From assembly GCA_002011125.2 (NCBI GenBank), contig MTMF02000009.1, forward strand, positions 1,608,989-1,672,988: a stretch of 64,000 nucleotides of DNA, given 5' to 3'. The first letter of the stretch is position 1. Each line of letters opens with the position of its first letter. The notes under the pieces were generated by a model. It saw nothing but the letters and a program-made list of their open reading frames with translations. It made no database searches and had not been told where the DNA came from. Of this stretch, positions 1 to 64,000 are shown one piece after another. Source of the stretch: Candidatus Hydrothermarchaeum profundi. GTDB taxonomy: Archaea; Hydrothermarchaeota; Hydrothermarchaeia; Hydrothermarchaeales; Hydrothermarchaeaceae. The position numbers were made by a program, and so were the translations under genes.

Positions 1-1
1 A

Positions 2-883
2 AATAAGATAGCAGTGCTACAAGCTGCCGTGTGTGTACTTTTGGCTATGCTTTTCATACCTATAGACTTAGGTAACCCCCAACGAGTGTATTATTTCCTT
101 TTGACACCGAATTTTGATTCAATTTTTGTTTTCGATGCCGCAGTATTGAACCTCTATTTTATTCTGTGTATTATCGATCTTTTTGTACTTCTTAGCGGGA
201 GAGCAACTCATAACCTTGAACTGGGATTGACAATAGTCTCCCTTCCAACTGCTATAGGGATTCACTCAATAACTGCTTGGACGATAGGTCTTGCTAAGGC
301 CCGAGAGATGTGGCATACTGCATTGATGGCGCCTATATTTATCTCCTCTGCTGTTGCCTCTGGATTAGCTCTTCTGATTATTATGCTGCTTATCATTCGG
401 AAGTATACTGATGAGTATAAATTCGAAGACGAAATGTTTCATAGCGCTGGAAAACTACTTGCGACTGTGCTCTTAGTAGATCTATTTTTCCTATTAAGCG
501 AGATACTGACCACATATTGGCCATATTCTGAAACACCAGGCCACTCTATGCGCTTAGAAATCTTAACTTCAGGGCGATATAGCCCCTTTTTCTTATCTGA
601 GATATTTATTTTCGGTATTCTTCCTTTCTTGCTTCTGTGGTACCCTAAAACACGAAAAAATATTACAGTTTTGACTGTATCTTCTATTTTTGTCTTAATT
701 GGTGTCTTCCTGAAAAGATTCGCCTTTTTAGGACTAGGTTTCGGCATTAATCCATTGGGCCACACCGGAGTTTACGTTCCAACACTACCAGAACTTGCAA
801 TAACAATGGCTGTATGGGCTATCGGAATACTCATTGTTACTATATCTATAAAACTCTTCGATATGAAAACAGAGCCCCATTAA
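2..883 (+). CDS. NrfD/PsrC (DsrP-like) membrane anchor of a redox complex, 5'-partial
   Basis: Multi-TM protein with the NrfD-family motifs DLGNPQR, IHSITAW and WHTALMAPIFISSAVASG. The frame is open to the window edge. Confidence 0.85.
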   Translation, partial: NKIAVLQAAVCVLLAMLFIPIDLGNPQRVYYFLLTPNFDSIFVFDAAVLNLYFILCIIDLFVLLSGRATHNLELGLTIVSLPTAIGIHSITAWTIGLAKAREMWHTALMAPIFISSAVASGLALLIIMLLIIRKYTDEYKFEDEMFHSAGKLLATVLLVDLFFLLSEILTTYWPYSETPGHSMRLEILTSGRYSPFFLSEIFIFGILPFLLLWYPKTRKNITVLTVSSIFVLIGVFLKRFAFLGLGFGINPLGHTGVYVPTLPELAITMAVWAIGILIVTISIKLFDMKTEPH

Positions 884-892
884 TTACCAATT

Positions 893-2557
893 ATGGCTTC
901 TAAGAAAACATTAGAATGTTTATCGCACTATATAACCAATTTTGTAGATAGATCAGATGAAACTAAACAATTAAAGAAAGCAATACTAGAAGAAGACAAG
1001 AACGCTGTAATCTTTGGCTCACACGGTATGGGTAAATCTTCATTAGCCGCTAAATTTGCTTTTTGTGAACATGAAAGTTTTGAAGATATTCTCTTCTTAG
1101 AGTTGCACTCTTACCTTAAGCTTGAAGAGGTTCTAAGAGCATGTAACTTTTTCTTAGGAGACTCGGGGATAGTAGAATTTGACTATATATTAAGATCCCC
1201 TATTAAGATGACCGATAAGTTTGAAGCACTAACGAGTTTTTTGAATGAGAAAAGATTTTTAATAATATTTGACGATTACACGAGCTTTGGAGAAGAACTT
1301 CTAAATAAGCTTATAGAATTTGTAGAAAAAGTTGATAAAACAAAATTCATATTCACCGGCAAGCATGACATTAACTTAAATGATTCACTGCACTTAGAAT
1401 TACAGGGGCTCTCAGAGAATGACGCACTAAAGCTAATAGGATTATCTAACAGAAAAATTTCATATGATCTGAAAAAACGAATAAAAGAGATTTCTAAAGG
1501 GAGGCCGTATTACCTGATTGTCTTCTCAAAGTCTCCTAGAATAATTGACAAATCTGAAAATCACACTCCAGAAAAAATACTAGAGAGGATATATGAGAAT
1601 CTAGAAAATGCTGCTAAAGAACTTCTAAAAACTGCTTCAATTTTTGAAGGACCTGTTCCTCTAGAGATATTAGATGATAATTTCTCCGAGAATGCCGTAA
1701 ATGAGCTTTTAGAAAAAGGTTTGCTATTTAAGAAGGATTGCTATTATATTCCAAATATAGTTAAAAAACTTATTAGAACTAAAATCGTCAATCAACGAAG
1801 ATTATCGGCAAGAATAGGCGAATATTATGATAAGTTAGTAGAGAGTAAGAAAGATTTATGGGATCACCTCAGAGCACGGGAGTATTACATGGCCTCAGGT
1901 GAGTATGTGAAAGCATATAAGATAGTTGAATCTGCTTATATTGCCTTGCTTGAAAGAGGATATGTGGAACTCGCAGTAAAGTTGTTAGAGGAATCGGTAG
2001 AAACATTAGAGGGAGACAAAAAGTTTTTAGCGGCGAGCAATCTAGCTTCAGTTTACCAGAGGATTGGGAGAGAAAGCGAAGCGATTAAGATTTATGAGGA
2101 AGTAAAGGAGTTTTATTATAACAAAAAAGATAGAAGAAATCTATCTGCGGTACTACAAAATTTAGGAGCTATATACCTCCAGGAAGGCTTATTAGAAGAC
2201 GCTAAAAATGCATTTAAAGAGAGCTTGGAGATATCAAAGGGAATTAGGGACAAGGAAGGCATGGGGATTTCCTATCATAACCTAGGGTCTGTTTTTCATG
2301 CGCTGAAAGAATATACCCTTGCAAAGGAGATGTATCAGAGGAGTATAGAGATCTCATCGGAGGCGGGAGATAAAATGGGTTTTGCTCAAAGTCTTTATCA
2401 GCTGGGGGCTGTATTAGAGGATCTTGGAGAATATGAAGAAGCTGTGCAAAAGTATTCTATCTCAGCTGCCGCCTTTAATAATTTAAATCATCCTAATGCT
2501 GAATTGGCTAGGAACTCTATAGAAAAACTAAAAAATAGATTAGAGAGAGATAAGTAG
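893..2557 (+). CDS. STAND-type P-loop ATPase with C-terminal TPR repeats
   Basis: N-terminal FVDR motif, Walker A GSHGMGKS, Walker B LIIFDD, GRP (GxP) motif, then TPRs (NLGAIYLQEG, NLGSVFHALK, QLGAVLEDLG). Confidence 0.8.
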   Translation: MASKKTLECLSHYITNFVDRSDETKQLKKAILEEDKNAVIFGSHGMGKSSLAAKFAFCEHESFEDILFLELHSYLKLEEVLRACNFFLGDSGIVEFDYILRSPIKMTDKFEALTSFLNEKRFLIIFDDYTSFGEELLNKLIEFVEKVDKTKFIFTGKHDINLNDSLHLELQGLSENDALKLIGLSNRKISYDLKKRIKEISKGRPYYLIVFSKSPRIIDKSENHTPEKILERIYENLENAAKELLKTASIFEGPVPLEILDDNFSENAVNELLEKGLLFKKDCYYIPNIVKKLIRTKIVNQRRLSARIGEYYDKLVESKKDLWDHLRAREYYMASGEYVKAYKIVESAYIALLERGYVELAVKLLEESVETLEGDKKFLAASNLASVYQRIGRESEAIKIYEEVKEFYYNKKDRRNLSAVLQNLGAIYLQEGLLEDAKNAFKESLEISKGIRDKEGMGISYHNLGSVFHALKEYTLAKEMYQRSIEISSEAGDKMGFAQSLYQLGAVLEDLGEYEEAVQKYSISAAAFNNLNHPNAELARNSIEKLKNRLERDK

Positions 2558-2561
2558 TCCT

Positions 2562-3206
2562 ATGAAGATCATCTGTACCTCAGATATCCATGGAAAATCT
2601 GAGAAGATAAATAAGCTAGCTGACGTGCAAGCTGACTTGATAATCGTTGCTGGGGATTTAACTAATTTCGGGCATAAAAATAAAGCGATGGAAATTTTAA
2701 AGAGTTTACAGCAAATAGGGAAAGTTCTTGCTGTACATGGTAATTGCGATTATGCCGATGTCGAGGAAACTCTAAGTGAAATTGGTGTTAACTTGCATTC
2801 AAAAGGTGTGGAGATTGGGGGAATAGGATTTTTTGGGGTAGGTGGTTCTAGTTTAACGCCTTTTAATACTCCTCAAGAATATTCGGAGGAGGAAATAAAA
2901 AAAGCCTTACTAAAGGGGTATGAGATGGTAGCAGACCTCGAGGTTAAGGTATTAGTCTCTCATTCTCCGCCCGTTAACACTACAGTAGATAAAACGTCTA
3001 GTGGATTCAATGCGGGAAGTGAGGCGGTAAGAAAATTCATAGAAGAATACCAGCCTAACTTAGTTATCTGTGGACATATTCATGAGGCGAAAGGAAAGGA
3101 TATGATTGGACGTACTCTTGTGGTTAATCCAGGTCCCTTACATCACGGCTTTGCCCTTGCACATATAGATGATGGTAGTATAGATATAGAATTTCACAAG
3201 CTATAA
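2562..3206 (+). CDS. Calcineurin-like metallophosphoesterase (Icc-related)
   Basis: Motifs SDIHG, GDLT, GNCD, SHSPP and GHIHE. Confidence 0.9.
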   Translation: MKIICTSDIHGKSEKINKLADVQADLIIVAGDLTNFGHKNKAMEILKSLQQIGKVLAVHGNCDYADVEETLSEIGVNLHSKGVEIGGIGFFGVGGSSLTPFNTPQEYSEEEIKKALLKGYEMVADLEVKVLVSHSPPVNTTVDKTSSGFNAGSEAVRKFIEEYQPNLVICGHIHEAKGKDMIGRTLVVNPGPLHHGFALAHIDDGSIDIEFHKL

Positions 3207-3716
3207 CCTTAGAAGTAGCTCGAGGTAGGATCTTCGTTCTATGTTCTCTATAGGAACTCTTAATTCCTCTACAATTTCCAATAGTTCTTCAGGTTTATAG
3301 GTTTCCTCAAGCTTTTCGATTTCTATAAATTTTCCTAATCCCTCTACATCGTCCAGAAATATATTAAACTTTTCAGAGCGGTATGTTATTCGTTCTTTTT
3401 TTACACAACCTACCTCTTTAAATCCAAGGCGATTAAGTATCGTTCCCATTTTCTTAGCATCACTTATTGAGATTTCAATCTCTTCTCTCGTCTTAGTAAC
3501 TTTGTCTAATTTAGGACCCTTATAGGTAAGCCTGAAATTTCCATTTACTTCTCTTACCCGTAAGGCTTCATCTGTCTGTGAAAAATCACGGTTGGGATGG
3601 GAATAGTAATAATCCGTCTGTCTCTCTTTTTTAAAAAATTTGAATCCTAGTTCTCTTATCCTCTTTTGGGTGATGGTTGGATTATCCAGTTTAACCTTTA
3701 CTTCTACCTCTATCAT
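3201..3716 (-). CDS. cyaB: CYTH-domain protein (class IV adenylate cyclase family)
   Basis: EVEVK (ExExK) N-terminus, LRVR, LTYKGP and FIEIE motifs. Start moved to the ATG at 3716. Confidence 0.85.
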   Translation of the reverse strand: MIEVEVKVKLDNPTITQKRIRELGFKFFKKERQTDYYYSHPNRDFSQTDEALRVREVNGNFRLTYKGPKLDKVTKTREEIEISISDAKKMGTILNRLGFKEVGCVKKERITYRSEKFNIFLDDVEGLGKFIEIEKLEETYKPEELLEIVEELRVPIENIERRSYLELLLRL

Positions 3717-3768
3717 TTCTACCACTTCGAAGAAAGGTTTTCTATTAGATAGCCGCAAGTATTCAACT

Positions 3769-4659
3769 ATGTTCTCAGAGTTCTTGTTAAATAAGTATCG
3801 TTTATTATTTGATAATGATACTATTCGCGGTTTGACCGCGCCATTATCGCCTTCAATCCGAGCGAATACTCTGCGTATAAATGAAAGAACACTTGTAAGA
3901 AGACTTACAGAGAAAGGGATTGAGTTAGAAAAAATCTCCTGGGTGAAGCACGGCTATCTAGTTAAAGATTCTCCATTTTCATTAGGTGCTACTACGGAAT
4001 ATCTAATGGGTTATTATCAACTGCAAGACCCTGCTTCGATGTATTCCTGCGAAGTACTTGAACCCAAAAAAGGTGAGGTAATCCTTGATATGGCTGCCGC
4101 TCCAGGAGGAAAAACCACATATATTTCACAACTAATGATGAACAAAGGAACTATAGTATCCTTAGAATTGAATAGGGATCGTATGCGTTCTTTAAGATCT
4201 ACTATAACCCGTATGGGAGCAGAGAATGTAATAGCTATTAGAATGGACGCCAGAAACTCGGGTGAACTTGGAATAATATTTGATAGGATCCTCCTTGATG
4301 CCCCATGCACAGGTACGGGTACTGTTTTTAAGAATCCTGAAGCTGGTAAAAAGGGCCATAGTGACGTGGAAACGTGCTGTACTTTGCAGGCCTCTTTAAT
4401 TAAGACCGCTCATGGCATCCTTAAAAAGAAAGGTATTCTGGTTTATAGTACCTGCAGTATATTACCAGAGGAAAACGAATTAATAATAAAGGACGCCCTA
4501 AACTCTGGATTTAAATTACTGAATGTACCCTATGGTGTCGAGGCATTTACCCAAGTATATGGCATGCATTTAGGTAATAAGATGAAGTTTGCAAAAAGAT
4601 TTTACCCTCATACACATGGGACACAGGGATTTTTCATCGCTAAACTGCAGAAGATTTAA
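3769..4659 (+). CDS. NOL1/NOP2/Sun RNA (cytosine-C5) methyltransferase
   Basis: Motifs DMAAAPGGKT, ILLDAPCTGTG and VYSTCS. Start moved to the ATG at 3769 to avoid overlapping cyaB. Confidence 0.92.
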   Translation: MFSEFLLNKYRLLFDNDTIRGLTAPLSPSIRANTLRINERTLVRRLTEKGIELEKISWVKHGYLVKDSPFSLGATTEYLMGYYQLQDPASMYSCEVLEPKKGEVILDMAAAPGGKTTYISQLMMNKGTIVSLELNRDRMRSLRSTITRMGAENVIAIRMDARNSGELGIIFDRILLDAPCTGTGTVFKNPEAGKKGHSDVETCCTLQASLIKTAHGILKKKGILVYSTCSILPEENELIIKDALNSGFKLLNVPYGVEAFTQVYGMHLGNKMKFAKRFYPHTHGTQGFFIAKLQKI

Positions 4660-4703
4660 AATTCTAAATTAAATATGAGCAACACCGGCTAAAAAGAGTT
4701 TGT

Positions 4704-5033
4704 TTATAGATAATTTCTTAATTTCTCTATGAAATAAGATTTTGGAACCGCGCCAATAATCCTCTCAACAGGCTTCCCATCTTTAAATATTAGTACAGTA
4801 GGAACGCTCATAATCTGATATTTAAGTGCAACACTCGGATTTTCATCGACATTGATTTTAGCACAGACTAGCTTGCTGTCATATTCTTTCGCTAATTCTT
4901 CTATTACGGGAGCCACCATTTTACAGGGATAGCACCAATCTGCCCAGAAATCCACCAAAATTAGAGGGTATTTATTAACCTTTTCATTAAAATCGTCATC
5001 CTTTAGAGTGATTATCTCGCCCATTTTAACCAA
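4704..5033 (-). CDS. trxA: Thioredoxin
   Basis: DFWADWCYPC active site and SVPT cis-Pro loop. Confidence 0.93.
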   Translation of the reverse strand: MVKMGEIITLKDDDFNEKVNKYPLILVDFWADWCYPCKMVAPVIEELAKEYDSKLVCAKINVDENPSVALKYQIMSVPTVLIFKDGKPVERIIGAVPKSYFIEKLRNYL

Positions 5034-5063
5034 CCTTCCATTAATAGTGGTGCTTTATATACT

Positions 5064-5606
5064 TTATGCCCTTTCGAACTTGGAGACCGTTAGAGGCGTA
5101 GAAAAATATTCACCACTAATATGACAGAGAGGTTTTGCTTTTTCAAGGAGGACTACTTTGTCGAAAACCTCGCTCTTGACCTCAGCTTCTATTATCTCTC
5201 CAGCTATAAGCACGTGATCCCCTAATACTGCGGAGTGGATCATTTTACACTCAAGCCAAGCGAAGGCTTCCTTTATTCTGGGCGGCCTAATTTTTCTAGA
5301 AGGTTCTTCAGTTAAATTCGCTTCTTTAATCTCGCTGACACCATATGGATAGTCCTTTTCTAAAATCTTCATCAAAGGCCCGAATTCTTCGCCAATAATG
5401 TTAACCACGAATTCTTTGTTTTCTTTTATATTTCGCCATGTATCATGTTTTGGATTTGAAAATATTGCTATTATCGGAGGCGAGAAGCTTACTGGAGAAT
5501 TAAAACTAAATGGCGCGGCATTTGACACGCCCTCTTTCGAAATAGTTGAAACTACGATCACCGGCCTAATTAAAAGTTTCATAAAATCTTTAGGCTTTAA
5601 CCTCAT
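5064..5606 (-). CDS. Flavin reductase-like FMN-binding protein
   Basis: Motifs NAAPFSF, TWRNI...EFVVNI and GDH. Confidence 0.85.
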   Translation of the reverse strand: MRLKPKDFMKLLIRPVIVVSTISKEGVSNAAPFSFNSPVSFSPPIIAIFSNPKHDTWRNIKENKEFVVNIIGEEFGPLMKILEKDYPYGVSEIKEANLTEEPSRKIRPPRIKEAFAWLECKMIHSAVLGDHVLIAGEIIEAEVKSEVFDKVVLLEKAKPLCHISGEYFSTPLTVSKFERA

Positions 5607-6436
5607 TGCCTATCACCCTCCAGCATCATATAGGTTTTAACTATTTCTAAGTATGGTGCAATAAATAAACCAATTATTATAATTGCAATGTTTTGAAATC
5701 CCCGTAGTAAAAAAAATAATAATTCGTTAACATGCGCGAAGAATAGTGCTGGCAATGAAAAAAGAAGGGATAAAAAACTTGTAAGTAAGGTGGTGCCCAA
5801 TACAAGTAATATGTAAAGCATGACCTCTATCTTGTATACTCTTACGAATTTTATGCTTTCTATGAAACCATCTATAATTCCGGCCTTCTTAACTGCTATC
5901 GCCTGGGGAGTAAAAAATGTTAGAAAATAAATCAATACCATTAATATGCCGAAAAATAGAAGCAGAAATATTGAAATTGTAATATCCCCAAATACTAAAG
6001 GAATAACGGCTGTTGAGAGAATCGCTATGGAAAAAGTTCCGATAATCAACATATATAATAGGATATCCAATCCATATTTTTTTATCCCCTCAAGTCCATC
6101 AGAGAGGGAAACTCTCTTTCCTTCATAACCAGTTATCGCCATCTCTATAATAGCCGCTCTTGCAAATGCGTTAAAGACTAAGAATATCAAAACCATTGAA
6201 AAAACGCTGAATAAAAAGAACGCAAAAAGATAAAAAGGCGTACTACTTTGAATAAAAGTCACCATAGACCCTATATCAAAGGGCTGAAGCGAGATCCCCA
6301 CAATTATAACTAAAAGTATGGCGAAAAATATTAGAACGAAAATGTCAGCGAGATATTCAAGTACATGCGGGACTACAAATTTAAGATTTTTCTTATAAAG
6401 GGAAAAAGATGAAGAGAGGATGCCCCGCATATCCAT
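5603..6436 (-). CDS. Uncharacterised multi-pass membrane protein
   Basis: About 6 hydrophobic segments; translationally coupled to its neighbours. Confidence 0.75.
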   Translation of the reverse strand: MDMRGILSSSFSLYKKNLKFVVPHVLEYLADIFVLIFFAILLVIIVGISLQPFDIGSMVTFIQSSTPFYLFAFFLFSVFSMVLIFLVFNAFARAAIIEMAITGYEGKRVSLSDGLEGIKKYGLDILLYMLIIGTFSIAILSTAVIPLVFGDITISIFLLLFFGILMVLIYFLTFFTPQAIAVKKAGIIDGFIESIKFVRVYKIEVMLYILLVLGTTLLTSFLSLLFSLPALFFAHVNELLFFLLRGFQNIAIIIIGLFIAPYLEIVKTYMMLEGDRQ

Positions 6437-6838
6437 TTAAATCACTTTTTTTGCCTCGGATATATACCTCTCAACGATTTTTTTGGAAAGTCCGGTTTTC
6501 TTTGAAATCTTTTCTGGGTCTTCATCTACTAAAGCATTAGCGGAGGTTATACCCGCCTTTTCTAATTTTTTAATAGTTTTCTGACCTATACCTTTAACCT
6601 CTATAAGAGGCACTAATTTCTTCGGGGGTTTCTTTTTTTCCTTAGCTTTTTCGGTTATATGCCATTTCTTCAATTCTTCGAGTTCTTTAACATTAGATTC
6701 ATGCAAGCTCTTTCTCCTCCTGTCAATCCTGAAACCCATCGATCTAGCTTCTTCGATCGTAAGACCTGCCTCCAACACCTCACGGATGCTGTATCCTCTT
6801 CCTTTTCTAAAGCCTCCTTTCTTTTTTACTCTGACCAT
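6437..6838 (-). CDS. rpl13e: Ribosomal protein L13e-like domain fused to a C-terminal helix-hairpin-helix domain
   Basis: N-terminal RKGRGYSIREVLEAGL...IDRRRKSLHESNV is the eL13 core. C-terminal VKGIGQKTIKKLEKAGITS is an HhH motif. Confidence 0.75.
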   Translation of the reverse strand: MVRVKKKGGFRKGRGYSIREVLEAGLTIEEARSMGFRIDRRRKSLHESNVKELEELKKWHITEKAKEKKKPPKKLVPLIEVKGIGQKTIKKLEKAGITSANALVDEDPEKISKKTGLSKKIVERYISEAKKVI

Positions 6839-6947
6839 TACAACTCACCACTTCGACTTATATTGTATGAATTTAAATTCTTTATGCTACAGCTTAGGGC
6901 ATACATAAGGCGAAAATTTTAAAAAGAATTATTTACATTCTGAATTC

Positions 6948-7145
6948 ATGGTCCCAAATAATCTCAGCTCAGATCACACATATATTTTAAGATTACTTGA
7001 ACATGGCGCTATGGATGCTGGAACTCTCAGAAGAGCAAGCTTTGCACCGAAGTCAAAAGTCCAAAAGATCCTCGAAGATCTTGTTAAAATGAATCTAATT
7101 GAGAGACAGTGGGACGGTAAAAGCTTTACCTATAGAAAAATCTAA
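6948..7145 (+). CDS. Small winged-HTH protein (TrmB-like)
   Basis: The pattern PKSKVQKILEDLVKMNLIER followed by a beta-wing. Confidence 0.6.
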   Translation: MVPNNLSSDHTYILRLLEHGAMDAGTLRRASFAPKSKVQKILEDLVKMNLIERQWDGKSFTYRKI

Positions 7146-7148
7146 GCT

Positions 7149-8180
7149 TCAATATTTTAATATAAAGTCTTTACCCTTTATTCTAACACCAGGACCCTCG
7201 TCCACAGAACCTATTTTATAGGCTCTAGTGCCATATTTCTCGCAAATACCAATCACTTCATCTACATCATCAGTAGAAGTTACAATACAGAACCCTACGC
7301 CCATATTAAAGGTTCTGTACATCTCCTTATCTGTTACATTTCCAATCTTTTGAATAATCCTGAAAACTTTAGGAGGCTGTGGAAGAGAATCCAAAAAAAA
7401 ACCATACTTAGTCAATCTAGTAAGATTTCCAAGCCCCCCACCTGTTATGTTCGCTAAACCTTTTACGTTTACTATTTTTATTGCTTCTAATACTTCCTTC
7501 ACATATATCTTAGTCGGCTCTAATAGCTCTTCACCAACTGTTCTATCCCCAAGCCGATCATCTATATCATATTTACTTAACAAAACTTTTCTCGCCAACG
7601 TTAACCCATTGCTATGGATGCCAGAGCTTTCTAAACCGATAACAACATCTCCAGGACAGATATTTTCGCCATTGATAACCTTATCTGTTTCCACCAAACC
7701 TATTATGAATCCTCCTAAGTCGAGGCCTGTTATTATTTCTGGAAGCGTAGCTAACTCTCCTCCAGAGATGGAGATGCCTGCCTTCTTAGCGCCGAGAGCT
7801 AATCCTTTCGCGATTTCAGTAGCAATCTCTGGCTCTGGCCTTTCCATCGCGAGGTAATCAACAAGCGTTAGCGGCTCTGCACCAAGGCAGATTACATCAT
7901 TTGCGTTCATAGCGATTAAGTCAATACCGATCGTATCATATTTCTTAAGCATCTGTGCTACAAGGATTTTAGATCCTACGCCGTCGGCACTGATAGCAAG
8001 CGCTTGCGTGTTATTTATTTTAATTAAACCGGCAAAATGACCTTCAATGGGTATACTTTCCCCGATTTTTCCCTTCCTAATCCGCGTGGTCTCTTTAAGC
8101 TTTGAAACTATAGCCTTAATAGCTAAATTCTCAAGATCTATGTCCACCCCTGCCTTCGAATACGTCATTCCAGCATCCAT
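7149..8180 (-). CDS. purM: Phosphoribosylformylglycinamidine cyclo-ligase
   Basis: Motifs YSKAGVDI, DGVGSK, SSGIHSNG and EMYRTFNMGVG. Confidence 0.96.
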   Translation of the reverse strand: MDAGMTYSKAGVDIDLENLAIKAIVSKLKETTRIRKGKIGESIPIEGHFAGLIKINNTQALAISADGVGSKILVAQMLKKYDTIGIDLIAMNANDVICLGAEPLTLVDYLAMERPEPEIATEIAKGLALGAKKAGISISGGELATLPEIITGLDLGGFIIGLVETDKVINGENICPGDVVIGLESSGIHSNGLTLARKVLLSKYDIDDRLGDRTVGEELLEPTKIYVKEVLEAIKIVNVKGLANITGGGLGNLTRLTKYGFFLDSLPQPPKVFRIIQKIGNVTDKEMYRTFNMGVGFCIVTSTDDVDEVIGICEKYGTRAYKIGSVDEGPGVRIKGKDFILKY

Positions 8181-8222
8181 GAAACATTAATTGCTAGAAT
8201 GCTTATATAAATCCTTTTTGAA

Positions 8223-10136
8223 TTACTTAACCCGGATAACATCAAGATTCCTAGGCGCTCTACTCTCTGCCTTGAAGATCCTGTGAAAAGCAGATGCAAG
8301 CTCTGTACACTTTGATTCTTCTCCATGACAGGTGATTATTCTTTCAGGCTTCGGATTTATCCGCCTTATATAACTTATAAGTTGACCCCTATCACTATGC
8401 CCAGAAAAACCTTCAATAGTGTGTACATCCATATTTATGTTAACCACCTTAGTCTTACCGTCTTCATTCATGCGTATTTCTTTCCATCCCTTTTGTATTC
8501 TTCGACCCATACTCCCCTCTGCTTGGTATCCCACGAAAATCAGGCTATTTTTCTCATCCTCAGCTAAACTTTTGAAATACTCTATTACGGGCCCACCCGC
8601 CAACATACCTGATGTTGAGATAACTATACTTGGGTCGCCATCTATTACCTCTTTTCTCATCGCAGGCCCATTTACTTTTTTAAAATATTCGGCCAAAAAA
8701 GGATTCTTTCCTCTATGGAATATCTGGTTTCTTAATTCTTTATTTAGATACTCAGGATAAGTAGTATGTATACCCGTGGCTTCCCAAATCATGCCATCAA
8801 GATATACCGGTGCTTCAGTTACTGCTCCTTTGCTCATATAGTCCTCTAGAGCTACCATAAGTTCCTGCGCTCTTCCCACCGAGAACGCTGGAACCAGTAC
8901 CTTGCCCCCTCTTTTTAGGGTTTCGTCGATAACTTTCATTAATTCTTTTTCTGCGCTCTTCCTTGAAGGTTGAGTATCTTTTTTGCTTCCATAAGTGCTT
9001 TCCACTATAAGGGTTTCAAGTCTGGGGAACCTTGGATTCGCAGGCTCTAAAAGCCGTGACCTCTCAAACTTTAAATCACCGGTATACGCTAGGTTATACA
9101 ATCCGTCCCCTATATGAAAATGCGCTATCGATGAGCCTAAGATATGACCTGCGTTATGAAGGGTTAATTTTATATCAGGCGAAATATCAGTTACCTCACC
9201 ATACTCTAGGGGTATAACGTATTTAACCATCTCTTTAATGAATTTTCTAGGGTAAGGGAGATCTTTTCCTTCTCTTTCAACCACATCTAAATAATCCCAA
9301 TGAAGTAAAAACATTAAATCCCGGGTGGGGGGGGTACAGTATACAGGCCCCTTATACCCCATATAGTATAGATAAGGCACAAAACCGCAATGATCCAAGT
9401 GCGCATGAGTTACTATAACTGCATCAAGCTCCTGTAAATTAAATTCCGGTACGCTCAAGAAAGGGAATGCACTTCCATTATCGCTGGCAGCGACATTAAC
9501 ACCGCAATCAATCAGCACTCTGCTCTCCTGCGTTTGAAGAAAAATTGATGTCCTGCCTACTTCCCTAAATCCCCCGAGAGCCCCGAGCCTAATCCACTGA
9601 ACCCCCCTATCTAGAGGCGTTCTATGGATTCTTTTACCCATACTTCTGAGGATTTCCTTGCGCTCATCACTTGATTTAAGCAAGAGGTGCCTAATGCTTT
9701 TAACTATCTTAGAGGGTATGGGGGGTGTTCTCCTAACACTTGGCGTCCAGCCGACCGCCATTTTAATTTCATTAAGTGTTACTCCTCCTTTCCCTATAAC
9801 TAACCCGGGCTTTACTGCCTCAATTAGTGCTTCACCAAAATTAGGGTCAAACTCTATATTCGTTATGCCTGCATCTTCCGGCACTATACTTTTGATCTTT
9901 TCAATAGCTTTTTCAGGTTCCTCTAACACGGACGGATCTGGTCTAATGACTATCCTCTTTCTTATTACCCTAGCAAGCTCTTTAACTATTTCTCCATTTT
10001 CTGCTAACACGGAAGGATTTTTTGAATAAAGTACAATCTCCGGACCCTCAAAGTCGACCTTGGTCATTAACGAAGCCGGGGGTACCGTATCCTTTATTAC
10101 CTTTTTTATTTCATTGAGACTTTCTTCAACTGCCAT
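8223..10136 (-). CDS. Beta-CASP ribonuclease aCPSF1 (FttA transcription termination factor)
   Basis: N-terminal KH domains (GLVIGKGG), MBL motifs THAHLDH, AGHILGS and FSGHSD; adjacent to psmB, as is typical in archaea. Confidence 0.95.
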   Translation of the reverse strand: MAVEESLNEIKKVIKDTVPPASLMTKVDFEGPEIVLYSKNPSVLAENGEIVKELARVIRKRIVIRPDPSVLEEPEKAIEKIKSIVPEDAGITNIEFDPNFGEALIEAVKPGLVIGKGGVTLNEIKMAVGWTPSVRRTPPIPSKIVKSIRHLLLKSSDERKEILRSMGKRIHRTPLDRGVQWIRLGALGGFREVGRTSIFLQTQESRVLIDCGVNVAASDNGSAFPFLSVPEFNLQELDAVIVTHAHLDHCGFVPYLYYMGYKGPVYCTPPTRDLMFLLHWDYLDVVEREGKDLPYPRKFIKEMVKYVIPLEYGEVTDISPDIKLTLHNAGHILGSSIAHFHIGDGLYNLAYTGDLKFERSRLLEPANPRFPRLETLIVESTYGSKKDTQPSRKSAEKELMKVIDETLKRGGKVLVPAFSVGRAQELMVALEDYMSKGAVTEAPVYLDGMIWEATGIHTTYPEYLNKELRNQIFHRGKNPFLAEYFKKVNGPAMRKEVIDGDPSIVISTSGMLAGGPVIEYFKSLAEDEKNSLIFVGYQAEGSMGRRIQKGWKEIRMNEDGKTKVVNINMDVHTIEGFSGHSDRGQLISYIRRINPKPERIITCHGEESKCTELASAFHRIFKAESRAPRNLDVIRVK

Positions 10137-10168
10137 CTGTGGGCCCCTCAAAAACTAGTAAAAGGGGA

Positions 10169-10807
10169 TTAAAGAGTCTTAATTAGCTCCTCTACTTCTT
10201 TTTCAGATAGTTTTTCAAAACCTTTCTTTGTAATTTTAACCACGTCAATCCCATTACCTGTCATTACATCCCTTTCCGTAGCAACTTTTATGGCTCTAAC
10301 TGCCAGCTTAATTCCTTCATCGACAGAGAGATCCTCTTTAAAGCTATCTTCTAGCAATCCCAGAGCCATCGGCGATCCAGAACCAGTAGCGAACATCTTG
10401 TCTTTAATAGCGCTTCCCAGGGGGTCAATCGAATAAAGACTAGCGCCTTCCTTATCATAACCGCCTAATATGAGTTGTACAATCATAGGGAAATACCTAT
10501 TTGAAAAAAGTATATTTCCTAGGAGCGTAGCTGCGGCTTTTACACTCATTTCCTCTCCCTTCCTCATTCTGAAAAGTTTAGCCTCAGCTTGCATCCATCT
10601 AATTAGAGCTTGGGCGTCAGCTACAGATCCAGCAACTGTTGCGCCTATATGCTTGTCTACCATGAAGCTCTTATGAACTATCTTATGGGCTACTAGTGTC
10701 CCCATTGTTGCCCTCTTATCCGAAGCAAACACAACTCCGTCTTTGCAAACGAGTCCTACTGTTGTTGTTCCTTTCATGTATTCTTTTACTTTTTCAAGAG
10801 TTTCCAT
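10169..10807 (-). CDS. psmB: Proteasome beta subunit
   Basis: Propeptide followed by G|TTTVG, DKRATMG and ATGSGS. Confidence 0.97.
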   Translation of the reverse strand: METLEKVKEYMKGTTTVGLVCKDGVVFASDKRATMGTLVAHKIVHKSFMVDKHIGATVAGSVADAQALIRWMQAEAKLFRMRKGEEMSVKAAATLLGNILFSNRYFPMIVQLILGGYDKEGASLYSIDPLGSAIKDKMFATGSGSPMALGLLEDSFKEDLSVDEGIKLAVRAIKVATERDVMTGNGIDVVKITKKGFEKLSEKEVEELIKTL

Positions 10808-10891
10808 TTCCTAACGCCTCCGAAAAAGAGTAAAATTAGTTGGAAGTCTCTTTCCCTACTCCTATATATAAAGGTTTTGCCATGTAAAAGC

Positions 10892-11677
10892 TTATTTAGA
10901 ACTAAGATACGGAGGGATGACTGCTTTCTTAATTTTATCGCATATAGTGTCAGCGAGGGGCTTTAGATTAATCACATCGTATTGGTTATATCTCACAAGT
11001 AAGTCAAGGGAATCTCTATCCCTATATTTCTCCCATCTTTTCCATAAACGGACTGCCTCATATCCGTCTATTGTACATATATCCTCTTCTCTAGAAATTC
11101 CAAGATCTCTCTCTATCTTTTTTAATCCGCCCTTTAAACCTACTCTCCTACCTGCGAAACATAGATCAAGATGCGGTATACCGAATTTAATAGAAGGAAA
11201 AGATCTGGATATAAAGGGGAGGTCAAAGGCAGAGCCATAAAAGGTTATAACCATAAGATACTTTGAAAGTTCTCTTTTCAAATTTTCTTCTGTTAAATTA
11301 ATCCCGTTAACAAAGGTCTTGGTATTCTTTCCATTATAGATACTGAGGACAGTTATTTTATGGTCTTTTCCTAAACCTGTAGTTTCTATATCAAGAAAAC
11401 AAGCCTTTCGTCCTAATTCATCGTATAACCTCCAATGCTCACTGCGAGGAAGCCTATAGCAAAAATAGTGGGGAATCTCTTTTTCTAAATGAAATAACGC
11501 CAATTCCAGCTCCTTATCATGTTTCTTTTTAACATCAACAGAAAGCCCATCTATCCTGTTCTGTGAAATAAAGTCGTCCCAAGTAAAGATTCCCTGACCC
11601 CATATCTTCCTTTCTTTTAAATATCCAACATTATCTAGAAGGATAAAACTATTTTTAATCATTCTATTTCTACTCAA
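10892..11677 (-). CDS. RNase H-like (YprB/DnaQ-type) exonuclease-domain protein
   Basis: Motifs FLDIETTG, TFYGSAFDLP, GGLKKIE and YNQYDV. Confidence 0.85.
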   Translation of the reverse strand: MSRNRMIKNSFILLDNVGYLKERKIWGQGIFTWDDFISQNRIDGLSVDVKKKHDKELELALFHLEKEIPHYFCYRLPRSEHWRLYDELGRKACFLDIETTGLGKDHKITVLSIYNGKNTKTFVNGINLTEENLKRELSKYLMVITFYGSAFDLPFISRSFPSIKFGIPHLDLCFAGRRVGLKGGLKKIERDLGISREEDICTIDGYEAVRLWKRWEKYRDRDSLDLLVRYNQYDVINLKPLADTICDKIKKAVIPPYLSSK

Positions 11678-11864
11678 TGGTTTTTTCTAATTACCTTAGA
11701 GATAGGGAATAAGAAGTTGGTATTTATAGTTAGACAATAATTCGACTTACTCATACATAACTAGGAAGAAGCCTTTCACATTTTTATTTTAAGTGGTAGA
11801 GCTCCGAAAAAGTGGAAAATATTTATAGGGCCTTAAATTCAAATAAAGTAGGAGGGTGGTCATT

Positions 11865-12320
11865 ATGCCATGGTGGGATCCATACGATGAAATAAAGGAG
11901 TTAGAGAGGAGGATGAATAGAATTTTTCGGGAATTTTGGAGTAAAGGTCCTAAAATGCTAGCTCCTAGCGGAGCTATTGAACCATACATGGAAGGTGTAG
12001 CTGAACCTCTCACCGATATACGGGAAACGGATAAAGAAGTAATAATAAAAGCCGATATCCCAGGAGTGGATAAAGCAGATATCAATATAAATGCTACCGA
12101 GGACAGTATAGAGATAAGCGCCGAGGCACAGAAGGAGATCGAGGAAGAAAAAGAAGGATACCATAGGAAAGAAAGGCGGTATAAAAAATTCTATAGGAGT
12201 TTCTCTCTTCCAGCCCCTGTAAATCCAGAAAAAGCTAAAGCTAAGTATAAGAACGGCGTACTCGAGATAAGACTTCCAAAAATTGAAACGAAAAAAGGCA
12301 AGAAAATACAGATCGAATGA
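11865..12320 (+). CDS. Small heat shock protein (Hsp20)
   Basis: Motifs ADIPGV and AKYKNGVLEIRLPK, with a C-terminal IQIE (IxI). Confidence 0.95.
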   Translation: MPWWDPYDEIKELERRMNRIFREFWSKGPKMLAPSGAIEPYMEGVAEPLTDIRETDKEVIIKADIPGVDKADININATEDSIEISAEAQKEIEEEKEGYHRKERRYKKFYRSFSLPAPVNPEKAKAKYKNGVLEIRLPKIETKKGKKIQIE

Positions 12321-12383
12321 GCTTAATAAAAGCTTTTCACCATCTACGAATGCTTTAAATACACTTTACAGCAATCTGCATTC

Positions 12384-13481
12384 ATGCCCTATAAGATTAA
12401 TCCTAGCGTAAAGGAAATTCCCAGGTATATACCCGGTAAAAGTAAAGAAGAGATAGCCGAAGAATATGGGCTCAAAATCGAAGATATAATAAAGCTAGCT
12501 TCTAATGAGAATCCACTAGGCCCCCCTCCTCTAGCCATTAAAGCTTTAACAGAAAGCATTTGGGAAGTAGCTACTTACCCTGAAGAGGATGCTGGAGAGC
12601 TAAGATCAGAGATAGCAAGATACCTAGGACTTAAAAAGGAGAATATAATAGCAGGCAATGGCTCAGATGAAATCTTAGACTTGGTAACTAAAATCTTTTT
12701 AGAAAAAGGAGATCAAGCTATTATCCCAGTCCCTACTTTCTCTATGTACGCTAGTCTTGTGAAGATATATTCGGGACAGCCCATTTTCGTTCAATTAGAT
12801 AAGAACTTTAACTTCAATACTGAGAAAATAGTAGAAAGCATCTCTGAAAAGACAAAGCTGATTTTTATATGCTCACCGAATAACCCGACTGGCACTAAGA
12901 TACCAGATGAGGGATTACTCAGGATTTTAGAGGAGGATGTGATCGTTATACTTGACGAGGCATATGTAGAGTTTTCTGACATCTCGAATATTGATAAGAT
13001 AAAGGAATATGAAAACCTTATAGTATGCAGGACATTCTCGAAGGCTTTTGGATTAGCAGGATTAAGGGTGGGATATGGAGTAGCTCCTAAGCAGATTATA
13101 GATTTGATGCTGAGGATTAAGACTCCTTTTAGTGTCAATCTTTTAGCTCAGAAGGCAGCGATAGCCTCACTAAAGGATAAAAAACATCTCGAAAATACAA
13201 TTAGGTTAATAAAGGAACAGAGAAAGTTCCTAATATCTAACCTATCCAAAATTCCAAAAATAAAAGTTTATCCCTCATATGGAAACTTTGTTTTAGTGGA
13301 CGTTAAAGAAACAGGTAAAAACTCTAAAAAGGTAGCCGATGCATTACTTAAGAGAGGGATTATTATAAGGGACTGTTCTTCTTTCTACGGCATGGATGAC
13401 CACCATATTAGGGTGAGCATAGGAAAGCCAGAGGAGAATAAGAAGTTCTTAGAGGCCTTGAAGGAGGTTATAAGCACATAA
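12384..13481 (+). CDS. hisC: Histidinol-phosphate aminotransferase
   Basis: Motifs KLASNENP, GNGSDE, PNNPTG, DEAY and RTFSKAFGLAGLRVGY. Confidence 0.93.
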   Translation: MPYKINPSVKEIPRYIPGKSKEEIAEEYGLKIEDIIKLASNENPLGPPPLAIKALTESIWEVATYPEEDAGELRSEIARYLGLKKENIIAGNGSDEILDLVTKIFLEKGDQAIIPVPTFSMYASLVKIYSGQPIFVQLDKNFNFNTEKIVESISEKTKLIFICSPNNPTGTKIPDEGLLRILEEDVIVILDEAYVEFSDISNIDKIKEYENLIVCRTFSKAFGLAGLRVGYGVAPKQIIDLMLRIKTPFSVNLLAQKAAIASLKDKKHLENTIRLIKEQRKFLISNLSKIPKIKVYPSYGNFVLVDVKETGKNSKKVADALLKRGIIIRDCSSFYGMDDHHIRVSIGKPEENKKFLEALKEVIST

Positions 13482-13496
13482 GATAGTCACAAACTT

Positions 13497-15092
13497 CTAG
13501 GGTTTCCATTCCATATTTTTTTCAACAAAACTCTTATAGTCTTCTATTTCCTCTCTCATACGCTGAGTATCCCATCCCAAAAGCCCTGCCATGTGCTCTG
13601 CAATTCGAGTGGCTATTTGAATATCGCATCCCCTGAAATAAAATCCAAGCCGCCTAACAATGACATCAGAAAGCCTCCGTGCAAACTCCAATTCTACAGC
13701 AAGATTAACTTCCGCCCATATGTATGGGTGCCTTGGAGAAATCCTATCCTTTAACTTTGGGTTTTCTCTTATGAGTTCGCCAATTTTTACAATCTCTTCC
13801 TTATCATATATCTTAAGTAGATGCTTTTTGATATCATCTTCAAGTTCAAGCGGAACTTGCGAGATTTGTTCTTTAAGCTTAATAGACTCTGTGGCACACC
13901 TTTCACTAGTTAAAATATCCACCACATCCTTAGCCATAACTCTATATGTCGTAAGCTTCCCTCCAGTTAAAGTGATCACTCCTTCCGGTTCTTCAATAAT
14001 CCTATGTTCCCTTGAAACCTCTGAAACAGAAGTTTTCTCATCAACTAGGGGTCTTACTCCCGAATAAGTGGCTATAATATCCTTGTACATAATATTGGCG
14101 TTAGGGAAATAACGATTCACTACCTCTATCAAGTAATTCACCTCTTCTAAACTGACTACCGCATTGTCAGGCGAGGATTGATGTTCTATTTCCGTAGTAC
14201 CCACTATTACGAGGTCATCCCAAGGTATAGCAAAAGTGAGTCTGCCATCAATAGCTTCCATAACTATAGCATTCCTTATCTGAATTTTCTCTCGGGATAA
14301 AACAATATGGGAACCCTTACTAGGCTTAAGCATTTTACTCTGTATACCCATCTTTGCTCTTATTATATCAGCCCAAGGGCCAGCAGTAATCACGATCTTT
14401 TTAGAAAAAATCTTAGATTCGCTTCCATCGATTCTGTCAACAATTGTAGCTCCAACGATTTTATTCCCCTCCTTTATGAACTCTTTAACGTATGCGTAAT
14501 TTAAACATCTCGCACCATTTTCTCGGGCTTTCTTTAATACATTCAACGTCAACTTAAAATCCAGCCCAAATGCGTCCCAATAAACTGCGCCTCCGCTTAA
14601 GCCATTAGGATTCAGACCGGGTTCTATTTTGAGAATTTCCTGCTTGCTCAGGATCTTATGTGGTTTAATTTTACGTTTACCTGCAAGTAAGTCGTATGCA
14701 AGCACAGATAAGCGGAGGGCTAGAGGGGCTTTTAATAGCTCCATAATTGTATACCCCTCCGGATCAACGACCCATTTGAATAGCCTACCGATATGTTTAA
14801 GCTGCTTATTATAAACAGGAACCAAAAACGGGAGCGGCTCTACTATCCCGGGAGCTAAATTCAGGAGAAGTCCTCTTTCATGCAGTGCCTCAAAAACTAG
14901 CTTAAAGTCCCTATTTTTGAGATATCTAAATCCACCATGTATAAGTTTGGATGACGCACTGCTCGTTCCACTCGCAAAATCGTCTTTTTCAACAAGTATT
15001 ACCTTTAAACCTCTGGAAGCGGCATCTAAAGCTACCCCCGCTCCACTTATCCCCCCTCCGATTACCAGTAAATCTGTATTTTCTTCAATCAA
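13497..15092 (-). CDS. glpD: FAD-dependent glycerol-3-phosphate dehydrogenase/oxidase
   Basis: Motifs IGGGISG, DFASGTSSASSKLIHGGFRYL, GVRPL and GGKLTTYR. Confidence 0.9.
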   Translation of the reverse strand: MIEENTDLLVIGGGISGAGVALDAASRGLKVILVEKDDFASGTSSASSKLIHGGFRYLKNRDFKLVFEALHERGLLLNLAPGIVEPLPFLVPVYNKQLKHIGRLFKWVVDPEGYTIMELLKAPLALRLSVLAYDLLAGKRKIKPHKILSKQEILKIEPGLNPNGLSGGAVYWDAFGLDFKLTLNVLKKARENGARCLNYAYVKEFIKEGNKIVGATIVDRIDGSESKIFSKKIVITAGPWADIIRAKMGIQSKMLKPSKGSHIVLSREKIQIRNAIVMEAIDGRLTFAIPWDDLVIVGTTEIEHQSSPDNAVVSLEEVNYLIEVVNRYFPNANIMYKDIIATYSGVRPLVDEKTSVSEVSREHRIIEEPEGVITLTGGKLTTYRVMAKDVVDILTSERCATESIKLKEQISQVPLELEDDIKKHLLKIYDKEEIVKIGELIRENPKLKDRISPRHPYIWAEVNLAVELEFARRLSDVIVRRLGFYFRGCDIQIATRIAEHMAGLLGWDTQRMREEIEDYKSFVEKNMEWKP

Positions 15093-15209
15093 TTTTCACA
15101 CTTCCCTCACTGCTTACGGACTCTTTTCGGAAACCTTTATAAGACGGTATAAAATCCCAACATAAATTGCTGAACAATATTTAGAATTACTCTTACTAAG
15201 GGATGATAA

Positions 15210-15983
15210 ATGAAAGAATATAAAGGTTACATTTTTGATATGGACGGCGTGATCTACACGGGGAAAAAGCTTATTCCTGGAGCGATCGAGGCGTTAGAAT
15301 TTCTTAAAAACAGAGAGAAAAAAATTGTATTTGTAAGTAATAATTCAACCCGATCCCGCGAGGATTACGCTGAAAGAATTGCTGATATGGGACTCCCTAT
15401 TAAATTAGAGGAAATCATCCCGGCTACATATGCTACAGCCCAATATCTGGCTGAAAATCATTCTGAGAAGAGAATCTTTGTCATTGGGTCACTTGGACTA
15501 ATAAAAGAACTTCTCAAAGTGGATCTTAGAATCGAAGAAACCGCAGAAAAAGCAGATATTCTAGTGACCGGCTCGGATTTAAATATTAGCTATCAAAAAC
15601 TAAGCTATGGTACCTCTCTTTTACTAAGAGATGCGCTTTGGGTTACCACAAATACCGATAAACTTTATCCATCCGAATCAGGCATGATCCCGGGAACTGG
15701 CGCTGTGGTAGGTGCCCTACAATATGTAACTGGGAGAACTCCTGATGTAATAATAGGTAAGCCCTCAAAGCCTATTATGGAACAGGCTTTAAAGGCATTG
15801 GGGTTAGATAAGAATGACTGCCTTATGGTAGGGGACATAATCGAAAGTGATGTACTAGCCGGTAGAAATATTGGGATGGATACTGCACTAGTCTTAACGG
15901 GAGTAACAAGCTTAAAAGACGTAGAAAAAACAAATACAAAACCTGACTATATTTTAGAGAGTATAAAGGATCTGGTGAGTTAA
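15210..15983 (+). CDS. HAD-IIA hydrolase (NagD family)
   Basis: Motifs FDMDGV, SNNS, GKP and MVGD...SD. Confidence 0.92.
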   Translation: MKEYKGYIFDMDGVIYTGKKLIPGAIEALEFLKNREKKIVFVSNNSTRSREDYAERIADMGLPIKLEEIIPATYATAQYLAENHSEKRIFVIGSLGLIKELLKVDLRIEETAEKADILVTGSDLNISYQKLSYGTSLLLRDALWVTTNTDKLYPSESGMIPGTGAVVGALQYVTGRTPDVIIGKPSKPIMEQALKALGLDKNDCLMVGDIIESDVLAGRNIGMDTALVLTGVTSLKDVEKTNTKPDYILESIKDLVS

Positions 15984-15985
15984 AA

Positions 15986-17215
15986 ATGTTAGAGGAATTT
16001 TTAGAAGATCGGTTTTCAAGAACCTTAGAAACGGCTAAAAAGATAGTCTCATCAAATAAATACGATAATGTAAAAATAGTGCACCATAATGATGCTGACG
16101 GGCTCTGTGCTGCGGCTATTTTGTATAAAACCTTCTCCCATATTAACATAGAGCCCAAGATGTTCTGTATTGAAAGATTCCACCCAGCGGTTACTAAAAA
16201 AGTTCATGCGGAAGGAAATTCGCTGATTATCTACACCGACTTAGGAGCCATGGTCGGAGATATAATCAAAGAAACAGACAATGAAAGGAATTTAGTGCTT
16301 ATTTTAGACCATCACCCAGCTAGGGAAGTCCAAGGAAAGAAAATAATGGCGATAAACCCTGAACTCGCTGGTATAAGTGGCGACATGTTTATTTCAGCGT
16401 CAACGATCTGCTATTTATTTAGCCGATATTATTTGGATACAGAAATAGAGGGTACTGCCTCTCTTTCTGTAATAGGCTCTGTAGGAGACTACCATGATAG
16501 ATCGGGTGGAGTTCTCGGCTATGACCGTTATATCTTAGAGTTAGCAGCAAGGAATAATGAGGCTAAAATAAAGATTATGGGAGGGAAAGAAAAATACTTC
16601 ATGACTAAATTCAATGAATATGCTGATGTTATCGCAGACTGCCTCACAACCCTTGGATCAGTAGGATATTATAATGGGGATTTTAAACTGGGACTTGACA
16701 CAGCTTTGAATGGAGTAACGGACAAAGTAATAAATCGCGTGGAAGAACTTAAAAAGCTTAGGAGAAAAAAGTTCGAGAAAACCATAAAAAAACTCAAGGA
16801 TAACGGATTGAGAAAAGAAAGATATGTACAGTGGTTTCATGTAGGTAGAAGTTTTATGCCTATGGGGGTTAAGGTTATCGGGCTTTTCTGTCATACGATC
16901 AAAGACATGAGCTTTATCGATGAAGATAAGTTTGTAGCCGGCTTCCAAGAATTTGTTCCCGAACTTCCCGGAATAGGCAGAATAGATTGGGAAGGCGCAA
17001 AAGTGAGCTTTAGAGCACCCGCGCCCTTAGAGAGGAAAGTACTCTCTGGAAAAGTTCCCGGGTTAGATGTTACCCTTCCTATAGCGACAGACCGAGTCGG
17101 CGGCATCGCAGATGCCAGCCATAGGATTGCCGCAGCTTCTCTGGTAAAAAAGAACACAGAAGAAAAACTTATACAAGAATGGGAAGCCGTTACGGATGAA
17201 TTAAGCCAAAATTAA
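15986..17215 (+). CDS. DHH-family phosphoesterase (RecJ-like)
   Basis: Motifs HHNDADG, TDLG, LDHH and GSVGD. Confidence 0.8.
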   Translation: MLEEFLEDRFSRTLETAKKIVSSNKYDNVKIVHHNDADGLCAAAILYKTFSHINIEPKMFCIERFHPAVTKKVHAEGNSLIIYTDLGAMVGDIIKETDNERNLVLILDHHPAREVQGKKIMAINPELAGISGDMFISASTICYLFSRYYLDTEIEGTASLSVIGSVGDYHDRSGGVLGYDRYILELAARNNEAKIKIMGGKEKYFMTKFNEYADVIADCLTTLGSVGYYNGDFKLGLDTALNGVTDKVINRVEELKKLRRKKFEKTIKKLKDNGLRKERYVQWFHVGRSFMPMGVKVIGLFCHTIKDMSFIDEDKFVAGFQEFVPELPGIGRIDWEGAKVSFRAPAPLERKVLSGKVPGLDVTLPIATDRVGGIADASHRIAAASLVKKNTEEKLIQEWEAVTDELSQN

Positions 17216-17432
17216 GTTGTTCCTATTTACCTTCCGCTAGTTTTTTATCCTCCTCTCGCTGGCTCATACTTCCTTAAAGTCTGGCTGTTTATCGCTCCAC
17301 CTATAACCTTCTCTCCCGGCTTCTTACGAGTACAACATCCCCTGATCTGAGTGCGGATACAGAAACGTATTTAAAAGAGCTGAGAAGAGCTACGGGAATC
17401 GAACCTAAGTAAAGAGCAAATGCGGTCGCGTC

Positions 17433-17978
17433 TTAATCGGTGGTGGACGCGCCGACTACCACAATCTCCTGTCGTTCAAATAACAATACGGTCCAAAGCT
17501 GCGCTCCCCACCACTCCTTACCCTGGTCAAAGTAACTGCTCCAGTTCGTGTCCCAGGAATATATCACAAATCTTTCTTTAAAGTCATGAAAAACCTCATG
17601 AAAGATCTGCAGGAACAGTTTATTCTTCTCTTCTTCGGTCATCTCAAGCGGGTATGGCGGCTGTGCGAAGGCTTGCGCATAGCCCTTTACCGGGATCATA
17701 TCAACACGGACTAATGTTTTCTTTTTGTGGTCAAAACCTGGTCCGAGAAACTCATCCAGAGATATCCCTCTCCCTGAAAACGTTTCCTTATACGTCTCAA
17801 ATTCACGCAACGCTTCTCGTACAGCCTCCTTACACAAATCGGCAGGACTTTTATCAAAAACAGAAAATGAAAATAAAAAATGGTCAAGATGCCAGACCTT
17901 TTTAAGCAGTTTCTCGACTCTGGGAGAAAATTCTTTTTTGTTCATTTGATATTTCCTGTTTATCTGGATATTACTCAC
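17433..17978 (-). CDS. Hypothetical protein, probably cargo of a decayed element
   Basis: 181-aa ORF with a Trp-rich C-terminus (WSSYFDQGKEWWG...GASTTD), lying directly downstream of the integrase remnant. Confidence 0.6.
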   Translation of the reverse strand: MSNIQINRKYQMNKKEFSPRVEKLLKKVWHLDHFLFSFSVFDKSPADLCKEAVREALREFETYKETFSGRGISLDEFLGPGFDHKKKTLVRVDMIPVKGYAQAFAQPPYPLEMTEEEKNKLFLQIFHEVFHDFKERFVIYSWDTNWSSYFDQGKEWWGAQLWTVLLFERQEIVVVGASTTD

Positions 17979-18039
17979 ATGTAAGAGCCTTTTTTAATAA
18001 GGTTTACGGTTTAAATCCTACTGCGTGCTGGGCTTTTCT

Positions 18040-18452
18040 AAGTCTGCCGCTATGAGCCACGAGGACGCTGGCTGCCCCTGGCTTTCTTGTCCCCTGAAAA
18101 AGGAATATCCGCGGGGCTCTTTCCTCGTGGGCACTAGCTCCTTGCGCAGGGAGGGCGTGTCATCAGCGCCTCGTATCTTGATTTTCACTTTGGTGTCTTT
18201 TGTGATTATGCAGCAGCTAGGAGCGTACAGCCTTCAACGTGCTCCTAATGTAGCTCCCAGCATGCCCCTGCCTCTCGCTCCAGCTCCCGAAGTCCATGAA
18301 GAGGTTGGAGATTTCTTTGTCGCTGAGGGAGAGTAGCCTCCAAGCCTCCTAAAGTAGACATCGGCGGTAACCCTGGAACCCCTGGCAAGGTTATCATACC
18401 ACCTTTTAACGTCAGGGTCCTCAAGCAGCATGGCGTATCTTCGACGAAGCAT
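18040..18452 (-). pseudogene. Decayed archaeal site-specific (tyrosine) integrase, N-terminal part
   Basis: Frame 1 reads LLEDPDVKRWYDNLARGSRVTADVYFRRLG. After frameshifts the reading continues GHAGSYIRSTLKAVRS*LLHN, KVKIKIRGADDTPSL...VPT and SGDKKA...VLVAHSG. There is an in-frame TAG at 18217-18219. It begins ~50 bp from the 3' end of tRNA-Arg. Confidence 0.7.
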
Positions 18453-18502
18453 AATAGAAAATTATTATAACAAGTATAAAAAGTTTCGAACCAAAAATGG
18501 TA

Positions 18503-18577
18503 CGGGCCCGGCGGGATTCGAACCCGCGGTCTACAGCTTAGGAGGCTGTCGCCCTATCCTGGCTAGGCTACGAGCCC
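18503..18577 (-). tRNA. tRNA-Arg(CCU)
   Basis: Reverse complement reads GGGCTCG...ACAGC-CTCCTAA-GCTGT...GGTTCGAATCC...CGGGCCC-G. Confidence 0.95.
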
Positions 18578-18623
18578 AAAAATACTTATAGTATTTTCAT
18601 ATAAAAGTAACGTGGGGAGGACC

Positions 18624-18776
18624 ATGAGGGTAGTTGATAAATACCTAAAATGGTTGTTTGGGGAAAAGAAATTGGAAAAAGGCCTGAAAATTAGCGAGAT
18701 GGCCTTAGCACCTCTGTTTACACCCTTTGCTCTTGCACAGGATTTAATGTCTAAGAGAAAGAAAGCTAAGAGCTAG
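18624..18776 (+). CDS. Small hypothetical protein (50 aa), not in the ORF track
   Basis: MRVVDKYLKWLFGEKK...RKKAKS. It has an RBS GGGGAGG 3 nt upstream and its stop overlaps the convergent gene's stop (CTAG). Confidence 0.55.
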   Translation: MRVVDKYLKWLFGEKKLEKGLKISEMALAPLFTPFALAQDLMSKRKKAKS

Positions 18777-19825
18777 AGAGGTATAGCCTCTGTTTGAAGC
18801 CTGTCGTAGGTAGGATATTCTTCCACAAGATAATAGCGCAGGTTTTTCCTCCTGTGCACCTCGGAGAGACCACCGACTATTTCCATTGAGGTTTCAATCC
18901 TCATTTTCTCTTTATCTACAGCTATGAGGGACTCTGGGATATCATATTTCTTAATAAGCTCTTTCCTGAGTCGGATAAGCTTACTTATATTTGGGTTATC
19001 AATTTCTATGACTCCTTTCAATAAGAGACCATCGCTACTCACTTCCTCGTAGTCTTTTGCAATATTCTTAGCTGTTCTGATCAACCTCTTCCTTAATTGT
19101 ACCGAGTCCTTGTATCTCGAAGAACAGAAATGTATATTCATATCCTTTGTCTCAAGTATTTGCAACGCAGTCTCTTCACTTTCCTTAGCCGCATAAGAAG
19201 TGTCGTCTTTCAACTCATAGCCCTTCTCTAAGAGTGCTCTAGCATTATTATCAGAAAACTCAAGCTCGTTAAGAATCAGAAAGTCTCCGCCGAGGATTTT
19301 TAGCTTATCAGCGATTCTAGATATCTTCTCACATTCTCCCGGTATAGCAGGGATCTCTATACCAGTTCTTATTCCTAGCGAGATAGCATTTTTAATGCTC
19401 TTCCATAATTTGCCATTTATATGAAATCTCAACTCATCTAATCCTGCTTTTTTTAAAGACTTCAATTCTTGAAGTGATAGCACGCTAGCTGTATACATGT
19501 GAATATGAAAATCTCCAAAGTTTTCTTTTAGAAGCTCAATATAACCGAGAGTTCTTTTAAGTTTCATAGCGGGATCACCTCCCGTAAGCCCCGCGCCTAA
19601 TGCCTTCATTCTATAAGCTTCGTCCAGAATGTCCTGGATCCTTCTTACAGGAACCTCATTTGCCCATACTAGGTCCTTTCCCATTCGCTTTTCTGATAAT
19701 GGGCAGTAATAACAATCTTTGTCGCAGAGCCCTGTGACAAATAAAACTAACTTGGCTCCCTTCATGCAGAGCTTGCATCCATCAGGTAGTTCACCACTAT
19801 ACCTATTAGAGTAGATCTTTTTCAT
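18773..19825 (-). CDS. Radical SAM protein (conserved archaeal, PFL-activase-related)
   Basis: Motifs CDKDCYYC and LTGGDP, plus an N-terminal GCKLC. Confidence 0.9.
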   Translation of the reverse strand: MKKIYSNRYSGELPDGCKLCMKGAKLVLFVTGLCDKDCYYCPLSEKRMGKDLVWANEVPVRRIQDILDEAYRMKALGAGLTGGDPAMKLKRTLGYIELLKENFGDFHIHMYTASVLSLQELKSLKKAGLDELRFHINGKLWKSIKNAISLGIRTGIEIPAIPGECEKISRIADKLKILGGDFLILNELEFSDNNARALLEKGYELKDDTSYAAKESEETALQILETKDMNIHFCSSRYKDSVQLRKRLIRTAKNIAKDYEEVSSDGLLLKGVIEIDNPNISKLIRLRKELIKKYDIPESLIAVDKEKMRIETSMEIVGGLSEVHRRKNLRYYLVEEYPTYDRLQTEAIPL

Positions 19826-19898
19826 GCTGAATACAATTAATACTTCTAACGATTAATAGGAATTTAAATGCTTTAATTTCAAAAAATAAAGTAGCTCT

Positions 19899-20330
19899 CT
19901 ATTCCTGGAGGATTTTCATGGGATCAAAATGTACATGCTCTGCTTCACAAACCTCTTTTACCTCTAGACCCATTTCATTGAAAGTTTCTAAAATCTTAGG
20001 AGTATCCCGGTCTGCATCGTTTGTAATTGCATCCATGATTATTGTGTTACTTAGTAAACCAGATCTAAGTTCCAGTACAAATGGCATCTCCTTCAGCTTA
20101 TCAATAATCTCTGCTTTATTAACTAATGGCGCTGAAAGTATGAAAGTGAGCCTACGGACTCCGAAATGTTTTGTATCAGGCACGCAATAAATTTTGAGTA
20201 TACCCTTATTCAACATGCCTAATATTTTCTGTCTAACGGTTTCCGGGGATATATTAAGATCTTTAGCAAGCTCAACATATGATGCCCGGGGATTCATTAT
20301 TAACCGTCTTATAATCTCTTTTTCTTTCAT
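19899..20330 (-). CDS. Lrp/AsnC-like transcriptional regulator
   Basis: N-terminal HTH NPRASYVELAKDLNISPETVRQKI. Confidence 0.8.
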   Translation of the reverse strand: MKEKEIIRRLIMNPRASYVELAKDLNISPETVRQKILGMLNKGILKIYCVPDTKHFGVRRLTFILSAPLVNKAEIIDKLKEMPFVLELRSGLLSNTIIMDAITNDADRDTPKILETFNEMGLEVKEVCEAEHVHFDPMKILQE

Positions 20331-20403
20331 TCAATCTTCATAATCTGATTTCTACTATATTAATTTTGTTTTCATTAAAAATATCTGAGAAAAATAATGA
20401 AAA

Positions 20404-20421
20404 AAATTGCAATTGCAATTT
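20404..20421. promoter_or_regulatory. Perfect 18-bp palindrome, candidate operator
   Basis: AAATTGCAATTGCAATTT in the divergent intergenic region upstream of the Lrp/AsnC gene. Confidence 0.4.
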
Positions 20422-20488
20422 CCAGTGGAAATATACCCATAAATTTATATATTTTCCTAAGGAATACTAAAGAACACAGGTGGGGAAA

Positions 20489-20605
20489 ATGGGCGAACAT
20501 TTTGAAAAAAGGCGGAGGGCGCTTATAGAGAAGTTTGTCAAAGAAAGAGGCTGGTTCGTTCCATCCCTCCATGAAAAATACATAGCCAAAATGGAACAGA
20601 AATAA
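20489..20605 (+). CDS. Small ORF (38 aa) or truncated gene remnant
   Basis: MGEHFEKRRRALIEKFVKERGWFVPSLHEKYIAKMEQK, preceded by a GGTGGGG RBS. Confidence 0.4.
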   Translation: MGEHFEKRRRALIEKFVKERGWFVPSLHEKYIAKMEQK

Positions 20606-20714
20606 AATATATAGGGGGAGAGGGCCTTCCGCTTATAAATGAATGAAGTGCTTTGGTAGATGAGAAACTTTTTTTACGATTGATCTCCAAGAATAATTTC
20701 CTGGAGGTATTCAA

Positions 20715-21368
20715 ATGGAGATTTTAGGCATAAATGGAAGCCCAAAGAAAAAAGGTAACACAGCAAGTGCACTTACATTCCTATTAAATGAATGTGAGAA
20801 AAAAATAGATACCAAAACTCGTATTTTTCATGTATATGAGATGGAAATTAACTTCTGCGATGGATGCTTCACTTGCCTTGAAAAAGGTACAAAGATAAGG
20901 CCCTGCCCTAGACATATCGATGATATGAATGAGATATATTCTAGATTAGAAGAAGCTACTGCTATAGTAATGGCGAGCCCAGTATTCTACGGTTGCGTAT
21001 CCTCAAAATTGAAGGCCTTTATGGAAAGATGCCTCCCTGCCTACGACTACCCTGCATCAAAGTGTGAATTAAAAGGAGCCCTTAGAGAAAAACTAGGGCT
21101 TGCAATCGCCGTTGGCGGGGCACGAAATGACGGAATAGAAGCAGTTCTCTCTCAACTTAGAAACTTTTTCTTTTCAAATAATATGCGCCCAATAGGTACC
21201 GCTGGTGGGATAGGGCCAAACGGGCTACCTTACCTATCAAGTAATTTGGGTGTAGGAATTGTCTCAAACGAAGAAGGAAATGCGCTAGAAAGGGATGTAT
21301 TGGCAAAAGAGTCTCTTAAATGGGCGGCTCAAAAACTGATAGACGAAGTTACTTCTGATGTGAGATAA
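20715..21368 (+). CDS. Iron-sulfur flavoprotein / multimeric flavodoxin family
   Basis: Motifs GINGSPKKKGNT, CDGCFTC...C, DDM and ASPVFYG. Confidence 0.9.
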   Translation: MEILGINGSPKKKGNTASALTFLLNECEKKIDTKTRIFHVYEMEINFCDGCFTCLEKGTKIRPCPRHIDDMNEIYSRLEEATAIVMASPVFYGCVSSKLKAFMERCLPAYDYPASKCELKGALREKLGLAIAVGGARNDGIEAVLSQLRNFFFSNNMRPIGTAGGIGPNGLPYLSSNLGVGIVSNEEGNALERDVLAKESLKWAAQKLIDEVTSDVR

Positions 21369-22749
21369 GTCTAGATCTGCCGTTGAACTCGGTTTCTTTA
21401 ACATTCACCGTAAGCGGCAGTTCCTTTAAACGCTCAAAATCTCCCCCTACAACACACTCAAAAATCTCTGGGTATATCTTGGCTCTTTCATCCCAGTCGT
21501 AGTATCTAACTACAAATTCTCTTGCATTCTTGCCCATTTCTTCTATCTTCTCAGGATTACTTAAAAGATACTCTATTTTAGCTGCAATATCCTTCGGATC
21601 AAAAGGATTACATTGCAGAGCAGTAACATCATTAATCATACGCTCCATAAAACCTCCAGTTCCATTTATACAAGGGACTCCGCAAGCTCCCGCCTCCAAG
21701 TCAAACTGCCCATGAGGTTCGTACTTACTCGGTGCTAGTGCTATTTTGGCCCTAGATATTTCTACTGCCTTCTCTTCATTAGGTACCCATCGCGTAGTAA
21801 CAAATATATTATCCTCGAGTCTTTCTTTTTTTATCCTTTCATAAACCTCCGCTTCAAGCTCTCCGCCCCCTATCATTCTTACCTTAATCTCAGGATATTT
21901 TGGTAATAGAATCTTTATTGCATCGATTAGTTCCATAACTCCCTTTACATGCGCGAACCTAGCTATGAAAATTATATCATAACGTTTATCCACATTCATA
22001 GGCCTATAAACATCCGTATCAACACCATGGTGTATGGGATAAGTTTTCTCCCGTATCACATCCGTAGGGATACCGTGCATAGAACCCACTTTAACTACTT
22101 CTTCTACCATATTCAAGCCTACTGTGAAAACAACATCACTTTTCTTTATACCAATCGCTTCTATGTCCCGTATAGTCCTAGAACCAGAATAGTATCCGCC
22201 ATAAGAGATTTCTTTAGGGCCTTCAAAAGTATGAACTATGCCTCCAACCCTGCCAGACTCTAGAGAATGGAGAAATGAAATCAAAGGCACATGATATTTA
22301 ACGGATTTTTCGAAACTCCCTAATATCGCCATCCAATCGTGGGCAACTATTAAGTCCGGGTCTATACTTGTTCTAATGTAGGGGATAGCTAAACTATAGT
22401 CAGATATGAATGGTATTAAAGGAAGCTCTGAACTATGTTGACCACTAAACTCTATCCCCGCCATGTTAAATAGCTCTTGACATTTTTTTATTGTTTCATC
22501 AGGATATAACCCGAATAACGGCCTCACAACCCTATATCCATCTATCTCCTCATAGATAGGTAGATCCTTCCCTCTCAGTCTCCGCATCCCCACGCCTAGG
22601 ATATTTACTCTCCCTGAAATTCTAGAGAGAACTTCATCAGATACTACCCCCAGCCCCCCAACTATACCGTATTTCTTTTTCTCCTTGTATTCTGGAAACC
22701 CATATGAAGGCAATTCGTAGCTATTCCATTCAATGTTTAACTTTCCCAC
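21349..22749 (-). CDS. GT-B glycosyltransferase family 4 (glycogen-synthase-like)
   Basis: Motifs IVGGLG, AHDW, HSLESGR and PSKYEPHG...EAGACG. Confidence 0.85.
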   Translation of the reverse strand: MGKLNIEWNSYELPSYGFPEYKEKKKYGIVGGLGVVSDEVLSRISGRVNILGVGMRRLRGKDLPIYEEIDGYRVVRPLFGLYPDETIKKCQELFNMAGIEFSGQHSSELPLIPFISDYSLAIPYIRTSIDPDLIVAHDWMAILGSFEKSVKYHVPLISFLHSLESGRVGGIVHTFEGPKEISYGGYYSGSRTIRDIEAIGIKKSDVVFTVGLNMVEEVVKVGSMHGIPTDVIREKTYPIHHGVDTDVYRPMNVDKRYDIIFIARFAHVKGVMELIDAIKILLPKYPEIKVRMIGGGELEAEVYERIKKERLEDNIFVTTRWVPNEEKAVEISRAKIALAPSKYEPHGQFDLEAGACGVPCINGTGGFMERMINDVTALQCNPFDPKDIAAKIEYLLSNPEKIEEMGKNAREFVVRYYDWDERAKIYPEIFECVVGGDFERLKELPLTVNVKETEFNGRSRLISHQK

Positions 22750-22888
22750 ACATCACCAAACTGCTACAATGCATATAAATATTTTGAAAAAATTATTGCT
22801 TCAAATAGCTCTGAGAAATGTTAAAAAATAATTTTTATATGCGCTTACCTAATTCCATAGACTTCTCGTTAATATTAAAAAGGGGAAA

Positions 22889-24394
22889 TTGTTAAGACTT
22901 ACTCCTATGCGGATTGCAATCCTAGTTTTTATAATGACCGTAGCAACCGCTTATGCTTATAGTCCCCACGAAGACCCATCAAAACATCCTGGAGCTTACT
23001 GTATAAACTGCCACAAGAGATTTATCGTAGATAACCCTACCGTGGTAGAGATGTTTCCATGTAATAAACAGCCATGTCATAGTTTAGGTGAGGAGGAAAG
23101 GGCCGCTATCCATCTAAAAGAATACATGTGCGAGGACTGCCATGCAGCAATGTCAAAAGGCTTCGACATCCACAACATCCACAGAGGAAAAGTCAACTGC
23201 AAGATATGCCACCTCAGCCCCAGAGGATGGAACTCATCCATAGCAACAATACCAGAGCCAACAAAAAAAATAGAATCAGAAGGCTACACCATCTACATAC
23301 CCGGAGACACCAAATGCCCATACTGCCACAAAACAGCAGAAAAACCAAAAAAACTACACCAAGTACACCAGCCAGTAATCAACACATCCTGCAAGACATG
23401 CCACGGAAGTCTACATAAAGGGGATATCTGCATTAATTGCCATGTGAAATATTCCATCAAAAAGAATTCGGGCTGCATAACTGCATGTCATAGTTTAGGT
23501 GAGGAGGAAAGGGCCGCTATCCATCTAAAAGAATACATGTGCGAGGACTGCCATGCAGCAATGTCAAAAGGCTTCGACATCCACAACATCCACAGAGGAA
23601 AAGTCAACTGCAAGATATGCCACCTCAGCCCCAGAGGATGGAACTCATCCATAGCAACAATACCAGAGCCAACAAAAAAAATAGAATCAGAAGGCTACAC
23701 CATCTACATACCCGGAGACACCAAATGCCCATACTGCCACAAAACAGCAGAAAAACCAAAAAAACTACACCAAGTACACCAGCCAGTAATCAACACATCC
23801 TGCAAGACATGCCACGGAAAAATGAAGCCCTCTATTCTAAAACTATGGGGAATAGAAGCTAAAAAAATTAAGAAAGAGGGTTTATTAGAATCATTAAATA
23901 AAAAAATCTCTAGCATTTTCCAAGCAAAAGTAGATATGAGCTGTAATTTATGCCATGAAGAACTAGTATCAAGTTTCTATACAAGCCCTGTTACTAAAAA
24001 AATCTCTAAAGTACATATGTGGGCTAGCCAAGCAGACATCTTTTTCGGGCCTAACGGAGAACTGAAATATGAAATGGAGTTTACAATTAATAATGAGAGT
24101 ACTGCCTGCCTATTATGTCACAAGATAGAAACAGTTAACGTTTATACAGGGAGCCATAAGATATACTGGAGAAAATGTACTAATGAAAGCTGTCATGGAG
24201 ATATAGCCTCAAATGGTACACGAATCTTCGTGGATGCAGGTAGCTTTAACTTGCCTGCATCAGCTAGAAATAGTCACGGATTATGGATTCAAAAAATAGA
24301 AAAAAAAGGATGGACTCAGGGATTTAGAGAAATCTGCGGTTGTCATCAGATACATCCTACCTACTCAAGAAGCTTAATAACCTCTGTTTTATAA
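22889..24394 (+). CDS. Secreted multiheme cytochrome c with 12 CxxCH, 3 CX3-4CH and 1 CxCH motifs
   Basis: Sec signal peptide (…TAYA|YSP). Heme motifs counted by eye. It has two tandem hexaheme modules plus a C-terminal tetraheme-like domain. Confidence 0.92.
   Translation: MLRLTPMRIAILVFIMTVATAYAYSPHEDPSKHPGAYCINCHKRFIVDNPTVVEMFPCNKQPCHSLGEEERAAIHLKEYMCEDCHAAMSKGFDIHNIHRGKVNCKICHLSPRGWNSSIATIPEPTKKIESEGYTIYIPGDTKCPYCHKTAEKPKKLHQVHQPVINTSCKTCHGSLHKGDICINCHVKYSIKKNSGCITACHSLGEEERAAIHLKEYMCEDCHAAMSKGFDIHNIHRGKVNCKICHLSPRGWNSSIATIPEPTKKIESEGYTIYIPGDTKCPYCHKTAEKPKKLHQVHQPVINTSCKTCHGKMKPSILKLWGIEAKKIKKEGLLESLNKKISSIFQAKVDMSCNLCHEELVSSFYTSPVTKKISKVHMWASQADIFFGPNGELKYEMEFTINNESTACLLCHKIETVNVYTGSHKIYWRKCTNESCHGDIASNGTRIFVDAGSFNLPASARNSHGLWIQKIEKKGWTQGFREICGCHQIHPTYSRSLITSVL
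23073..23819 (+). repeat. Perfect 336-bp intragenic direct repeat (23073-23408 and 23484-23819)
   Basis: CATGTCATAGTTTAGG...GACATGCCACGGAA occurs twice, offset by 411 bp (in frame), with a 75-bp unique spacer. Confidence 0.93.
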
Positions 24395-26100
24395 GTATCA
24401 AGCATATTTTTGATCTCTATCTCGTTTAATTTTCCTTGTGAACTTTCAGTTTCAAAGAATCTTTTTGGAATCCTAATCGCATCTAAATTAAAGCCTTCTC
24501 TTGTCTTAAACTTATATTTTATCTTGAAAATTTCCTTACCTATACCTAAAAATTCCTCTACCTCCTTCTGGATTCCTAAAGAGTTAAGAGCTTTTTCTAT
24601 TCGCTCTGGGGTATAAACCTCCCTTGCGAATAAGCATATCACGAGGGAATTAGCAAAACACCGCCAATAGTCTTCTCTCAATAAATTACTTACAATTTCG
24701 GTCTCTCTTAATTTACCTTTCAATAATTTTTGATCCAAGCTGTATCCCGCATTATCCAGGTGCCCATGTCTCGGACCGGCTATGTGCCCTATAAGATTCG
24801 CCCTGCCCGTATGATAACCAGCCATACCGAGCCCCCCTAACGATAAAGCATATTCCTCTCCACCAAACTTTTGTGCAGCCGCCGTTTCACCTTTAGCTAA
24901 GGCCTTATAAAAATCATTGGGCATCTTAACAATATACTGGACGGCCTTTTTATAGGCCTCCACATTACCAAAAGCCAGATCTATGCCAAGAGTATCATGT
25001 TTAGATATGAGATGGTTTTCATAGGCCTCCGTTGCCCAAGAGAGAGTCGTCCCAGTAGACATTGCATCTAGCCCCAAATGATCCACAGACTCTATTAAAC
25101 TTAGAACTTGCTCTGCCAGAGGTATCCCTAACAAGCTACCTAGCGCGAATATAGGCTCATAATCATAAGGGATCCTTTTGGTCTCGAATTCGAATCCCCT
25201 GGCAAAAGGAATCTGCATTGTAGCTATATGAATACATCCAACCGGACAAGCAGTACATGCAATGTGCTTCGCCATATAATTCTCAGCAAGATGCTCCCCT
25301 GAGATATACTCGGCATACTCAAAAGTAGAAGATTTAAGATTCCTAGTCGGCAAGCCCCTAATCTGATTCAAGGGATTGACATTAATAGCAGTACCATAAT
25401 CATGGTATTTGTTAAGACTATCAGTATTCACAATAACATCATACAACTCTTTATATGCCTTCAAATATCCTTTTTTATCCTCCATAGGTAGGTCTTTTGA
25501 ACCAGAAATCGCAATGGCTTTAAGATTCTTGCTCCCAAATACCGCTCCTAAGCCAAGCCTACCAAAATGTCTGTATGTGTCAACATTTACATTTGCATAT
25601 CTTACTAAGTTCTCTCCTGCGGGACCGATCCTTATTATACTCCTTCTACCTGGAGCGGGTTCTACATCCCTTAAAATCTTTCCCACAGTATACGCTGAAG
25701 ATATACCCCATATCGATCTCGCATCCTTAAAGTAAACTTTTTCATTTTGGATGGATAGATAAACCGGGCGATCACTTTTTCCTTTTATAACAATAGCCAT
25801 GTTTCCAGAGAAACGCATAGCGGCACCTAGCCTACCACCAGCATAGCTCTCGCCTAATTCGTTTGTCAAAGGAGATTTAAAAAGAGCAACCGCCTTAGTA
25901 CATGTAGGAAATGCCCCAGTTAAAGGTCCGGTAGATAGGATTATTGGATTCTCAGGGCTGAGAGGGTCTACGCCTTTGGGACAGTTCTCCATAAGGAGGC
26001 TTATACCTACCCCTACCCCCCCAATATATTTCTCAAAAAGGTCTTTTCTTTCCTCCTGATACACTTCTCTATTTCCAAGGTTAATGTAAAGTACATTCAT
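24361..26100 (-). CDS. Aldehyde:ferredoxin oxidoreductase family (W/Mo-pterin) enzyme
   Basis: Motifs KSPLT...GESYAGG, IGPAGENLV, GRLGLGAVFGSKNLKAI, CTACPVGC, DYE and GLDAMSTG. Confidence 0.93.
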   Translation of the reverse strand: MNVLYINLGNREVYQEERKDLFEKYIGGVGVGISLLMENCPKGVDPLSPENPIILSTGPLTGAFPTCTKAVALFKSPLTNELGESYAGGRLGAAMRFSGNMAIVIKGKSDRPVYLSIQNEKVYFKDARSIWGISSAYTVGKILRDVEPAPGRRSIIRIGPAGENLVRYANVNVDTYRHFGRLGLGAVFGSKNLKAIAISGSKDLPMEDKKGYLKAYKELYDVIVNTDSLNKYHDYGTAINVNPLNQIRGLPTRNLKSSTFEYAEYISGEHLAENYMAKHIACTACPVGCIHIATMQIPFARGFEFETKRIPYDYEPIFALGSLLGIPLAEQVLSLIESVDHLGLDAMSTGTTLSWATEAYENHLISKHDTLGIDLAFGNVEAYKKAVQYIVKMPNDFYKALAKGETAAAQKFGGEEYALSLGGLGMAGYHTGRANLIGHIAGPRHGHLDNAGYSLDQKLLKGKLRETEIVSNLLREDYWRCFANSLVICLFAREVYTPERIEKALNSLGIQKEVEEFLGIGKEIFKIKYKFKTREGFNLDAIRIPKRFFETESSQGKLNEIEIKNMLDTYKTEVIKLLE

Positions 26101-26501
26101 AGTACTTCAAACCTCTCAAGTTCAAGAATATCATGGGGGCAAAATTTAGCACAAGCTCCGCATTGAATACATATTAGCGGCTGATTTAGTTCTTCATCAA
26201 ACTCGATGGCCCCGAGAAGGCAAGCTTCAACGCATTTTTTACAACCAGTACACTTTTCTTTTATAAAATAAAGGCTATCTCTAACTTCAATAGCATACTC
26301 AGGACATGAAGCTACACATGGAGGGTCTTCACACATCCTACATGCAACAATTGCAAATTCACTTTCTATTCCGCCTGTAGTTTTAACATGTATAGCGCTC
26401 CTATCCGTAGAAATAACCCCATATCTCGTTCTAGCACATGCAAAAACGCAACTCATACAGCCGATACACCGCTCTGGATTCTTTACTTTTATCCTCTTCA
26501 T
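26097..26501 (-). CDS. 4Fe-4S polyferredoxin-type electron-transfer subunit of the AOR
   Basis: Motifs CIGCMSCVFAC, CRMCEDPPCVASCP, CTGCKKCVEAC and CIQCGACAKFCP; overlaps the AOR start. Confidence 0.92.
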   Translation of the reverse strand: MKRIKVKNPERCIGCMSCVFACARTRYGVISTDRSAIHVKTTGGIESEFAIVACRMCEDPPCVASCPEYAIEVRDSLYFIKEKCTGCKKCVEACLLGAIEFDEELNQPLICIQCGACAKFCPHDILELERFEVL

Positions 26502-26600
26502 ATCATCTCCCCTAATACTCCACTCCTCGAGTATTTTCTACCTCTGCAGATAAATATTTTATGCGGAAAAACTTTATTATCTAAAGACTGACTTAACATC

Positions 26601-27233
26601 ATGAGATTTAGTTCAATTCTTATAGTGATCCTCGTTATAACTGGAGTTTACCTACTTCCATCCGTGCTGGCAAAGTTTGCAGGAACTCACACCGTAGAAG
26701 TTAATCAAACAGGAGGCGTACAACAACTTAGATGCATCGAGTGCCATGAATACGCATTTGATGAATTAAACTCTACAGTTGCACAATCGGTGCTTAAAAA
26801 ACACAAAAATGCTGCAGGAAATTCTACTTACACTTTAAGCTGGCTCCAACGTAGCTTGAACAATCAAACCGACGAAGGAATTTGCATTCTATGCCATGGA
26901 GTAATAAAAGCTTACGAGAATTTGAGTCATACAGGAGTAGTAATGAGAGTATGCACGGATATAAATTGCCATGGAAACAATGAAACTACAAACAACACAA
27001 TGTACAGCGCGGGAAATGTTGGACCAGTTCTTGGAAATACTAACGCCCATGAAGAGTGGTTTGATGATATGGGTTCTTACTTGACTAGACATCAAAATGA
27101 GTCTGGCGCTAACTTAACTCGTGATTATTACACTTGCTTAGGTTGTCATACTTATACTGAAGTGGACATCAGTATTAGCAGAGCTAACTATGATCATTCA
27201 GACCCCTCATACAGCAAAAATAGGTATATTTAA
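26601..27233 (+). CDS. Secreted tetraheme cytochrome c, putative nanowire (ECN-like) subunit paralog
   Basis: Signal peptide ending LPSVLA-KFAGTH; heme motifs CIECH, CILCH, CTDINCH and CLGCH; 9 NxS/T sequons. Confidence 0.85.
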   Translation: MRFSSILIVILVITGVYLLPSVLAKFAGTHTVEVNQTGGVQQLRCIECHEYAFDELNSTVAQSVLKKHKNAAGNSTYTLSWLQRSLNNQTDEGICILCHGVIKAYENLSHTGVVMRVCTDINCHGNNETTNNTMYSAGNVGPVLGNTNAHEEWFDDMGSYLTRHQNESGANLTRDYYTCLGCHTYTEVDISISRANYDHSDPSYSKNRYI

Positions 27234-27339
27234 TCAAACTTTGACGGAAAGTAAGAATTTTTCTAGGATTTTTAAATGAAATTTACTTTTATTTACAAAT
27301 AATAAGAATAAATAAACATCGACACTAAGTCTCTTATGG

Positions 27340-27426
27340 AAAAGTTTAAATATTATTTTGATTATTGTTAATCTAACACCGTCCCTCATCTGGGAGATAC
27401 TATGAGGAAGGAGACGGAGGTGAAAT
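27340..27426 (+). promoter_or_regulatory. BRE/TATA promoter, 5'-UTR hairpin and RBS of the 27428 cytochrome
   Basis: GAAAAGTTTAAATA at ~27340-27353; stem CCGTC-CCTCAT / ATGAGG...GACGG at 27379-27417; RBS GGAGGTGA before the TTG. Confidence 0.55.
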
Positions 27427-27427
27427 A

Positions 27428-28204
27428 TTGAATACGAAATTGTTGATGCTGATGGGAACAATCGTGTTGGGTATATATGTGCTCCCGAGCGTAACAGCAA
27501 AATTTGCAGGGTCCCACACTATGGAGGCTAATACTACGGGAGGCGTTACTGAAGTGCAGTGCGGTAATTGTCATCAGTACATTCAAGACGAGTTGAACTT
27601 ATCGGATGGTAGTCTATCAGATGACGTAGTTACTGCCCATATAACTGCTCTTCAAGATACTAATTATGCCAATGCCAGTAACCAAAGTGCCCCGCTAAAG
27701 ATGGATGCTATTACAGATGCTGATATTACTACTGTGTGTCATCTCTGCCACAAAGTTCAATCAGGAGTTAGTGGAGGACACACCCAAGTAACCATTAGAG
27801 CCTGTACAGATTCAGCGTGCCATGGCTATAACTCAAGCGCAAGCCCATTATATTCGAGTAAACTGAATATAACTGAGAAGCTAGGTTCACCCTATGATGC
27901 CCACAATGTTTGGTATAATGCTATGACAAGCGCATCACCGTATAAAGCAGATGATGTAGATGGATGGGCTGGAGACTTAGTAAACCAAACTGCTGTGAGC
28001 GGTGGGAACTATACGATAGCATTTTATACCTGCTTAGGATGCCATACTCACGTGGGAATCGAATTCTCGCCAATAAACAGGTGGAACGCCTATAGTATCA
28101 ATGTATCTTTCAATAATCAGGGAGCTGCTACTGTAGAGTTTATAAATATGACTAGCACAAATACGACTTACGCCTCTAAGTCCCACGGCTCCGTCTGGAG
28201 ATAA
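27428..28204 (+). CDS. Secreted tetraheme cytochrome c, putative major nanowire (ECN-like) subunit
   Basis: Signal peptide ending LPSVTA-KFAGSH; heme motifs CGNCH, CHLCH, CTDSACH and CLGCHTHV; 11 NxS/T sequons; own promoter and terminator. Confidence 0.87.
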   Translation: MNTKLLMLMGTIVLGIYVLPSVTAKFAGSHTMEANTTGGVTEVQCGNCHQYIQDELNLSDGSLSDDVVTAHITALQDTNYANASNQSAPLKMDAITDADITTVCHLCHKVQSGVSGGHTQVTIRACTDSACHGYNSSASPLYSSKLNITEKLGSPYDAHNVWYNAMTSASPYKADDVDGWAGDLVNQTAVSGGNYTIAFYTCLGCHTHVGIEFSPINRWNAYSINVSFNNQGAATVEFINMTSTNTTYASKSHGSVWR

Positions 28205-28227
28205 GATTCCTAATAACTCAACAATCT

Positions 28228-28270
28228 CCCGGGTGAATATGAACACCCGGGTAAAACTTTTTTATTTTTT
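28228..28270 (+). terminator. Hairpin plus T-tract terminator
   Basis: CCCGGGTG-aatatgaa-CACCCGGG followed by TTTTTATTTTTT. Confidence 0.7.
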
Positions 28271-28304
28271 AAAAGCTAGGTTAATCTATAATTACTGAAA
28301 CAAT

Positions 28305-29015
28305 ATGCGGCTGACTAATATGTATAGGGAGTATACAAAGTACTTAGCGTTTGTAATCGCTATTACAGCGGCCTTCGAGTTGGTATACGCATATAATCCC
28401 TACGAAAACCCTAAGACTCACCTAGGAGCAATTTGTATTGACTGCCATAAGCGGTTTAAAGATGTTATCGATAATCCAACTGTATCTTCTTTCAGACCAT
28501 GTTATAAAGATGACTGTCATTTATCTGCAGATAAATGGGGAGGCAAGTCGAAGAGGGAAAGCCTACATCTCTCACGAGAAATCTGCAAAAATTGCCATAC
28601 TGAGATTCACACCACCCATAGAGATCGAGTAAATTGCAGAGTATGCCACATGAGTCCTAGGGGATGGAACTCCTCAAAAGTAAGGATACCTGTATCCAAG
28701 GAACAGAGGGTTTTTGAGGAGATGACCATTACTATACCTGGTAGCGCAGAATGTTCCTATTGCCACTTTAAAATTCCTAGTGCAAAAAACATACACGAGG
28801 TACATTCTCCAGAACTAAAGAATAACCAAACATGCTTAAAATGCCATGGGAAAGTAATCGAGAAGCGGCCTGACCTTATAGCTAAGATGAGTGGTGAAAA
28901 GATTGAAGAAAAGAAAAGAGGTTTAATGAACTCTCGGCCAATAGTTGAATTTATTAGGTTTTATAACCTAATAACGATGCAGCTGATAGAGCTATTTACA
29001 TCAAAGGTGAGATAA
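28305..29015 (+). CDS. Secreted hexaheme cytochrome c, paralog of the repeated module of 22889
   Basis: Signal peptide (…VYA|YNP); heme motifs CIDCH, CYKDDCH, CKNCH, CRVCH, CSYCH and CLKCH; shares VNCxxCHxSPRGWNSS with 22889; C-terminal amphipathic helix. Confidence 0.9.
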   Translation: MRLTNMYREYTKYLAFVIAITAAFELVYAYNPYENPKTHLGAICIDCHKRFKDVIDNPTVSSFRPCYKDDCHLSADKWGGKSKRESLHLSREICKNCHTEIHTTHRDRVNCRVCHMSPRGWNSSKVRIPVSKEQRVFEEMTITIPGSAECSYCHFKIPSAKNIHEVHSPELKNNQTCLKCHGKVIEKRPDLIAKMSGEKIEEKKRGLMNSRPIVEFIRFYNLITMQLIELFTSKVR

Positions 29016-29852
29016 GTGGTTTTTCAACATCAATATCAATATCAGTATCAATATCAAACACAACTAGGATTTCAATATCAGTCTTTTGACCAGCTTATCC
29101 ACGAGCTTCCATTAACGGTTATTGTCCTTTCAATTTTTATAGCTTTGAGCCCTTTTTTTATATATTTACTTCATAGAAGAGGCGTTATTCCATCCGTCAT
29201 GAAACCTATTTTTAAGGCAGGATTACTTGTAAAAACAAAGTTAAGAGATAGAAGCATAAAATCTAGGATAACCGATGAATATACTAGTCTCAGAGATAAG
29301 AGAATAGAGTTCGGTTCGGTCGTATCCTTGGGTTTTTACTTGGCAAACGTCGTATTATTTTTATTGGTAGCTACAAAGATGATATTTTTTGGATTAGTGG
29401 TTTCTCAATCTATGCTTCCTACTCTAGCGCCTGCCGACTTAGTACTTTGTGAAGCTATCTCGATAAATAGTATAGAAAAAGGCGATATAGTTGTATTCTC
29501 GCCTCCAAACGGTGGCCCTATGACAATTCACAGGGTAGTAAGAGTGGGCCCGGATGGAATTAGAACCCGCGGGGATAACGTGGGGACAATGGACCCATGG
29601 ACGCTGAAGAAAGAGGATATCGTAGGTAAAGCGGTCATGGTTAATGGTAAACCCGTTATTCTAAAGAACTTTGGAACATATTTTATGCCTCGAAGAACTT
29701 ATATTCCAGGATCTGATCCCGCGTATGATTTTGTTAGAGGCATGATAAACGCCGTACATAGGTTTGGTCCGATATTTATTATATCTCTTGCTCTCTTAGC
29801 CCTAGTGTTCAGTTTTGGGGGAAAAAAGAAAAGGTATCTAACATATTCTTAA
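29016..29852 (+). CDS. Signal peptidase I (S26, archaeal Ser/His type)
   Basis: Motifs SQSMLPTL, GDIVVF, IHRVV and RTRGDN; extra TM segments. The start is uncertain. Confidence 0.85.
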   Translation: MVFQHQYQYQYQYQTQLGFQYQSFDQLIHELPLTVIVLSIFIALSPFFIYLLHRRGVIPSVMKPIFKAGLLVKTKLRDRSIKSRITDEYTSLRDKRIEFGSVVSLGFYLANVVLFLLVATKMIFFGLVVSQSMLPTLAPADLVLCEAISINSIEKGDIVVFSPPNGGPMTIHRVVRVGPDGIRTRGDNVGTMDPWTLKKEDIVGKAVMVNGKPVILKNFGTYFMPRRTYIPGSDPAYDFVRGMINAVHRFGPIFIISLALLALVFSFGGKKKRYLTYS

Positions 29853-29882
29853 AAAATAATAGAAAATTAAAAGGCACTAAAT

Positions 29883-30851
29883 ATGAAGCCACAAGAACCG
29901 CCAAAAATTGGGGAGCTGCCTCCAGAGGAACATGCTATTGGAATTTACGCTGGATTAGCTCTGGGAGGGCTTATTCTTGGAACTGGAGCCTCAGTATTAT
30001 TTAGAGACATACTCATGACGTTTACTACAGAGGGTTTGACTTTTAATCTTATCATGATATTCAGGATCTTCCTATTCTTTTTTTCAGCTTACGCGTCTCT
30101 AGCATGCTTTTTCGGGCTATTCAGAATGATAGGGTTACAACGTATGTTAGTGCGGGAAGTTGATAAGGAATTTAAAGACTTTGTGATGTATGCTAGACCT
30201 CTGATAGAAGAGATAATTAAGCAGAGAATCGTGGGTGAAACAATCGCGGAAAAACTTGATAATCTCATACGTTCAACGACAACGGTAGAGGATAAAAGAC
30301 GGTTTGAATATGGCAGACCACTAGACATTAGAGTACCTAAGTGGGGAGAGTTTCTATTGTTCGTCGCACTTTTGGCTAACATAAGTATTGGGCTTTTTAT
30401 TTTTTTAGAGAGGCATCCTTGGGAGCTCGTACCTTATAGTATCATCCTGTTGGCGATTGGCTGGTGGGTAGTGATAGCAAAATACTTCGGTCTTTTATAT
30501 GAGATACGTTCTCAGTATTTTCCAGCATTTTTTATACTTCTCATGCCAACATTATCTATACTCCTTAGAGCTTATCTAGAACTTTATCAGACCCTTTACT
30601 TAGTTTTTATATTTTTATTCCTCTATGTCATTTCAATGTACTTTTACTTCAAATACCTCGCAACTGGAGAGATTCCGCTATTTATAATAAAGAGCTTCTC
30701 GAGAGTAGGCATAGATTTAGAGAAGAGCAAGGAACTACCCTTTCACTTAAAAAAGTATATGCCCCCAGAGAAACCTGAAAAGAAAGAAAAGTTTATTACC
30801 ATAAAAATGAGTGAGAAACTAAAAACGATTTTAAAGAAGTTTAAAAGATAA
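29883..30851 (+). CDS. Uncharacterised multi-pass membrane protein
   Basis: 2 TM segments, a soluble helical loop, then 4 TM segments; lies in the cytochrome operon. Confidence 0.75.
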   Translation: MKPQEPPKIGELPPEEHAIGIYAGLALGGLILGTGASVLFRDILMTFTTEGLTFNLIMIFRIFLFFFSAYASLACFFGLFRMIGLQRMLVREVDKEFKDFVMYARPLIEEIIKQRIVGETIAEKLDNLIRSTTTVEDKRRFEYGRPLDIRVPKWGEFLLFVALLANISIGLFIFLERHPWELVPYSIILLAIGWWVVIAKYFGLLYEIRSQYFPAFFILLMPTLSILLRAYLELYQTLYLVFIFLFLYVISMYFYFKYLATGEIPLFIIKSFSRVGIDLEKSKELPFHLKKYMPPEKPEKKEKFITIKMSEKLKTILKKFKR

Positions 30852-30856
30852 AAAAA

Positions 30857-31789
30857 ATGACCGCTAAAATATTTTTAAAACTCTTAAATCAATATACTGA
30901 AGCTATTAGAAACTACTGTGAAGCATTAGGTTGGGACTACGAGAAATTTAAGACTAGTATTAGTGATGAAGGAATCAGTCACCCCGAGTTATATTTGGAG
31001 GATCCAAATGAGGGGATACTTGACAGGATAAGCCAGTTCTTGGAGCCCAGCAATCAGAGCTCAGTTTTAATTATCTGGGATGATGTGGGGATGGGTAAGA
31101 GTTCGATTAGAGATTTTGTTTCGAAATCCTTAGATGAAGTAGGGAGCTATCATACGGTCGTTATAACTGACCCCAGACTTACTCCATTACAACTTCTTCG
31201 TGCAATCGCGGACCAGCTAGATGCTAAGGCGGATGTTTGGAACGATCGGGGGAAAGTTAAAGAAGCCCTTTGGAAGAGGATGTTGGAAGTTACTGGGCTT
31301 GGGATAAACATAGTTATATGGGTTGATGAAGCAGAAAAGGTGGATAAAAATATAATATCCGAACTAAGAGCTTTAAGCGATATTAAAAGAGAAGACGGCT
31401 CTAAGCTTTGTAAGATTATTCTCTCAGGGACCCCTCGGTTAAAAGAGAAACTAGAGGATTACATCGAGAGCCGCTCAAGCGACGTACTCGCCTTTGACGA
31501 TAGGGCAAGTTTAAATACTCTTCGGCTTAATAAGTGGAAACCAGGAGATATCTATAACTATTGGAATCTTCTAGCTGAATATTGTGGAGGTATTAATCCC
31601 TTCAGTAAAGAAGCCGCTGAAACCGTATGGGAAATAAGTGATGGTAAACCGAGGACAATTGCTCAGATTACTAAGCTTGTTATAAACCAAAAGGCAATGG
31701 ATTATTATAAGAGAGGTGGAGCACCAGAGATAACTCCTGAGTTTATATTGGATACCATCAGAAAACACTTAGGTGAGGGAAGTGCGTAA
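30857..31789 (+). CDS. ExeA/GspA-like AAA ATPase
   Basis: Walker A variant DDVGMGKS, Walker B WVDEAE, and the ExeA-type motifs IILSGTPRL and SDGKPRTI. Confidence 0.78.
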   Translation: MTAKIFLKLLNQYTEAIRNYCEALGWDYEKFKTSISDEGISHPELYLEDPNEGILDRISQFLEPSNQSSVLIIWDDVGMGKSSIRDFVSKSLDEVGSYHTVVITDPRLTPLQLLRAIADQLDAKADVWNDRGKVKEALWKRMLEVTGLGINIVIWVDEAEKVDKNIISELRALSDIKREDGSKLCKIILSGTPRLKEKLEDYIESRSSDVLAFDDRASLNTLRLNKWKPGDIYNYWNLLAEYCGGINPFSKEAAETVWEISDGKPRTIAQITKLVINQKAMDYYKRGGAPEITPEFILDTIRKHLGEGSA

Positions 31790-32255
31790 AAAGTTGGATC
31801 TGCGAGAGAAACTTAGGAAGTTGTCAGAGGAGAAGAGGAGAGAGACAGCATTATTAAGGGCTAAAAAGATCGTAGAAATCCCTCAAAAACCTAAACTACT
31901 TTCAATATCTGAGCTGAGTTTTCCTCAAGGGTCACCTCTTAAGCGCTCCGATATAATTACCTCGAAGACAAGATTAGAGGAGACGCTAGTGCATGAGTCG
32001 AACTCTGAGATAGAGGTAAAATGGACAGTTACTGAGGATGCATATGCTGAAGAGTTTGGCTCTGCAGTTAGAGAGGGATTTACCCAAGTTAAAACACATC
32101 CTCCTACGTATGCTTTTAGGTATAAAGAGGGAGGAATAGTTCTTTCACACTTAGGTGCATACACTTTTGTATTGGGGAGTTATACATTAGAGATTGAAAA
32201 GCTTTCTGAGCTTCTGGAGTTTGCAATCAGGGTTTTAAAGCCTAAAATCACTTAA
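31773..32255 (+). CDS. Hypothetical protein
   Basis: 160-aa ORF overlapping the end of the ATPase gene, with a basic coiled N-terminus. Confidence 0.6.
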   Translation: MREVRKKLDLREKLRKLSEEKRRETALLRAKKIVEIPQKPKLLSISELSFPQGSPLKRSDIITSKTRLEETLVHESNSEIEVKWTVTEDAYAEEFGSAVREGFTQVKTHPPTYAFRYKEGGIVLSHLGAYTFVLGSYTLEIEKLSELLEFAIRVLKPKIT

Positions 32256-32262
32256 GAAATAA

Positions 32263-34737
32263 TTAACTTTCTTCTAAAGCTTTTTCATATTGTTTCTTAA
32301 GAGTCTTATACGCTTTCTTGGATATTTTACCCTCTTCGTATGATTTTCTAAGTTCAGCTAACGATTTCTCTAAGTATTCTCTATCTGGGTTAGATACCTG
32401 ACCGGCTGAATCCTCTGCGATCATCCTAGAGTAGCGAACTGGTGGTATCTCCAGCCTTGTCTCAATAATTATCAGAGGAAGTATCCCAACAGATAAAAGG
32501 ACTATTCCAAGCCAAAGGATGCCTACTCCTGGGATAATTTTTACAGTTAGCGGCACAATCACACTGCCTGGTCTCTGAGTTGCTAATCCCTGAAAGATGA
32601 CATAAACATCAGAGAATAACCCTCGATTGATGTAGACGTGGGTCACTTTCCCAAATTTTCTATCATCAATGGACTCTGCAAGGCCACCTCCTATGTACTT
32701 ATCGTCTTTATATACGCCTAGTTCTATGGCTGTAGCCCACCATCCATCTTGAGTAAGATAGACTTCGATATCATTTACAGCGATGGCATAACCCATTAGG
32801 ATACTTCTTTTAATTCCTTTCTCATCTGGAAAAGTAAAACTCGTAGACATCTCAGCTTCGTATACTGCGCTTATTAAAGTTCCGATGAGAATCAACGCTA
32901 ATCCCAGATGAATGAGGTAGATGCTAGCCTGTCGAAGTTTACCTTTCAGTGTTTTAGGAGAAGATATTCCATGAACTATTCTATAAATAGCTCCCATGCC
33001 GCCAAAAAGAGCCAAGGGTCCTAGAGAATTTATGTAGAGATTCGCGGTAGGTTTCACAATAATTGAAACTGCTGTAGCTATAATTACCCCGGCTGCCATC
33101 CTAGTAAGTTTATCTTTATTTATCTTACTGTAGAGAAGGCAAAATCCCATAGCAAGCATCAGCAATGCAGTAAAAGGGAGGCTCCATTTATTAAAAAACT
33201 CTACTCCTACAGAAATTTTAGCTCCAGTTCTAGCCTGTACTAGCATCGGATAAGTTATACCCCAGAAGGATACGAAAGCTAGTACAGATAAGAGTACAAC
33301 TGCTATATAGAACAGGTTTTCACGTGTTAGAAGCTCTATTTTCTCCTCTTCCTCTTTTTCTTCTAGTTGGACATTTGAATTTTTACTTTTTAAATCTTCA
33401 CCTTCATCCCACACCCTCCTTAAGATTAAGAATAATACGAATGTAAGAGCAAATATAAAGATAGCCTGCCTAAATGTAGGCAATGCACTGCCTCCTTTTT
33501 CGAGGAACTTCTTGTAGAGTGCTAATACAAACTGGGAGGAAATGAATGAGCAGATTAAATTTATAGAGTCTTTATTCACCTGTGTTATCTTACCTTCATT
33601 TCTACGGTAGAAATCTATTCCGAGTATTAATGAAACAAAAGCAATATTCACCATAAGAAATGCTAGCCATGGCCCTGTGGTCGTTTGAGCAAAAGCATGA
33701 ACGGATTCCCACAAGCCGCTTCTCGTTATAAACGTAGCGTAGACTACAAGGAGAAAGGTTATTACTGCTAAAAAGGGCGAGAATATCTTAAAGTCCCCTC
33801 GCCTCTTATACTGTACTGAAGCATGCAATAAGCCGGTCAATGTTAACCAAGGTATAAATGAAGATGTTTCAACGGGATCCCATGCCCAGTAACCGCCCCA
33901 GCCGAGTACTTTATATGACCAGAACCCTCCTACCGCTATGCCTAAAGTAAGGAAGAGCCATGCAAACCTATTCCACTGCTTGCTATATGATTCCCAGGTT
34001 GCCTCTCCCGTAGAAAGGTATACCAAAGCTCCAGATAAAGTAATAGTAACTGCAGCGTATGCGATGAATATTACTGGAGGATGCACCGCCATCCAAGGAT
34101 CTCTAAGCAACGGATTCAAGCCGTTTCCTTCTATAGATGCCACTAACTCTGGTGTGACATCAGGGTATATCTCATATAGGGTCTTAAAAGGGGTTACTAG
34201 GATGGTAAGTGTAATGAAAAAGATGCCTATAAGTAGATTTATAATCTGGGATTTTCTAATAAATGTATTCTCTAATCCGCTCTTCTCCTGTATGATCCAC
34301 GTATATACAAAAATTAACCACGCCCAGAGAAGATATGTTCCCTCCTGTCCTGCCCATACTGCGGAGAGTTTATATACCGTTGGCAGAGTCGTGCTACTAA
34401 ACTGCCATACATAGTTTATAGAGAAATCCGACTTAAGGAAGTAATATGTCAGAAGAATAACTGAAAATGTAAGAAACCCTGTGGTACATCTAATCGCCCA
34501 AGGAATAAGCTTTAGTGCTTTTTTATATCCTTTTATTTCATAAGCTAATAGCATTATTATCGAAGTAGCTGCGAGGAGCCAACTTAAGGCGAGTAAAACA
34601 TTTCCTTCTGATAGTCCTCCAAGACTATAAAGGCCAAAAGGTAATGATGAGAGATTGCTTCTAAATGGCAACAGTAAGAGAATCACAGAGGCAATGACGA
34701 TTAGTAGTGGAAGAATTGGCTTCTTATCTCCTTCCAT
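32263..34737 (-). CDS. ccmF: Cytochrome c heme lyase CcmF
   Basis: Motifs WAGQEG, GLNPLL, HPP, LGWGGYWAWDPVE and TRSGLWESVHAF; short SHOCT-like C-terminal tail. Confidence 0.95.
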   Translation of the reverse strand: MEGDKKPILPLLIVIASVILLLLPFRSNLSSLPFGLYSLGGLSEGNVLLALSWLLAATSIIMLLAYEIKGYKKALKLIPWAIRCTTGFLTFSVILLTYYFLKSDFSINYVWQFSSTTLPTVYKLSAVWAGQEGTYLLWAWLIFVYTWIIQEKSGLENTFIRKSQIINLLIGIFFITLTILVTPFKTLYEIYPDVTPELVASIEGNGLNPLLRDPWMAVHPPVIFIAYAAVTITLSGALVYLSTGEATWESYSKQWNRFAWLFLTLGIAVGGFWSYKVLGWGGYWAWDPVETSSFIPWLTLTGLLHASVQYKRRGDFKIFSPFLAVITFLLVVYATFITRSGLWESVHAFAQTTTGPWLAFLMVNIAFVSLILGIDFYRRNEGKITQVNKDSINLICSFISSQFVLALYKKFLEKGGSALPTFRQAIFIFALTFVLFLILRRVWDEGEDLKSKNSNVQLEEKEEEEKIELLTRENLFYIAVVLLSVLAFVSFWGITYPMLVQARTGAKISVGVEFFNKWSLPFTALLMLAMGFCLLYSKINKDKLTRMAAGVIIATAVSIIVKPTANLYINSLGPLALFGGMGAIYRIVHGISSPKTLKGKLRQASIYLIHLGLALILIGTLISAVYEAEMSTSFTFPDEKGIKRSILMGYAIAVNDIEVYLTQDGWWATAIELGVYKDDKYIGGGLAESIDDRKFGKVTHVYINRGLFSDVYVIFQGLATQRPGSVIVPLTVKIIPGVGILWLGIVLLSVGILPLIIIETRLEIPPVRYSRMIAEDSAGQVSNPDREYLEKSLAELRKSYEEGKISKKAYKTLKKQYEKALEES

Positions 34738-34739
34738 CC

Positions 34740-35174
34740 TTACACCGTTTCATTTAGCTGAAGTTCATACTTAGAAGGACACTTAACAAGTATCTGTTCT
34801 GCCTTAAATTGGTTTGGTGACACAAGTGAACCTATAACCACAACATCTATTTCTGACTCGCTTCCTAGATCCTTACCTACCGGGAAATTACTAGGTAATA
34901 CGCCTTCATAGGTCACCTGTATTTGTGAAACGTCATCAGTTAATACAAAAGTCAATGTGTTTGGAACCCAGCGTACGGTTTCTTCTACCACCCGCCCTTC
35001 TAACTGTATCTGCCTATTCAGGAACTTATCTGGACTTGATACTACTTCGCTTACCGACTTATAGGGATTAACAAACCCAGATAAAGCACTGAAGCCTATC
35101 GCGACAAAAAGGATGATAATGAGTGCTCCAAAACCGACCTTTAATTTTTTGGCTGTTTTTTTATCCACCAACAT
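34740..35174 (-). CDS. ccmE: Heme chaperone CcmE, CxxxY type
   Basis: N-terminal TM segment, YEGVLP, and C-terminal KCPSKY. Confidence 0.92.
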   Translation of the reverse strand: MLVDKKTAKKLKVGFGALIIILFVAIGFSALSGFVNPYKSVSEVVSSPDKFLNRQIQLEGRVVEETVRWVPNTLTFVLTDDVSQIQVTYEGVLPSNFPVGKDLGSESEIDVVVIGSLVSPNQFKAEQILVKCPSKYELQLNETV

Positions 35175-35284
35175 CACCTACTTTTAATCTTCCTAATCCT
35201 CCCATCTATATACACCATGTATAATATCAGTACCGTCCACAAGATGGTTGCAACAATAAATATGCTGGTGTAATTTTCCATCAT
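35174..35284 (-). CDS. ccmD: CcmD-like small membrane protein (36 aa), not in the ORF track
   Basis: MMENYTSIFIVATILWTVLILYMVYIDGRIRKIKSR: a single TM segment plus basic tail, between ccmC and ccmE, with a TGATG overlap onto ccmE. Confidence 0.7.
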   Translation of the reverse strand: MMENYTSIFIVATILWTVLILYMVYIDGRIRKIKSR

Positions 35285-35294
35285 ATTCCTCCTA

Positions 35295-35963
35295 TCAAAT
35301 TGCCTTTGTTGTTGTATCCTCTAACTCCTGAAGTTTTACTTCAAGCCAAAGGAGATATCCGTATAGTAAAAGGACACCGACAATCATAATAATTAAAACA
35401 GGCCTCATTTGGGGTGAGAGGCTAAACTCCTTCAATCTTGGATGAAGAGAAAACCACATCGTAGTGGATATATATGTTAGAGGGATGCCTGCATACCCAA
35501 ACACCCCTAAGATAGCTGAGAGTCTTGCCTTAGATTCTTTATTTACGATAGATGATCTTAAAGCAAAATAGGAAGCAAATATGAACCATAAAATAAGTGT
35601 AGTTGTTTCCCTTGGATCCCAATTCCAATAACTTCCCCAAGCAGGTTTTGCCCAGACCATTCCGGTAAATAAAGTTAATGAACAAAAAATTATCCCCAAC
35701 TTTGCAGAACTCGACGCGACTCTATCCCATTTAAGGTCTCTCGTCTTGAGATACATTAAGCTAAAGACTAATGTCACAGTAAATGCGGTATACGTAGTAG
35801 CATTTATGGGTATATGGAAGAACACATTCCTATAAAGTTCTTCCATGGGTTTTGTTCTAGACTCTATGGGTCCAAAAACCACTAATGCATTATACATGCC
35901 AAAAAGAACCATTATATATACTGTGCCAAGAAGCGCTAGTGCATAGCCTCTTTTAAATTCCAT
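35295..35963 (-). CDS. ccmC: Heme delivery protein CcmC
   Basis: FFHIP, the WWD motif WAKPAWGSYWNWDPRET, and LHP. Confidence 0.95.
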   Translation of the reverse strand: MEFKRGYALALLGTVYIMVLFGMYNALVVFGPIESRTKPMEELYRNVFFHIPINATTYTAFTVTLVFSLMYLKTRDLKWDRVASSSAKLGIIFCSLTLFTGMVWAKPAWGSYWNWDPRETTTLILWFIFASYFALRSSIVNKESKARLSAILGVFGYAGIPLTYISTTMWFSLHPRLKEFSLSPQMRPVLIIMIVGVLLLYGYLLWLEVKLQELEDTTTKAI

Positions 35964-35969
35964 TTAAAG

Positions 35970-36638
35970 TCACTCCTCAAGGGCATAGTCAAAAGTCAAA
36001 AGAGATATAACGGCCATGATAACAGTATACGCTATTATTATTTTAAACTCGCCCATCGTATTTAAAAACGTTTCTCCTTCTACTAAAACTTTCTTTAAAG
36101 CTGATATGGAGGATATTATAATAGGGAACAACACTGGAAAAAGGATAACAGGTAACAGCAGTTCTCTAGCTCGAGCATTAAGTATTAATACTGACATAGC
36201 AGAGCCTACAACTGCAAAACCGAGGTTTCCCAAGGTGAGGTAAAAAAAAGATAAGGCTATACTTCCCGCTACAGGGAAATTAAAGAAGAGTAGGAATATT
36301 GGAAACGATATAACCTCAATTAATACAAGCAAAGAAAAATTGTAAGCGACTTTACCCAGCAAGATGTCTGTTCCACTAACCGGAGAGAGTTTTAACCCCT
36401 CGAGAGTTCCTAGATCTTTTTCTCTAGTAAAGGCCCTTGACAGGCCCAGCATGCCTGAAAAAATTAAAATAAGCCATAAAAGACCTGGCCCGATGTCTGG
36501 GACAGCTGCGATAAAAGCGCCTACAATATAGCTAAACATTAAAATTGAAAGAAGAGCAAAAAGAAGCATGAAATTTATAGTATGCTTTGTTCTAAACTCT
36601 ATTAAGAGGTCCTTCTTAGCTATTTTTAGCGCCTTCAT
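35970..36638 (-). CDS. ccmB: Heme exporter permease CcmB
   Basis: Motifs KDLLIEFR, REKDLGTLEGL and RELLLPVILFP. Confidence 0.93.
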   Translation of the reverse strand: MKALKIAKKDLLIEFRTKHTINFMLLFALLSILMFSYIVGAFIAAVPDIGPGLLWLILIFSGMLGLSRAFTREKDLGTLEGLKLSPVSGTDILLGKVAYNFSLLVLIEVISFPIFLLFFNFPVAGSIALSFFYLTLGNLGFAVVGSAMSVLILNARARELLLPVILFPVLFPIIISSISALKKVLVEGETFLNTMGEFKIIIAYTVIMAVISLLTFDYALEE

Positions 36639-37381
36639 TACTCTACTCCCTTCTCGGTAAGTCTTATGAAAGTCTCTTCCAAAGTCTCAACTCCTTTAAT
36701 TTCTTCGAGTGTGCCACATGCTTTGACCTCCCCTCCGTCAAGGATGCAAGCTTTATCACAAAGTTTTTCAGCTTCATCGAGATAATGAGTCGTAAGCAGG
36801 ATCGTAGTATCCTGTAGGCTAAGCTCTTTTATCCACTTGTAGAAAATGTGCTTACCTTGAATATCCAATCCAGCGGTTGGTTCATCTAACAATAGTATTT
36901 TCGGGGCGTGTATTAAGGCCCTAGCAATAGCCAACCTTTGTTTCATTCCTCTCGAGAAGGTGCCGACAAGTTCGTTTCCTCTATCCTCTAAATTTACCAT
37001 TTTTAGTAATGCTTCCGCATTGTTCCTATTAACTTCAAAAAGATCAGCATAGAAGTGAAGATTTTCCCTAGCTGTAAGCTCATCATATAAAAAGGGATTA
37101 TGCGAGACTACCCCGATAAGTTTCTTTACTTCCTCCGGTTCTTCCTGTAAATCTAGGCCGCTTATTATTATTTCTCCGGATGTGGGTTTAAGTAAGGTAC
37201 TTAATATCTTTATCAAAGTAGTTTTTCCAGCACCATTTGGCCCAAGAAGAGCAAAAGATTCTCCTTCAGCCACAGAAAAACTTACCCGATTAATGGCTAA
37301 GTGGCCACCGAACTCTTTGCACACCTCTTTTAGCTCTATAATAGCCAATCTATCACCGTCGGTTATTTTATTTGATGTCAA
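36638..37381 (-). CDS. ccmA: ABC ATPase CcmA
   Basis: Motifs GPNGAGKT, FSRGMKQR and LLLDEP; first gene of the ccm operon. Confidence 0.9.
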   Translation of the reverse strand: MTSNKITDGDRLAIIELKEVCKEFGGHLAINRVSFSVAEGESFALLGPNGAGKTTLIKILSTLLKPTSGEIIISGLDLQEEPEEVKKLIGVVSHNPFLYDELTARENLHFYADLFEVNRNNAEALLKMVNLEDRGNELVGTFSRGMKQRLAIARALIHAPKILLLDEPTAGLDIQGKHIFYKWIKELSLQDTTILLTTHYLDEAEKLCDKACILDGGEVKACGTLEEIKGVETLEETFIRLTEKGVE

Positions 37382-37394
37382 TATATTACTTTCT

Positions 37395-39092
<1,698 letters not shown>

Positions 39093-39146
39093 TATCCCCC
39101 CTGTTTTTAAAAATCTTCTTATGATGGATACCTACAACTAGAAGCT

Positions 39147-40172
39147 CTAGAACTCTCTTCTAAGATGTTTTGCCACAGTTTCTGGAATCGTTTCAACTAT
39201 CCTCACTCTATGAAGAATTTCCATAAACCCCGCATCAGATGTATAGTACGTTTGAGGGGTGGGCCTTGAAATTATCTTAACACTGAGCCAAAAATTTTTT
39301 TCTCTCTCTCCAATAGCAGAGGAATATGAGGTCAGATTAAAACTCCGCACACCCATTTTATAATAGCCCTTGAGTATTTTTTGCAGACCTTCTACAAAAG
39401 ATGTAATCTCATCATCGGTGAGATCCGATATGCATCCTCTGTCTTGGAATACGGCGTTAACTTCATTATTTCCTATAGGTGCAAAACTTGTAAACCAAGA
39501 TATACTGCCTATCTGTGCTATGAATCTCTCACTATCTTTCTCGTGCTTTATTAGCTCCTCCCAGTAATTTCTTCTCTTTTTCTTCCAGAAATTTTTGCTA
39601 ACTTCTAGAAATAAGTTCGTGAGATAACTTGGCCGGTTATCGACTAATAATTGTACATGAGGATGTACAATGCTTGCTCCTGAAGGTGGGAGGTGATTCC
39701 AATTGAACGAGGGATATTTAGCTTTCCTATCATATTTATTCACTTGACGGAAATAGGTGAGGCTGGCTTTTATCATATCAATTATTTCGGTGGTAGTGAA
39801 CTTGTCTATCTCTTTGAAATGCTCTCTGGTAACTGTGGCTACCGCATGATGTTGGGCGAATGGAAAAAGATTTGGGAACACATAAGTGTCTCCGTAGGTT
39901 ATGCGGTCATCGCTTGATATTTCTGGTGGAAACCGTGGAGTAGTTTCCTTGATTCTCTCTTGGCAGAAGAAGCATTTTTCTTTTGATTTTGCAATTAGCT
40001 CTGGGTATGACGAGCTTTTTTCTCCCTGCTTTACTCTTTCGCTACGCTTGAGGTTAATACGGCATTCAATACCGGTGAGACTGTCTCTCCTATACTCTAT
40101 CGGCTGTTTTTCTCTTTGAAAATCCTTTAAAGGACTTAAAAATTCGGAGTAATATACTTTTTTTTCAAACAT
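39147..40172 (-). CDS. GalT-family nucleotidyltransferase
   Basis: Motifs CFFC, NLFPF and GASIVHPHVQ. Confidence 0.85.
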   Translation of the reverse strand: MFEKKVYYSEFLSPLKDFQREKQPIEYRRDSLTGIECRINLKRSERVKQGEKSSSYPELIAKSKEKCFFCQERIKETTPRFPPEISSDDRITYGDTYVFPNLFPFAQHHAVATVTREHFKEIDKFTTTEIIDMIKASLTYFRQVNKYDRKAKYPSFNWNHLPPSGASIVHPHVQLLVDNRPSYLTNLFLEVSKNFWKKKRRNYWEELIKHEKDSERFIAQIGSISWFTSFAPIGNNEVNAVFQDRGCISDLTDDEITSFVEGLQKILKGYYKMGVRSFNLTSYSSAIGEREKNFWLSVKIISRPTPQTYYTSDAGFMEILHRVRIVETIPETVAKHLRREF

Positions 40173-40263
40173 AGATTCTTCATAAATGTTATGATTCTAA
40201 TAAGTTATCTCTTTAGTAGTTACTCCAAAGTAATTTAAAATCGACTATAAGATAATAGATACT

Positions 40264-41226
40264 ATGTTTCCTCACAGAACTCTAGGAGATAGGGCGAAAA
40301 AAGCCATGATAGAGGCTATATCGAAACTTGGTGAAGACAAAACGGCTTATAGCAAAAACGTAGAAAAGGCCGCTGAAGCTATATCAAAGATCACAGGCCA
40401 CCGCTTTATAAGGTTTCTCTCAAGCGGCAACTGCGCTATATTCACTATAGTAAATGCCTTAGAAGGGAAAATAATGATCCCTGACCAAGGAGGATGGAAA
40501 GGATTTAAGAAGTATCCTAAGCTATTAGGTAAGAAAATATGCACTGTGCAAACAGACCTCGGTCTAATCGACCCTGAGACTCTGGAGTCTCACATAAAAA
40601 AACAGCAGCCCCAAGCACTATTTATAACCTCCTTTGCAGGGTATATCGCAGAGCAAAATATTAGAGCTATATCTGAAATATGCAAGGAAAATAATGTGCT
40701 TCTTGTTGAAGATGCTAGCGGGGCAATCGGAGACCATGAATTAGCTAGAGGAGACTCAGATGTCATAGTGTGCTCGACTGGCTCGCCTAAAATCTTAAAT
40801 TTAATGTCAGGCGGTTTCATATCTACCAATAAGGAAGAGCTTCTGGAAAAGTCTAGGGAGATAATAAAAGCATGCAAGATTGACCCTGTTATCTGCGCAG
40901 GTATTATAGAAGAGCTAAAGGATTCAAGCGAGAGGATCAGGCTTCTGAATGAGTACTCTAACCGCCTGAAAGAATATCTGCCTAAAGTTGTTCACAGACA
41001 TAAGAGAGGGATATGTGTAGGATTCGAAGTAGATGACCCGAAAAAGGTAGCCGCTGAAGCTATTAAGAGAGGGTTAATCACAGATCTTAGCAGAGGATTT
41101 CTAACCGTCTGCCCAATATACGAAAGGTTTCTCAAGAGAGGCATAGTAGTGGAACTTAAAAATCTGGATGTATTCAGATTAAGCGAAGAAGATATATCTA
41201 AGATTGGAGAAATTCTTAATTTATAA
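40264..41226 (+). CDS. PLP-dependent transferase (fold type I)
   Basis: Motifs SSGNCAI, LVEDASG and STGSPK (candidate PLP lysine). Confidence 0.75.
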   Translation: MFPHRTLGDRAKKAMIEAISKLGEDKTAYSKNVEKAAEAISKITGHRFIRFLSSGNCAIFTIVNALEGKIMIPDQGGWKGFKKYPKLLGKKICTVQTDLGLIDPETLESHIKKQQPQALFITSFAGYIAEQNIRAISEICKENNVLLVEDASGAIGDHELARGDSDVIVCSTGSPKILNLMSGGFISTNKEELLEKSREIIKACKIDPVICAGIIEELKDSSERIRLLNEYSNRLKEYLPKVVHRHKRGICVGFEVDDPKKVAAEAIKRGLITDLSRGFLTVCPIYERFLKRGIVVELKNLDVFRLSEEDISKIGEILNL

Positions 41227-41238
41227 AGGAGAAATACC

Positions 41239-42222
41239 ATGGAATTCGCATCTGTAGTTGCAAAAAAAGCATTAGAAATCGCTGAAGCTATAGAAGCAAA
41301 CGCAATTATAGTATTAACCGAAACAGGAGAAGCTTTCGAGCTTATAGCTAAGAAGAAGCCAAAAATCACAATAATTGCTGCTACAGCCAATGATGAGACC
41401 TATCAGAGTCTTTTAAAAGAATCAATGATTACAAGCTTAAAGAGCATTGTATTCGTGGATATGGAAGAAGATGAGGATATTGCACGAAGAGAAAAGGGAG
41501 GGGTATATGCGATTCGGCTTTTAACAAGATCAACTTCAATAGCTGCTCAAATTGAAGACACTGTGATCGTAGGGTTGCATAAAGGGATTTTAAATGAGGA
41601 TGATGTGGTAGTAGTTATAGGCTCCGATCTTACCTCAGAGGCTAACATGATAATCATCTACGAGATTAAAAAAGAAAAGCTAGGATTTACTCTTTATGAC
41701 CTCATAAGAGAGAGCAATGTTAAACATGAAGTTTTTGAGTCAACCCTTAATATCGCGTTAGAGATTGGTCGAGAAGGTAGAGGTGGAAAACAGATTGGAA
41801 CTGCCTTCTTATTAGGGGATAGCCAGAGGGTTTTAGAAAAATCTAAGCAACTTATATTGAATCCGTTTGCTGGCCACTTAATCGGTGAAAGGATGATTAC
41901 TGATCCCGCGATAGCTGAAACCGTTAAAGAACTCGCTCAGTTAGATGGAGTTTTCGTTATTTCTGAGGATGGAGTTATTGAAGCCGCTGGCAGATATCTC
42001 ACTGTGGATACATCTGAGGTGGATATACCTCGGGGTCTCGGTACTAGACATGCGGCTGTTGCAGCCATGACGGCAGCTACTGATGCTATAGGGATAACCG
42101 TTTCAGAAAGCGGTGGAGTTGTTAGAATATTCAAGAAAGGAGAGATCGTACTGACAATAGAACCTCAGCGGAGGATTTCGCTGATAAGTGAAAGCTTAAG
42201 ACATGTGATTAAAGCCAGATAG
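41239..42222 (+). CDS. dacZ: Diadenylate cyclase, DacZ type
   Basis: N-terminal pyruvate-kinase-C-like domain (AIIVLTETG) plus a DAC domain (KELAQLDGV, GLGTRH, VSESGG). Confidence 0.88.
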   Translation: MEFASVVAKKALEIAEAIEANAIIVLTETGEAFELIAKKKPKITIIAATANDETYQSLLKESMITSLKSIVFVDMEEDEDIARREKGGVYAIRLLTRSTSIAAQIEDTVIVGLHKGILNEDDVVVVIGSDLTSEANMIIIYEIKKEKLGFTLYDLIRESNVKHEVFESTLNIALEIGREGRGGKQIGTAFLLGDSQRVLEKSKQLILNPFAGHLIGERMITDPAIAETVKELAQLDGVFVISEDGVIEAAGRYLTVDTSEVDIPRGLGTRHAAVAAMTAATDAIGITVSESGGVVRIFKKGEIVLTIEPQRRISLISESLRHVIKAR

Positions 42223-42256
42223 ATTTAAATAATAATATTACATGTGAGGCATAAAT

Positions 42257-43459
42257 ATGAGTAGGAACATAATTGTAGAACAGATCCATCAGACCCCTGT
42301 AGAATCTCAGAAGATTGAATTGGTGGAGAGGAAGGGTGTTGGGCATCCGGACAGTTTAGCGGATGGAATCGCTGACTCTATTTCTAGAGCACTGTGCGTA
42401 GAGTATCTTAAAAGATTTGGCGTCCTTATGCATCATAACACTGATCAGGTTGAGATCGTCGGAGGCAAAGCCGAGCCTAAATTTGGGGGAGGGCAAATAA
42501 TATCGCCTATATATATTCTTCTTTCTGGCAGAGCAACCACTATAGTAGACGACGAGCTAGTGCCGGTTCATAAGATAGCAATTCATGCTGCCAAGGAGTA
42601 TCTTGATAGAACTCTGCGGAATCTCGATGTAGAAAATGACGTAGTTATTGACTCGAGGATAAGTCAGGGGTCTACTGACCTAATGGATGTTTTTAAGAGA
42701 GCTCATGTGATACCTCTCGCTAATGATACTTCGTTCGGAGTTGGATTTGCACCGTTTACTGACGTTGAAAGGCTCGCTCTTGAAACCGAGAAAGAGATAA
42801 ATTCGGATCGTTTTAAAGATAGATTTCCTGAGAGCGGGGAGGATGTAAAAGTAATGGGTTTGAGGGAAGGAGATAAGATAACACTTACTATAGCAAATGC
42901 CATGGTAGCTAAATACATACCTGACTTAGATCATTATAGGAGTGTAAAAGAGGAGATGACTTACACTATTGAGGATCTTGCTTCAAGTATTACTGACAGA
43001 GAAGTTGAGGTAAATATAAACACAGGCGATGATTATGATAGGGGCTCTGTGTATCTTACTGTGACAGGCACATCTGCAGAAATGGGGGATGACGGCTCAG
43101 TGGGTAGAGGAAACCGGGCGAACGGTCTTATAACCCCCAATAGGTTGATGTCTCTTGAAGCTGCTGCAGGTAAGAATCCTGTAAATCATACCGGGAAAAT
43201 GTATAATTTAATTTCTAATCAAATCGCTCATTCTATAGTTACTGCAGTTGAGGGTGTAAGAGAAGTCTACGTTAAAATATTAAGCCAGATAGGGCGGCCT
43301 ATAGACCATCCAAAGGTTGCTAGTGTTCAACTCATTTTAGATGATTCTGTTAGCATAGAATCCATTAAACCTAAGGTCGAGAGTATTGTGGACCTTCACC
43401 TATCTGATATAAAGAAAGTAACGGATATGGTGATAAAAGGAGAGCTGACCACTTTTTAG
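42257..43459 (+). CDS. mat: Archaeal S-adenosylmethionine synthetase
   Basis: Motifs [26 protein letters not shown] and GKNPVNH. Confidence 0.96.
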
Positions 43460-43842
43460 AGAGAATCGTAAAGAGCCCTCAGTATTCTCCCATGAACTAT
43501 CATTCCTAGGAGTTTCCCATTCTCTACTACAGGTACTCTCTCTATGTGGTGCTTTATCATGATTTTTAGTATCTCTTTAAGTTTGGCTTCAGGGCCTACG
43601 GTAATAGGAGGCTTTGACATAAGGTCGCCTGCACATAGTCCTCCTATTTCATAATTTCTGGCGAGCATTATATCTCGCTGGGTTATTATTCCTACCAGCT
43701 TATCGTCCTCTATCACGGGCAGACTACCTATGCTATTCCTCGTCATTATAAGATCAGCTAACGCTATTTTCTCCTTAGGACCTATAGTAATAAGGTCCTT
43801 CAACATTAGATCTTTTGCTTTAAGATTCTCCATAAAACTCAC
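43456..43842 (-). CDS. CBS-domain pair protein
   Basis: Motifs LPVIEDDKLVGIITQRD and VPVVENGKLLGMI. Confidence 0.9.
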   Translation of the reverse strand: MSFMENLKAKDLMLKDLITIGPKEKIALADLIMTRNSIGSLPVIEDDKLVGIITQRDIMLARNYEIGGLCAGDLMSKPPITVGPEAKLKEILKIMIKHHIERVPVVENGKLLGMIVHGRILRALYDSL

Positions 43843-43845
43843 CCC

Positions 43846-44310
43846 TCACATCATGTTTTGGCCTTCACTACTCTTAATTACCAGCACGGGGCGATCTGAC
43901 CTATGAACTACCTCCCGTGAGACGCTTCCTAACATAAATTTCGAGATGCCCGCGCCATACGAAGCAACTACGATAAGATTGTAGTTCCCTTCTTTAGCTT
44001 CTTTGAGAATCTCCTCTGCAGCATTCCCTTTTCTAGTTTTTAACTCAGCTTGAATCTCATATTTTGATAATATTTCTCTTCCCTTTTCTAGGGAAAGCTT
44101 CACAGATTTAGGAATACCAAGCTTTTTTAGTTTATGTATTTCCTCCCGAAAAACTCTATGGTATTCATCGTATTCCTTATATTCTTCCTCGATATTAGGG
44201 ATAACTCTTAAGACTGTGACTTCGGGATTTATGGTTCTCAACAGGTAGCCCGTGGTCTCTATGGCTTCCTCGGAGAAACGTGACCCATCTGTACACACAA
44301 GTACCCTCAT
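43846..44310 (-). CDS. Universal stress protein
   Basis: Motifs VCTDGS and LGSVSREVV...PVLVI. Confidence 0.9.
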   Translation of the reverse strand: MRVLVCTDGSRFSEEAIETTGYLLRTINPEVTVLRVIPNIEEEYKEYDEYHRVFREEIHKLKKLGIPKSVKLSLEKGREILSKYEIQAELKTRKGNAAEEILKEAKEGNYNLIVVASYGAGISKFMLGSVSREVVHRSDRPVLVIKSSEGQNMM

Positions 44311-44645
44311 TTTCCTTCCTGGAGGAGCATTATGGCTTCTGCTAAGTCTCCGTTAGTCTTAGCGAGAGCCTCTCTAGCCTCATCCTCGCTTACTCCTGCC
44401 TGCTCGGCTACCATTTTCACGTCTTCCTCAGGAATAAGGATCCTTTCACTTTCACTACCCATGATCTGATAGGTCTTCTGACCCATAGCTGTGACCACGT
44501 TAACAGTAGGATTCTCAATGACAATCTCCCTGTCGGAGAGCCTAATTATGACCTCTTGGGCATCTAACTCCTCCATTTCCATGCCCATCTTCTTCATCAT
44601 CTTTTTCATTTTCTTCGGATTCAAATTAGGAATCATTGCTTCCAC
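44307..44645 (-). CDS. nac: Nascent polypeptide-associated complex protein
   Basis: NPKKMKKMMKKMG and a C-terminal UBA domain (DVKMVAEQAGVS...GDLAEAI). Confidence 0.93.
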   Translation of the reverse strand: MEAMIPNLNPKKMKKMMKKMGMEMEELDAQEVIIRLSDREIVIENPTVNVVTAMGQKTYQIMGSESERILIPEEDVKMVAEQAGVSEDEAREALAKTNGDLAEAIMLLQEGK

Positions 44646-45012
44646 CTTAGCAATAATTTACTGCGCAGAAAATAAAAAGCTATCGAGAGGATAACCAACC
44701 TGCTGGGCAGGATTTTAACATTATATTATATTCTAACCCTTTACGCCCTATACCTATCTCCCTTATCATCAAGCTTTCACGAAAATCTTCAGAAGACATT
44801 CAAGTAACTATGCCGCTGAATAGACCGCTGAAATCCTTTCACCGCCGTGTCGTGCTCCTTGCAAATTGGACATTGGTATCCGTGGTTCTAACACCCGACG
44901 TTCCCCGTGACTGTTTACTATACTTATGCAGACTGATAATCAGGGACTAACAAGGATAAATACTTTACGCCCATTAGCTCCGATCTCAGATAACTACATG
45001 AGTATAAAGAAA

Positions 45013-45354
45013 TTAAAGCTTAATAATTTTCTTTCTTGACTTATCAGCGGCTTGTAAGATGAGTTGCTTTTCTATCTCCATGAGACTCTTAACTAGTTCG
45101 CTCTCAGTGTTCAACCTGTAAAGCCTCGTCTTTCCAAACTTCCTCTCACTCTTAACGATTCCGAGACTCTCTATTTCCCCCCACACCTTGTAAAAAGTTG
45201 TTTTGCTCATTCCCAGCTCCTCTATGATCTCTTTCTTCGAAAAATCAAAGAGCTTGTTATCCATGAGAAAATCAACTATCCTGAGCTGAGGAGACCTTCC
45301 CAAAGCCTTCAACAATAACGACTCCCTAACTTCTCTCTTCATTCTTTCCTTCAT
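45013..45354 (-). CDS. Winged-HTH protein
   Basis: The pattern FSKKEIIEELGMSKTTFYKVW...GKTRLYRLN. Confidence 0.8.
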   Translation of the reverse strand: MKERMKREVRESLLLKALGRSPQLRIVDFLMDNKLFDFSKKEIIEELGMSKTTFYKVWGEIESLGIVKSERKFGKTRLYRLNTESELVKSLMEIEKQLILQAADKSRKKIIKL

Positions 45355-45437
45355 TCCTTCGACTTTAACTTAGATTTAAACAGATGTATAGACCAGATTC
45401 AAAGGCAAAGGTTTATAAACCTTACCGTTGAACGGTA

Positions 45438-45728
45438 TTGTTAGTGTACCAATATGAAGAGGAAGCGCCTACTACCCGGGACATTGAGGCAACGATATTT
45501 CATAAACTAGCAAGGAGAGGGGCATGGGGAGAAGCCTATATGCCTAGGGACACCCTAACAAGATGGCTCTCAAAGAAGATAAAGAAAAACGGCAAGCGAA
45601 TTAGAAAAATCATAGATTCATTAATCCGAGAAGGATACCTCCTCCCCCACAAAGGAGGCAAGACTATTTCCTTAAACCCCTCCCGCAGAGGAGAAATACT
45701 CAGAGTTATAGAAGACTTCCTCCAATAA
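45438..45728 (+). CDS. Small hypothetical protein, wHTH-like
   Basis: IDSLIREGYL...ISLNP pattern; divergent from the wHTH gene, with TTTATAAA upstream. Confidence 0.6.
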   Translation: MLVYQYEEEAPTTRDIEATIFHKLARRGAWGEAYMPRDTLTRWLSKKIKKNGKRIRKIIDSLIREGYLLPHKGGKTISLNPSRRGEILRVIEDFLQ

Positions 45729-46227
45729 TGCATAAAAAAGCGCTGTCCTGGGATATATCTCCGTCCTCTCATGCTCCAGCCTCCACCGGAGAATAATCCT
45801 TTGAGCATTCCTAGCCTCGCTGAAGACCTTCCGGATCTTCTCATCAAAAGAGGTTACATGCTCAGTAGTCACGATGGAACCATTAAAAGCCCATACAAAC
45901 TTTGTTCTGAACAGCCTAAAGTCTCAAAAGTTAAAGTATGGGTAAGCAATTCGAAAGCAGGGAAAGTAATCCTACACCCTTTTCATGCTTAATTACTCTA
46001 GAAATAAGGCGAGGTGACGATTTCATTCTCTTCTACAAATCTTCTTGCTCAATTTATTTTAGCTGTGCTTAATCCATTCCTCAGAAAATATTTTTATCCA
46101 TGGCGGCGAATGGAATCAGGGAAGCCTTTCCTTATAAAAAGAATGTGGTGAGGACTTTTCCAGCACGATAAAAATCTGAGAAACCATGCAAGAGCGGAAA
46201 CAAGGCTCACCATCCGAGTAGGAGTAG

Positions 46228-46302
46228 TGGGCCCGGAGGGATTCGGACCCTCGACCTTTCGGTTATCAGCCGAACGCGCTAACCAAGCTACGCCACGGGC
46301 CC
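46228..46302 (-). tRNA. tRNA-Ile(GAU) with an atypical T-loop
   Basis: Reverse complement reads GGGCCCG...TTCGG-CTGATAA-CCGAA...GAGGG-TCCGAAT-CCCTC-CGGGCCC-A. Confidence 0.9.
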
Positions 46303-46426
46303 AGTAAAAATCAAAAGAGATACAGAAATATATAAATCTTTCACTCTAGCACTGCAGGATAGTTTTAGTAGAGGCTCATATATTCCACACGTATTTTTTA
46401 TATGTTAACGTTTAAATTAGGTTGGA

Positions 46427-46500
46427 GGGCCCGTAGCTCAATTTGGTAGAGCGTCGCCCTCGCACGGCGGAGGCTCCGGGTTCAAATCCCGGCGGGTCCA
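46427..46500 (+). tRNA. tRNA-Ala(CGC)
   Basis: Acceptor stem GGGCCCG/CGGGTCC with G3:U70; anticodon loop CTCGCAC. Confidence 0.95.
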
Positions 46501-46676
46501 CTTCCTATTAAATTGGATAAAAAAATATTGGTGAAGCGTGCATTTTCTTGAATGATCGATTTCAAGATAATCTTCTTGAGTAATGAGCTATTTTAATTTA
46601 CCCTATCTCATAGAATTCTATACTCAGTAAGCTCACTACAAAATAAGAGGATAACTCAAGTATGAGTGAATGATAC

Positions 46677-47135
46677 TCACTCTTCTCGCTTAGGCACCAC
46701 TAGCACAGGCACCTGCAAAAGTCTACCTAGCTCGCTTAACAATCCTTCAGTAGTGCTACCTAGAAAGAGCTTAAAGAAGTGTCCCTTACCCGTGGGAGCG
46801 ATGATTATAAGATCTATGTCACCACGATTATTGATATACTTTATAATCTCATCTGATGGCCTGCCTTTTCCCTTTATTATAACGCTTTCTACCTCAACTC
46901 CTTCCTCCTCTCCAAGCTTTTTCACTCTGTCAACGATCTCGTAAGCATCGCGTTCTGTTTGCATCTTTCTGATGAGTTCTCTCTTCAACTTAACCTTCCA
47001 AGTTTCAACCGATATTTCAGGGTCATAGACATGAAGAGTAACAATCTTACCCCCACACCTCTTGCATAGCTCTACAGCATACTTCTCAGCGGCAAAAGCT
47101 GCCCAAGAGCCATCTGTTGGCACAAGTATTTTCAT
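46677..47135 (-). CDS. Universal stress protein
   Basis: Motifs ILVPTDGS and LGSTTE...PVLVV. Confidence 0.88.
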   Translation of the reverse strand: MKILVPTDGSWAAFAAEKYAVELCKRCGGKIVTLHVYDPEISVETWKVKLKRELIRKMQTERDAYEIVDRVKKLGEEEGVEVESVIIKGKGRPSDEIIKYINNRGDIDLIIIAPTGKGHFFKLFLGSTTEGLLSELGRLLQVPVLVVPKREE

Positions 47136-47434
47136 CTTTTTTCTCCTCCCGTTATTTTCTTATAAATTTCTAAAAACTCATCCCAATGTTGGAGCATATT
47201 GTCGGTGAGAAAATACATAACGATGTAGGTGTTCTCAGAGGTTTCTACTATTCCGTGCTTTAAAAGTACATCAATATGATATCTTATAGTAGTATAATCC
47301 ATCTTCAACCTACGTGCTATCTGGTTAGCATTACTTGGCCGCTCATGGAGCAGTTTTACTATCTTAGCTCTTATTACTCCGCCCTTCGTAACTCCGAAGA
47401 TCCACCAGAGAAGCTTTTTATTCATTATTAACAC
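47132..47434 (-). CDS. ArsR-like winged-HTH regulator
   Basis: The pattern GTKGG-like start followed by RAKIVKLLHERPSNANQIARRLKMDYTTIRYHIDVL. Confidence 0.85.
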   Translation of the reverse strand: MLIMNKKLLWWIFGVTKGGVIRAKIVKLLHERPSNANQIARRLKMDYTTIRYHIDVLLKHGIVETSENTYIVMYFLTDNMLQHWDEFLEIYKKITGGEKR

Positions 47435-47485
47435 CTATACAATAAGGCTTATATATTAATCCTCAACATCTTTTCTCTGAGTGGT

Positions 47486-47779
47486 ATGGGCGATGTAATT
47501 CTAACTGCGAGACTGGTGTTTAGTCTAATAAACCTCGCCATCCTAAGCGTATTGGTCTACATTTTTTTTAAGCGTTACCTAGAGCTTAAATCACCTTTTA
47601 CTCTGGGATTTTTACTCTTTTCCCTAGCCCTCTTTTTCAGGACTTTTTTCTCTGCGCCTATTATAAATATCCTTGTCTCGGGAGTAGGTACTTCTAACGT
47701 ACTTGACAATTTCAGGCTTATCGCTGATATTTTTGAAACTTTCGCGCTTTCGATCCTAGTATACCTCAGCACAAGATGA
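47486..47779 (+). CDS. Small 3-TM membrane protein
   Basis: Three hydrophobic helices and SPFTLGFLLF; divergent from the wHTH gene. Confidence 0.7.
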   Translation: MGDVILTARLVFSLINLAILSVLVYIFFKRYLELKSPFTLGFLLFSLALFFRTFFSAPIINILVSGVGTSNVLDNFRLIADIFETFALSILVYLSTR

Positions 47780-47845
47780 GTTTGTAAAAAGTTTGGAAAA
47801 TTTTTGTATAAAAATAGGATTATTTCTATATAATATTTGGAAAAT
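47780..47845 (+). repeat. 11-bp-phased imperfect direct repeats (NTTTG[G/T]AAAA[A/T])
   Basis: Units start at 47780, 47791, 47802 and 47835, all offsets being multiples of 11. Confidence 0.55.
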
Positions 47846-47902
47846 AAATAAATATGCGCTTCTTTTTTAGTATAATTTAGTTAATTTTGGAGGATTTTTA
47901 AA

Positions 47903-49012
47903 ATGACAGATAAAAATATTTTAATTGCGATAACTGATATTGATATCTTTACTAAAACTCTACCAGATATAATAAAATGGCTGAAAAGTCTTAATGGTAA
48001 CCTAAATGCCACTTTATTATACATAGCTGATGCCACAGATATGGAATCAGCAATCCCTATCCTCGAAGATATAAGCACTAAAAATAAACAGCTTATCAAA
48101 ATTGCAGAAGAGTTAAACCGACAAAACATACCTACTAAGCTACAACTGAGAACGGGAGTACCCCACAGAGAGATAATCACGGAAGCAAAAAGGAAAGGTG
48201 CGTTTACGATATTGATGAGTACAGATAGTAGGGGTATTATTCCAAGAGCATTCTCAAGGAATATTGTAAAAAAAGTGATGGAACAGGCTCCCTGCCCCGT
48301 AGTTGTTTTTAAACCACAATTACTGAGGTTTACGGATAAAGTAGCATGTAAAGAATCCCACTCGAAAAAAAGAGTAGTTGTTTCAACAGATACTCAGGAA
48401 TATAAAGCTTTGATTAAAGAAAAAAAGGTTATCATCGTAGTAAATACGGCCCTCGATACAAAGAATCCGCTTCTTCCATTAGACTTCGCTGAATTTAGTG
48501 CAGAGTGGATGACGAGACATCTAAAAGATCTGAATGCATATAAAGCCATTCTACTCTACCAAGCAGACAATATAAATGAAATCGATAATGCAAAAAAACT
48601 TTTAGGAACCCTTATACCTGCTTTCGAAAAACGCGGCATAAAAGCTACGGTTATTGTTAATTTATCTGAGGAACAAGTAACAGCGGAAATAGATAAGCTT
48701 CAACCGGAAATAGTGTTTGTAACTGGATCTAAACTTGCAAAACATATCGAAAAGCATGTGCGGTGTAAGAGTATAACATACCCCAATCCGAAACAAAAAG
48801 AGCTAAAGACCTCTATAGAATATGGAGTTATCGCATTAATTTTGTATACATTCATATTAATAGACTTTGGGTTTATCCAAGAACTTGTTACTAAAAAAAG
48901 CTTAATATCCGTTCTAGTAGTTCTCATCACAGTGATTCTAGTGGCATATGCCTATGGAAATACGATTACCCATACACTCAGATACTTAGGCATCAAGCCA
49001 AAGGCTCATTAA
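47903..49012 (+). CDS. USP-domain protein with a second degenerate USP-like domain and 2 C-terminal TM helices
   Basis: GVPHREIITEA...VKKVMEQAPCPVVV and a hydrophobic C-terminus. Confidence 0.75.
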   Translation: MTDKNILIAITDIDIFTKTLPDIIKWLKSLNGNLNATLLYIADATDMESAIPILEDISTKNKQLIKIAEELNRQNIPTKLQLRTGVPHREIITEAKRKGAFTILMSTDSRGIIPRAFSRNIVKKVMEQAPCPVVVFKPQLLRFTDKVACKESHSKKRVVVSTDTQEYKALIKEKKVIIVVNTALDTKNPLLPLDFAEFSAEWMTRHLKDLNAYKAILLYQADNINEIDNAKKLLGTLIPAFEKRGIKATVIVNLSEEQVTAEIDKLQPEIVFVTGSKLAKHIEKHVRCKSITYPNPKQKELKTSIEYGVIALILYTFILIDFGFIQELVTKKSLISVLVVLITVILVAYAYGNTITHTLRYLGIKPKAH

Positions 49013-49027
49013 AGGGGGAAGTGGCAG

Positions 49028-50104
49028 ATGGAAGGTCTAACATCTAATCTTGGAAGCGGACTTGATGCGGTGTTTATTAACATAACTCTAATAAAAGCAC
49101 TTGCTATAATATTTCTAGGATTCATCGGAGGAACCTTAAGTGGCTTTCTGGGTAGCGGTGGAGCATTCATAATGACTCCCGGTATGATGAACTTAGGGGT
49201 GCCCGGAATAATAGCTGTAGGAACCAACATAACCCACAAATTCGGGAAAGCCTTAGTAGGTTCCCGTAGTCACGGAGAACTTGGCCACGTAGACAAAAAA
49301 CTAGCTCTAATGATGTTAATAGGATTATTAGCTGGAGTAAGAGCTGCTGTAAAGATTAACTCTAGGATATTCGAATCACTAGGAAAGGCTGCCTCTAATC
49401 TCTATATTAGTATTATCTTCATAATTGTGCTCACTTCCATCACTATAATTATTATTAGAGATATCAAGAACAGCCGGAAAAGTGATCACATCATAGACAA
49501 TGACTTAGCGGATAAAATTCAAAAAATAAATCTCCCGCCAGTTATTCAATTTGAAGTTGCTAGAATAAGAGTATCTCTCTGGTTCCCCCTTATTATAGCG
49601 TTTGCTACAGGATACCTCGCAGGTACGATAGGTGTAGGGGGATTTATAGGTGTTCCAGCAATGATATATATGCTAGGTATAAACACAAGAGTTGCTGCTG
49701 GTACGGAGCTTTTTTTGGCAATATTTTCAGGGGCGTGGGGAGCTATTGAATACGCCCAGCGAGGTTATGTTGACCTACGACTTGTTGTAATCCTATACCT
49801 TGGATCTCTAATAGGAGTGCAATTAGGTGCGATAGCAACTGAAATAGTCGATCAAAGCATTGCTAAACTTGTTTTAGTAATTGTAATTGCCAGCTCAGAT
49901 CTAGGCAGAGTAGTAATGATACCTGAGTACTTGAGAACGTTAGGGTATATTGATATAACTAGTAATACAGGTAATATCCTAAGTATGGTAAGCACAGGCT
50001 TGCTCTTTGGGGGAGCTATTCTAGGGATGGGGGTTATTTTAAAAAATGTAAAAGAAGTAGCGTTGTCCGAGAAAAAGATTAAAATCTTGAGTCACGCAAA
50101 GTGA
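49028..50104 (+). CDS. Sulfite exporter TauE/SafE family protein
   Basis: Motifs SGFLGSGGAFIMTP, AVGT, GTIGVGGFIGVP and AAGTEL. Confidence 0.9.
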   Translation: MEGLTSNLGSGLDAVFINITLIKALAIIFLGFIGGTLSGFLGSGGAFIMTPGMMNLGVPGIIAVGTNITHKFGKALVGSRSHGELGHVDKKLALMMLIGLLAGVRAAVKINSRIFESLGKAASNLYISIIFIIVLTSITIIIIRDIKNSRKSDHIIDNDLADKIQKINLPPVIQFEVARIRVSLWFPLIIAFATGYLAGTIGVGGFIGVPAMIYMLGINTRVAAGTELFLAIFSGAWGAIEYAQRGYVDLRLVVILYLGSLIGVQLGAIATEIVDQSIAKLVLVIVIASSDLGRVVMIPEYLRTLGYIDITSNTGNILSMVSTGLLFGGAILGMGVILKNVKEVALSEKKIKILSHAK

Positions 50105-50108
50105 TATT

Positions 50109-50567
50109 ATGAATATTTATTCCCATATTCTCGTTGCAACGGATGGTTCAAAGTACAGCGAACCGGCCGTATGCTACGCTATGCGTTTAGCAAAAGAGAG
50201 TAACGCTAAGCTTACAATCTTACATGTTGCCAATGTGCATGGATATGTTGAGGTACTGTGGCATGATATGAAGAAGAAGTATAAGAATGAAGGGGAAAGG
50301 GTCCTTGAAGAAATTAGAGAACACTGCGAAAATTCAGATGTAAAGGCTGAAACTCTTCTAGAAGAAGGAGTACCCTACTTAAAAATAGTAGAGGCTGCAA
50401 AAAAACTTCACTGCGACCTTATTGTAATGGGCAGCCATGGACATTCTGGATTAGAAAAAATCCTGCTAGGAAGCGTTGCAGAGCGTGTTATAGGAATCTC
50501 GCCTGTACCCGTCGTAATAGTTCCACCAGATGTTGGGAAGCATCTACTTGAAAGCAAAGAGAAATAA
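50109..50567 (+). CDS. Universal stress protein
   Basis: Motifs ILVATDGS and DLIVMGSHG...LLGSVAERV. Confidence 0.93.
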   Translation: MNIYSHILVATDGSKYSEPAVCYAMRLAKESNAKLTILHVANVHGYVEVLWHDMKKKYKNEGERVLEEIREHCENSDVKAETLLEEGVPYLKIVEAAKKLHCDLIVMGSHGHSGLEKILLGSVAERVIGISPVPVVIVPPDVGKHLLESKEK

Positions 50568-50587
50568 AATATCTCTCTGAGTAATAT

Positions 50588-51391
50588 TTATTCCTTCCCC
50601 ATCATCTTTAACTCGTTTCCAAACCAGAGAGTGCGCTGGGGGAATGGGATTTCAATACCGTTTTTCTCTAATGTCTTTTTGATCCTCCAAAGCAATTCTA
50701 TTTTAACACCGTACCACTCTGTTGATGGAGCCCAAACTCTTACCCTTACAAGGACACTATTATCTCCTAGCTCATCTACAAAAGCTTGAGGTTCCGGATT
50801 TTTTAATGCAAGCGGGTGTTCATCGATCAGGTTCTTTATGATCTCCACTGCCTTATCCGCATCATCAGAGTATCTTATACCAATATTATACTCGAACCGT
50901 CTCACTGGATTCGCTACGAAGTTCGTTATACTACTAGTAAAAACCTGCTCGTTTGGAACTCGCACATACAACCCGTCAAAGGTTCTTATAATCGTGGAAA
51001 TGATGCTAATGTCCTCAACAACTCCAGCTATATTGCCAATATTAACGGAGTCCCCAATTCGTATAGGTCTTTCAATCATCATGAAAACTCCAGATATTAA
51101 ATTGCTTACGATCCTCTGGCTAGCAAAACCGACCACAATTCCCGCTATTCCTCCAGCCAATAGTAATCCTGAGGGGTTTATTCCAAGCATTGGTAGTACA
51201 GAAAGCAGAGCAATCCCAATAATAGTATAATAGGTTACCTTTACTATGAGTTCGATGTGATCTTTCTTCATTCTGTCCTTGAGGCTTCTCCTCAAGTGTA
51301 TCGAGATAGCCTTTGAAATAATAAAGGCAAAACTGAGGATTATGGCGGCTTTTAAAAGTGTAAAAGGCTGTATATTTTGGATAATACTCAT
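50588..51391 (-). CDS. mscS: Small-conductance mechanosensitive channel
   Basis: Motifs GFASQRIVSNLISG, RPIRIGD, VPN and GIEIPFPQ. Confidence 0.92.
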   Translation of the reverse strand: MSIIQNIQPFTLLKAAIILSFAFIISKAISIHLRRSLKDRMKKDHIELIVKVTYYTIIGIALLSVLPMLGINPSGLLLAGGIAGIVVGFASQRIVSNLISGVFMMIERPIRIGDSVNIGNIAGVVEDISIISTIIRTFDGLYVRVPNEQVFTSSITNFVANPVRRFEYNIGIRYSDDADKAVEIIKNLIDEHPLALKNPEPQAFVDELGDNSVLVRVRVWAPSTEWYGVKIELLWRIKKTLEKNGIEIPFPQRTLWFGNELKMMGKE

Positions 51392-52104
51392 ACCCCCGCC
51401 TCCATTACAAATTTAGCTGTTGAAAGGGTAATCTTTCTCGACGTATAAATCTCCACGCTTTTATCCATACCCTTTATCAATGGAGCATCAGAAAACCCTG
51501 TCTCAGCAATGCTTGAGTTTAATATCTTCATTTTAGCTATCATTGATACGAGCTTGTCATTATAATAAATTTTCATTCCAAAAGAATTAAACACCGCTTT
51601 TTTAACTTCAACCCACTCTGAAGAGTCATTCTCAATTCTCAGTTCAATAACGCCTTCCTTGAGAATATCAGTCTTAGGTATACTGGTATTCACATCACTT
51701 TTATAGTATTTGCATACTACGCCTCTCCTTACATCACCATAGAGCGTATATTTCGGTTTAGTGAAAGTAAAGATATCGAAATTATCATAATCACCTTTAA
51801 TCTTAAAGAAAGCACCAATTTCTATTGGAAACCTAATATATACCTTATTCTTAGTTTTTGGTTCTACTAACAAAGGCTTTTGCAGTTCAATAAGCAAAAA
51901 AGGTGTTATCGTCTTTGTAAGATTTACAGGCTCCACTGGGCAGAGGTAAATTTCATTTCTTTTTGTAAACAGAAGTTTCTCAACCTTTTCATCATGAGTC
52001 TCTCTTATGTAAATGTATCCACTATCTTTACTTCTGACAGAGATAGTTATATTCTTTTCTTTTAATTCGAAGGGGAGAGTGTGAAGCCCGTATATAGATT
52101 CCAT
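51388..52104 (-). CDS. DUF432-like protein
   Basis: Motifs PVEPVNL, FPIEIG and KYTLYG; coupled to mscS. Confidence 0.75.
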   Translation of the reverse strand: MESIYGLHTLPFELKEKNITISVRSKDSGYIYIRETHDEKVEKLLFTKRNEIYLCPVEPVNLTKTITPFLLIELQKPLLVEPKTKNKVYIRFPIEIGAFFKIKGDYDNFDIFTFTKPKYTLYGDVRRGVVCKYYKSDVNTSIPKTDILKEGVIELRIENDSSEWVEVKKAVFNSFGMKIYYNDKLVSMIAKMKILNSSIAETGFSDAPLIKGMDKSVEIYTSRKITLSTAKFVMEAGV

Positions 52105-52196
52105 AGGATTAAATCATCTAATTAGCTTATATTCTTTTGGCTAAGATAGTTTCTTTTCAAGAAAAAGTGAGATAAATCTCTCTGATAAATTAGAGA

Positions 52197-52535
52197 TCAA
52201 TCCAAATTACGGAGTACTGAATCTATTTTGGATTTCAAATGATCTTTTGGTACCGCCCCTACAATTCTCTCTACGGGTCTTCCCTTATGGAAAATACTCA
52301 ATGTAGGTATGCTCATAACACCATATTTTACTGCTATAGTTTGATTTTTATCTGTGTCTAATTTCGCAAATTTTAATTTTCCTTTGTATTCTTTTGACAG
52401 CTCTTCAAAGACAGGCGCTATCATCCTACAAGGTGGACACCACTCTGCCCAGAAATCCACTATAACCGGTATATCCGATTCTAATACTTCCTCCCTCCAA
52501 TTTTTCTCATTCACTTCGAAAAGATTCTCATGCAT
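52197..52535 (-). CDS. trxA: Thioredoxin
   Basis: DFWAEWCPPC and SIPT. Start set at the ATG at 52535 after a GAGGTG RBS. Confidence 0.92.
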   Translation of the reverse strand: MHENLFEVNEKNWREEVLESDIPVIVDFWAEWCPPCRMIAPVFEELSKEYKGKLKFAKLDTDKNQTIAVKYGVMSIPTLSIFHKGRPVERIVGAVPKDHLKSKIDSVLRNLD

Positions 52536-52549
52536 ATCCAGCACCTCTT

Positions 52550-52732
52550 TCAACTTGGTGTAATCGCTCCCTTTGGACATGCAGCAACACATGCGAAGCA
52601 ACCTAAACACCTTTGTTCATCCACTATAACCTTGCCAATTTTATAATTGTACTTCATTGCTCCACTTAAGCATGCCTTTGCTGCACCACACCAGGGGTTA
52701 TTGTCACACAAGCTCTCTTTTATTGTTACCAT
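52550..52732 (-). CDS. Small ferredoxin
   Basis: CDNNPWCGAAKAC and CLGCFACVAACP. Start set at the ATG at 52732. Confidence 0.8.
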   Translation of the reverse strand: MVTIKESLCDNNPWCGAAKACLSGAMKYNYKIGKVIVDEQRCLGCFACVAACPKGAITPS

Positions 52733-52860
52733 TATTAGACCTCTTTTTTGGAGATTCGAAAATAACAACCGCAATAATATTTATTCTAATTTGTTCACCA
52801 AAAATGAACAATAATAATAAATATCCTGCACCTGTAAAAAGATAAAAGGAGGGAAATCAA

Positions 52861-53604
52861 ATGGATATCGAAATAGTAGAAACAACTCCAATAAAAATGA
52901 ACGAACCCCTTATCCTAAGTGGCCTTCCAGAAGTAGGATTAGTAGGATCGATAGCAGCAATGCATGTGGTTGAGGAACTCAATATTAGAGAGGTTGGTTT
53001 TATAGAATCAGAATATATGCCGCCTGTTAGTGTGGTGCATAATAAAAAACTATTAAGCCCATTAAGGATGTATGCTGACTCCTCGTTAATACTAGTGCTC
53101 TCAGAGATTCCCGTACCACCTAGCATGTATTATCCTCTATCCAAAAAGTTAGCGATGTGGTATAAGAAAAAGAATCCTAGGATGGTAGTATTATTAGGGG
53201 GGATAGCTGTTCCTAACCGCGAGGAAATAGAAAAACCAAAAGTAGTTGGAGTAGCTTCCGACGAAGAGGCCCTCAGATTTCTAGAAAAAAACAATGTCGA
53301 AATTTTAGAAGAAGGATTCCTAGTAGGAATCCATAGTCTCATACTTAAAGAGTGTTCAAAGGGGGGCATACCCGCAGTTTACTTAATGGCAGAATCACAT
53401 TATGGAATACCAGATCCTGGGGCAGCGGCAAAAGTCCTTGAAACTCTAAACGAGGGATTTGGTTTGAATTTAGATGTAAAAAAACTAATAGAAAAAGATG
53501 AAGAGATCAGAGTCATGGCAAGAGACCTAATGAGGAGAACCACAGAATCAATGCGTGTGATGAGCAAACCACAGGAAGAGGATCTACCTGTGATGTATAG
53601 GTGA
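52861..53604 (+). CDS. Proteasome assembly chaperone (PAC2/PbaA-B) family
   Basis: Motifs GLPEVGLVGSIA and PDPGAAA; C-terminal MYR resembles an HbYX motif. Confidence 0.88.
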   Translation: MDIEIVETTPIKMNEPLILSGLPEVGLVGSIAAMHVVEELNIREVGFIESEYMPPVSVVHNKKLLSPLRMYADSSLILVLSEIPVPPSMYYPLSKKLAMWYKKKNPRMVVLLGGIAVPNREEIEKPKVVGVASDEEALRFLEKNNVEILEEGFLVGIHSLILKECSKGGIPAVYLMAESHYGIPDPGAAAKVLETLNEGFGLNLDVKKLIEKDEEIRVMARDLMRRTTESMRVMSKPQEEDLPVMYR

Positions 53605-53605
53605 G

Positions 53606-54004
53606 GTGGGAGAGATGGAGAGAAAGGATTTTCTTAGTATTTTTAATCTAATAGAAGAAAGCTCAAGCTGGGATATCCACCGGAAATGCATGGAGCCTTT
53701 GATTTATATAAGCGAAACAAGTGATGAGATAATTATAACAGTGGACCTTCCCTGCGTCACAAAAGAGAATATAACGGTGAGAGCAACTGAAGACTCTATT
53801 GAGATAGAAGCCAAAGTAAGAACTCCACTGAAATTTGAAAGATGGGGCGTCAGACAGAGAGAAACGTTTTTCAGCTCTTTCAAGAAAGTTGTAAAATTAA
53901 GCTCAAAGATAGATACGGAAAAAGTGAAAGCAAAGTTTAGGAAAGGTATCCTCAAAATTGTAGCTCCTAAGATAATAAAAAAGAGAGAAATTAAAGTCGA
54001 ATAA
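53606..54004 (+). CDS. Small heat shock protein (Hsp20)
   Basis: Motifs VDLPCV and AKFRKGILKI, with a C-terminal IKVE. Confidence 0.85.
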   Translation: MGEMERKDFLSIFNLIEESSSWDIHRKCMEPLIYISETSDEIIITVDLPCVTKENITVRATEDSIEIEAKVRTPLKFERWGVRQRETFFSSFKKVVKLSSKIDTEKVKAKFRKGILKIVAPKIIKKREIKVE

Positions 54005-54073
54005 AATTTCCCTTACTGCAATTAACCTAAAAACCGCAACGGTATTATATGAGGGAATAGTAGAAAGTGAGAT

Positions 54074-54469
54074 ATGAAAGCCGCCACACTACTAGCAGTC
54101 CTTTTAATCGCAGGATGCCTAGGTAGTAGCCAGAGCATAAAGCTTAACATAGAAGTTGAGCCAAACAAAGTTGCTCTAGAGGAACCGGAACCTATAAGTA
54201 TTAAAGTAAATGCTATCAATATTGGACCATCCAGAGAAACCATATCCGCAGGAGTGACAGAGACCCAAGGCCTAAAAGTAATAGAGCCTAATAAAACAGT
54301 ATTTACATTAAAAAACGGCGAGAGTAGAACAATAGTCTTTACAGCATTGCTTACTACAGATGCAGTGCCTGGAGATTATATAATTGATGTACAAGTGAAA
54401 ACAGAAAGCGGAGAGATCGTACAAGACAGAGCAAAGATCACAGTGGTCCAAAAGAAAGGCCTATTATGA
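54074..54469 (+). CDS. Putative lipoprotein with a beta-sandwich domain
   Basis: Signal peptide with a LIAGC lipobox and a beta-rich mature region (PGDYIIDV). Confidence 0.7.
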   Translation: MKAATLLAVLLIAGCLGSSQSIKLNIEVEPNKVALEEPEPISIKVNAINIGPSRETISAGVTETQGLKVIEPNKTVFTLKNGESRTIVFTALLTTDAVPGDYIIDVQVKTESGEIVQDRAKITVVQKKGLL

Positions 54470-54470
54470 T

Positions 54471-54545
<75 letters not shown>

Positions 54546-54617
54546 TTCTTTTTGTTCAAATATTTTTAATTACGCAATGGCTTTCAGATCTGTTAACATC
54601 ACTTAGGTACATAATCA

Positions 54618-54779
54618 CTACTTTTGATTAACTTCATTTATAAAACCGAGTTCTTCAATATAGTGATGTATAGCTATTTCACAGAACTGTGCCCTTGACT
54701 TATAAAGACCTATGTTTACCTTATCATCTATCAATTTTACTAAACCTTCCGCTAACCTTAAATTCACGCTTACACTCAT
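54618..54779 (-). CDS. Ribbon-helix-helix (CopG-like) protein
   Basis: SVNLRL...LIDDKV..GLYKSRAQF; GGAGGT RBS before the ATG at 54779. Confidence 0.75.
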   Translation of the reverse strand: MSVSVNLRLAEGLVKLIDDKVNIGLYKSRAQFCEIAIHHYIEELGFINEVNQK

Positions 54780-54926
54780 ATTTATACCTCCTTTAATGTA
54801 ATAGTGCTTTCTCACGTAAATTTCTTTGTTTAAACATGCGGTAACCCATTAAAATTATATACAAAAAATTTCCAAGTAAATTTTTAACTTTATTTTATCA
54901 AAAGAATTCTACCGTATATTGAAATT

Positions 54927-55808
54927 CTACACAAGCTCCCCATTAGCTACTAAGAGAACCCTTCCCCCAACAAGTATCTCTATTTTGTTATCCCTAAGTT
55001 CCGCCTTTAGATAAATCAGAGAGGGTCTGCCAACCTCATACCCTTGTTCTACTTTAATGTCAATCCTCTCCTTACCAAAATAGCGATACTTAACAAGATA
55101 CCCTGCCAGAGCACCATTAGCACTTCCCGTAGCAGGGTCTTCAGGTATTCCATAGTACTCTGCAAAAACCCTTGCACTTATATCATTACTGCTATCCCGA
55201 GTTTCGGGACAAAATGCTAAAATAGCTTTAGATTGAGTACATTTTATTAACCGATAGTATCTATCCTTATTGACTTCTATCCTTTTCAATGCTCCTAGAC
55301 TCTTAAGCGGGACTATTATGAAAGAAAGTCCAGTAGAAGCTTCTTGAATAGGATAGCGTTCATCTATATCGCTCTTATCTATACCTAACACTCTAGAGAT
55401 AGACTTCGAATCCAAAATTTGACCAAAAGAGGGGTTAAATTGTTTCATCCATAGGGTGCTAACCTCTTTTCTACGATATTTCAATAGCACAGGTATTCTA
55501 CCAGACTTTAAGTCTAAGTTTATTGTAGGTGTTTGGCGCTTTAGAATTTCTTTTTGTATCACATAAGCAGACCCCAGTACTGGATGCCCCGCAAAATGTA
55601 TTTCTCTTTTTGGTGTAAAAATCCTAGTAGGATAACCTCCATTTTTTCTTTTAATAGAAACAAATGTTGTTTCAGAGTAATTCATTTCCATCGCGATTTT
55701 CTGCATTTCGTCAGATGAAAAAGCTTGGGTACCTAAAAATACCGCCAAAGGATTTCCAGTAAATCTTCTCTTAGCAAAAACATCCACTATGAAAAATTTA
55801 GATTTCAT
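54927..55808 (-). CDS. PhzF-family isomerase
   Basis: Motifs VDVF...GNPLAV, SETTF, FAGHP and EDPATGSA. Confidence 0.93.
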   Translation of the reverse strand: MKSKFFIVDVFAKRRFTGNPLAVFLGTQAFSSDEMQKIAMEMNYSETTFVSIKRKNGGYPTRIFTPKREIHFAGHPVLGSAYVIQKEILKRQTPTINLDLKSGRIPVLLKYRRKEVSTLWMKQFNPSFGQILDSKSISRVLGIDKSDIDERYPIQEASTGLSFIIVPLKSLGALKRIEVNKDRYYRLIKCTQSKAILAFCPETRDSSNDISARVFAEYYGIPEDPATGSANGALAGYLVKYRYFGKERIDIKVEQGYEVGRPSLIYLKAELRDNKIEILVGGRVLLVANGELV

Positions 55809-55811
55809 CCC

Positions 55812-56462
55812 TTATAGAATTCTAATCCCGCCAATTATAAATCCTACGCCAAACCAACATAAAAGCAATCCACAAGCACTAAAGACGATAGCATGTACTT
55901 TTCTTGTCCAAAGCTTCCTTGACTTAAAAACCGAAAAGGAAACAAACCAATCCCAAGCAAGGTCACAAAGCCAATGTACGACAGCGAACACTGCAAAACC
56001 AATAAACCCAAAGGTAGCAGCACGTGAGATTAATGTTAAGCCAACTGTAGCCCACCAGAGAATAAAATAAGGGTTTGACCCTGTTGCGAGTATCCCTCCT
56101 AATACGGGCCCATAACTAACATCTCTCTCACTATACTCGGGGTTTCCTCTAACTTTTATTAGACTTATCCCCATATATACTAAGAGTAAACCTCCAATTA
56201 TCCCTATAGCTCTAAGAAATAAAGTAGATGTAAGATAATTAGAAAAACCGAGATATATTAGAAGTATTAGAGGAATCTCCACTATACCGTGTCCGGCAGC
56301 AACCCATGCTCCAGCATTTTTGTCCTTATGCCCTTTTGCAATAGTTACAGTTAACACCGGCCCCGGTGCTAAAACACCCGATAAGGATACTACGACAGTT
56401 ATCGCTAGAAAACCTAATAGGCCAACATTATTGACCATCAAAAGCAATGATTCAATTCCCAT
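55812..56462 (-). CDS. LysE-family transporter
   Basis: Motifs SGVLAPGP, GHGIVE and NPYFILWW. Confidence 0.88.
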   Translation of the reverse strand: MGIESLLLMVNNVGLLGFLAITVVVSLSGVLAPGPVLTVTIAKGHKDKNAGAWVAAGHGIVEIPLILLIYLGFSNYLTSTLFLRAIGIIGGLLLVYMGISLIKVRGNPEYSERDVSYGPVLGGILATGSNPYFILWWATVGLTLISRAATFGFIGFAVFAVVHWLCDLAWDWFVSFSVFKSRKLWTRKVHAIVFSACGLLLCWFGVGFIIGGIRIL

Positions 56463-56535
56463 GACTATTCCTCTTTGCTAGATCAAACCTTTGTGAAAAA
56501 ATTTTATAGATGAGTTATTTAAAGGATAACGTAGG

Positions 56536-56718
56536 ATGTCCAATATGGAGCACTGGAAGTGCACAATTGCGGATAGGAATACCATGGCCCATGGCTTACG
56601 AAACTTGCCTTACTGTGATAATAAGCACACTTTTATCGGCTTAACGGCTGATTGCAGGACTAATCCTACCCAAAGGGGTAAAAACTGTGATTTGTTCCCA
56701 ATTGGTAAGGTCTTATGA
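56536..56718 (+). CDS. Small Cys-containing protein, possibly a degenerate CDGSH-like domain
   Basis: GLRNLPYCDNKH; its stop overlaps the start of the macrodomain gene (ATGA). Confidence 0.35.
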   Translation: MSNMEHWKCTIADRNTMAHGLRNLPYCDNKHTFIGLTADCRTNPTQRGKNCDLFPIGKVL

Positions 56719-57245
56719 TTATAAAGAAGATAAAAGATTCAGAAATCGTTTTAAAAAAAAGGGACATAACAGACGAAGAAACCGATGCAATAGTAAACGC
56801 TGCTAATGAGAGACTTATCCACGGAGGAGGAGTCGCTGGAGCAATAGTGAGAAAGGGAGGTAGAATTATTCAAGAGGAGTCTAATAAGATAGGAAGAGTA
56901 CGAGTGGGAGATGTTGCTGTTACTGGGGCAGGTGCACTAAAAGCGAAATATGTTATCCACGCCGTTGGACCTAGAATGGGGGAAGGAGAAGAGGATAAGA
57001 AATTAAAAAACGCGACTATAAACAGCCTTAAGAAAGCTGAAGAATTAAATTTAAAGAGTATAGCTTTCCCAGCAATAAGTACTGGCATCTTTGGTTTCCC
57101 CAAAGATAGATGTGCGCGCATAATGCTTAATAGCATCAAGGAATATCTAGAGAGGGATACATCAATCCAAAGAGTAGTATTCTGCTTATTCTCGGATAAT
57201 GATTATAAGATATTCGAAGAAACCCTCAACGAAATTTTAGGGTAG
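56715..57245 (+). CDS. Macro domain protein (MacroD type)
   Basis: Motifs DIT, AIVNAAN, HGGGVAGAI, VIHAVGP and FPAISTGIFGFP. Confidence 0.94.
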   Translation: MIIKKIKDSEIVLKKRDITDEETDAIVNAANERLIHGGGVAGAIVRKGGRIIQEESNKIGRVRVGDVAVTGAGALKAKYVIHAVGPRMGEGEEDKKLKNATINSLKKAEELNLKSIAFPAISTGIFGFPKDRCARIMLNSIKEYLERDTSIQRVVFCLFSDNDYKIFEETLNEILG

Positions 57246-57884
57246 TTTGGAAGCGAATTCCCTTAAATCTCTGACCACATGATCGCCATTTATCCTCCCA
57301 GTTCTATCAATCAAAAAAGAGTTGATGCCCACCTCTCGTGGAACTTCAAAGTCGAACCTTTCGTGATCACCTATATGAGCTATCTCACTCGGCCTCACTT
57401 GGAGAATATCGCAAATTTGCCAGTAAAATTTATGAGACTTTCTTACGAGACCAAAATCTGAAGTAGAGGAAAAGATATAATCTAAGTAATCTTCTAACTC
57501 TACCAACGAGACCTCTAAGAATTCTCGAGAGGCATTAGAAGTCACAATTAATTCGTATCTACCAGACAAGTCTTTCAGTACCTCTTTTACCTCTGGGAAA
57601 ATCTTAACTTTATCTTTGTATTGCCTTATCAAATTCGCTGGATTACCTTCTAGACCGAGTTCTCTAAACCAATAATCCGGGAGATACCACCTTAAATCTT
57701 CATCACCTATTTCATCGTATTTTTTTCGCAAAATTTCTTTAGCTGCCTGAAAATCTATACTATATTTCATAGCGTACAGCCTAGGCATACCCTCATTCCA
57801 CACCAGATCTACAAATCCATGCTCGACGAGAGTTCCATCAACATCAAAAGACACTATCTTAATCATTTCTACCACAAAGCCCAT
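57237..57884 (-). CDS. HAD-family hydrolase
   Basis: Motifs FDVDGTL, TSNA and HIGD. Confidence 0.88.
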   Translation of the reverse strand: MGFVVEMIKIVSFDVDGTLVEHGFVDLVWNEGMPRLYAMKYSIDFQAAKEILRKKYDEIGDEDLRWYLPDYWFRELGLEGNPANLIRQYKDKVKIFPEVKEVLKDLSGRYELIVTSNASREFLEVSLVELEDYLDYIFSSTSDFGLVRKSHKFYWQICDILQVRPSEIAHIGDHERFDFEVPREVGINSFLIDRTGRINGDHVVRDLREFASKLP

Positions 57885-57981
57885 TTAGTTATCTTAACAT
57901 CTTTTAAAAAGGCTCTAATGAAGTTTTCTTCTAGATTAATAATCGCTGGATTTTTATAATAAGAATACGGGACTAGTATCT

Positions 57982-58401
57982 ATGAAAGTCGAAACAAAAT
58001 ATCTGTCGATTGACGTAAAAGCAGATGTAGATATAAAAGATATCACAAATGATGTTCAGAACGCTGTGCGAGAATCTGGAGTAAAAAATGGGATTGTAAC
58101 TATTTTCGTGCCTGGATCAACAGGCTCAGTAAGCACGATGGAATACGAGCCAGGCCTTTTAAAAGATATACCCCGAGCTTTGGAAACTATTGCACCTAGT
58201 AACATAGACTACGAGCATCATAAAACATGGCATGACGATAACGGTAAGAGCCATGTAAGAGCAACAATAATGGGCCCTAGCATTGTAGTGCCCATAGTAG
58301 ATGGTAGAGTAATACATGGCACCTGGCAACAAATAGTCTTTCTAAACTTTGATACTCGCCCAAGGAGAAGACAGGTTGTATTGCAGATTATGGGCCTTTA
58401 G
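57982..58401 (+). CDS. YjbQ / UPF0047 family protein
   Basis: Motifs DITNDV, YEHH...NGKSH and GTWQQI. Confidence 0.9.
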   Translation: MKVETKYLSIDVKADVDIKDITNDVQNAVRESGVKNGIVTIFVPGSTGSVSTMEYEPGLLKDIPRALETIAPSNIDYEHHKTWHDDNGKSHVRATIMGPSIVVPIVDGRVIHGTWQQIVFLNFDTRPRRRQVVLQIMGL

Positions 58402-59317
58402 ATAAAAAGTGCTCTACCTCTTTTAAGGTAGGGTAACTGCTCCAACCATACCCAGTAACGCTCAACGCTGCTGCTGCATTCGCAAACTTTAAACATCTTT
58501 CTAAGCTTTTTCCTTTTAAATAGTAGACTACAAAACCTGCACAAAATACGTCACCAGCCCCCGTAGTATCTACCTCATCTACCCTGAAAGCAGGCGCCTT
58601 AATCATATCATTTCCATCCGTTGCAAGACACCCTCCTTTACCCATCTTGATAACTACTAAAGGTACCCCCAGCTCAATATATCTACCGGCTAACTTTTCA
58701 ATTTCCTTTTCTTGAAGTACTCCTTTAATCCCTAAAATCCTTTTGGCCTCAGCTAAATTAGGAAAGAAAAGATCGACCTCAGGCAAAATCTTCTTCAGCG
58801 TATTAACCTTTTCTCTACTCCACCCGCCAGGGTCCCATCCGGTATCAAAGCTCTTCAAGGCATCAATACTCTCTATTAAATCTAGATAATGGCTTTGCAT
58901 TTTTTCTAACAAGAAAAAGGAGGGCAAGTGAACTAGGTCTGCTTTTATATCCTCTACGCAAATATCTTCAAGTGACAATTCGGAATTGCTTCCTCTATAT
59001 GTTATAAAAGACCTCTCATCTTTCTGTACGAGGGAGATAGTTACTCCGGTCTTACCGGAAGTTCTAACGCCACTCAAATTAACTCCGGATTTTTTCAAAA
59101 TATCAAGAACAAAGTTTGCAAATATATCATTTCCGAGTTTACCGAAGAGTTTGACTTTCATCCCCAACTTTGAACAAGCATAAGCAAAGTTTGCAGCACA
59201 TCCGCCGCCATGGATCTGTAAGTCATCAACCAATACCTGACGGCCTCTATAAGGCATCTTCTTTAAAGGAACTATCAAATCGACATTGATATCCCCAATC
59301 GAAGCTATATCGCTCAT
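58388..59317 (-). CDS. PfkB-family carbohydrate kinase
   Basis: Motifs GGCAAN, PNLAE and DTTGAGDVF. Confidence 0.92.
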   Translation of the reverse strand: MSDIASIGDINVDLIVPLKKMPYRGRQVLVDDLQIHGGGCAANFAYACSKLGMKVKLFGKLGNDIFANFVLDILKKSGVNLSGVRTSGKTGVTISLVQKDERSFITYRGSNSELSLEDICVEDIKADLVHLPSFFLLEKMQSHYLDLIESIDALKSFDTGWDPGGWSREKVNTLKKILPEVDLFFPNLAEAKRILGIKGVLQEKEIEKLAGRYIELGVPLVVIKMGKGGCLATDGNDMIKAPAFRVDEVDTTGAGDVFCAGFVVYYLKGKSLERCLKFANAAAALSVTGYGWSSYPTLKEVEHFLSKGP

Positions 59318-61011
59318 GATGTTAGAATCTGGTAATACTTTTTAACAGGCTCAATCCAGTCCATATCTATAGCTAGGTGAAGAGCCTCGCCACAGATCAT
59401 CCTATACTTACTTCTATCCCTAAGATAATTTTTTGTCATACTTTCTAGTCCCATAGCATAATCCACTAAAGTCTCGAGATAGGGAGCCTCAACATTGTCA
59501 ACTACAATTACGCCCCCCATCAACCCTTCTCTCAGCCTCCATTCTCTAACTGCATCGCTAAAACCGCAGACCCTACTAATCACGACGGGCGTCCCCTCCT
59601 TTGCAGCTTCTAACCCAGTAAGCAAAAAAGGGTCATATTTAGAGGGGAATATACCTACAATACAAGCGGAAGCAACTTCATCAACCGTCATATTTAAACC
59701 TCCGTCGTCTTTTCCAACCCAAGTAGGATAAAGAACAGTAGATATCACCCTCCTTCCTGAGATCATGTCCTTAACATGCAATTTATGCTCATAAACCATA
59801 TTTTTTAGTCTTATCTCCTCGCCAACTAAGAGTTCATCTGGAAGATATACTGGAAAGCCTTTGGGAAGCTTACTTTTATCCTTCGGTCCATGGGCAGTTA
59901 TTAAGAAGCAAACTACACGGGAATCCTCATCTATCTTACCTTCTGCCATATGATGCTGTATAATCCTATCAAGTAAAGTAAGAGCCTTTAAAAGATCGGG
60001 GTACCCCTTATTTTTAAGTTCAATTCGTGAAATAGTGAAAATAGGAAGAATTTTTTCAGGGATTATCTCTTTACCATCATAGTATTCATAAATGTTATTT
60101 GAAAGAAACTCCTGAATCCTTTTGAGATTTCTTTCTTTTTTACTCCAATCTATCTCCGTATTTCTAACTCTTATCCCATTTCTAACCATCAGGCCATCGA
60201 TACCGTAAAAAAGCTTAGCTTCGCGCCTAGTAGAATCTCCAACAAAAGTTGCGTGATCAGCGTACTTAGCCAATGCTTCAAGATTCGCAAGCCCTACTGG
60301 AGTAAATGGAGGCCATGTCGGATCATTTGATGCAATTTTTTCTAATACTTTAGCCCCCCATCCCCTACCAGGTATGGTTGCATGCAATGTAGCGACATTG
60401 ATAACCCCAGAGCCAAGCCTCTTTAAACGTGCTCCAGCATAAAAAACACCGAACTCATGGCAATGAAGAGATACTTTCTCCGATAAAGAGAGTTCATTAG
60501 CAAAAGTTGAGATAAAATAAGATAACGCTAGATAATGCTCATATTCCTTTCCATAAGATTCTTTCTCGTATATTAGTGAGTCAAGTCCTACGAGTTCATA
60601 TGCCTCCTTTTTTATCTCATTTAATAGTGAATACTCTCGAGACTCGCTAGATCTCCCAGCGCAAGAAGAAGTATCGAAGAGAATATATCCTACATTAACT
60701 CCTTCCATCTTCGCAGAAGCCAATTTAATATCGCATTTTTCTCCAAGTTTTTCAATAGATTTTTTAACAGAACCGTCAATCTCTGATGACGCCAGTCCAT
60801 TAAGGTTTGTTATTCTACTTTTATCGGTATTCCAGTCTGAACCATGAGTTCTATAATACGGTCCTAGCATTATAATGTTGCATTCTTCTATTTCACCTTT
60901 TTTAATAAGATAGGCAAGAGTTTCCGCCTCTGCATTAATAACCTCCCATATTCCCCCTAATTTATTTGATATGGGACCGGCTTCTTCTCCAGATATTAAA
61001 ATGTATCTCAC
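59314..61011 (-). CDS. Divergent GT3-type glycogen synthase
   Basis: Motifs NKLGGIWEVI, LGPY, HCHEF, ATLHAT, RIELKNKG and GIFPSKYDPF parallel the GT3 motifs. Confidence 0.7.
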   Translation of the reverse strand: MRYILISGEEAGPISNKLGGIWEVINAEAETLAYLIKKGEIEECNIIMLGPYYRTHGSDWNTDKSRITNLNGLASSEIDGSVKKSIEKLGEKCDIKLASAKMEGVNVGYILFDTSSCAGRSSESREYSLLNEIKKEAYELVGLDSLIYEKESYGKEYEHYLALSYFISTFANELSLSEKVSLHCHEFGVFYAGARLKRLGSGVINVATLHATIPGRGWGAKVLEKIASNDPTWPPFTPVGLANLEALAKYADHATFVGDSTRREAKLFYGIDGLMVRNGIRVRNTEIDWSKKERNLKRIQEFLSNNIYEYYDGKEIIPEKILPIFTISRIELKNKGYPDLLKALTLLDRIIQHHMAEGKIDEDSRVVCFLITAHGPKDKSKLPKGFPVYLPDELLVGEEIRLKNMVYEHKLHVKDMISGRRVISTVLYPTWVGKDDGGLNMTVDEVASACIVGIFPSKYDPFLLTGLEAAKEGTPVVISRVCGFSDAVREWRLREGLMGGVIVVDNVEAPYLETLVDYAMGLESMTKNYLRDRSKYRMICGEALHLAIDMDWIEPVKKYYQILTS

Positions 61012-61069
61012 AGTTTTCTACTCCCAAAATCCTTGTTTTATAAAAGATTAGTATTAGCTAAAGCTTTTT

Positions 61070-61558
61070 TTAAATATCTTTTAAAATCCTTTCATAGTTT
61101 TTAACTTCTATAGCTTTAGGAGTTATATTTAAAACATCACGCGCTGTTATAACTCCTACCAGGATATCCCCATCTACCACCGGGAGCCTCCTAATCCTCC
61201 TTTCTATCATTAGTCTCGTTGCTACGCCAATATCTGTGGTCTTATCCACGGTTATAACCGGTGCACTCATTATGTTTTCAATTGCAACGTCAAAATTCAT
61301 TCGCTGCGCTATTACTTTTCGCACAAAATCTTTCTCAGTTACTATGCCGATTGGCCTACTCCCTTCAACCACGATCACAAAACTAGCATCCCTCTCCTTC
61401 ATCAAGTTTGCAACTTGGAAGAGAGTATATTTTTTTTCAACTGTCACAGGGTCAGTCTTCATAATCAGGCCTACTCCCCCTGCACGAGTCTCAGCCATCA
61501 TCCTCCGCAGTTTACCCATTCTAGCTCTAAGAAATTCTAGTTCCTCATCCTCTACCAT
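61070..61558 (-). CDS. CBS-domain pair protein
   Basis: Motifs IGIVTEKD and IRRLPVVDGDILVGVITARD. Confidence 0.9.
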   Translation of the reverse strand: MVEDEELEFLRARMGKLRRMMAETRAGGVGLIMKTDPVTVEKKYTLFQVANLMKERDASFVIVVEGSRPIGIVTEKDFVRKVIAQRMNFDVAIENIMSAPVITVDKTTDIGVATRLMIERRIRRLPVVDGDILVGVITARDVLNITPKAIEVKNYERILKDI

Positions 61559-61738
61559 CGCCCTTCAACAACCGCAACTTAAGTTAAAAGTAGTTCGTAT
61601 ACCGCCCTATTTAATCCTTACCCTATGTTAGAGAAGCATTGAATTTATTATTTTAAAAAAAATAAGCATAATTCCAATTTATCCAGTTTTAAATAGTTTA
61701 TTATACACTTTTTTTAGATTTCTGAGTGGGGTGATAGA

Positions 61739-62164
61739 ATGAAAAATTTTTTGCAAGATGAAAAAGGGCAATTAGTTGGAACTCCACTTAAACTTGTTAT
61801 ATCTGTAGTTATCGGAGTCGCAGTACTAGGCATTCTTTTACAAATGATGAATCTAGTCGGAGTAATGAATCCGCATTCATTTCTAGTAGAAGACGACTAC
61901 ATAATCGAAAACGGGATCACACCAAACACGAGAAGCATTACCTTAACAGTTAAAGATGAGAACGATGGGAGGCTTGTTAGAGGAGCAATAGTTGAGATAA
62001 AGGGCGCTGGTGCAAGTGATGCTGCAGTAACCAATAATGAGGGTAAAGCCACCTTAAAAGTCAGTTTCGACATTGCTGGAGCACCCTACGCAAAAACTAC
62101 AATAACCGTTTCAAAAGAAGGATACTCCAGGTGGACTAAAACTTACCTAGTAAAACAAAAATAA
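61739..62164 (+). CDS. Type IV pilin-like protein with a class III signal peptide
   Basis: MKNFLQDEKG|QLV followed by a hydrophobic helix and a beta-sandwich (GAIVEI...TNNEGKA). Confidence 0.75.
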   Translation: MKNFLQDEKGQLVGTPLKLVISVVIGVAVLGILLQMMNLVGVMNPHSFLVEDDYIIENGITPNTRSITLTVKDENDGRLVRGAIVEIKGAGASDAAVTNNEGKATLKVSFDIAGAPYAKTTITVSKEGYSRWTKTYLVKQK

Positions 62165-62172
62165 GTGTTAAA

Positions 62173-62592
62173 ATGGAAGAAATGCCTATACAACTTCTAC
62201 TTACCGTTATTTTATTTGGATTTACATTATCTGTAGGATTTAACGCATGGGATTATGCGAGATTAAATGAAGAAAAATTAGCCTGTTATGATTCTATTAA
62301 TACCTTTTTGATAAAATCCCAACTCGTTATTTCAGAGGCGCCAATGTCGCGTGAGAAATTAGACCTAATAGTTAAAGGGAAATCTGAGTTATATTTGCTA
62401 AACGAAGAAATAAACAATAGCCAAGTAGGTTTAATTAAGGCAGAATTCGCAGACGGCTCTCACTATCTTCAGGTGCTACCAGTTCCTTTTGTCGAAGAAC
62501 GGATTTTTAAATCTGGGGAATATTCACTATCGCTAATTCATATAAAAAATTCTCACGGAGATTTCTTGGGCGTGACCATAGATGCTGGTTGA
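62173..62592 (+). CDS. Pilin-like / single-TM exported protein
   Basis: N-terminal EEMPIQLLLTVILFG helix; part of the pilin-like operon. Confidence 0.6.
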   Translation: MEEMPIQLLLTVILFGFTLSVGFNAWDYARLNEEKLACYDSINTFLIKSQLVISEAPMSREKLDLIVKGKSELYLLNEEINNSQVGLIKAEFADGSHYLQVLPVPFVEERIFKSGEYSLSLIHIKNSHGDFLGVTIDAG

Positions 62593-63076
62593 CTGGATGA
62601 TTCAAAAGACCGGAACGGTATTAACATTTTTTATAATTTCATGGACGCTATACAAGGTATATCTAATTAATGAAGAATATAATATCAATAATGAAATTGA
62701 AGAAACCTTAGAGGATCTCACTGAACAGATTGAAGTAGTATCAAATTCTGCTAAAGAATATTCGGTGGGAAAAAGTTTTTCAAAAATAATTGAACTCCCA
62801 GAGGATATTAGCGGGTTTCCATACATAATTACTATCGATCCAAAGGGAAGCATTGAGATAAATCTACTTAACAAGGAGATATCTAAGTTCACATTACTCC
62901 CGAAATCCGCTATAATCAACGCGAAGGGAGAAACTTGTTTAATTATCTCAGGATTCAATGAAAAAGGTAAAGTCTCTGTTGGAATACCTCTAAATGGTAT
63001 GAATAGAACTAGGAGCCTCAAAGTTACAAAAGGCAAGGACACTAATGTTTGCATTGAAATTTTAGCGATGAGTTAA
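62582..63076 (+). CDS. Pilin-like / single-TM exported protein
   Basis: N-terminal TM segment and the motif IELPEDISGFPYII. Confidence 0.6.
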   Translation: MLVDWMIQKTGTVLTFFIISWTLYKVYLINEEYNINNEIEETLEDLTEQIEVVSNSAKEYSVGKSFSKIIELPEDISGFPYIITIDPKGSIEINLLNKEISKFTLLPKSAIINAKGETCLIISGFNEKGKVSVGIPLNGMNRTRSLKVTKGKDTNVCIEILAMS

Positions 63077-63532
63077 ATGGAAGAGATAAGTATCCTCACC
63101 AAAGTCTTCTTATTTCTATTATTCTGTAGCTTTATAGCATATTCTTATTATCAATTTGAAGAAAGACGCGAACCAATTAAGAGGTTCTCGGCAGCACTAG
63201 ACTTCTCAGACACTTTGAAAAATAATCTGCTCTGCGTTAGAACTAGCGGAACACCTAATCCCGGCCTGCTAGATATTGAGACTCTGCAGAAAGTAAATTA
63301 CAAAATCCTAGAAAAATTCTGGAACAAGCCTTACCAGTGGGAAGTTGTTATACGAGATTCCAATGGCGCCATTGTATATGAAGAAGGCGATCTTAAAAAA
63401 GAAGGTAAGGACCACATATATCTCGCTAACTTAGGTAAGGAGTACACTGTTGTCCAAAACATTATAGCTATTAAAAGTCTCGATAGATCCGTGCATTTTG
63501 GGAAATTAGAGGTGTGGGTATGGGATACATAA
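63077..63532 (+). CDS. Pilin-like / single-TM exported protein
   Basis: N-terminal TM segment and a C-terminal GKLEVWVW strand. Confidence 0.6.
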   Translation: MEEISILTKVFLFLLFCSFIAYSYYQFEERREPIKRFSAALDFSDTLKNNLLCVRTSGTPNPGLLDIETLQKVNYKILEKFWNKPYQWEVVIRDSNGAIVYEEGDLKKEGKDHIYLANLGKEYTVVQNIIAIKSLDRSVHFGKLEVWVWDT

Positions 63533-64000
63533 CCGAGAATAAGGGGCAGAGCGAAGCAGCTGATGTCATCATTTTAGCTATGCTGGTTTCTTTTTCGTTA
63601 TATCTAATATCTAACTATGGGATAGGAGCATATGAAGATGATTATTATTTAAAGAGTCTCAATTCACGATATCTCGAGGATTTGTCACAGAGTTTTGTTC
63701 TAACTGTGAGATACTTGTCAAATTGTAATGATAAGCTAACCTATACTGTAGGCATTGACTCTAAAGTCCTTGGTAACTCAGATACTCTAAGAAACATTCT
63801 AGAAGCTAATCCGCTGGAGAGGCATTTAAGAATAAATCTTGTAGACCTCATTATTGAAGACTTGTTTCTGGGACTTAAATTTCAGTATAACAATTCTAAT
63901 TTATACTCCACCGACATTTTAGCAGGTGATTTTCACCAGAGTGTAGAACGAAAGGTTTTCGAAGATATGTCCTTTGTATTGAGCAGACAATTCAACTACC
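63520..64000 (+). CDS. Class III signal peptide protein, 3'-partial
   Basis: MGYITENKG|QSEAADVIILAMLVSF; the frame is open to the window end. Confidence 0.65.
   Translation, partial: MGYITENKGQSEAADVIILAMLVSFSLYLISNYGIGAYEDDYYLKSLNSRYLEDLSQSFVLTVRYLSNCNDKLTYTVGIDSKVLGNSDTLRNILEANPLERHLRINLVDLIIEDLFLGLKFQYNNSNLYSTDILAGDFHQSVERKVFEDMSFVLSRQFNY

Follow-up and report, generated by a model that had tools for sequence, protein, structure and literature searches.

Positions 22889 to 37381 of the analysed window (64,000 nucleotides of contig MTMF02000009.1 of the uncultured archaeon Candidatus Hydrothermarchaeum profundi) contain contiguous genes for multiheme cytochromes, an aldehyde:ferredoxin oxidoreductase (AOR) pair, a signal peptidase, an orphan membrane protein, an ATPase, a small orphan and a ccm operon (Table 1). 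Every gene listed by an earlier sequence-only reading was found at its position (ORF list, Pfam, NCBIfam), and all four cytochromes carry the N-terminal hydrophobic signal sequences it had described. Its "ccmABCDEF" was recovered by family for ccmF, E, C, B and A, and for ccmD by position and size only.

Table 1 Features of the cytochrome locus (positions in the window).
Feature	Position	Strand	Basis
MHC501, secreted cytochrome, 501 aa, 15 heme motifs	22889-24394	+	12 CxxCH, 1 Cx3CH, 2 Cx4CH
AOR family	24361-26100	-	PF02730 5.9e-70, PF01314 1.1e-62
Poly-4Fe-4S ferredoxin-like AOR partner	26097-26501	-	Fer4 families
T4a, short AvECN-family tetraheme paralogue, 210 aa	26601-27233	+	3 CxxCH + 1 Cx4CH
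T4b, full-length AvECN-family tetraheme, 258 aa	27428-28204	+	3 CxxCH + 1 Cx4CH
Terminator-like element just after T4b	28228..28270	+	GC-rich 8-bp hairpin, then two T6 runs
MHC236, secreted 6-heme cytochrome, 236 aa	28305-29015	+	5 CxxCH + 1 Cx4CH; signal sequence
Signal peptidase I, cluster-specific paralogue	29016-29852	+	TIGR02228 57 bits (cut-off 51.85)
TM322, polytopic membrane protein, no named family	29883-30851	+	~6 hydrophobic spans
AAA310, soluble AAA_22 (ExeA-like) P-loop ATPase, 310 aa	30857-31789	+	PF13401 7.6e-15
orf160, conserved soluble orphan	31773-32255	+	no family; 17-nt overlap with ATPase gene
ccmF, E, C, B, A	32263-37381	-	Pfam/NCBIfam
CcmF-type heme lyase	32263-34737	-	PF01578, PF16327
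CcmE heme chaperone	34740-35177	-	PF03100 5.6e-19
Single-TM ORF, 36 aa, expected ccmD place	35174-35284	-	position and size only
CcmC, 222 aa	35295-35963	-	PF01578; TIGR01191 2.2e-30
CcmB heme exporter permease	35970-36638	-	PF03379 3.1e-29
CcmA-type ABC ATPase	36638-37381	-	PF00005; TIGR01189 142.6 bits (cut-off 131.6)

The two tetraheme cytochromes were compared with AvECN (UniProt F2KMU8, PDB 8E5G), which is reported to be the subunit from which Archaeoglobus veneficus builds its extracellular cytochrome nanowires (Baquero et al. 2023). Judged by sequence, T4a and T4b belong to the AvECN family, sharing its heme sites and its distal histidines, four of each, and both are true homologues of this filament cytochrome, as had been supposed. 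The T4 profile A1 gave 8E5G as its sole match (E 7e-12), and profile A3 aligned with AvECN over the full length (E 2.7e-45), with the heme motifs and also the ligand positions GxH, AH, AH and AH in register. AvECN was likewise the best structural match of the tetrahemes, at an identity of only ~17% in the structural alignment. T4a is 39% identical to T4b and has orthologues (47–50% identity) in three other loci; the C-terminal beta region found in T4b is missing from it. Residues Y17, L19, P20, A24, A27, G28, H30 and E33 of the T4 signal region are invariant (26 sequences), and the predicted signal peptidase I site of T4b is VTA/KFAGSH (the slash marks cleavage). At 4.29 N-x-S/T sequons per 100 aa T4a lies at the 99.7th percentile of 1817 ORFs, and both tetrahemes fall within the top 0.4%; the density in MHC236 is merely 0.85 per 100 aa.

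The hairpin downstream of T4b folds at -16.2 kcal/mol (z -3.55), a stability equalled in 0 of 200 shuffles, and a hairpin with a T-run follows the T4b orthologue in 10/10 loci. Within the window such elements stand at 3 of 73 ORF ends, T4b counted in, under a threshold set post hoc with the data already seen; the entries of a strict consensus scan did not include the element. T4b is the candidate for the major filament subunit.

MHC236 is not T4-like (10% probability by hhalign). Its homologues adjoin T4b and the peptidase gene in 9 of 21 T4-centred loci, and it is a candidate electron link from cell to filament. MHC501 is composed of two MHC236-like modules and a C-terminal module homologous to the T4 core: residues 1–175 and 174–350 matched MHC236-type genes of other loci, and residues 340–501 matched profile A1 (hhalign probability 97.6%, E 2.7e-12). 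The T4-like module has a degenerate fourth motif (ICGCH aligned to CLGCH) and is without the N-terminal His segment. MHC501, which large T4-containing cytochromes near the gene cluster in two other loci resemble, is a candidate adaptor or end-piece. A 300-nt direct repeat of 100% identity (23073-23372 and 23484-23783) lies inside the MHC501 gene.

The signal peptidase paralogue is extended at both ends, by a further TM and a Q/Y-repeat tail at the N-terminus and by a TM at the C-terminus; in a sequence comparison these additional segments were absent from the housekeeping signal peptidase I encoded elsewhere in the genome (contig C8, TIGR02228 115 bits). Its residues Ser132, His172 and Asp187 are invariant (24 sequences), and the enzyme is divergent yet has its catalytic Ser/His/Asp set intact. 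The adjacent TM322 gave zero matches in Pfam even at E<=10 and none of at least 0.9 in the Atlas, and its relatives are named "hypothetical protein" in public records. From K+R counts, a loop of 70 residues and the C-tail, both of them basic, are predicted to be cytoplasmic; the cytoplasmic parts so located are large and conserved (family alignment A2), and the outward-facing loops comprise merely ~7–10 residues. TM322, a candidate membrane platform, is present in 23 of 38 genomes of its own phylum, Hydrothermarchaeota, and, in a second phylum, in 59 of the 401 genomes sampled.

The trio of T4 gene, peptidase paralogue and TM322 recurs in both phyla. The peptidase paralogue was found in 17 of 21 T4-centred loci (the remaining four contigs stop <=250 nt from the T4 gene) and TM322 in 14. 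Among 20 TM322-centred loci of its own phylum, 16 contain a cytochrome, while the peptidase and a T4-family ORF are each found in 13; in 20 such loci of the second phylum the peptidase occurs in 15 and a T4-family ORF in 10. The gene array is more than a chance arrangement; further genomes, from two phyla, also have its core genes side by side. Co-conservation over related genomes, a check that the sequence-only reading had proposed, held for the tetrahemes and the genes at 28305, 29016 and 29883, and for those at 30857 and 31773 in one Hydrothermarchaeota subgroup only. At the level of genomes, T4 accompanies TM322 in 23/23 TM322-positive genomes of its own phylum and 56/59 of the second (neither is found in 10/38 and 334/401, respectively), and T4-positive genomes with no TM322 match number 5/28 and 8/64, some genomes being incomplete; these co-occurrence tables overstate the support because kin are not independent.

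The same counts bear on another explanation, namely that the peptidase paralogue and TM322 form a general pair processing, or handling heme for, all secreted multiheme cytochromes, that no filament exists, and that T4a and T4b are ordinary small electron carriers of the pseudo-periplasm or S-layer. In the second phylum 10 of 20 TM322-centred loci have no T4 gene within 9 kb, TM322 is alone in 4 of 20, and T4 genes are dispersed, with 5–10 matches per genome in five genomes; in one locus, L124, TM322 is solitary within 15.9 kb. Moreover, giant or 5-heme cytochromes adjoin the pair in some loci, peptidase-I-type sites are also present in MHC236 (AYA/Y) and MHC501 (VYA/Y), and heme handling together with signal cleavage has been proposed for multiheme cytochromes at large (PMC9012536). 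The distribution of the pair is as compatible with general cytochrome maturation as with a role specific to filaments. This explanation does not, however, sit easily with the full-length alignment of T4b, ligand histidines included, to a protein solved as a filament, with the extreme sequon density of T4a and T4b compared to MHC236, with the close tracking of T4 by TM322 or with the short outward TM322 loops, which leave scant space for an external heme-handling domain. We consider it fairly unlikely.

Downstream of TM322, AAA310 shares the AAA_22 P-loop domain with ExeA/GspA and the TIGR03015 PEP-CTERM-associated ATPases, and its relatives are annotated as "ExeA". The "ExeA-like" label is sound as to this domain; orthology to ExeA was rejected, as the 310-aa protein has no TM segment (hydropathy scan) and no peptidoglycan-binding part, and its TIGR03015 score (9.8e-14, 51.4 bits) is far under the cut-off of 324.5. 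AAA310 occurs in 12 of 38 genomes of its phylum, including 10/10 with a TM322 match of at least 180 bits and one in which TM322 is partial, at a contig start. It lies directly downstream of TM322 (gaps of 5–50 nt) in six loci, apart from it yet on a contig with T4-family matches in two genomes, and on a different contig in three. For orf160 no family was found in Pfam, relaxed Pfam or NCBIfam; homologues follow the ATPase gene in seven loci, with W84, D89, E101, P110 and H126 invariant (8 sequences). Both genes might constitute a separate unit (e.g. a mobile-element or regulatory ATPase pair) carried as a passenger in one lineage, outside cytochrome biogenesis. AAA_22 ATPases work in many unrelated systems, the two genes are missing from the second-phylum module and from the other Hydrothermarchaeota architecture, the ATPase is on a separate contig in the three genomes mentioned, and, because a 45%-identical relative resides on a Methanohalobium evestigatum plasmid, the function of AAA310 may be unrelated to cytochromes. 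Nevertheless, its presence with every high-scoring TM322, its tight spacing in six loci, the T4-family matches on the two detached ATPase contigs and the large conserved cytoplasmic parts of TM322, which could dock a soluble partner, make a mere passenger unlikely.

The outer genes behave differently. Neither the AOR pair nor any of CcmB/C/E/F turned up in the 21 T4-centred loci or in the 20 own-phylum TM322-centred loci, and both AOR and ccm genes lie on the strand opposite to the core array; the AOR pair are unrelated neighbours of the conserved module. CcmC is the only copy genome-wide and CcmF one of four CcmF-size paralogues, and therefore the ccm operon is a general system, not the private maturation machinery that had been proposed; it must serve all cytochromes of the genome, which encodes 16 further ORFs with at least two CxxCH motifs outside the locus (3924 aa and 2035 aa among them). 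CcmE contains C-P-S-K-Y where the bacterial form has HxxxY, presumably the archaeal CxxxY variant. To read the whole stretch 22889-37381 as a single self-contained unit of extracellular electron transfer, with AOR as the electron source and a Ccm system reserved for maturing the filament subunits, is highly improbable. The genes are contiguous, the AOR pair is flanked by cytochrome genes on both sides, a CcmF homologue is near the peptidase/TM322 pair in one other locus, and ccm genes are reported to adjoin ANME MHC-B clusters (PMC9012536), but the neighbourhood counts largely refute the "self-contained" locus of the sequence-only reading.

The co-conserved unit is 26601-32255, and the full 14.5 kb stretch is not conserved as one. 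Its core (T4a/T4b, MHC236, the divergent peptidase paralogue and the 6-TM orphan TM322), to which AAA310 and orf160 are added in one Hydrothermarchaeota subgroup, is common to many electron-exporting archaea. We favour this seven-gene co-directional array, probably aided by MHC501 at 22889, as the functional unit, and it is likely the form taken in Hydrothermarchaeota by a gene module, widespread among archaea, that makes AvECN-type extracellular cytochromes. T4a and T4b are kin of a proven nanowire cytochrome and are clustered with a private peptidase and TM322, and are therefore candidate wire-building genes.

In the mechanism we propose, Sec would export the apo-cytochromes, and heme would be attached outside the membrane by the general Ccm system, adjoining by chance. 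The private peptidase would cleave the unusually conserved T4b signal sequence at its predicted site, exposing an N-terminus whose invariant His30 could ligate a heme. T4b, presumably heavily N-glycosylated and expressed from its own terminated transcription unit, would polymerise into a heme wire like AvECN. The largely membrane-embedded TM322 may serve as a platform for maturation or assembly, possibly coupled to AAA310 and orf160 where these are present. MHC236 and MHC501 would relay electrons between cell and wire, in the outward direction; the latter, having a T4-like module devoid of the N-terminal His segment, may therefore dock on the filament end. Filament formation by the T4 cytochromes of Ca. 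H. profundi is what we infer from their relationship to AvECN; the Cx4CH third heme site of T4, CxxCH in AvECN, and the absence from T4a of the AvECN-aligned C-terminal region count against it.

In AvECN-type filaments the heme ligands are reported to include histidines of neighbouring subunits (bioRxiv 10.1101/2023.06.12.544705). T4b resembles AvECN in its four hemes, aligned bis-His ligand set and length (258 vs 262 aa), and T4 shares the peptidase-I-type signal sequence, a conserved LPS...F.G.H segment and many glycosylation sequons. It differs in its low identity and third heme site and in the tight clustering of T4 genes with accessory genes.

That this gene combination was undescribed, as the earlier reading held, is too strong a claim: the peptidase/membrane-protein pair in ANME archaea and AvECN homologues in many archaea are already known. 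In ANME, Geoglobus and Ferroglobus, genes for multiheme cytochromes have been reported to adjoin those for a signal peptidase and for a polytopic membrane protein lacking annotation, and Chadwick et al. 2022 associated this pair with heme handling and with a giant MHC-B/CcmF2 cluster; the available text of that account reports no homologues in other organisms (PMC9012536). Here too, a private signal peptidase adjoins a polytopic membrane protein by secreted multiheme genes, a likeness of context, and the TM322 family occurs in Methanosarcinales-labelled genomes in the same peptidase/membrane-protein/cytochrome arrangement. Unlike in the available account, the pair is found in 23/38 Hydrothermarchaeota genomes and is linked to AvECN-type subunits rather than MHC-B/CcmF2; TM322 has ~6 spans by hydropathy, the ANME protein 8 (PMC9012536). 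MmcX (Ca. Serpentinarchaeum, Met12), described as highly expressed in situ, and ECN-Mv (Ca. Methanoperedens vercellensis) are AvECN homologues from the environment for which a role as nanowire subunits has been proposed; unlike T4 they come from a different phylum, and in the available parts of these accounts peptidase, membrane protein and ATPase are not discussed as machinery (PMC11176372; PMC13748539). An archaeal OmcZ2 is reported in Methanoperedens (PMC13748539).

In the OmcZ/OzpA system of Geobacter, as here, the gene of a cytochrome filament subunit (a presumed filament in our case) is clustered with a dedicated maturation protease. OmcZ is, however, an unrelated octaheme subunit, OzpA a subtilisin-type serine protease trimming the C-terminal part rather than a signal peptidase I, and the system is without a TM322 or AAA_22 partner. 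The tapA-sipW-tasA cluster of Bacillus subtilis is bacterial and has a non-cytochrome fibre and neither polytopic orphan nor ATPase, yet it likewise places a signal peptidase I paralogue of the archaeal/ER type (Ser-His) beside the extracellular fibre subunit to which it is dedicated.

The sequence-only reading had proposed a cytochrome-nanowire locus at 22889-37381, and all of the genes that it named there were recovered by ORF listing and family scans. Four multiheme cytochromes are encoded: MHC501 (501 aa), the two tetraheme cytochromes T4a and T4b, and the six-heme MHC236. Genes for an AOR-family enzyme and a poly-ferredoxin are placed on the opposite strand between MHC501 and T4a. A signal peptidase paralogue, the polytopic membrane protein TM322, the ATPase AAA310 and the orphan orf160 follow MHC236 in a compact array, with gaps of 0-30 nt and one overlap of 17 nt. 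The flanking genes are housekeeping ones, and relatives of the locus proteins are named Hydrothermarchaeales or Hydrothermarchaeota. No RNA dataset was listed as containing the region 26601-32255. Elsewhere in the window, a pyruvate-kinase C-terminal-like domain is joined to a DAC (diadenylate cyclase) domain in one protein, and a stretch of less than 7 kb contains four universal-stress-protein (Usp) genes as well as genes for an ArsR-type regulator and a TauE/SafE exporter.

Features of the locus, its surroundings and the same contig (window positions, unless prefixed with G000:C9 or C9 for contig positions)
Feature	Position	Strand	Description
242-aa ORF	G000:C9:1607175-1607903		3+1 heme motifs; ~1 kb upstream of the window
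NrfD-family membrane subunit	14-883
GT4-family glycosyltransferase	21349-22749	-	immediately upstream of MHC501
MHC501	22889-24394		15 heme motifs; N-terminal hydrophobic signal sequence
Direct repeat in MHC501	23073-23372 and 23484-23783		300 nt, 100% identity
T4a	26601-27233		3 CxxCH + 1 Cx4CH; N-terminal hydrophobic signal sequence
T4b	27428-28204		3 CxxCH + 1 Cx4CH; N-terminal hydrophobic signal sequence
MHC236	28305-29015		5 CxxCH + 1 Cx4CH; N-terminal hydrophobic signal sequence
Peptidase paralogue	29016-29852	+
Gln-Tyr repeat N-terminus of peptidase paralogue	29016-29090	+	QYQYQYQ...; no basic residues; before first TM
TM322	29883-30851	+
AAA310	30857-31789	+
orf160	31773-32255	+
ccmF, E, C, B, A	after orf160	-	36-aa single-TM ORF in ccmD position
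Pyruvate-kinase C-terminal-like/DAC protein	41239-42222	+
Usp, ArsR-type and TauE/SafE genes	43846-50567
Other CcmF-size genes	C9:736826, 1023580, 1044727
Giant multiheme ORF	G000:C9:916461-928235		3924 aa; 67 CxxCH + 6 longer motifs
Giant multiheme ORF	G000:C9:936624-942731		2035 aa; 33+3 motifs

Single-sequence searches of the PDB with the tetrahemes were nearly blank (T4a matched the family of 8E5G, the Archaeoglobus veneficus nanowire subunit AvECN, with an E-value of 0.055, and T4b gave no match). A profile built from 26 close relatives (A1) and searched against the whole PDB returned 8E5G as the sole significant chain (E 7e-12). Among 1.84 billion representatives, searched exhaustively with a profile, 241 belong to the family at E<=0.001, and a family alignment of 117 sequences (A3) matched 8E5G over T4b residues 3-239 (of 258) with an E-value of 2.7e-45; since A3 takes in distant members that are possibly close to AvECN, the A1 value is the fairer measure for T4. 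In the A3 alignment the heme motifs of T4b (C45, C104, C126-131 and C202) are in register with the four 8E5G sites, the third being Cx4CH in T4b as opposed to CxxCH in 8E5G. The candidate distal histidines (H30, H71, H118 and H159) show no variation in A1, and each lines up with a His of 8E5G. The paralogue T4a (39% identity to T4b) is shorter, its sequence stopping shortly after the fourth heme site. At the level of sequence, membership of T4 in the AvECN family is established. The alternative, a protein of the type found in Pyrobaculum calidifontis (PcECN), was rejected, as its structure 8E5F was not listed by the A3 profile at E<=1. An AlphaFold model based on A3 reached a pLDDT of 80.4 (a model from the shallow 26-sequence alignment, with a pLDDT of 51, was discarded), and in a Foldseek search with the A3-based model 8E5G ranked first but weakly (E 0.013), with nothing at E<=0.001. 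The modelled fold is consistent with family membership, without deciding it.

The signal region of the tetrahemes is unusually conserved, with Y17, L19, P20, A24, A27, G28, H30 and E33 invariant in the 26 T4 sequences. In T4b it ends in a predicted peptidase-I-type site, VTA↓KFAGSH, and cleavage there would make the invariant His30 the sixth residue of the mature chain. According to the consulted part of a preprint (bioRxiv 10.1101/2023.06.12.544705), axial histidines are contributed by neighbouring subunits in all known cytochrome filaments except OmcZ. The density of N-x-S/T sequons in T4a and in T4b is 4.3 per 100 residues, which corresponds to the 99.6-99.7th percentile of 1817 genome ORFs; the value for MHC236 is 0.85. 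Downstream (3') of T4b there is a GC-rich hairpin with two T6 runs. It was not listed by a strict consensus terminator scan, because its T-run begins 7 nt past the stem. A hairpin with a T-run follows the T4b orthologues in 10/10 loci, with unrelated sequences, and occurs at 3 of the 73 ORF ends in the window, T4b included, under an energy threshold chosen post hoc. Signal conservation, sequon density and the hairpin would all be compatible with an exposed, abundant structural protein. The GT4-family glycosyltransferase encoded next to MHC501 might act on T4a and T4b, as proposed because of the extreme sequon density of both; no such gene was seen in the related loci examined.

The first 350 residues of MHC501 consist of two MHC236-like modules, of which the second derives from the direct repeat, which duplicates the six-heme module. 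The C-terminal 140 residues show homology to the T4 core (hhalign probability 97.6%); they have neither the N-terminal His segment nor the C-terminal beta region, and their fourth motif is degenerate. Two other genomes (L121 and L134) also encode large cytochromes with T4-like parts close to the module. In two short-read runs, X1 and X2, each from a different study, contigs break at the repeat borders and none bridges it. In X1 the repeat unitig has 1.7x the depth of its flanks, so two copies are likely and a pure artefact was rejected; their arrangement was not independently bridged in either run. Run X2 contains 23790-29904 with zero differences. MHC236 was rejected as a T4 relative (hhalign probability 10%), and PDB sequence searches with both larger cytochromes were uninformative (best matches OmcA, E 0.0042, for MHC236 and E 0.047 for MHC501).

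Scanning a single genome of each species for T4 relatives provided 21 T4-centred loci, which were compared ORF by ORF. The core of the proposed system recurs: the peptidase paralogue is present in 17/21 loci (the remaining four contigs stop <=250 nt from the T4 gene), TM322 in 14/21 and an MHC236-type cytochrome in nine (L004-L007 and L009-L013), six of them labelled Hydrothermarchae* and three (L004, L007 and L013) without that label. AAA310 and orf160 were each found in 4/21. Loci labelled Methanosarcinales have the gene order T4-T4-peptidase-TM322. Two architectures can be distinguished. Type A, that of the window, comprises T4b, MHC236, peptidase, optional T4a, TM322, ATPase and orphan. 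Type B comprises T4, T4, peptidase, an optional 7-heme T4-like protein, TM322 and a 5-heme cytochrome, without the ATPase, and occurs in other families of the phylum and, in varying order, in a second phylum, that of a Methanosarcinales-labelled genome. In locus L127 (G007:C2:541000-560500) the peptidase gene is followed by two TM322-family genes in tandem (280 and 297 aa), and the T4 genes are preceded by one for a cytochrome of at least 1866 aa with 45+2 motifs.

Searches with the TM322 profile (A2) gave matches in 23 of the 38 genomes of the window's own phylum and in 59 of the 401 genomes sampled from the second one. All 23 of the former also have T4, five own-phylum genomes have T4 without TM322 and ten have neither; the corresponding numbers in the second phylum are 56/59, 8 and 334. 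Related genomes are not independent, and these co-occurrence counts therefore overstate the case. The link between TM322 and T4 at the genome level is strong. Among 20 own-phylum stretches centred on TM322, a cytochrome is encoded in 16, and the peptidase and a T4-family ORF in 13 each; in L124, TM322 stands alone across 15.9 kb. Twenty such stretches from the second phylum include 15 with the peptidase, 10 with a T4-family ORF and four with TM322 alone, and five such genomes have 5-10 T4-family matches each elsewhere. A peptidase-family ORF or one with at least two CxxCH motifs lies within 1.5 kb of 23 of the 29 further TM322 matches in the second phylum.

Archaeal and ER-type signal peptidases I have a catalytic His in place of the bacterial Lys. 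The paralogue carries the Ser, His and Asp expected of this type and matches TIGR02228 at ~55.5-57 bits (cut-off 51.85), which points to such an enzyme; the housekeeping signal peptidase I, encoded elsewhere in the genome, scores 115 bits. S132 (SMxP), H172-R173 and G186-D187 are invariant in 24 peptidase sequences, the housekeeping copy included, and the cluster-type enzymes differ from the housekeeping copy in having an additional TM at the N-terminus, a basic loop and a TM at the C-terminus. The paralogue starts with a Gln-Tyr repeat, whose number differs among Hydrothermarchaeota orthologues and is very large in L011; judged by charge, this tail may face outward.

TM322 and orf160 gave no Pfam match at E<=10 and no Atlas match at 0.9 or above. 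By hydropathy, TM322 has about six spans; a 70-residue loop with 15 K+R and a 62-residue tail with 17 K+R are probably cytoplasmic, as judged from the charge counts, and the outward loops are of 7-10 residues. AAA310 belongs to a tight family (52-78% identity) found in 12 of the 38 genomes of the phylum, including all 10 with TM322 at 180 bits or more; the other two are G017, with a partial TM322, and G028 (89% complete), in which no TM322 was found. The named AAA310 relatives listed are Hydrothermarchaeales except for a Methanobacteriota MAG, archaeon BMS3Abin16 and Methanohalobium evestigatum. The last of these, the only methanogen among them, carries its 45%-identical relative (P0243) on a plasmid. 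A search of PDB sequences with AAA310 gave no match. The secretion ATPase ExeA/GspA consists of an AAA_22 domain, a TM segment and a periplasmic peptidoglycan-binding domain; AAA310 has AAA_22, but with no hydrophobic span, a length of 310 aa and a TIGR03015 score of 51.4 bits against a cut-off of 324.5, orthology to ExeA was rejected. orf160, which has a conserved C-terminal domain, is located downstream of the ATPase in seven loci.

The extent of the system is smaller than proposed. Neither the AOR, its Fe-S partner, nor CcmB, C, E or F was found in any of the 21 T4-centred loci. The AOR (AFOR_N 5.9e-70, AFOR_C 1.1e-62; no equivalog cut-off of a named AOR/GAPOR type reached) was on this ground rejected as a part of the system. 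Ccm System I is identifiable by Pfam and NCBIfam matches for CcmA, B, C, E and F, the CcmD candidate being assigned by position only. The genome has four CcmF-size genes and a single CcmC, the copy in the locus, so the ccm operon is a general system; a private one was rejected, given also its absence from related loci. Moreover, only four of the 20 genome ORFs with at least two CxxCH lie within the locus, and two giant ones are ~700 kb away. With 16 multiheme ORFs elsewhere, the locus is not self-contained. Outside the locus, the NrfD-family subunit at the window start and the 242-aa heme ORF could form a membrane quinol-cytochrome complex feeding extracellular cytochromes.

That T4 subunits form filaments, and what the accessory genes do, are inferences. 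It is possible, if rather doubtful, that the peptidase paralogue, TM322, AAA310 and orf160 form a dedicated ATP-coupled membrane machine releasing and polymerising AvECN-type subunits at the cell surface, with MHC501 as a built-in base or cap. The T4-like C-terminal module of MHC501, devoid of the N-terminal His segment, would then wire the filament to the other cytochromes of the cell. No biogenesis apparatus is known for any archaeal cytochrome nanowire, be it for export, maturation, anchoring or polymerisation; such a machine, if real, would be the first one. The locus and its relatives in two phyla offer a shortlist of conserved candidate parts that is directly testable: the private signal peptidase, an orphan membrane protein nearly confined to genomes with AvECN-type genes and, for Hydrothermarchaeota, the soluble ATPase and its partner.

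We found no paper tying the peptidase/TM322 pair to AvECN-type subunits or naming the ATPase, in a survey outside which Baquero et al. 2023 and its supplements fell; among the matches listed for archaeal cytochrome nanowires and signal peptidase, titles and abstracts concern other filaments. For Hydrothermarchaeota, the accessible portion of one study (PMC6759336) gives only counts of multiheme cytochromes, the sole basis on which extracellular electron transfer was suggested. In the excerpts consulted, homologues of AvECN are recorded for ANME, Methanoperedens, Syntropharchaeales, Archaeoglobales and one Methanocellales archaeon (PMC11176372, PMC13748539), and a signal peptidase with an unannotated polytopic membrane protein was described beside multiheme cytochrome genes in ANME groups, Geoglobus and Ferroglobus (PMC9012536). 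The authors of the latter propose signal cleavage and heme handling for the pair and, in the same excerpts, state that it has no homologues in other organisms. In the window the peptidase paralogue likewise abuts TM322 with cytochrome genes flanking, as it does in the loci labelled Methanosarcinales, a likeness of arrangement; TM322 has ~6 spans by hydropathy and the published protein is labelled '8x TMH' (PMC9012536). The co-conserved core of the sequence-only reading thus stands, while its extent, with AOR and ccm, does not, and its view of the gene combination as undescribed is contradicted by the published pair and AvECN homologues, as far as those excerpts go. AvECN-type genes and the peptidase/membrane-protein pair are now extended to Hydrothermarchaeota, an uncultured group. 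What the locus carries is a known archaeal cytochrome module in a Hydrothermarchaeota version, extended by a pair of ATPase and orphan genes and by a fused cytochrome, the candidate adaptor MHC501.

Follow-up and report, generated by a model that had tools for sequence, protein, structure and literature searches.

The window, a stretch of 64,000 nucleotides from the archaeon Candidatus Hydrothermarchaeum profundi, carries on its + strand a gene for a multiheme c-type cytochrome whose product shows Pfam matches to the MtrC/MtrF-like II/IV domain and to cytochrome c7. An exact direct repeat lies inside this gene, and a paralog with a single module is located downstream. The features, numbered by window position, are as follows:

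22889..24394, + strand: multiheme c-type cytochrome gene; open reading frame from a TTG at 22889, likely ATG start at 22907, 12 CxxCH motifs
23073..23408, + strand: exact direct repeat of 336 bp, copy 1; delimited by extension of the identity, 100% in self-BLAST, recovered as its own 336-nt unitig in read runs X1 and X2
23484..23819, + strand: exact direct repeat of 336 bp, copy 2; 100% in self-BLAST, period 411 nt (137 codons)
23073..23143, + strand: repeat head, copy 1; identical in both copies, normal codon use, T at the third position of 7/23 codons
23484..23554, + strand: repeat head, copy 2; counterpart of 23073..23143
23144..23407, + strand: skewed tract, copy 1; 88 codons, none ending in T and 6 ending in G, mean GC skew −0.33, mean TA skew −0.57
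23555..23818, + strand: skewed tract, copy 2; same sequence as the tract of copy 1
23409..23483, + strand: unique spacer of 75 nt separating the copies; encodes a linker that holds a single CINCH site, normal codon use
28305..29015, + strand: cytochrome paralog with a single module; normal codon use, T at the third position of 71/236 codons

The initial annotation had singled out 23144-23407 and 23555-23818 as perfect copies lacking T-ending codons. Both stretches are indeed identical over 264 nt and in frame with the open reading frame, but the exact repeat really extends over 336 bp. A recount of the 88 codons reproduced the absence of T and the six G-ending codons, the third position being A in 44, C in 38, G in 6 (ATG, TGG, two AAG, GAG and CAG) and T in none. 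At the 4-fold sites of the tract, A accounts for 0.71 and C for 0.29, with G and T both at 0, and the 24 two-fold pyrimidine codons use C without exception. T is found at 16 first and 16 second codon positions of the tract and at 0/88 third positions. The free use of T-ending codons outside the tract, also claimed at the outset, holds for the 5' flank (21/61), the spacer (9/26), the 3' flank (59/191) and the paralog (71/236 over 28305-29012), a T-ending share of 31-35% across these stretches; with a T3 of 0.314 genome-wide, a run of 88 consecutive T-free codons has a probability of ~4e-15. At codon positions 1 and 2 the effect goes in the expected direction but is small: A or C occupies both in 38/88 codons of the tract, 20/61 and 59/191 of the flanks and 73/236 of the paralog.

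When calculated in 150-nt windows with a step of 30, the mean skews of the 336-bp repeat are |GC| 0.26 and |TA| 0.50, rising to 0.33 and 0.57 for the tract alone, and both are negative on the + strand in 7/7 windows of the repeat. Both skews exceed 0.15 with the same sign in only 2.7% of background 150-nt windows, the background GC-TA correlation being −0.52. The keto skew of the repeat is −0.35, against a background SD of 0.077 in 350-bp windows. The first 71 nt of the repeat (23 whole codons) are identical between the copies yet unbiased; the bias thus lies inside the repeat without filling its whole length. We read this head as an edge of the repeat that was converted recently.

Copy number and concerted evolution

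The state of the repeat in sequencing reads was followed in runs X1 and X2, which are possibly the source samples and hence not independent, and in a third run, X3; the data are unitigs, so that all depths are rough. In both X1 and X2 a 135-nt unitig covering 23379-23513 (depth 67.1 and 49.5, respectively) links the end of the repeat, the unique spacer and the start of the repeat, which supports a genuine tandem duplication. The left-flank unitig terminates 30 nt inside the repeat in these runs, and the repeat forms a separate unitig of 336 nt. Relative to the flank, the rough X1 depths of 1.7x for the repeat unitig and 0.74x for the spacer fit a mixture of two-copy and one-copy genomes. The X2 depths are flat, at 54.6 for the repeat unitig against 52.9 and 56.2 for the flanks; they show no doubling and, being rough, are not read as copy number. 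A protein on record, P0001, equals the window protein minus exactly one 137-residue period, implying either that a one-copy form coexists with the two-copy form or that the repeat collapsed in another assembly. This protein and the even depth in X2 are what speaks for an assembly artefact without true duplication, a possibility raised in the initial annotation. The joining unitig present in both runs (with the reservation about their independence) and the X1 depths (rough as they are) speak against it, and the skew is independent of copy number; we regard an artefact as very improbable.

Run X3 contains a relative that is ~90-94% identical, whose contigs end within the repeat, at 23281 and 23672. 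Over the 148 nt of tract from 23672 to 23819 this relative has 3 listed differences (A>C, C>A and G>A), compared with 8 listed in the next 138 nt, the contigs being of low depth and the numbers small. The relative therefore shares the skew; the tract is not hypervariable and gives no hint of hypermutation.

Among homologues, P0002 (503 aa, 57% identity) shares the arrangement in two modules, and its modules are identical to each other over 99 residues with an offset of 137 residues, as in the window protein. Relatives at 44-51% identity contain two or three diverged modules. Since P0002 maintains an identical module pair of its own, the duplication appears to be old and its copies to have evolved in concert, through long-term gene conversion; comparison of the sequences thus indicates homogenisation by conversion of an old duplication rather than a recent duplication. 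Inter-module identity in P0002 begins ~10 residues later than in the window protein, which fits the unbiased 71-nt head as a recent extension of the converted tract. The nearest genomes (41 in one search, 38 of the class in another) are GC-rich and yielded best protein identities of 46-49%; at this distance silent sites have reached saturation, so that comparison of orthologues gives no ancestral codons. Searches of metagenome contigs with the window protein and P0002 as queries found no relative.

Skewed tracts across the genome and replication polarity

The genome (2.19 Mb in 19 contigs, 39% GC) is poor in repeats, with 19 pairs genome-wide that reach 150 bp in length and 85% identity. All of the eight local near-identical repeats (<2 kb apart, at least 180 bp) have GC and TA skews at silent sites that are intense and correlated, their copies being spaced 120-1898 nt apart:

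Permease pair: 182 bp
Multiheme cytochrome of 2042 residues: 1332 bp, with 336 consecutive codons lacking A at the third position
DUF1573 pair: 209 bp
Giant ORF: 351 bp
Beta-propeller gene: four 120-bp units
S-layer gene: 976 bp
Duplicated small cytochrome cassette: 683 bp
Window cytochrome gene: 336 bp, the only one of the eight with an A/C-rich coding strand

Converting repeats are found in surface and electron-transfer proteins, namely multiheme cytochromes and the S-layer protein. Strong skew was seen in 0/3 distant exact repeats (251, 720 and 476 bp), and pairs that have diverged to 85-94% identity, local ones included, mostly have |keto skew| of at most 0.13. The edges of skew coincide with the edges of identity, also in old paralogs with diverged flanks such as the FtsX-like and DUF1573 genes, and other identical tracts of the genome are likewise embedded in old, diverged paralogs.

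Seven of the eight tracts have a G/T-rich coding strand, the mirror image of the window tract. At the 4-fold sites of the A-free tracts A is 0, C ~0.11, G ~0.29 and T ~0.60, and two-fold purine codons end in G without exception; the window tract shows exactly the complementary composition. With A at 0, C is retained at 5-24% of 2-fold pyrimidine sites and at ~11% of 4-fold sites of the A-free tracts, while the S-layer and beta-propeller tracts keep a small remainder of A. The 4-fold AT content of the tracts (0.60-0.71) stays near the background of 0.67, as does GC (0.29-0.40 against 0.33), and the 4-fold purine share falls from 0.48 to ~0.29.

A whole-genome scan for period-3 runs lacking A or T over at least 84 positions, of the kind that the initial annotation had called for, returned 17 runs on contig C9. 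The expected coincidence with repeats was found for 12 of them, which lie in five local-repeat pairs including that of the window, but three fall in the single-copy mtmC-mtmB operon. The remaining runs, at 317539 and 1831677, were set aside as unrelated composition effects. Shorter runs, 40-80 positions long, that lack T or A mostly fall at the first codon position or in proteins of low complexity (such as the Lys-rich tail at 867404) and are a different phenomenon. Skewed tracts produce long false open frames on the opposite strand or in other phases; the greedy ORF caller used here chose such frames within skewed tracts, for example over mtmB, and its gene-level lists are accordingly approximate.

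The mtmC-mtmB operon, whose MtmB gene has an in-frame TAG, contains ~10 A-ending codons in ~675, while its neighbours are normal. No second copy was found in the assembly by tblastn; a tandem copy collapsed in the assembly is possible. In a polysaccharide island (343-357 kb), which has no repeats, genes reach T3 values as low as 0.09-0.12, and at C9:568720-568912 a single-copy stretch runs for 65 codons without A at the third position. The operon and the island show that the bias is not strictly limited to repeats. The earlier statement that it is confined to the repeat of the window was therefore too narrow, given also the seven other local repeats, and that of a repeat-linked process that keeps copies identical and rewrites them fares better, as it fits the skew in 8/8 local repeats and the agreement of skew and identity edges, with the single-copy stretches as exceptions.

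The sign of the skew is related to replication. Cumulative GC skew of C9, a scaffold with four gaps, is lowest near 0.48 Mb and highest near 1.54 Mb, and an Orc1/Cdc6 gene is located at the minimum (C9:482668-482937). Four tracts lie between 0.48 and 1.54 Mb and have a G/T-rich + strand, and the four beyond 1.54 Mb have an A/C-rich one; that is, in 8/8 tracts the leading strand of replication is the one rich in G+T. Likewise, 49/55 of the most extreme 200-bp windows carry the sign of their replichore, compared with 61% of all windows. Gene orientation is balanced (875 genes co-oriented with replication, 835 anti-oriented), and the genome-wide baseline asymmetry is mild, with T at 0.371 and A at 0.307 of the 4-fold sites of co-oriented genes. 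The window gene is transcribed against replication, and its coding strand is therefore the A+C-rich one. A strand asymmetry had been proposed from the window alone; it is present, but it follows the DNA (replication) strand rather than the coding strand.

Genes of both orientations in the polysaccharide island follow this DNA-strand rule, and an anti-oriented kinase gene at 1.01 Mb contains an A/C-coded tract (1010616) that agrees with it. This tract belongs to a distant pair, 373651/1010616, of which the copy at 373651 has the wrong sign for its replichore. Nine of ~10 skewed tracts lie in co-oriented genes, so that a coding-strand rule would fit all except the window and 1010616 tracts.

Relation to GRINS and other known systems

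GRINS, reported in 2021 as protein-recoding elements that accelerate module exchange, are duplicated stretches with >80% identity, >500 bp in length, and with mean |GC| and |TA| skews >0.15 that are correlated; their skew is strongest at third positions and is tied to gene conversion (PMC8256042). They occur in bacteria of five phyla and in PKS genes of amoebae and choanoflagellates, single-copy skewed stretches have been reported as well, and in Streptomyces the sign flips inside one element, within 1 kb; the main text makes no mention of archaea, mismatch repair or replication origins (PMC8256042). None of the open-access papers searched described archaeal GRINS by title or by the start of the abstract.

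The window repeat has 100% identity between copies 411 nt apart at the same locus, skews well above the GRINS thresholds, and GC and TA skews of the same sign, against a background in which the two are negatively correlated; the skew resides at third positions and the open reading frame is intact, with its 12 CxxCH motifs. Gene conversion is suggested indirectly, by the identical module pair that P0002 has of its own and by the identical tracts embedded in diverged paralogs elsewhere in the genome. At 336 bp the repeat falls short of the length cut-off, while three other loci of the genome (1332, 976 and 683 bp) have all the properties by which GRINS are defined. The likeness extends to near-identical coding duplicates, intense same-sign skews, the third-position maximum, the intact protein, the link between repeats and gene conversion, and the existence of single-copy skewed stretches. 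GRINS also show a mild shift in amino-acid use, and the first two codon positions of the window tract lean slightly in that direction. The differences are that the host is a low-GC archaeon and the genes encode multiheme cytochromes, an S-layer protein, a permease and others; that the window copies are 100% identical, whereas those in the published example are 75-95% identical (PMC8256042); and that here one base is wholly purged, the sign does not switch within a tract, and the sign tracks the replichore. The window repeat is a small archaeal GRINS-like gene-conversion repeat below the formal GRINS length. It belongs to a published but unexplained kind, to which replication polarity is the new clue; the sign switches in Streptomyces mean that such polarity is not the whole story everywhere. 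The repeat-linked, strand-asymmetric process inferred in the initial annotation is to this extent partly supported, fitting both the genome-wide pattern and published GRINS.

Two features of NucS/EndoMS biology parallel the tracts. EndoMS cleaves G/T, G/G and T/T mismatches but hardly A/C, A/A and C/C (Ishino et al. 2016, PMC4838380), a blind spot that corresponds to the keto/amino split seen here. For wild-type C. glutamicum, a second report gives leading-strand counts of 48 A>G against 13 T>C and of 67 C>T against 40 G>A (Takemoto et al. 2018, PMC6159521). On those figures the leading strand of this NucS organism gains G and T, with an A>G asymmetry above that of C>T, an ordering that matches the complete loss of A and partial loss of C in the tracts. 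Replication asymmetry of the ordinary kind differs, in that the genome-wide effect is mild and the skew of the tracts is near-absolute, with sharp limits set by repeat identity. GC-biased gene conversion is similar in that its fixation bias is restricted to sites of heteroduplex formation and looks like selection at silent sites; it differs in raising GC on both strands, whereas here 4-fold GC is about unchanged and the strands are polarised. A diversity-generating retroelement was considered and rejected: there is no RVT_1 match in the genome (97.65% complete), the copies are identical, and the tracts reach 1.3 kb. Searches of the open-access literature found no published link between NucS and skewed repeats, and no account of this pattern in work on EndoMS with gene conversion or on gene conversion with strand asymmetry in archaea.

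Origin of the skew

In its general form, a conversion-linked, replication-polarised process of the GRINS kind has, in our judgement, an even chance of being the correct explanation. Against it stand the single-copy skew of mtmC-mtmB, the repeat-free skew of the polysaccharide island, the preponderance of tracts in co-oriented genes, the wrong-sign copy at 373651 and the gaps in C9. One rival is a mutation-driven skew, in which repeats stall forks or recombine, the exposed lagging-strand template (of leading-sense sequence) is damaged by conversion of A to hypoxanthine and of C to U and by oxidation of G, giving A>G, C>T and G>T, and gene conversion merely keeps the copies alike. A G+T-rich leading-sense strand is the direction expected from exposure of the lagging-strand template, the organism comes from subsurface or hydrothermal samples where heat might speed deamination, and the repeat-free skew of mtmC-mtmB and the polysaccharide island is more easily obtained by local exposure than by conversion. 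Cytosine deamination is chemically faster than adenine deamination, and yet A is purged fully and C only partly. Moreover, the drop in 4-fold purines is beyond the reach of transitions alone, fewer differences from the X3 relative are listed for the tract (3) than for its flank (8), numbers that are small and come from low depth, and the sharp boundaries at the identity edges suit conversion tracts better. Because 4-fold AT is unchanged while the choice of strand is polarised, the pattern resembles a sorting of alleles rather than pure transition pressure, and a fixation bias is favoured over strand damage by the unchanged AT, the falling purine share, the absence of extra divergence in the tract and the restriction to close copies. 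Damage as the driving force is accordingly unlikely, though a genuine contender. The GRINS authors placed skew first and conversion second, proposing in their Discussion error-prone synthesis, for example by stabilisation of tautomeric bases, after which low complexity promotes conversion (PMC8256042). Single-copy skewed stretches such as mtmC-mtmB and C9:568720-568912 could be the 'initial substrates' of such a process; it offers no reason for a replichore polarity of 8/8, and the identical but unskewed 71-nt head shows that identity can come before skew at the edge of a tract. This order of events seems to us quite improbable.

Import of the module from a donor with extreme A/C-ending codons, offered in the initial annotation, would suit a composition so sharply bounded and foreign-looking. 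It does not withstand the mirror-image G/T tracts at at least seven other loci of the same genome, sorted by replichore, nor the native codon use of the repeat head and spacer; the module is old and, with its duplication, common to homologues at 44-57% identity as a vertically shared part of the gene family, and no donor with such codon use and a near-identical module was found in the 41 and 38 genomes, protein records and metagenome contigs searched. We consider import extremely improbable. Selection on codons or mRNA, whether for a translation speed that aids heme attachment or for an unstructured A/C-rich mRNA, could account for skew at silent sites of an intact gene. The high-expression signature of this genome is a different one, rich in C3 and G3 and poor in A3 and T3; other cytochrome modules have the opposite skew; and the sign tracks the DNA strand and not the gene, the window and 1010616 tracts breaking a shared transcription sign. 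Selection of this kind is scarcely plausible.

Returning to a conversion-linked process polarised by replication, we propose the following model. The two modules would derive from an old internal duplication of a heme-binding module, held identical by recurrent gene conversion that pushes silent sites to an extreme keto/amino strand skew. Replication would polarise this skew, such that the leading-strand sequence drops all A and most C at silent sites; as the cytochrome gene faces the fork, its coding strand would be the complement, with no T3 and little G3. Conversion between copies <2 kb apart may occur at the fork, where the nascent lagging-sense strand would anneal to the lagging-strand template of the other copy. 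NucS/EndoMS would then cut G/T, G/G and T/T mismatches, sparing only those conversions by which the lagging-sense strand receives A or C, and the outcome would be a strand-polarised biased conversion that resembles selection at silent sites and drives the leading-sense strand towards G and T. The genome encodes NucS/EndoMS, as judged by a NucS_C match of 82 bits at C8:104791; a weak MutS_V match (43.9 bits) counts against a NucS-based proposal. Identity, skew, their coincidence in close copies across the genome, the agreement of sign with replichore and the concerted evolution of P0002 are observed; the conversion step and the mismatch bias are what we infer, and fork-polarised conversion filtered by NucS/EndoMS is, as a specific mechanism, a tentative suggestion with the balance of probability against it.

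The persistence of C in tracts where A is at 0 runs against a mismatch filter, under which the leading-sense strand should lose A and C equally, and the NucS model leaves both this and the sign switches of Streptomyces unaccounted for. We also considered whether GRINS skew in general is the footprint of strand-polarised biased gene conversion at the replication fork, with NucS/EndoMS rejecting half of the conversions. Such a generalisation is doubtful.

Actinobacteria rely on NucS, and GRINS are abundant in them. If true, the general proposal would account for the restriction of skew in this genome to repeats within ~2 kb, for its sign following the replichore and for the abundance of GRINS in Actinobacteria. 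For annotation, skewed tracts of this kind are not to be taken for foreign DNA. The skew is tied here to the replication strand and to close-lying copies, with NucS/EndoMS as a concrete candidate enzyme, and with one clear origin, few repeats and 8/8 tracts in agreement with the fork, this archaeon offers a cleaner study system than Streptomyces.

Neighbourhood of the cytochrome gene

Immediately 3' of the multiheme cytochrome gene, and convergent to it, are an oxidoreductase gene and a ferredoxin gene; beyond this pair lie a second cytochrome, which has a single module, and a signal peptidase.

Window 24361-26498, - strand: aldehyde:ferredoxin oxidoreductase gene and 4Fe-4S ferredoxin gene
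Window 28305-29852: second cytochrome and S26-type signal peptidase

Skewed loci elsewhere on the main scaffold

Keto/amino skew was also observed at the following loci on C9, the gapped scaffold.

C9:343000-357000, genes on both strands: glycosyltransferase and polysaccharide gene island
C9:363851-364236, - strand: repeat-protein gene adjoining the scaffold gap 363906-364005
C9:1094312-1126849, + strand: giant protein, a stop-free frame of 10,846 codons
C9:1885098-1887157 (L005 3098-5157), - strand: mtmC-mtmB operon

Throughout the polysaccharide island the + strand is A/C-rich at silent sites for genes of either strand, with T3 (codons ending in T) as low as 0.09, and this interval contains no repeats. 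The repeat-protein gene displays a very strong keto skew (-0.5 to -0.6) at the assembly gap; this gap probably results from additional identical copies. The giant ORF carries one skewed identical tract near its 3' end, the second copy of which lies within the next ORF (C9:1126843-1127661). Codons ending in A are nearly absent across the entire mtmC-mtmB operon despite its single copy in the assembly; within MtmB, a TAG lies in frame around codon 202, the pyrrolysine position.

Other repeats in the genome

C1 (whole contig); C9:770605-771895; C9:786213-788424: exact repeat arrays
C9:1475556-1476031 and C9:1858437-1858912: duplicated 150-codon gene

The arrays, composed of exact repeats of ~40 nt spaced ~73-76 nt, look like CRISPR arrays. 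The two gene copies are 100% identical and 383 kb apart with the terminus between them; their codons are C3/G3-rich without keto/amino skew.

False reading frames

Skewed tracts open long false frames of 187-433 codons, antisense to the gene or in an alternative phase.

L004 (C9:1838001-1846000) 3462-4025 and 5101-5712, + strand: false frames
L005 3158-4459, + strand: false frame

These frames could be mistaken for genes in annotation.

Follow-up and report, generated by a model that had tools for sequence, protein, structure and literature searches.

To our knowledge, structures have been solved for only two archaeal cytochrome filaments. The extracellular cytochrome filament of Archaeoglobus veneficus (PDB 8E5G) was reportedly described by Baquero et al. 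in Cell in 2023, and its subunit AvECN (UniProt F2KMU8) is described as forming a homopolymer. Geobacter builds different homopolymeric wires, OmcS, OmcE and OmcZ, under different conditions, and tapA-sipW-tasA of Bacillus is a filament system with a dedicated ER-type signal peptidase. In the AvECN filament, the distal histidine is contributed by another subunit for three of the four haems, according to PMC12203936. ECN-Mv of 'Ca. Methanoperedens vercellensis' is a four-haem homologue with 29% identity to AvECN; PMC13748539 reports that it is abundant in the electrode medium and that its filament is not yet resolved. The same article calls the physiological role of archaeal cytochrome filaments unresolved, and the secretion and assembly of such wires have been called unanswered (bioRxiv 10.1101/2025.10.22.684050). 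The haloarchaeal Tafi system comprises the TafA/TafE pilins, the peptidase TafD and the helper TafG, and it contains major and minor pilins (PMC12337348).

Here, we describe two neighbouring tetrahaem cytochrome genes, 26601 and 27428, which encode new members of the already known AvECN family. Genes are designated by their first position in the window, i.e. the whole stretch of 64,000 nucleotides that was analysed, and the features of the locus are compiled in Table 1.

Table 1. Features of the cytochrome locus, with positions in the window
Feature	Position	Strand	Basis or remark
Cytochrome, 501 aa, 15 haem motifs	22889..24394	+	motif scan, profile
Short ECN-family paralog, 210 aa	26601..27233	+	ORF, alignment, family profile
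AT-rich spacer between the paralogs	27234..27427	+	read from sequence
Long ECN-family paralog, 258 aa from TTG start	27428..28204	+	ORF, alignment, model
Candidate terminator: GC hairpin CCCGGGTG / CACCCGGG, then T6-A-T6	28228..28270	+	read from sequence
Hexahaem c-type cytochrome, 236 aa	28305..29015	+	haem motifs, conservation
S26 signal peptidase I paralog, archaeal (ER-type), 278 aa, N-terminal extension	29016..29852	+	TIGR02228
Conserved polytopic membrane protein, 322 aa, about 6 TM by eye	29883..30851	+	sequence
AAA_22 P-loop ATPase, 310 aa	30857..31789	+	family match
Cytochrome c maturation System I: ccmF, ccmE, ccmC, ccmB, ccmA	32263..37381	-	convergent with the ECN cluster

A tandem pair of tetrahaem cytochromes

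An earlier interpretation of this DNA, hereafter the sequence-only reading, had regarded the two genes as tandem paralogs with a common N-terminus, four haem motifs and four additional aligned histidines each, many glycosylation sequons, and a longer beta-rich C-terminal arm in 27428. All of these features were recovered. BLASTP aligned the two proteins with 35% identity over 220 columns (E 1e-37). The N-termini, LLPSVLAKFAGTH in 26601 and VLPSVTAKFAGSH in 27428, contain a putative signal peptide that ends in LPSV-x-A and is followed by KFAG[ST]H, i.e. KFAGTH in the short and KFAGSH in the long paralog; for 26601, cleavage is predicted after A24. The database copy of 27428 starts at an ATG located six codons after the TTG. 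In both proteins, the haem motifs have the order CxxCH, CxxCH, Cx4CH and CxxCH, beginning at C45, C95, C118 and C179 of 26601 and at C45, C104, C126 and C202 of 27428. The additional histidines H30, H71, H118 and H159 of 27428 align with H30, H68, H110 and H150 of 26601, and four further histidines per protein suggest, at the level of sequence, a supply of ligands for bis-His coordination.

The sequons number 9 in 26601 and 11 in 27428. Such counts were reached in none of 2000 residue shuffles, and both paralogs stand at the 99.6th percentile among 1340 long ORFs of the genome. The C-terminal arm of 27428 forms strands at residues 211-228 and 234-251 in the AF2 model; 26601 is without this beta hairpin (residues 211-251 of 27428), and its chain stops soon after haem 4. 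Searches of Pfam and NCBIfam yielded nothing above threshold for either protein, the generic cytochrome c7/c3 matches of 26601 in Pfam all being sub-threshold.

Conservation was analysed with two family alignments, A1 with 26 rows and A2 with 129 rows including AvECN-type sequences. The four haem motifs and the four extra histidines are invariant in 26/26 rows of A1. Also in A2, the haem motifs are invariant, with the exception of C45, C48 and H49 of haem 1, which are conserved to at least 90%; among the distal histidines, H159 shows no variation, and conservation reaches at least 90% at H30, H71 and H118. In the stretch surrounding the predicted cleavage site (residues 15-31), most positions are identical in 24-26 of the 26 rows of A1, compared with a mean column identity of 35% for the whole protein. 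Members of the family have 7-15 sequons (median 12, A1), and the sites N35 and N245 are present in 24 of the 26 rows. The signal region exhibits n, h and c regions as well as a V-x-A site at -3/-1, and it aligns with the AvECN precursor. A class III (prepilin-type) signal peptide was considered and rejected, as the hydrophobic core precedes the conserved cleavage region and the AvECN structure begins after it.

Remote relationship to AvECN

The A1 profile had one significant match in the PDB, 8e5g_A, with an E of 7e-12 (next E 0.36). This match consists of two collinear stretches, the first extending from the N-terminus through a haem motif and the second comprising haem 4 and the C-terminal beta region; the HMM alignment leaves out the middle and does not pair haems 2 and 3 individually with those of AvECN. 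In searches of the PDB with single sequences, 26601 matched 8e5g with an E of 0.055 across the LPS..F.G.H-CxxCH segment, and 27428 had no match.

For structural comparisons, an AF2 model of 27428 was used that was based on the 129 rows of A2; an earlier run with 26 rows had a pLDDT of only 51 and was discarded. The model (pLDDT 82.2, pTM 0.74) represents a haem-free monomer, whereas 8E5G represents the subunit of a filament. In a Foldseek search of the PDB, 8e5g was ranked first (E 9e-3, probability 0.94; next E 0.64), with TM values of 0.29/0.33. VIA-align, which is independent of Foldseek and was applied to 48,161 chains, also ranked 8e5g_A first, with an rmsd of 5.0 and 172/220 residues aligned between positions 28-255 of the model and 31-244 of the chain; the Z value of 5.2, taken alone, could reflect a common arrangement, and the modest fold scores count only in conjunction with the sequence match. 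No other chain had a Z of at least 5, and the next one (Z 3.2) involved the signal helix only. The profile match and the top rank of 8E5G in both structural searches bear out the likeness to AvECN that the sequence-only reading had proposed. That reading had also named PcECN and OmcE for a structural comparison, and neither was found among the matches listed. PcECN (8E5F), OmcE, OmcS and OmcZ were absent from the PDB profile search, from the Foldseek results and from the best 50 VIA rows, which leaves room for distant similarity. In summary, the sequences and the predicted fold support the view that 26601 and 27428 are remotely related members of the AvECN family.

The features shared with AvECN include four haems in a chain of about 260 aa, a predicted signal peptide ending in LP-S-x-x-[AS] and followed by x-F-x-G-x-H with the first CxxCH about 15 residues further on, a beta-rich C-terminal region after the last haem motif, and, in both proteins, a sequon a few residues past the N-terminal histidine. 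In contrast, the structural alignments contain only about 15-16% identical residues, the third haem motif is Cx4CH here and CxxCH in AvECN, and FAGSH is found instead of FLGQH. Further differences are the spacing of haem motifs 2 and 3, with a middle region that is not alignable by HMM, the far denser glycosylation potential (9-11 sequons), and the host, which is Hydrothermarchaeota-like here and belongs to the Archaeoglobi in the case of AvECN. ECN-Mv resembles 26601 and 27428 in being a tetrahaem protein that is placed in the AvECN family by sequence similarity and without a structure. It differs in that it would belong to an LPST..F.GQH branch, as judged from the Methanosarcinales-type loci L014-L024 and not from the ECN-Mv sequence, whereas 26601 and 27428 form a separate branch in the tree. 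For OmcE and OmcS of Geobacter sulfurreducens and for PcECN, the likeness is restricted to the functional concept of an insulated filament of bis-His c-type haems with histidines reaching across subunits; a sequence or fold relationship was not detectable, and they serve as a working analogy, not as members of the same family.

Gene neighbourhood and its conservation

The genes that follow the pair (Table 1) recur to different extents. The hexahaem cytochrome is kept in 9 of 10 Hydrothermarchaeota-type loci (L004-L013), and the AAA_22 ATPase is again located beside the cluster in three related loci, with 60-63% identity. The S26 paralog of the cluster scored 57 bits against TIGR02228 (cut-off 51.85). 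The 6-TM protein matched no Pfam family at E <= 0.1 and no NCBIfam family, and a protein-atlas search, with scores of at most 0.80 and TM values below 0.33, gave no usable lead. The genome, which was obtained from a metagenome and represents an uncultured organism, has three STT3 matches above the cut-off. At least two haem motifs are found in 22 of its ORFs, one of which has 73 and another 36, and this fits the predictions of extracellular electron transfer in Hydrothermarchaeota published in PMC6759336.

The gene of the 501-aa cytochrome upstream of the pair contains a perfect 411-bp tandem duplication. The C-terminal part of this cytochrome (approximately window positions 23933-24220) matches positions 43-136 of the ECN profile, from haem 1 to haem 3.

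The occurrence of the S26 and 6-TM genes was quantified in two sets of 21 loci each, one obtained by a pattern scan and one picked from 64 positives in a 401-genome phylum sample. At the pattern-scan loci, S26 was found beside ECN-family genes in 17/21 cases, the four loci without S26 being truncated contigs, and the 6-TM gene was found in 13/21. At the picked loci, S26 and the 6-TM gene were each present in 7/21, and both were absent within about 9 kb in 14/21. One of the picked loci harbours a gene closely orthologous to that of AvECN (E 7e-68 against 8e5g), with S26 and 6-TM genes likewise as neighbours. These two kinds of gene are also found on either side of ECN-family genes in MAGs labelled as Methanosarcinales, and among the 11 Methanosarcinales-type loci, 8 have two tandem ECN genes ahead of S26. 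Three S26 matches were found in the present genome, the best of which (115 bits) is located away from the ECN cluster. All five other genomes checked contained the ECN-linked S26 plus at least one further copy, such that, with this genome included, the S26 of the cluster is additional to another copy in 6/6 genomes. In an S26 tree, the split between ECN-linked and other copies was weakly supported (0.51). From the linkage and the unusually conserved cleavage region, we infer that the subunits may be processed by the peptidase of the cluster.

A more far-reaching view, which we put forward tentatively and hold to be possible though rather doubtful, is that the module is the maturation and assembly apparatus of AvECN-type nanowires. 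It would consist of the ECN subunit(s), the extra ER-type S26 and the 6-TM protein, joined in Hydrothermarchaeota by the hexahaem cytochrome and the AAA_22 ATPase. The S26 peptidase would recognise the junction GIYVLPSVTA/[KR]FAGSH, and its cut would release the N-terminal His arm to ligate the haem of a neighbour; cleavage would thereby license polymerisation, and 26601 would be a dedicated minor subunit. Tafi and tapA-sipW-tasA are similar in that Sec- or Tat-exported subunits are encoded beside an extra S26 paralog and an accessory membrane protein, and in that major and minor subunit paralogs exist. They differ in that their subunits are jelly-roll pilins, whereas haem proteins are encoded here, for which no donor-strand mechanism is implied; in addition, no TafG-type domain was found in the 6-TM protein (Pfam, E <= 0.1). 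A literature search retrieved no report tying ECN subunits to a signal peptidase; the original AvECN paper and its supplements lay outside this search and may describe the neighbourhood.

Proposed mechanism and alternatives

We consider it fairly probable that the products of both genes are tetrahaem c-type cytochromes of the AvECN family, exported by Sec and N-glycosylated, and that the long paralog polymerises in the following way. The precursor would be exported and cut after the near-invariant G-I-Y-V-L-P-S-V-T-A, probably by the S26 peptidase encoded two genes downstream, and cleavage would expose the conserved mature N-terminus [KR]-F-A-G-S-H. Attachment of the four haems would fall to the Ccm system encoded alongside, the genes of which are present, and many of the Asn sequons would be glycosylated by one of three AglB/STT3 homologues. 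By homology with AvECN, 27428 would polymerise head-to-tail outside the cell, and several of the residues H30, H71, H118 and H159 would ligate haems of neighbouring subunits, as reported for AvECN. The outcome would be an insulated, uninterrupted chain of haems that serves extracellular electron transfer in an organism that also has giant multihaem cytochromes. 26601 would be a conserved accessory subunit, minor or alternative in the filament, which is without only the C-terminal beta hairpin. Gene position alone suggests three candidate partners in electron feeding or assembly: the hexahaem cytochrome, the 6-TM protein and the AAA_22 ATPase. A homodimer prediction for mature 27428, performed with A2 and with 4 of the 8 haems needed, yielded a score of 0.00 twice with an uncertain fold of the partner, and thus speaks neither for nor against polymerisation.

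Alternatively, both paralogs could be monomeric tetrahaem carriers, secreted or located in the S-layer space, which share ancestry with AvECN without polymerising and mediate electron transfer between the membrane and the giant multihaem cytochromes. We regard this as unlikely. The family is large, varied and rich in paralogs, with 241 clusters at 50% identity, and tandem paralogs have 3-10 haem motifs. Because relatives exist that combine 5-10 haem motifs with the same N-terminal motif, and because AvECN is the sole member shown to form a filament, polymerisation need not hold for every member. The remote nature of the likeness to AvECN and the many other cytochromes of the genome, which need partners, would also suit monomeric carriers. 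However, all four distal histidines and the arm motif F-x-G-x-H are conserved with AvECN-type sequences, and three distal histidines act in trans in AvECN (PMC12203936). Moreover, the AvECN-like C-terminal beta region is retained in the long form, and a dedicated signal peptidase together with dense predicted glycosylation is typical of archaeal surface filaments, e.g. Tafi (PMC12337348).

If 27428 polymerises as proposed, a further question concerns the division of labour between the paralogs. The sequence-only reading had proposed that 27428 would be the abundant subunit and 26601 a minor, cap or initiator subunit. In such a scheme, the short protein would cap, initiate or anchor the filament of the long one, by analogy with TapA and TasA or with the minor and major Tafi pilins; this assignment, too, appears unlikely to us. 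The short form is a conserved lineage found in four related loci, and its clade comprises 5 of the 19 rows of the tree with a support of 97/94, such that two conserved paralog lineages exist. That the AvECN-like C-terminal hairpin is confined to the long form would fit unequal roles, as would the tandem ECN pair ahead of S26 in Methanosarcinales-type loci and the Tafi clusters, in which a dedicated signal peptidase accompanies the major and minor pilins (PMC12337348). However, 26601 retains every haem motif and distal histidine and carries no chain-terminating mark. It could therefore in principle give and receive ligands, unlike a chain-ending cap, which argues against a cap role. Furthermore, the short form is absent from at least three otherwise complete related clusters (L007, L009 and L012) and is thus accessory, and a single kind of subunit is described for the AvECN filament. 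The possibility that 26601 is a decaying duplicate was rejected, as its orthologues are kept at 47-50% identity in three other genomes.

The sequence-only reading had also credited 27428 with its own promoter, a strong ribosome binding site and a terminator. Matches to the respective sequences were indeed found. A TATA-like TTTAAATA is present at positions 27345-27352 upstream of 27428, and an SD motif, GGAGGTGA, is present at positions 27416-27423, 4 nt upstream of the TTG start; both are consensus matches only. The hairpin 3' of the 27428 stop codon has an 8-bp GC stem (28228-28235 / 28244-28251) and a T tract at positions 28258-28270, and it was not flagged by the automatic scan because the T run begins 6 nt past the stem. 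The sigma-70 promoter scan yielded 8 matches compared with 6.8 expected, i.e. chance level. 26601 has its own TATA-like box at positions 26573-26580, about 20 nt upstream of the ATG, and no SD motif; its transcript could be leaderless, as judged from these positions. Because 26601 may be leaderless and the signals are mere sequence matches, the promoter and RBS differences say little about the relative abundance of the two proteins and are weak evidence for a major and a minor subunit.

That the two proteins build two different homopolymeric wires for different conditions is quite improbable in our view: each gene has its own promoter-like box, the spacer between them is T-rich, haem motifs and ligands are complete in both proteins, several ECN paralogs per genome are usual, with up to 7 matches in one genome of the 401-genome phylum sample, and 'Ca. 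Methanoperedens vercellensis' forms at least two types of filament according to PMC13748539, but the short form is without the C-terminal hairpin that AvECN has and aligns to, and which may be needed for packing.

Significance

With this locus, the range of the AvECN family now includes a Hydrothermarchaeota-like lineage in which giant multihaem cytochromes abound. The locus also reveals a set of genes that recurs in at least three archaeal groups and in which subunit paralogs occur in pairs alongside a 6-TM protein and a signal peptidase of their own. This recurrent set provides concrete candidates for processing and assembly factors of such cytochromes and, hence, a testable lead.

Two tandem tetrahaem cytochromes and their gene neighbourhood

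Two adjacent genes, encoding a short paralog (26601) and a long paralog (27428), were analyzed for their relation to AvECN, the extracellular cytochrome filament subunit of Archaeoglobus veneficus. They lie on a common strand within the window (C9:1608989-1672988 of a 2.19-Mb archaeal genome of 19 contigs) and are separated by an AT-rich spacer of 194 bp. BLASTP aligned the two proteins over 220 columns with 35% identity (E 1e-37), identifying them as paralogs. A sequence-only reading had described tandem paralogs with a distinctive N-terminus, a four-motif haem pattern and four additional aligned histidines, and this was confirmed: both proteins have a signal peptide consisting of n-region, hydrophobic core and a terminal LPSV-x-A, immediately followed by KFAG[ST]H, both contain four haem-binding motifs arranged as CxxCH, CxxCH, Cx4CH, CxxCH, and both carry the four further histidines. 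Recounting the N-glycosylation sequons gave the same figures as before, 9 for 26601 and 11 for 27428; neither count was attained in any of 2000 shuffles, and among 1340 long genomic ORFs both proteins rank at the 99.6th percentile. For 27428, a basic n-region conserved in homologues in a 26-row family alignment backs the TTG start; one database copy begins six codons later.

The longer, beta-rich C-terminal arm that had been claimed for 27428 was found as a long hairpin (residues 211-228 and 234-251) in an AF2 model built with a 129-row alignment. 26601 lacks only this hairpin and retains every haem motif along with the four distal histidines. The promoter, ribosome binding site and terminator attributed to 27428 correspond to candidate sequence matches, namely a TATA-like box, an SD motif and a hairpin with a T tract; an automatic terminator scan did not flag the hairpin. 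26601 could be leaderless, having no SD motif and a separate TATA-like box some 20 nt 5' of its ATG.

Genes and candidate expression signals of the ECN cluster and its surroundings
Feature	Position	Strand	Remarks
501-aa cytochrome, 15 haem motifs	22889-24394	+	upstream of 26601
aldehyde:ferredoxin oxidoreductase (AOR) and poly-ferredoxin	24361-26501	-	divergent from 26601
short ECN-family paralog (26601)	26601-27233	+	210 aa
TATA-like box upstream of 27428	27345-52	+	read from sequence
SD motif GGAGGTGA of 27428	27416-23	+	read from sequence
long ECN-family paralog (27428)	27428-28204	+	258 aa
candidate terminator, 8-bp GC hairpin, then T6-A-T6 tract	28228-70	+	3' of 27428 stop; read from sequence
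hexahaem cytochrome	28305-29015	+	downstream of 27428
archaeal-type S26 signal peptidase I	29016-29852	+	TIGR02228, 57 bits (cut-off 51.85)
protein with about 6 TM segments (6-TM), without any family	29883-30851	+	downstream of S26
AAA_22 ATPase	30857-31789	+	downstream of 6-TM gene
CcmF, CcmE, CcmC, CcmB, CcmA (complete System I set)	32263-37381	-	adjoins ECN cluster, convergent

26601 shares a 99-bp intergenic region with the divergent AOR/poly-ferredoxin pair. The GTG start of the S26 gene abuts the stop codon of the hexahaem gene, and the N-terminus of the peptidase (29016-29110) is a Q/Y-rich low-complexity extension, QHQYQYQYQYQTQLGFQYQ, ahead of the first TM segment; this extension aligns in several related loci. 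A 160-aa ORF (31773-32255, plus strand), its first 17 nt shared with the end of the AAA_22 gene, had no match in Pfam.

The C-terminal part of the 501-aa cytochrome (about 23933-24220) matches positions 43-136 of the ECN profile with an E value of 4e-13. This module comprises CxxCH, CxxCH-x9-H-x7-Cx4CH and then an odd CGCH replacing the last CxxCH, and the FAGSH arm is absent from it. Speculatively, the module might serve as a base or adaptor docking onto ECN subunits; in the related loci, no orthologue with an ECN-like C-terminus was seen. The same ORF contains a perfect tandem duplication at 23073-23783 (two 300-nt copies, 100% identical, 411-nt spacing), which repeats a multi-haem block of about 137 aa and is either a very recent event or an assembly artefact.

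Homology to AvECN

The likeness to the AvECN family that had been claimed was borne out by sequence and by fold. Against all PDB sequences, the profile of the 26-row alignment had a single significant match, the AvECN chain 8e5g_A (UniProt F2KMU8; E 7e-12, next E 0.36). The match consists of two collinear stretches (profile 6-105 with chain 7-120, and profile 179-235 with chain 174-236), omitting the middle of the protein, so any one-to-one pairing of haems 2 and 3 is tentative. 26601 alone reached E 0.055 to 8e5g in the LPS..F.G.H-CxxCH segment, and 27428 alone had no PDB sequence match.

The AF2 model of 27428 had a pLDDT of 82.2 and a pTM of 0.74 with 129 rows (pLDDT 51 with 26 rows). In the Foldseek comparison that the sequence-only reading had proposed, 8e5g ranked first in the PDB (E 9e-3, probability 0.94, TM 0.29/0.33), all others having E values of at least 0.6. 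8e5g_A again came first in VIA, a search independent of Foldseek that covered 48,161 chains, with model residues 28-255 aligned to chain residues 31-244 (Z 5.2, rmsd 5.0, 172/220 residues); these fold scores are modest, and such Z values can come from common arrangements. 8e5g_A was the sole chain with Z >= 5, and lower rows matched the signal helix only. Because sequence and modelled fold name one and the same entry and span the whole mature protein, we accept homology to AvECN, and 26601 and 27428 are very probably members of its family.

Extent of the family and the short-form lineage

A word-index search yielded 39 relatives of the paralogs, the named ones originating in Candidatus Hydrothermarchaeales MAGs. 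When 1.84 billion cluster representatives were searched exhaustively with a profile, 241 clusters were retrieved at E <= 1e-3, 114 of them at <= 1e-10 and 47 at <= 1e-30. The signature LP-x4-5-F-x-G-x-H is common to distant members, which mostly read LPST.S[LM]FAGQH and contain four to six CxxCH motifs. Every row of the 26-row alignment retains the four haem motifs as well as H30, H71, H118 and H159; in the 129-row alignment, which includes AvECN-type sequences, these positions are invariant or at least 90% conserved. A family match at E <= 1e-8 was present in 64 of 401 genomes sampled from the phylum to which one Methanosarcinales-labelled MAG belongs, with up to seven matches per genome, often in tandem.

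A maximum-likelihood tree was calculated from 19 rows: the pair, 13 ORFs (E < 1e-30, 190-300 aa) of the Hydrothermarchaeota-type loci L004-L013, and four outgroup rows; a 373-aa ORF from L013 and a weak one from L005 were omitted. 26601 fell inside a five-member clade of short-type proteins (support 97/94), which argues that the short form is an old, conserved lineage and led us to reject the view that 26601 is a decaying copy. The clusters of L007, L009 and L012 are complete except for the short form, and the 26601 sequence has no feature marking it as a cap; it may be a minor, an alternative or a co-polymerising subunit.

A recurrent link with a signal peptidase and a 6-TM protein

The host genome contains three S26 matches. 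The best of them (115 bits) lies away from the cluster, so the cluster peptidase is an extra paralog; in five of five further genomes, the ECN-linked S26 was likewise accompanied by at least one other copy. In a FastTree of 35 S26 sequences, one branch parted the 10 unlinked from the 25 linked copies with a local support of 0.51, making a common origin of the linked peptidases plausible, not proven.

Alignment residues 15-31, G-I-Y-V-L-P-S-V-T-A-[KR]-F-A-G-S-H-T, are conserved in mostly 24-26 of the 26 sequences, at a protein-wide mean column identity of 35%. To our knowledge, such high conservation is not normal for signal-peptide ends. Together, the conserved cleavage region and the linked peptidase suggest specific processing that would expose the N-terminal His arm. 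Bacillus tapA-sipW-tasA is a parallel arrangement of filament subunits and signal peptidase. An archaeal precedent is the haloarchaeal Tafi cluster, for which PMC12337348 describes major and minor pilins, the signal peptidase TafD and the helper TafG.

Cluster conservation was quantified in 21 pattern-scan loci, one genome per species, by searching their ORFs with an iterated HMM. Next to the ECN genes, S26 was present in 17/21 loci (the four others lie on contigs ending at or near the ECN gene), the 6-TM gene in 13/21, the hexahaem gene in 9/21, all among the ten Hydrothermarchaeota-type loci, and the AAA_22 gene in 3/21. In eight of the 11 Methanosarcinales-type loci (L014-L024), S26 comes after a tandem pair of ECN genes, with the 6-TM gene next in seven of these. 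In the phylum sample, some 19 kb surrounding the best match were inspected for 21 of the 64 positive genomes, picked for a match lying far enough from the contig start; S26 and the 6-TM gene were each found in 7/21. In one such locus, L058, a 261-aa ORF matching 8e5g at E 7e-68 is a close orthologue of AvECN; S26 and a 6-TM homologue directly precede it, and five further ECN-family paralogs come after it. The association of ECN, S26 and 6-TM genes is thus recurrent across distant archaeal groups, not universal.

In L058 (6978-13318, minus strand), L072, L075 and L077, paralogs that share the N-terminal LPS..F.GQH motif lie after the tetrahaem gene; their haem motifs number 5, 9 or 10. Family members by score in such close-AvECN-type loci also include cytochromes 1300-1800 aa long that contain 24-36 motifs. 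This recurrence indicates that much larger cytochromes make use of the N-terminal arm module too.

Proposed function and significance

According to published accounts, AvECN and PcECN (PDB 8E5F) are tetrahaem subunits of insulated filaments of bis-His haems. In our best reading, 26601 and 27428 encode exported, N-glycosylated AvECN-family tetrahaem cytochromes. The linked S26 would cleave after A24, the adjacent Ccm system would attach the haems, and the sequons would be glycosylated; the host genome has three STT3/AglB matches above cut-off. The main rival explanation is a secreted electron carrier that does not polymerise. Homology, motifs and cluster conservation are established; by analogy with AvECN, we hold actual filament formation to be somewhat probable, whereby the long paralog would polymerise outside the cell into an insulated wire of haems, with His given in trans.

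The host genome contains 22 ORFs with at least two haem motifs, among them two giant open frames outside the window (C9:916461-928232, 3924 aa, 73 motifs; C9:936603-942728, 2042 aa, 36 motifs). This richness in haem proteins agrees with the extracellular electron transfer predicted for Hydrothermarchaeota in PMC6759336.

AvECN homologues in other archaea are already known, for example ECN-Mv, reported in PMC13748539, where the physiological role of archaeal cytochrome filaments is termed unresolved. In bioRxiv 10.1101/2025.10.22.684050, the secretion and assembly of cytochrome nanowires are called unanswered. A literature search, its scope being papers other than the original AvECN paper and its supplements, which may describe the neighbourhood, found none linking ECN with a signal peptidase. 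The conserved module of peptidase, 6-TM protein and paired subunits may be new.
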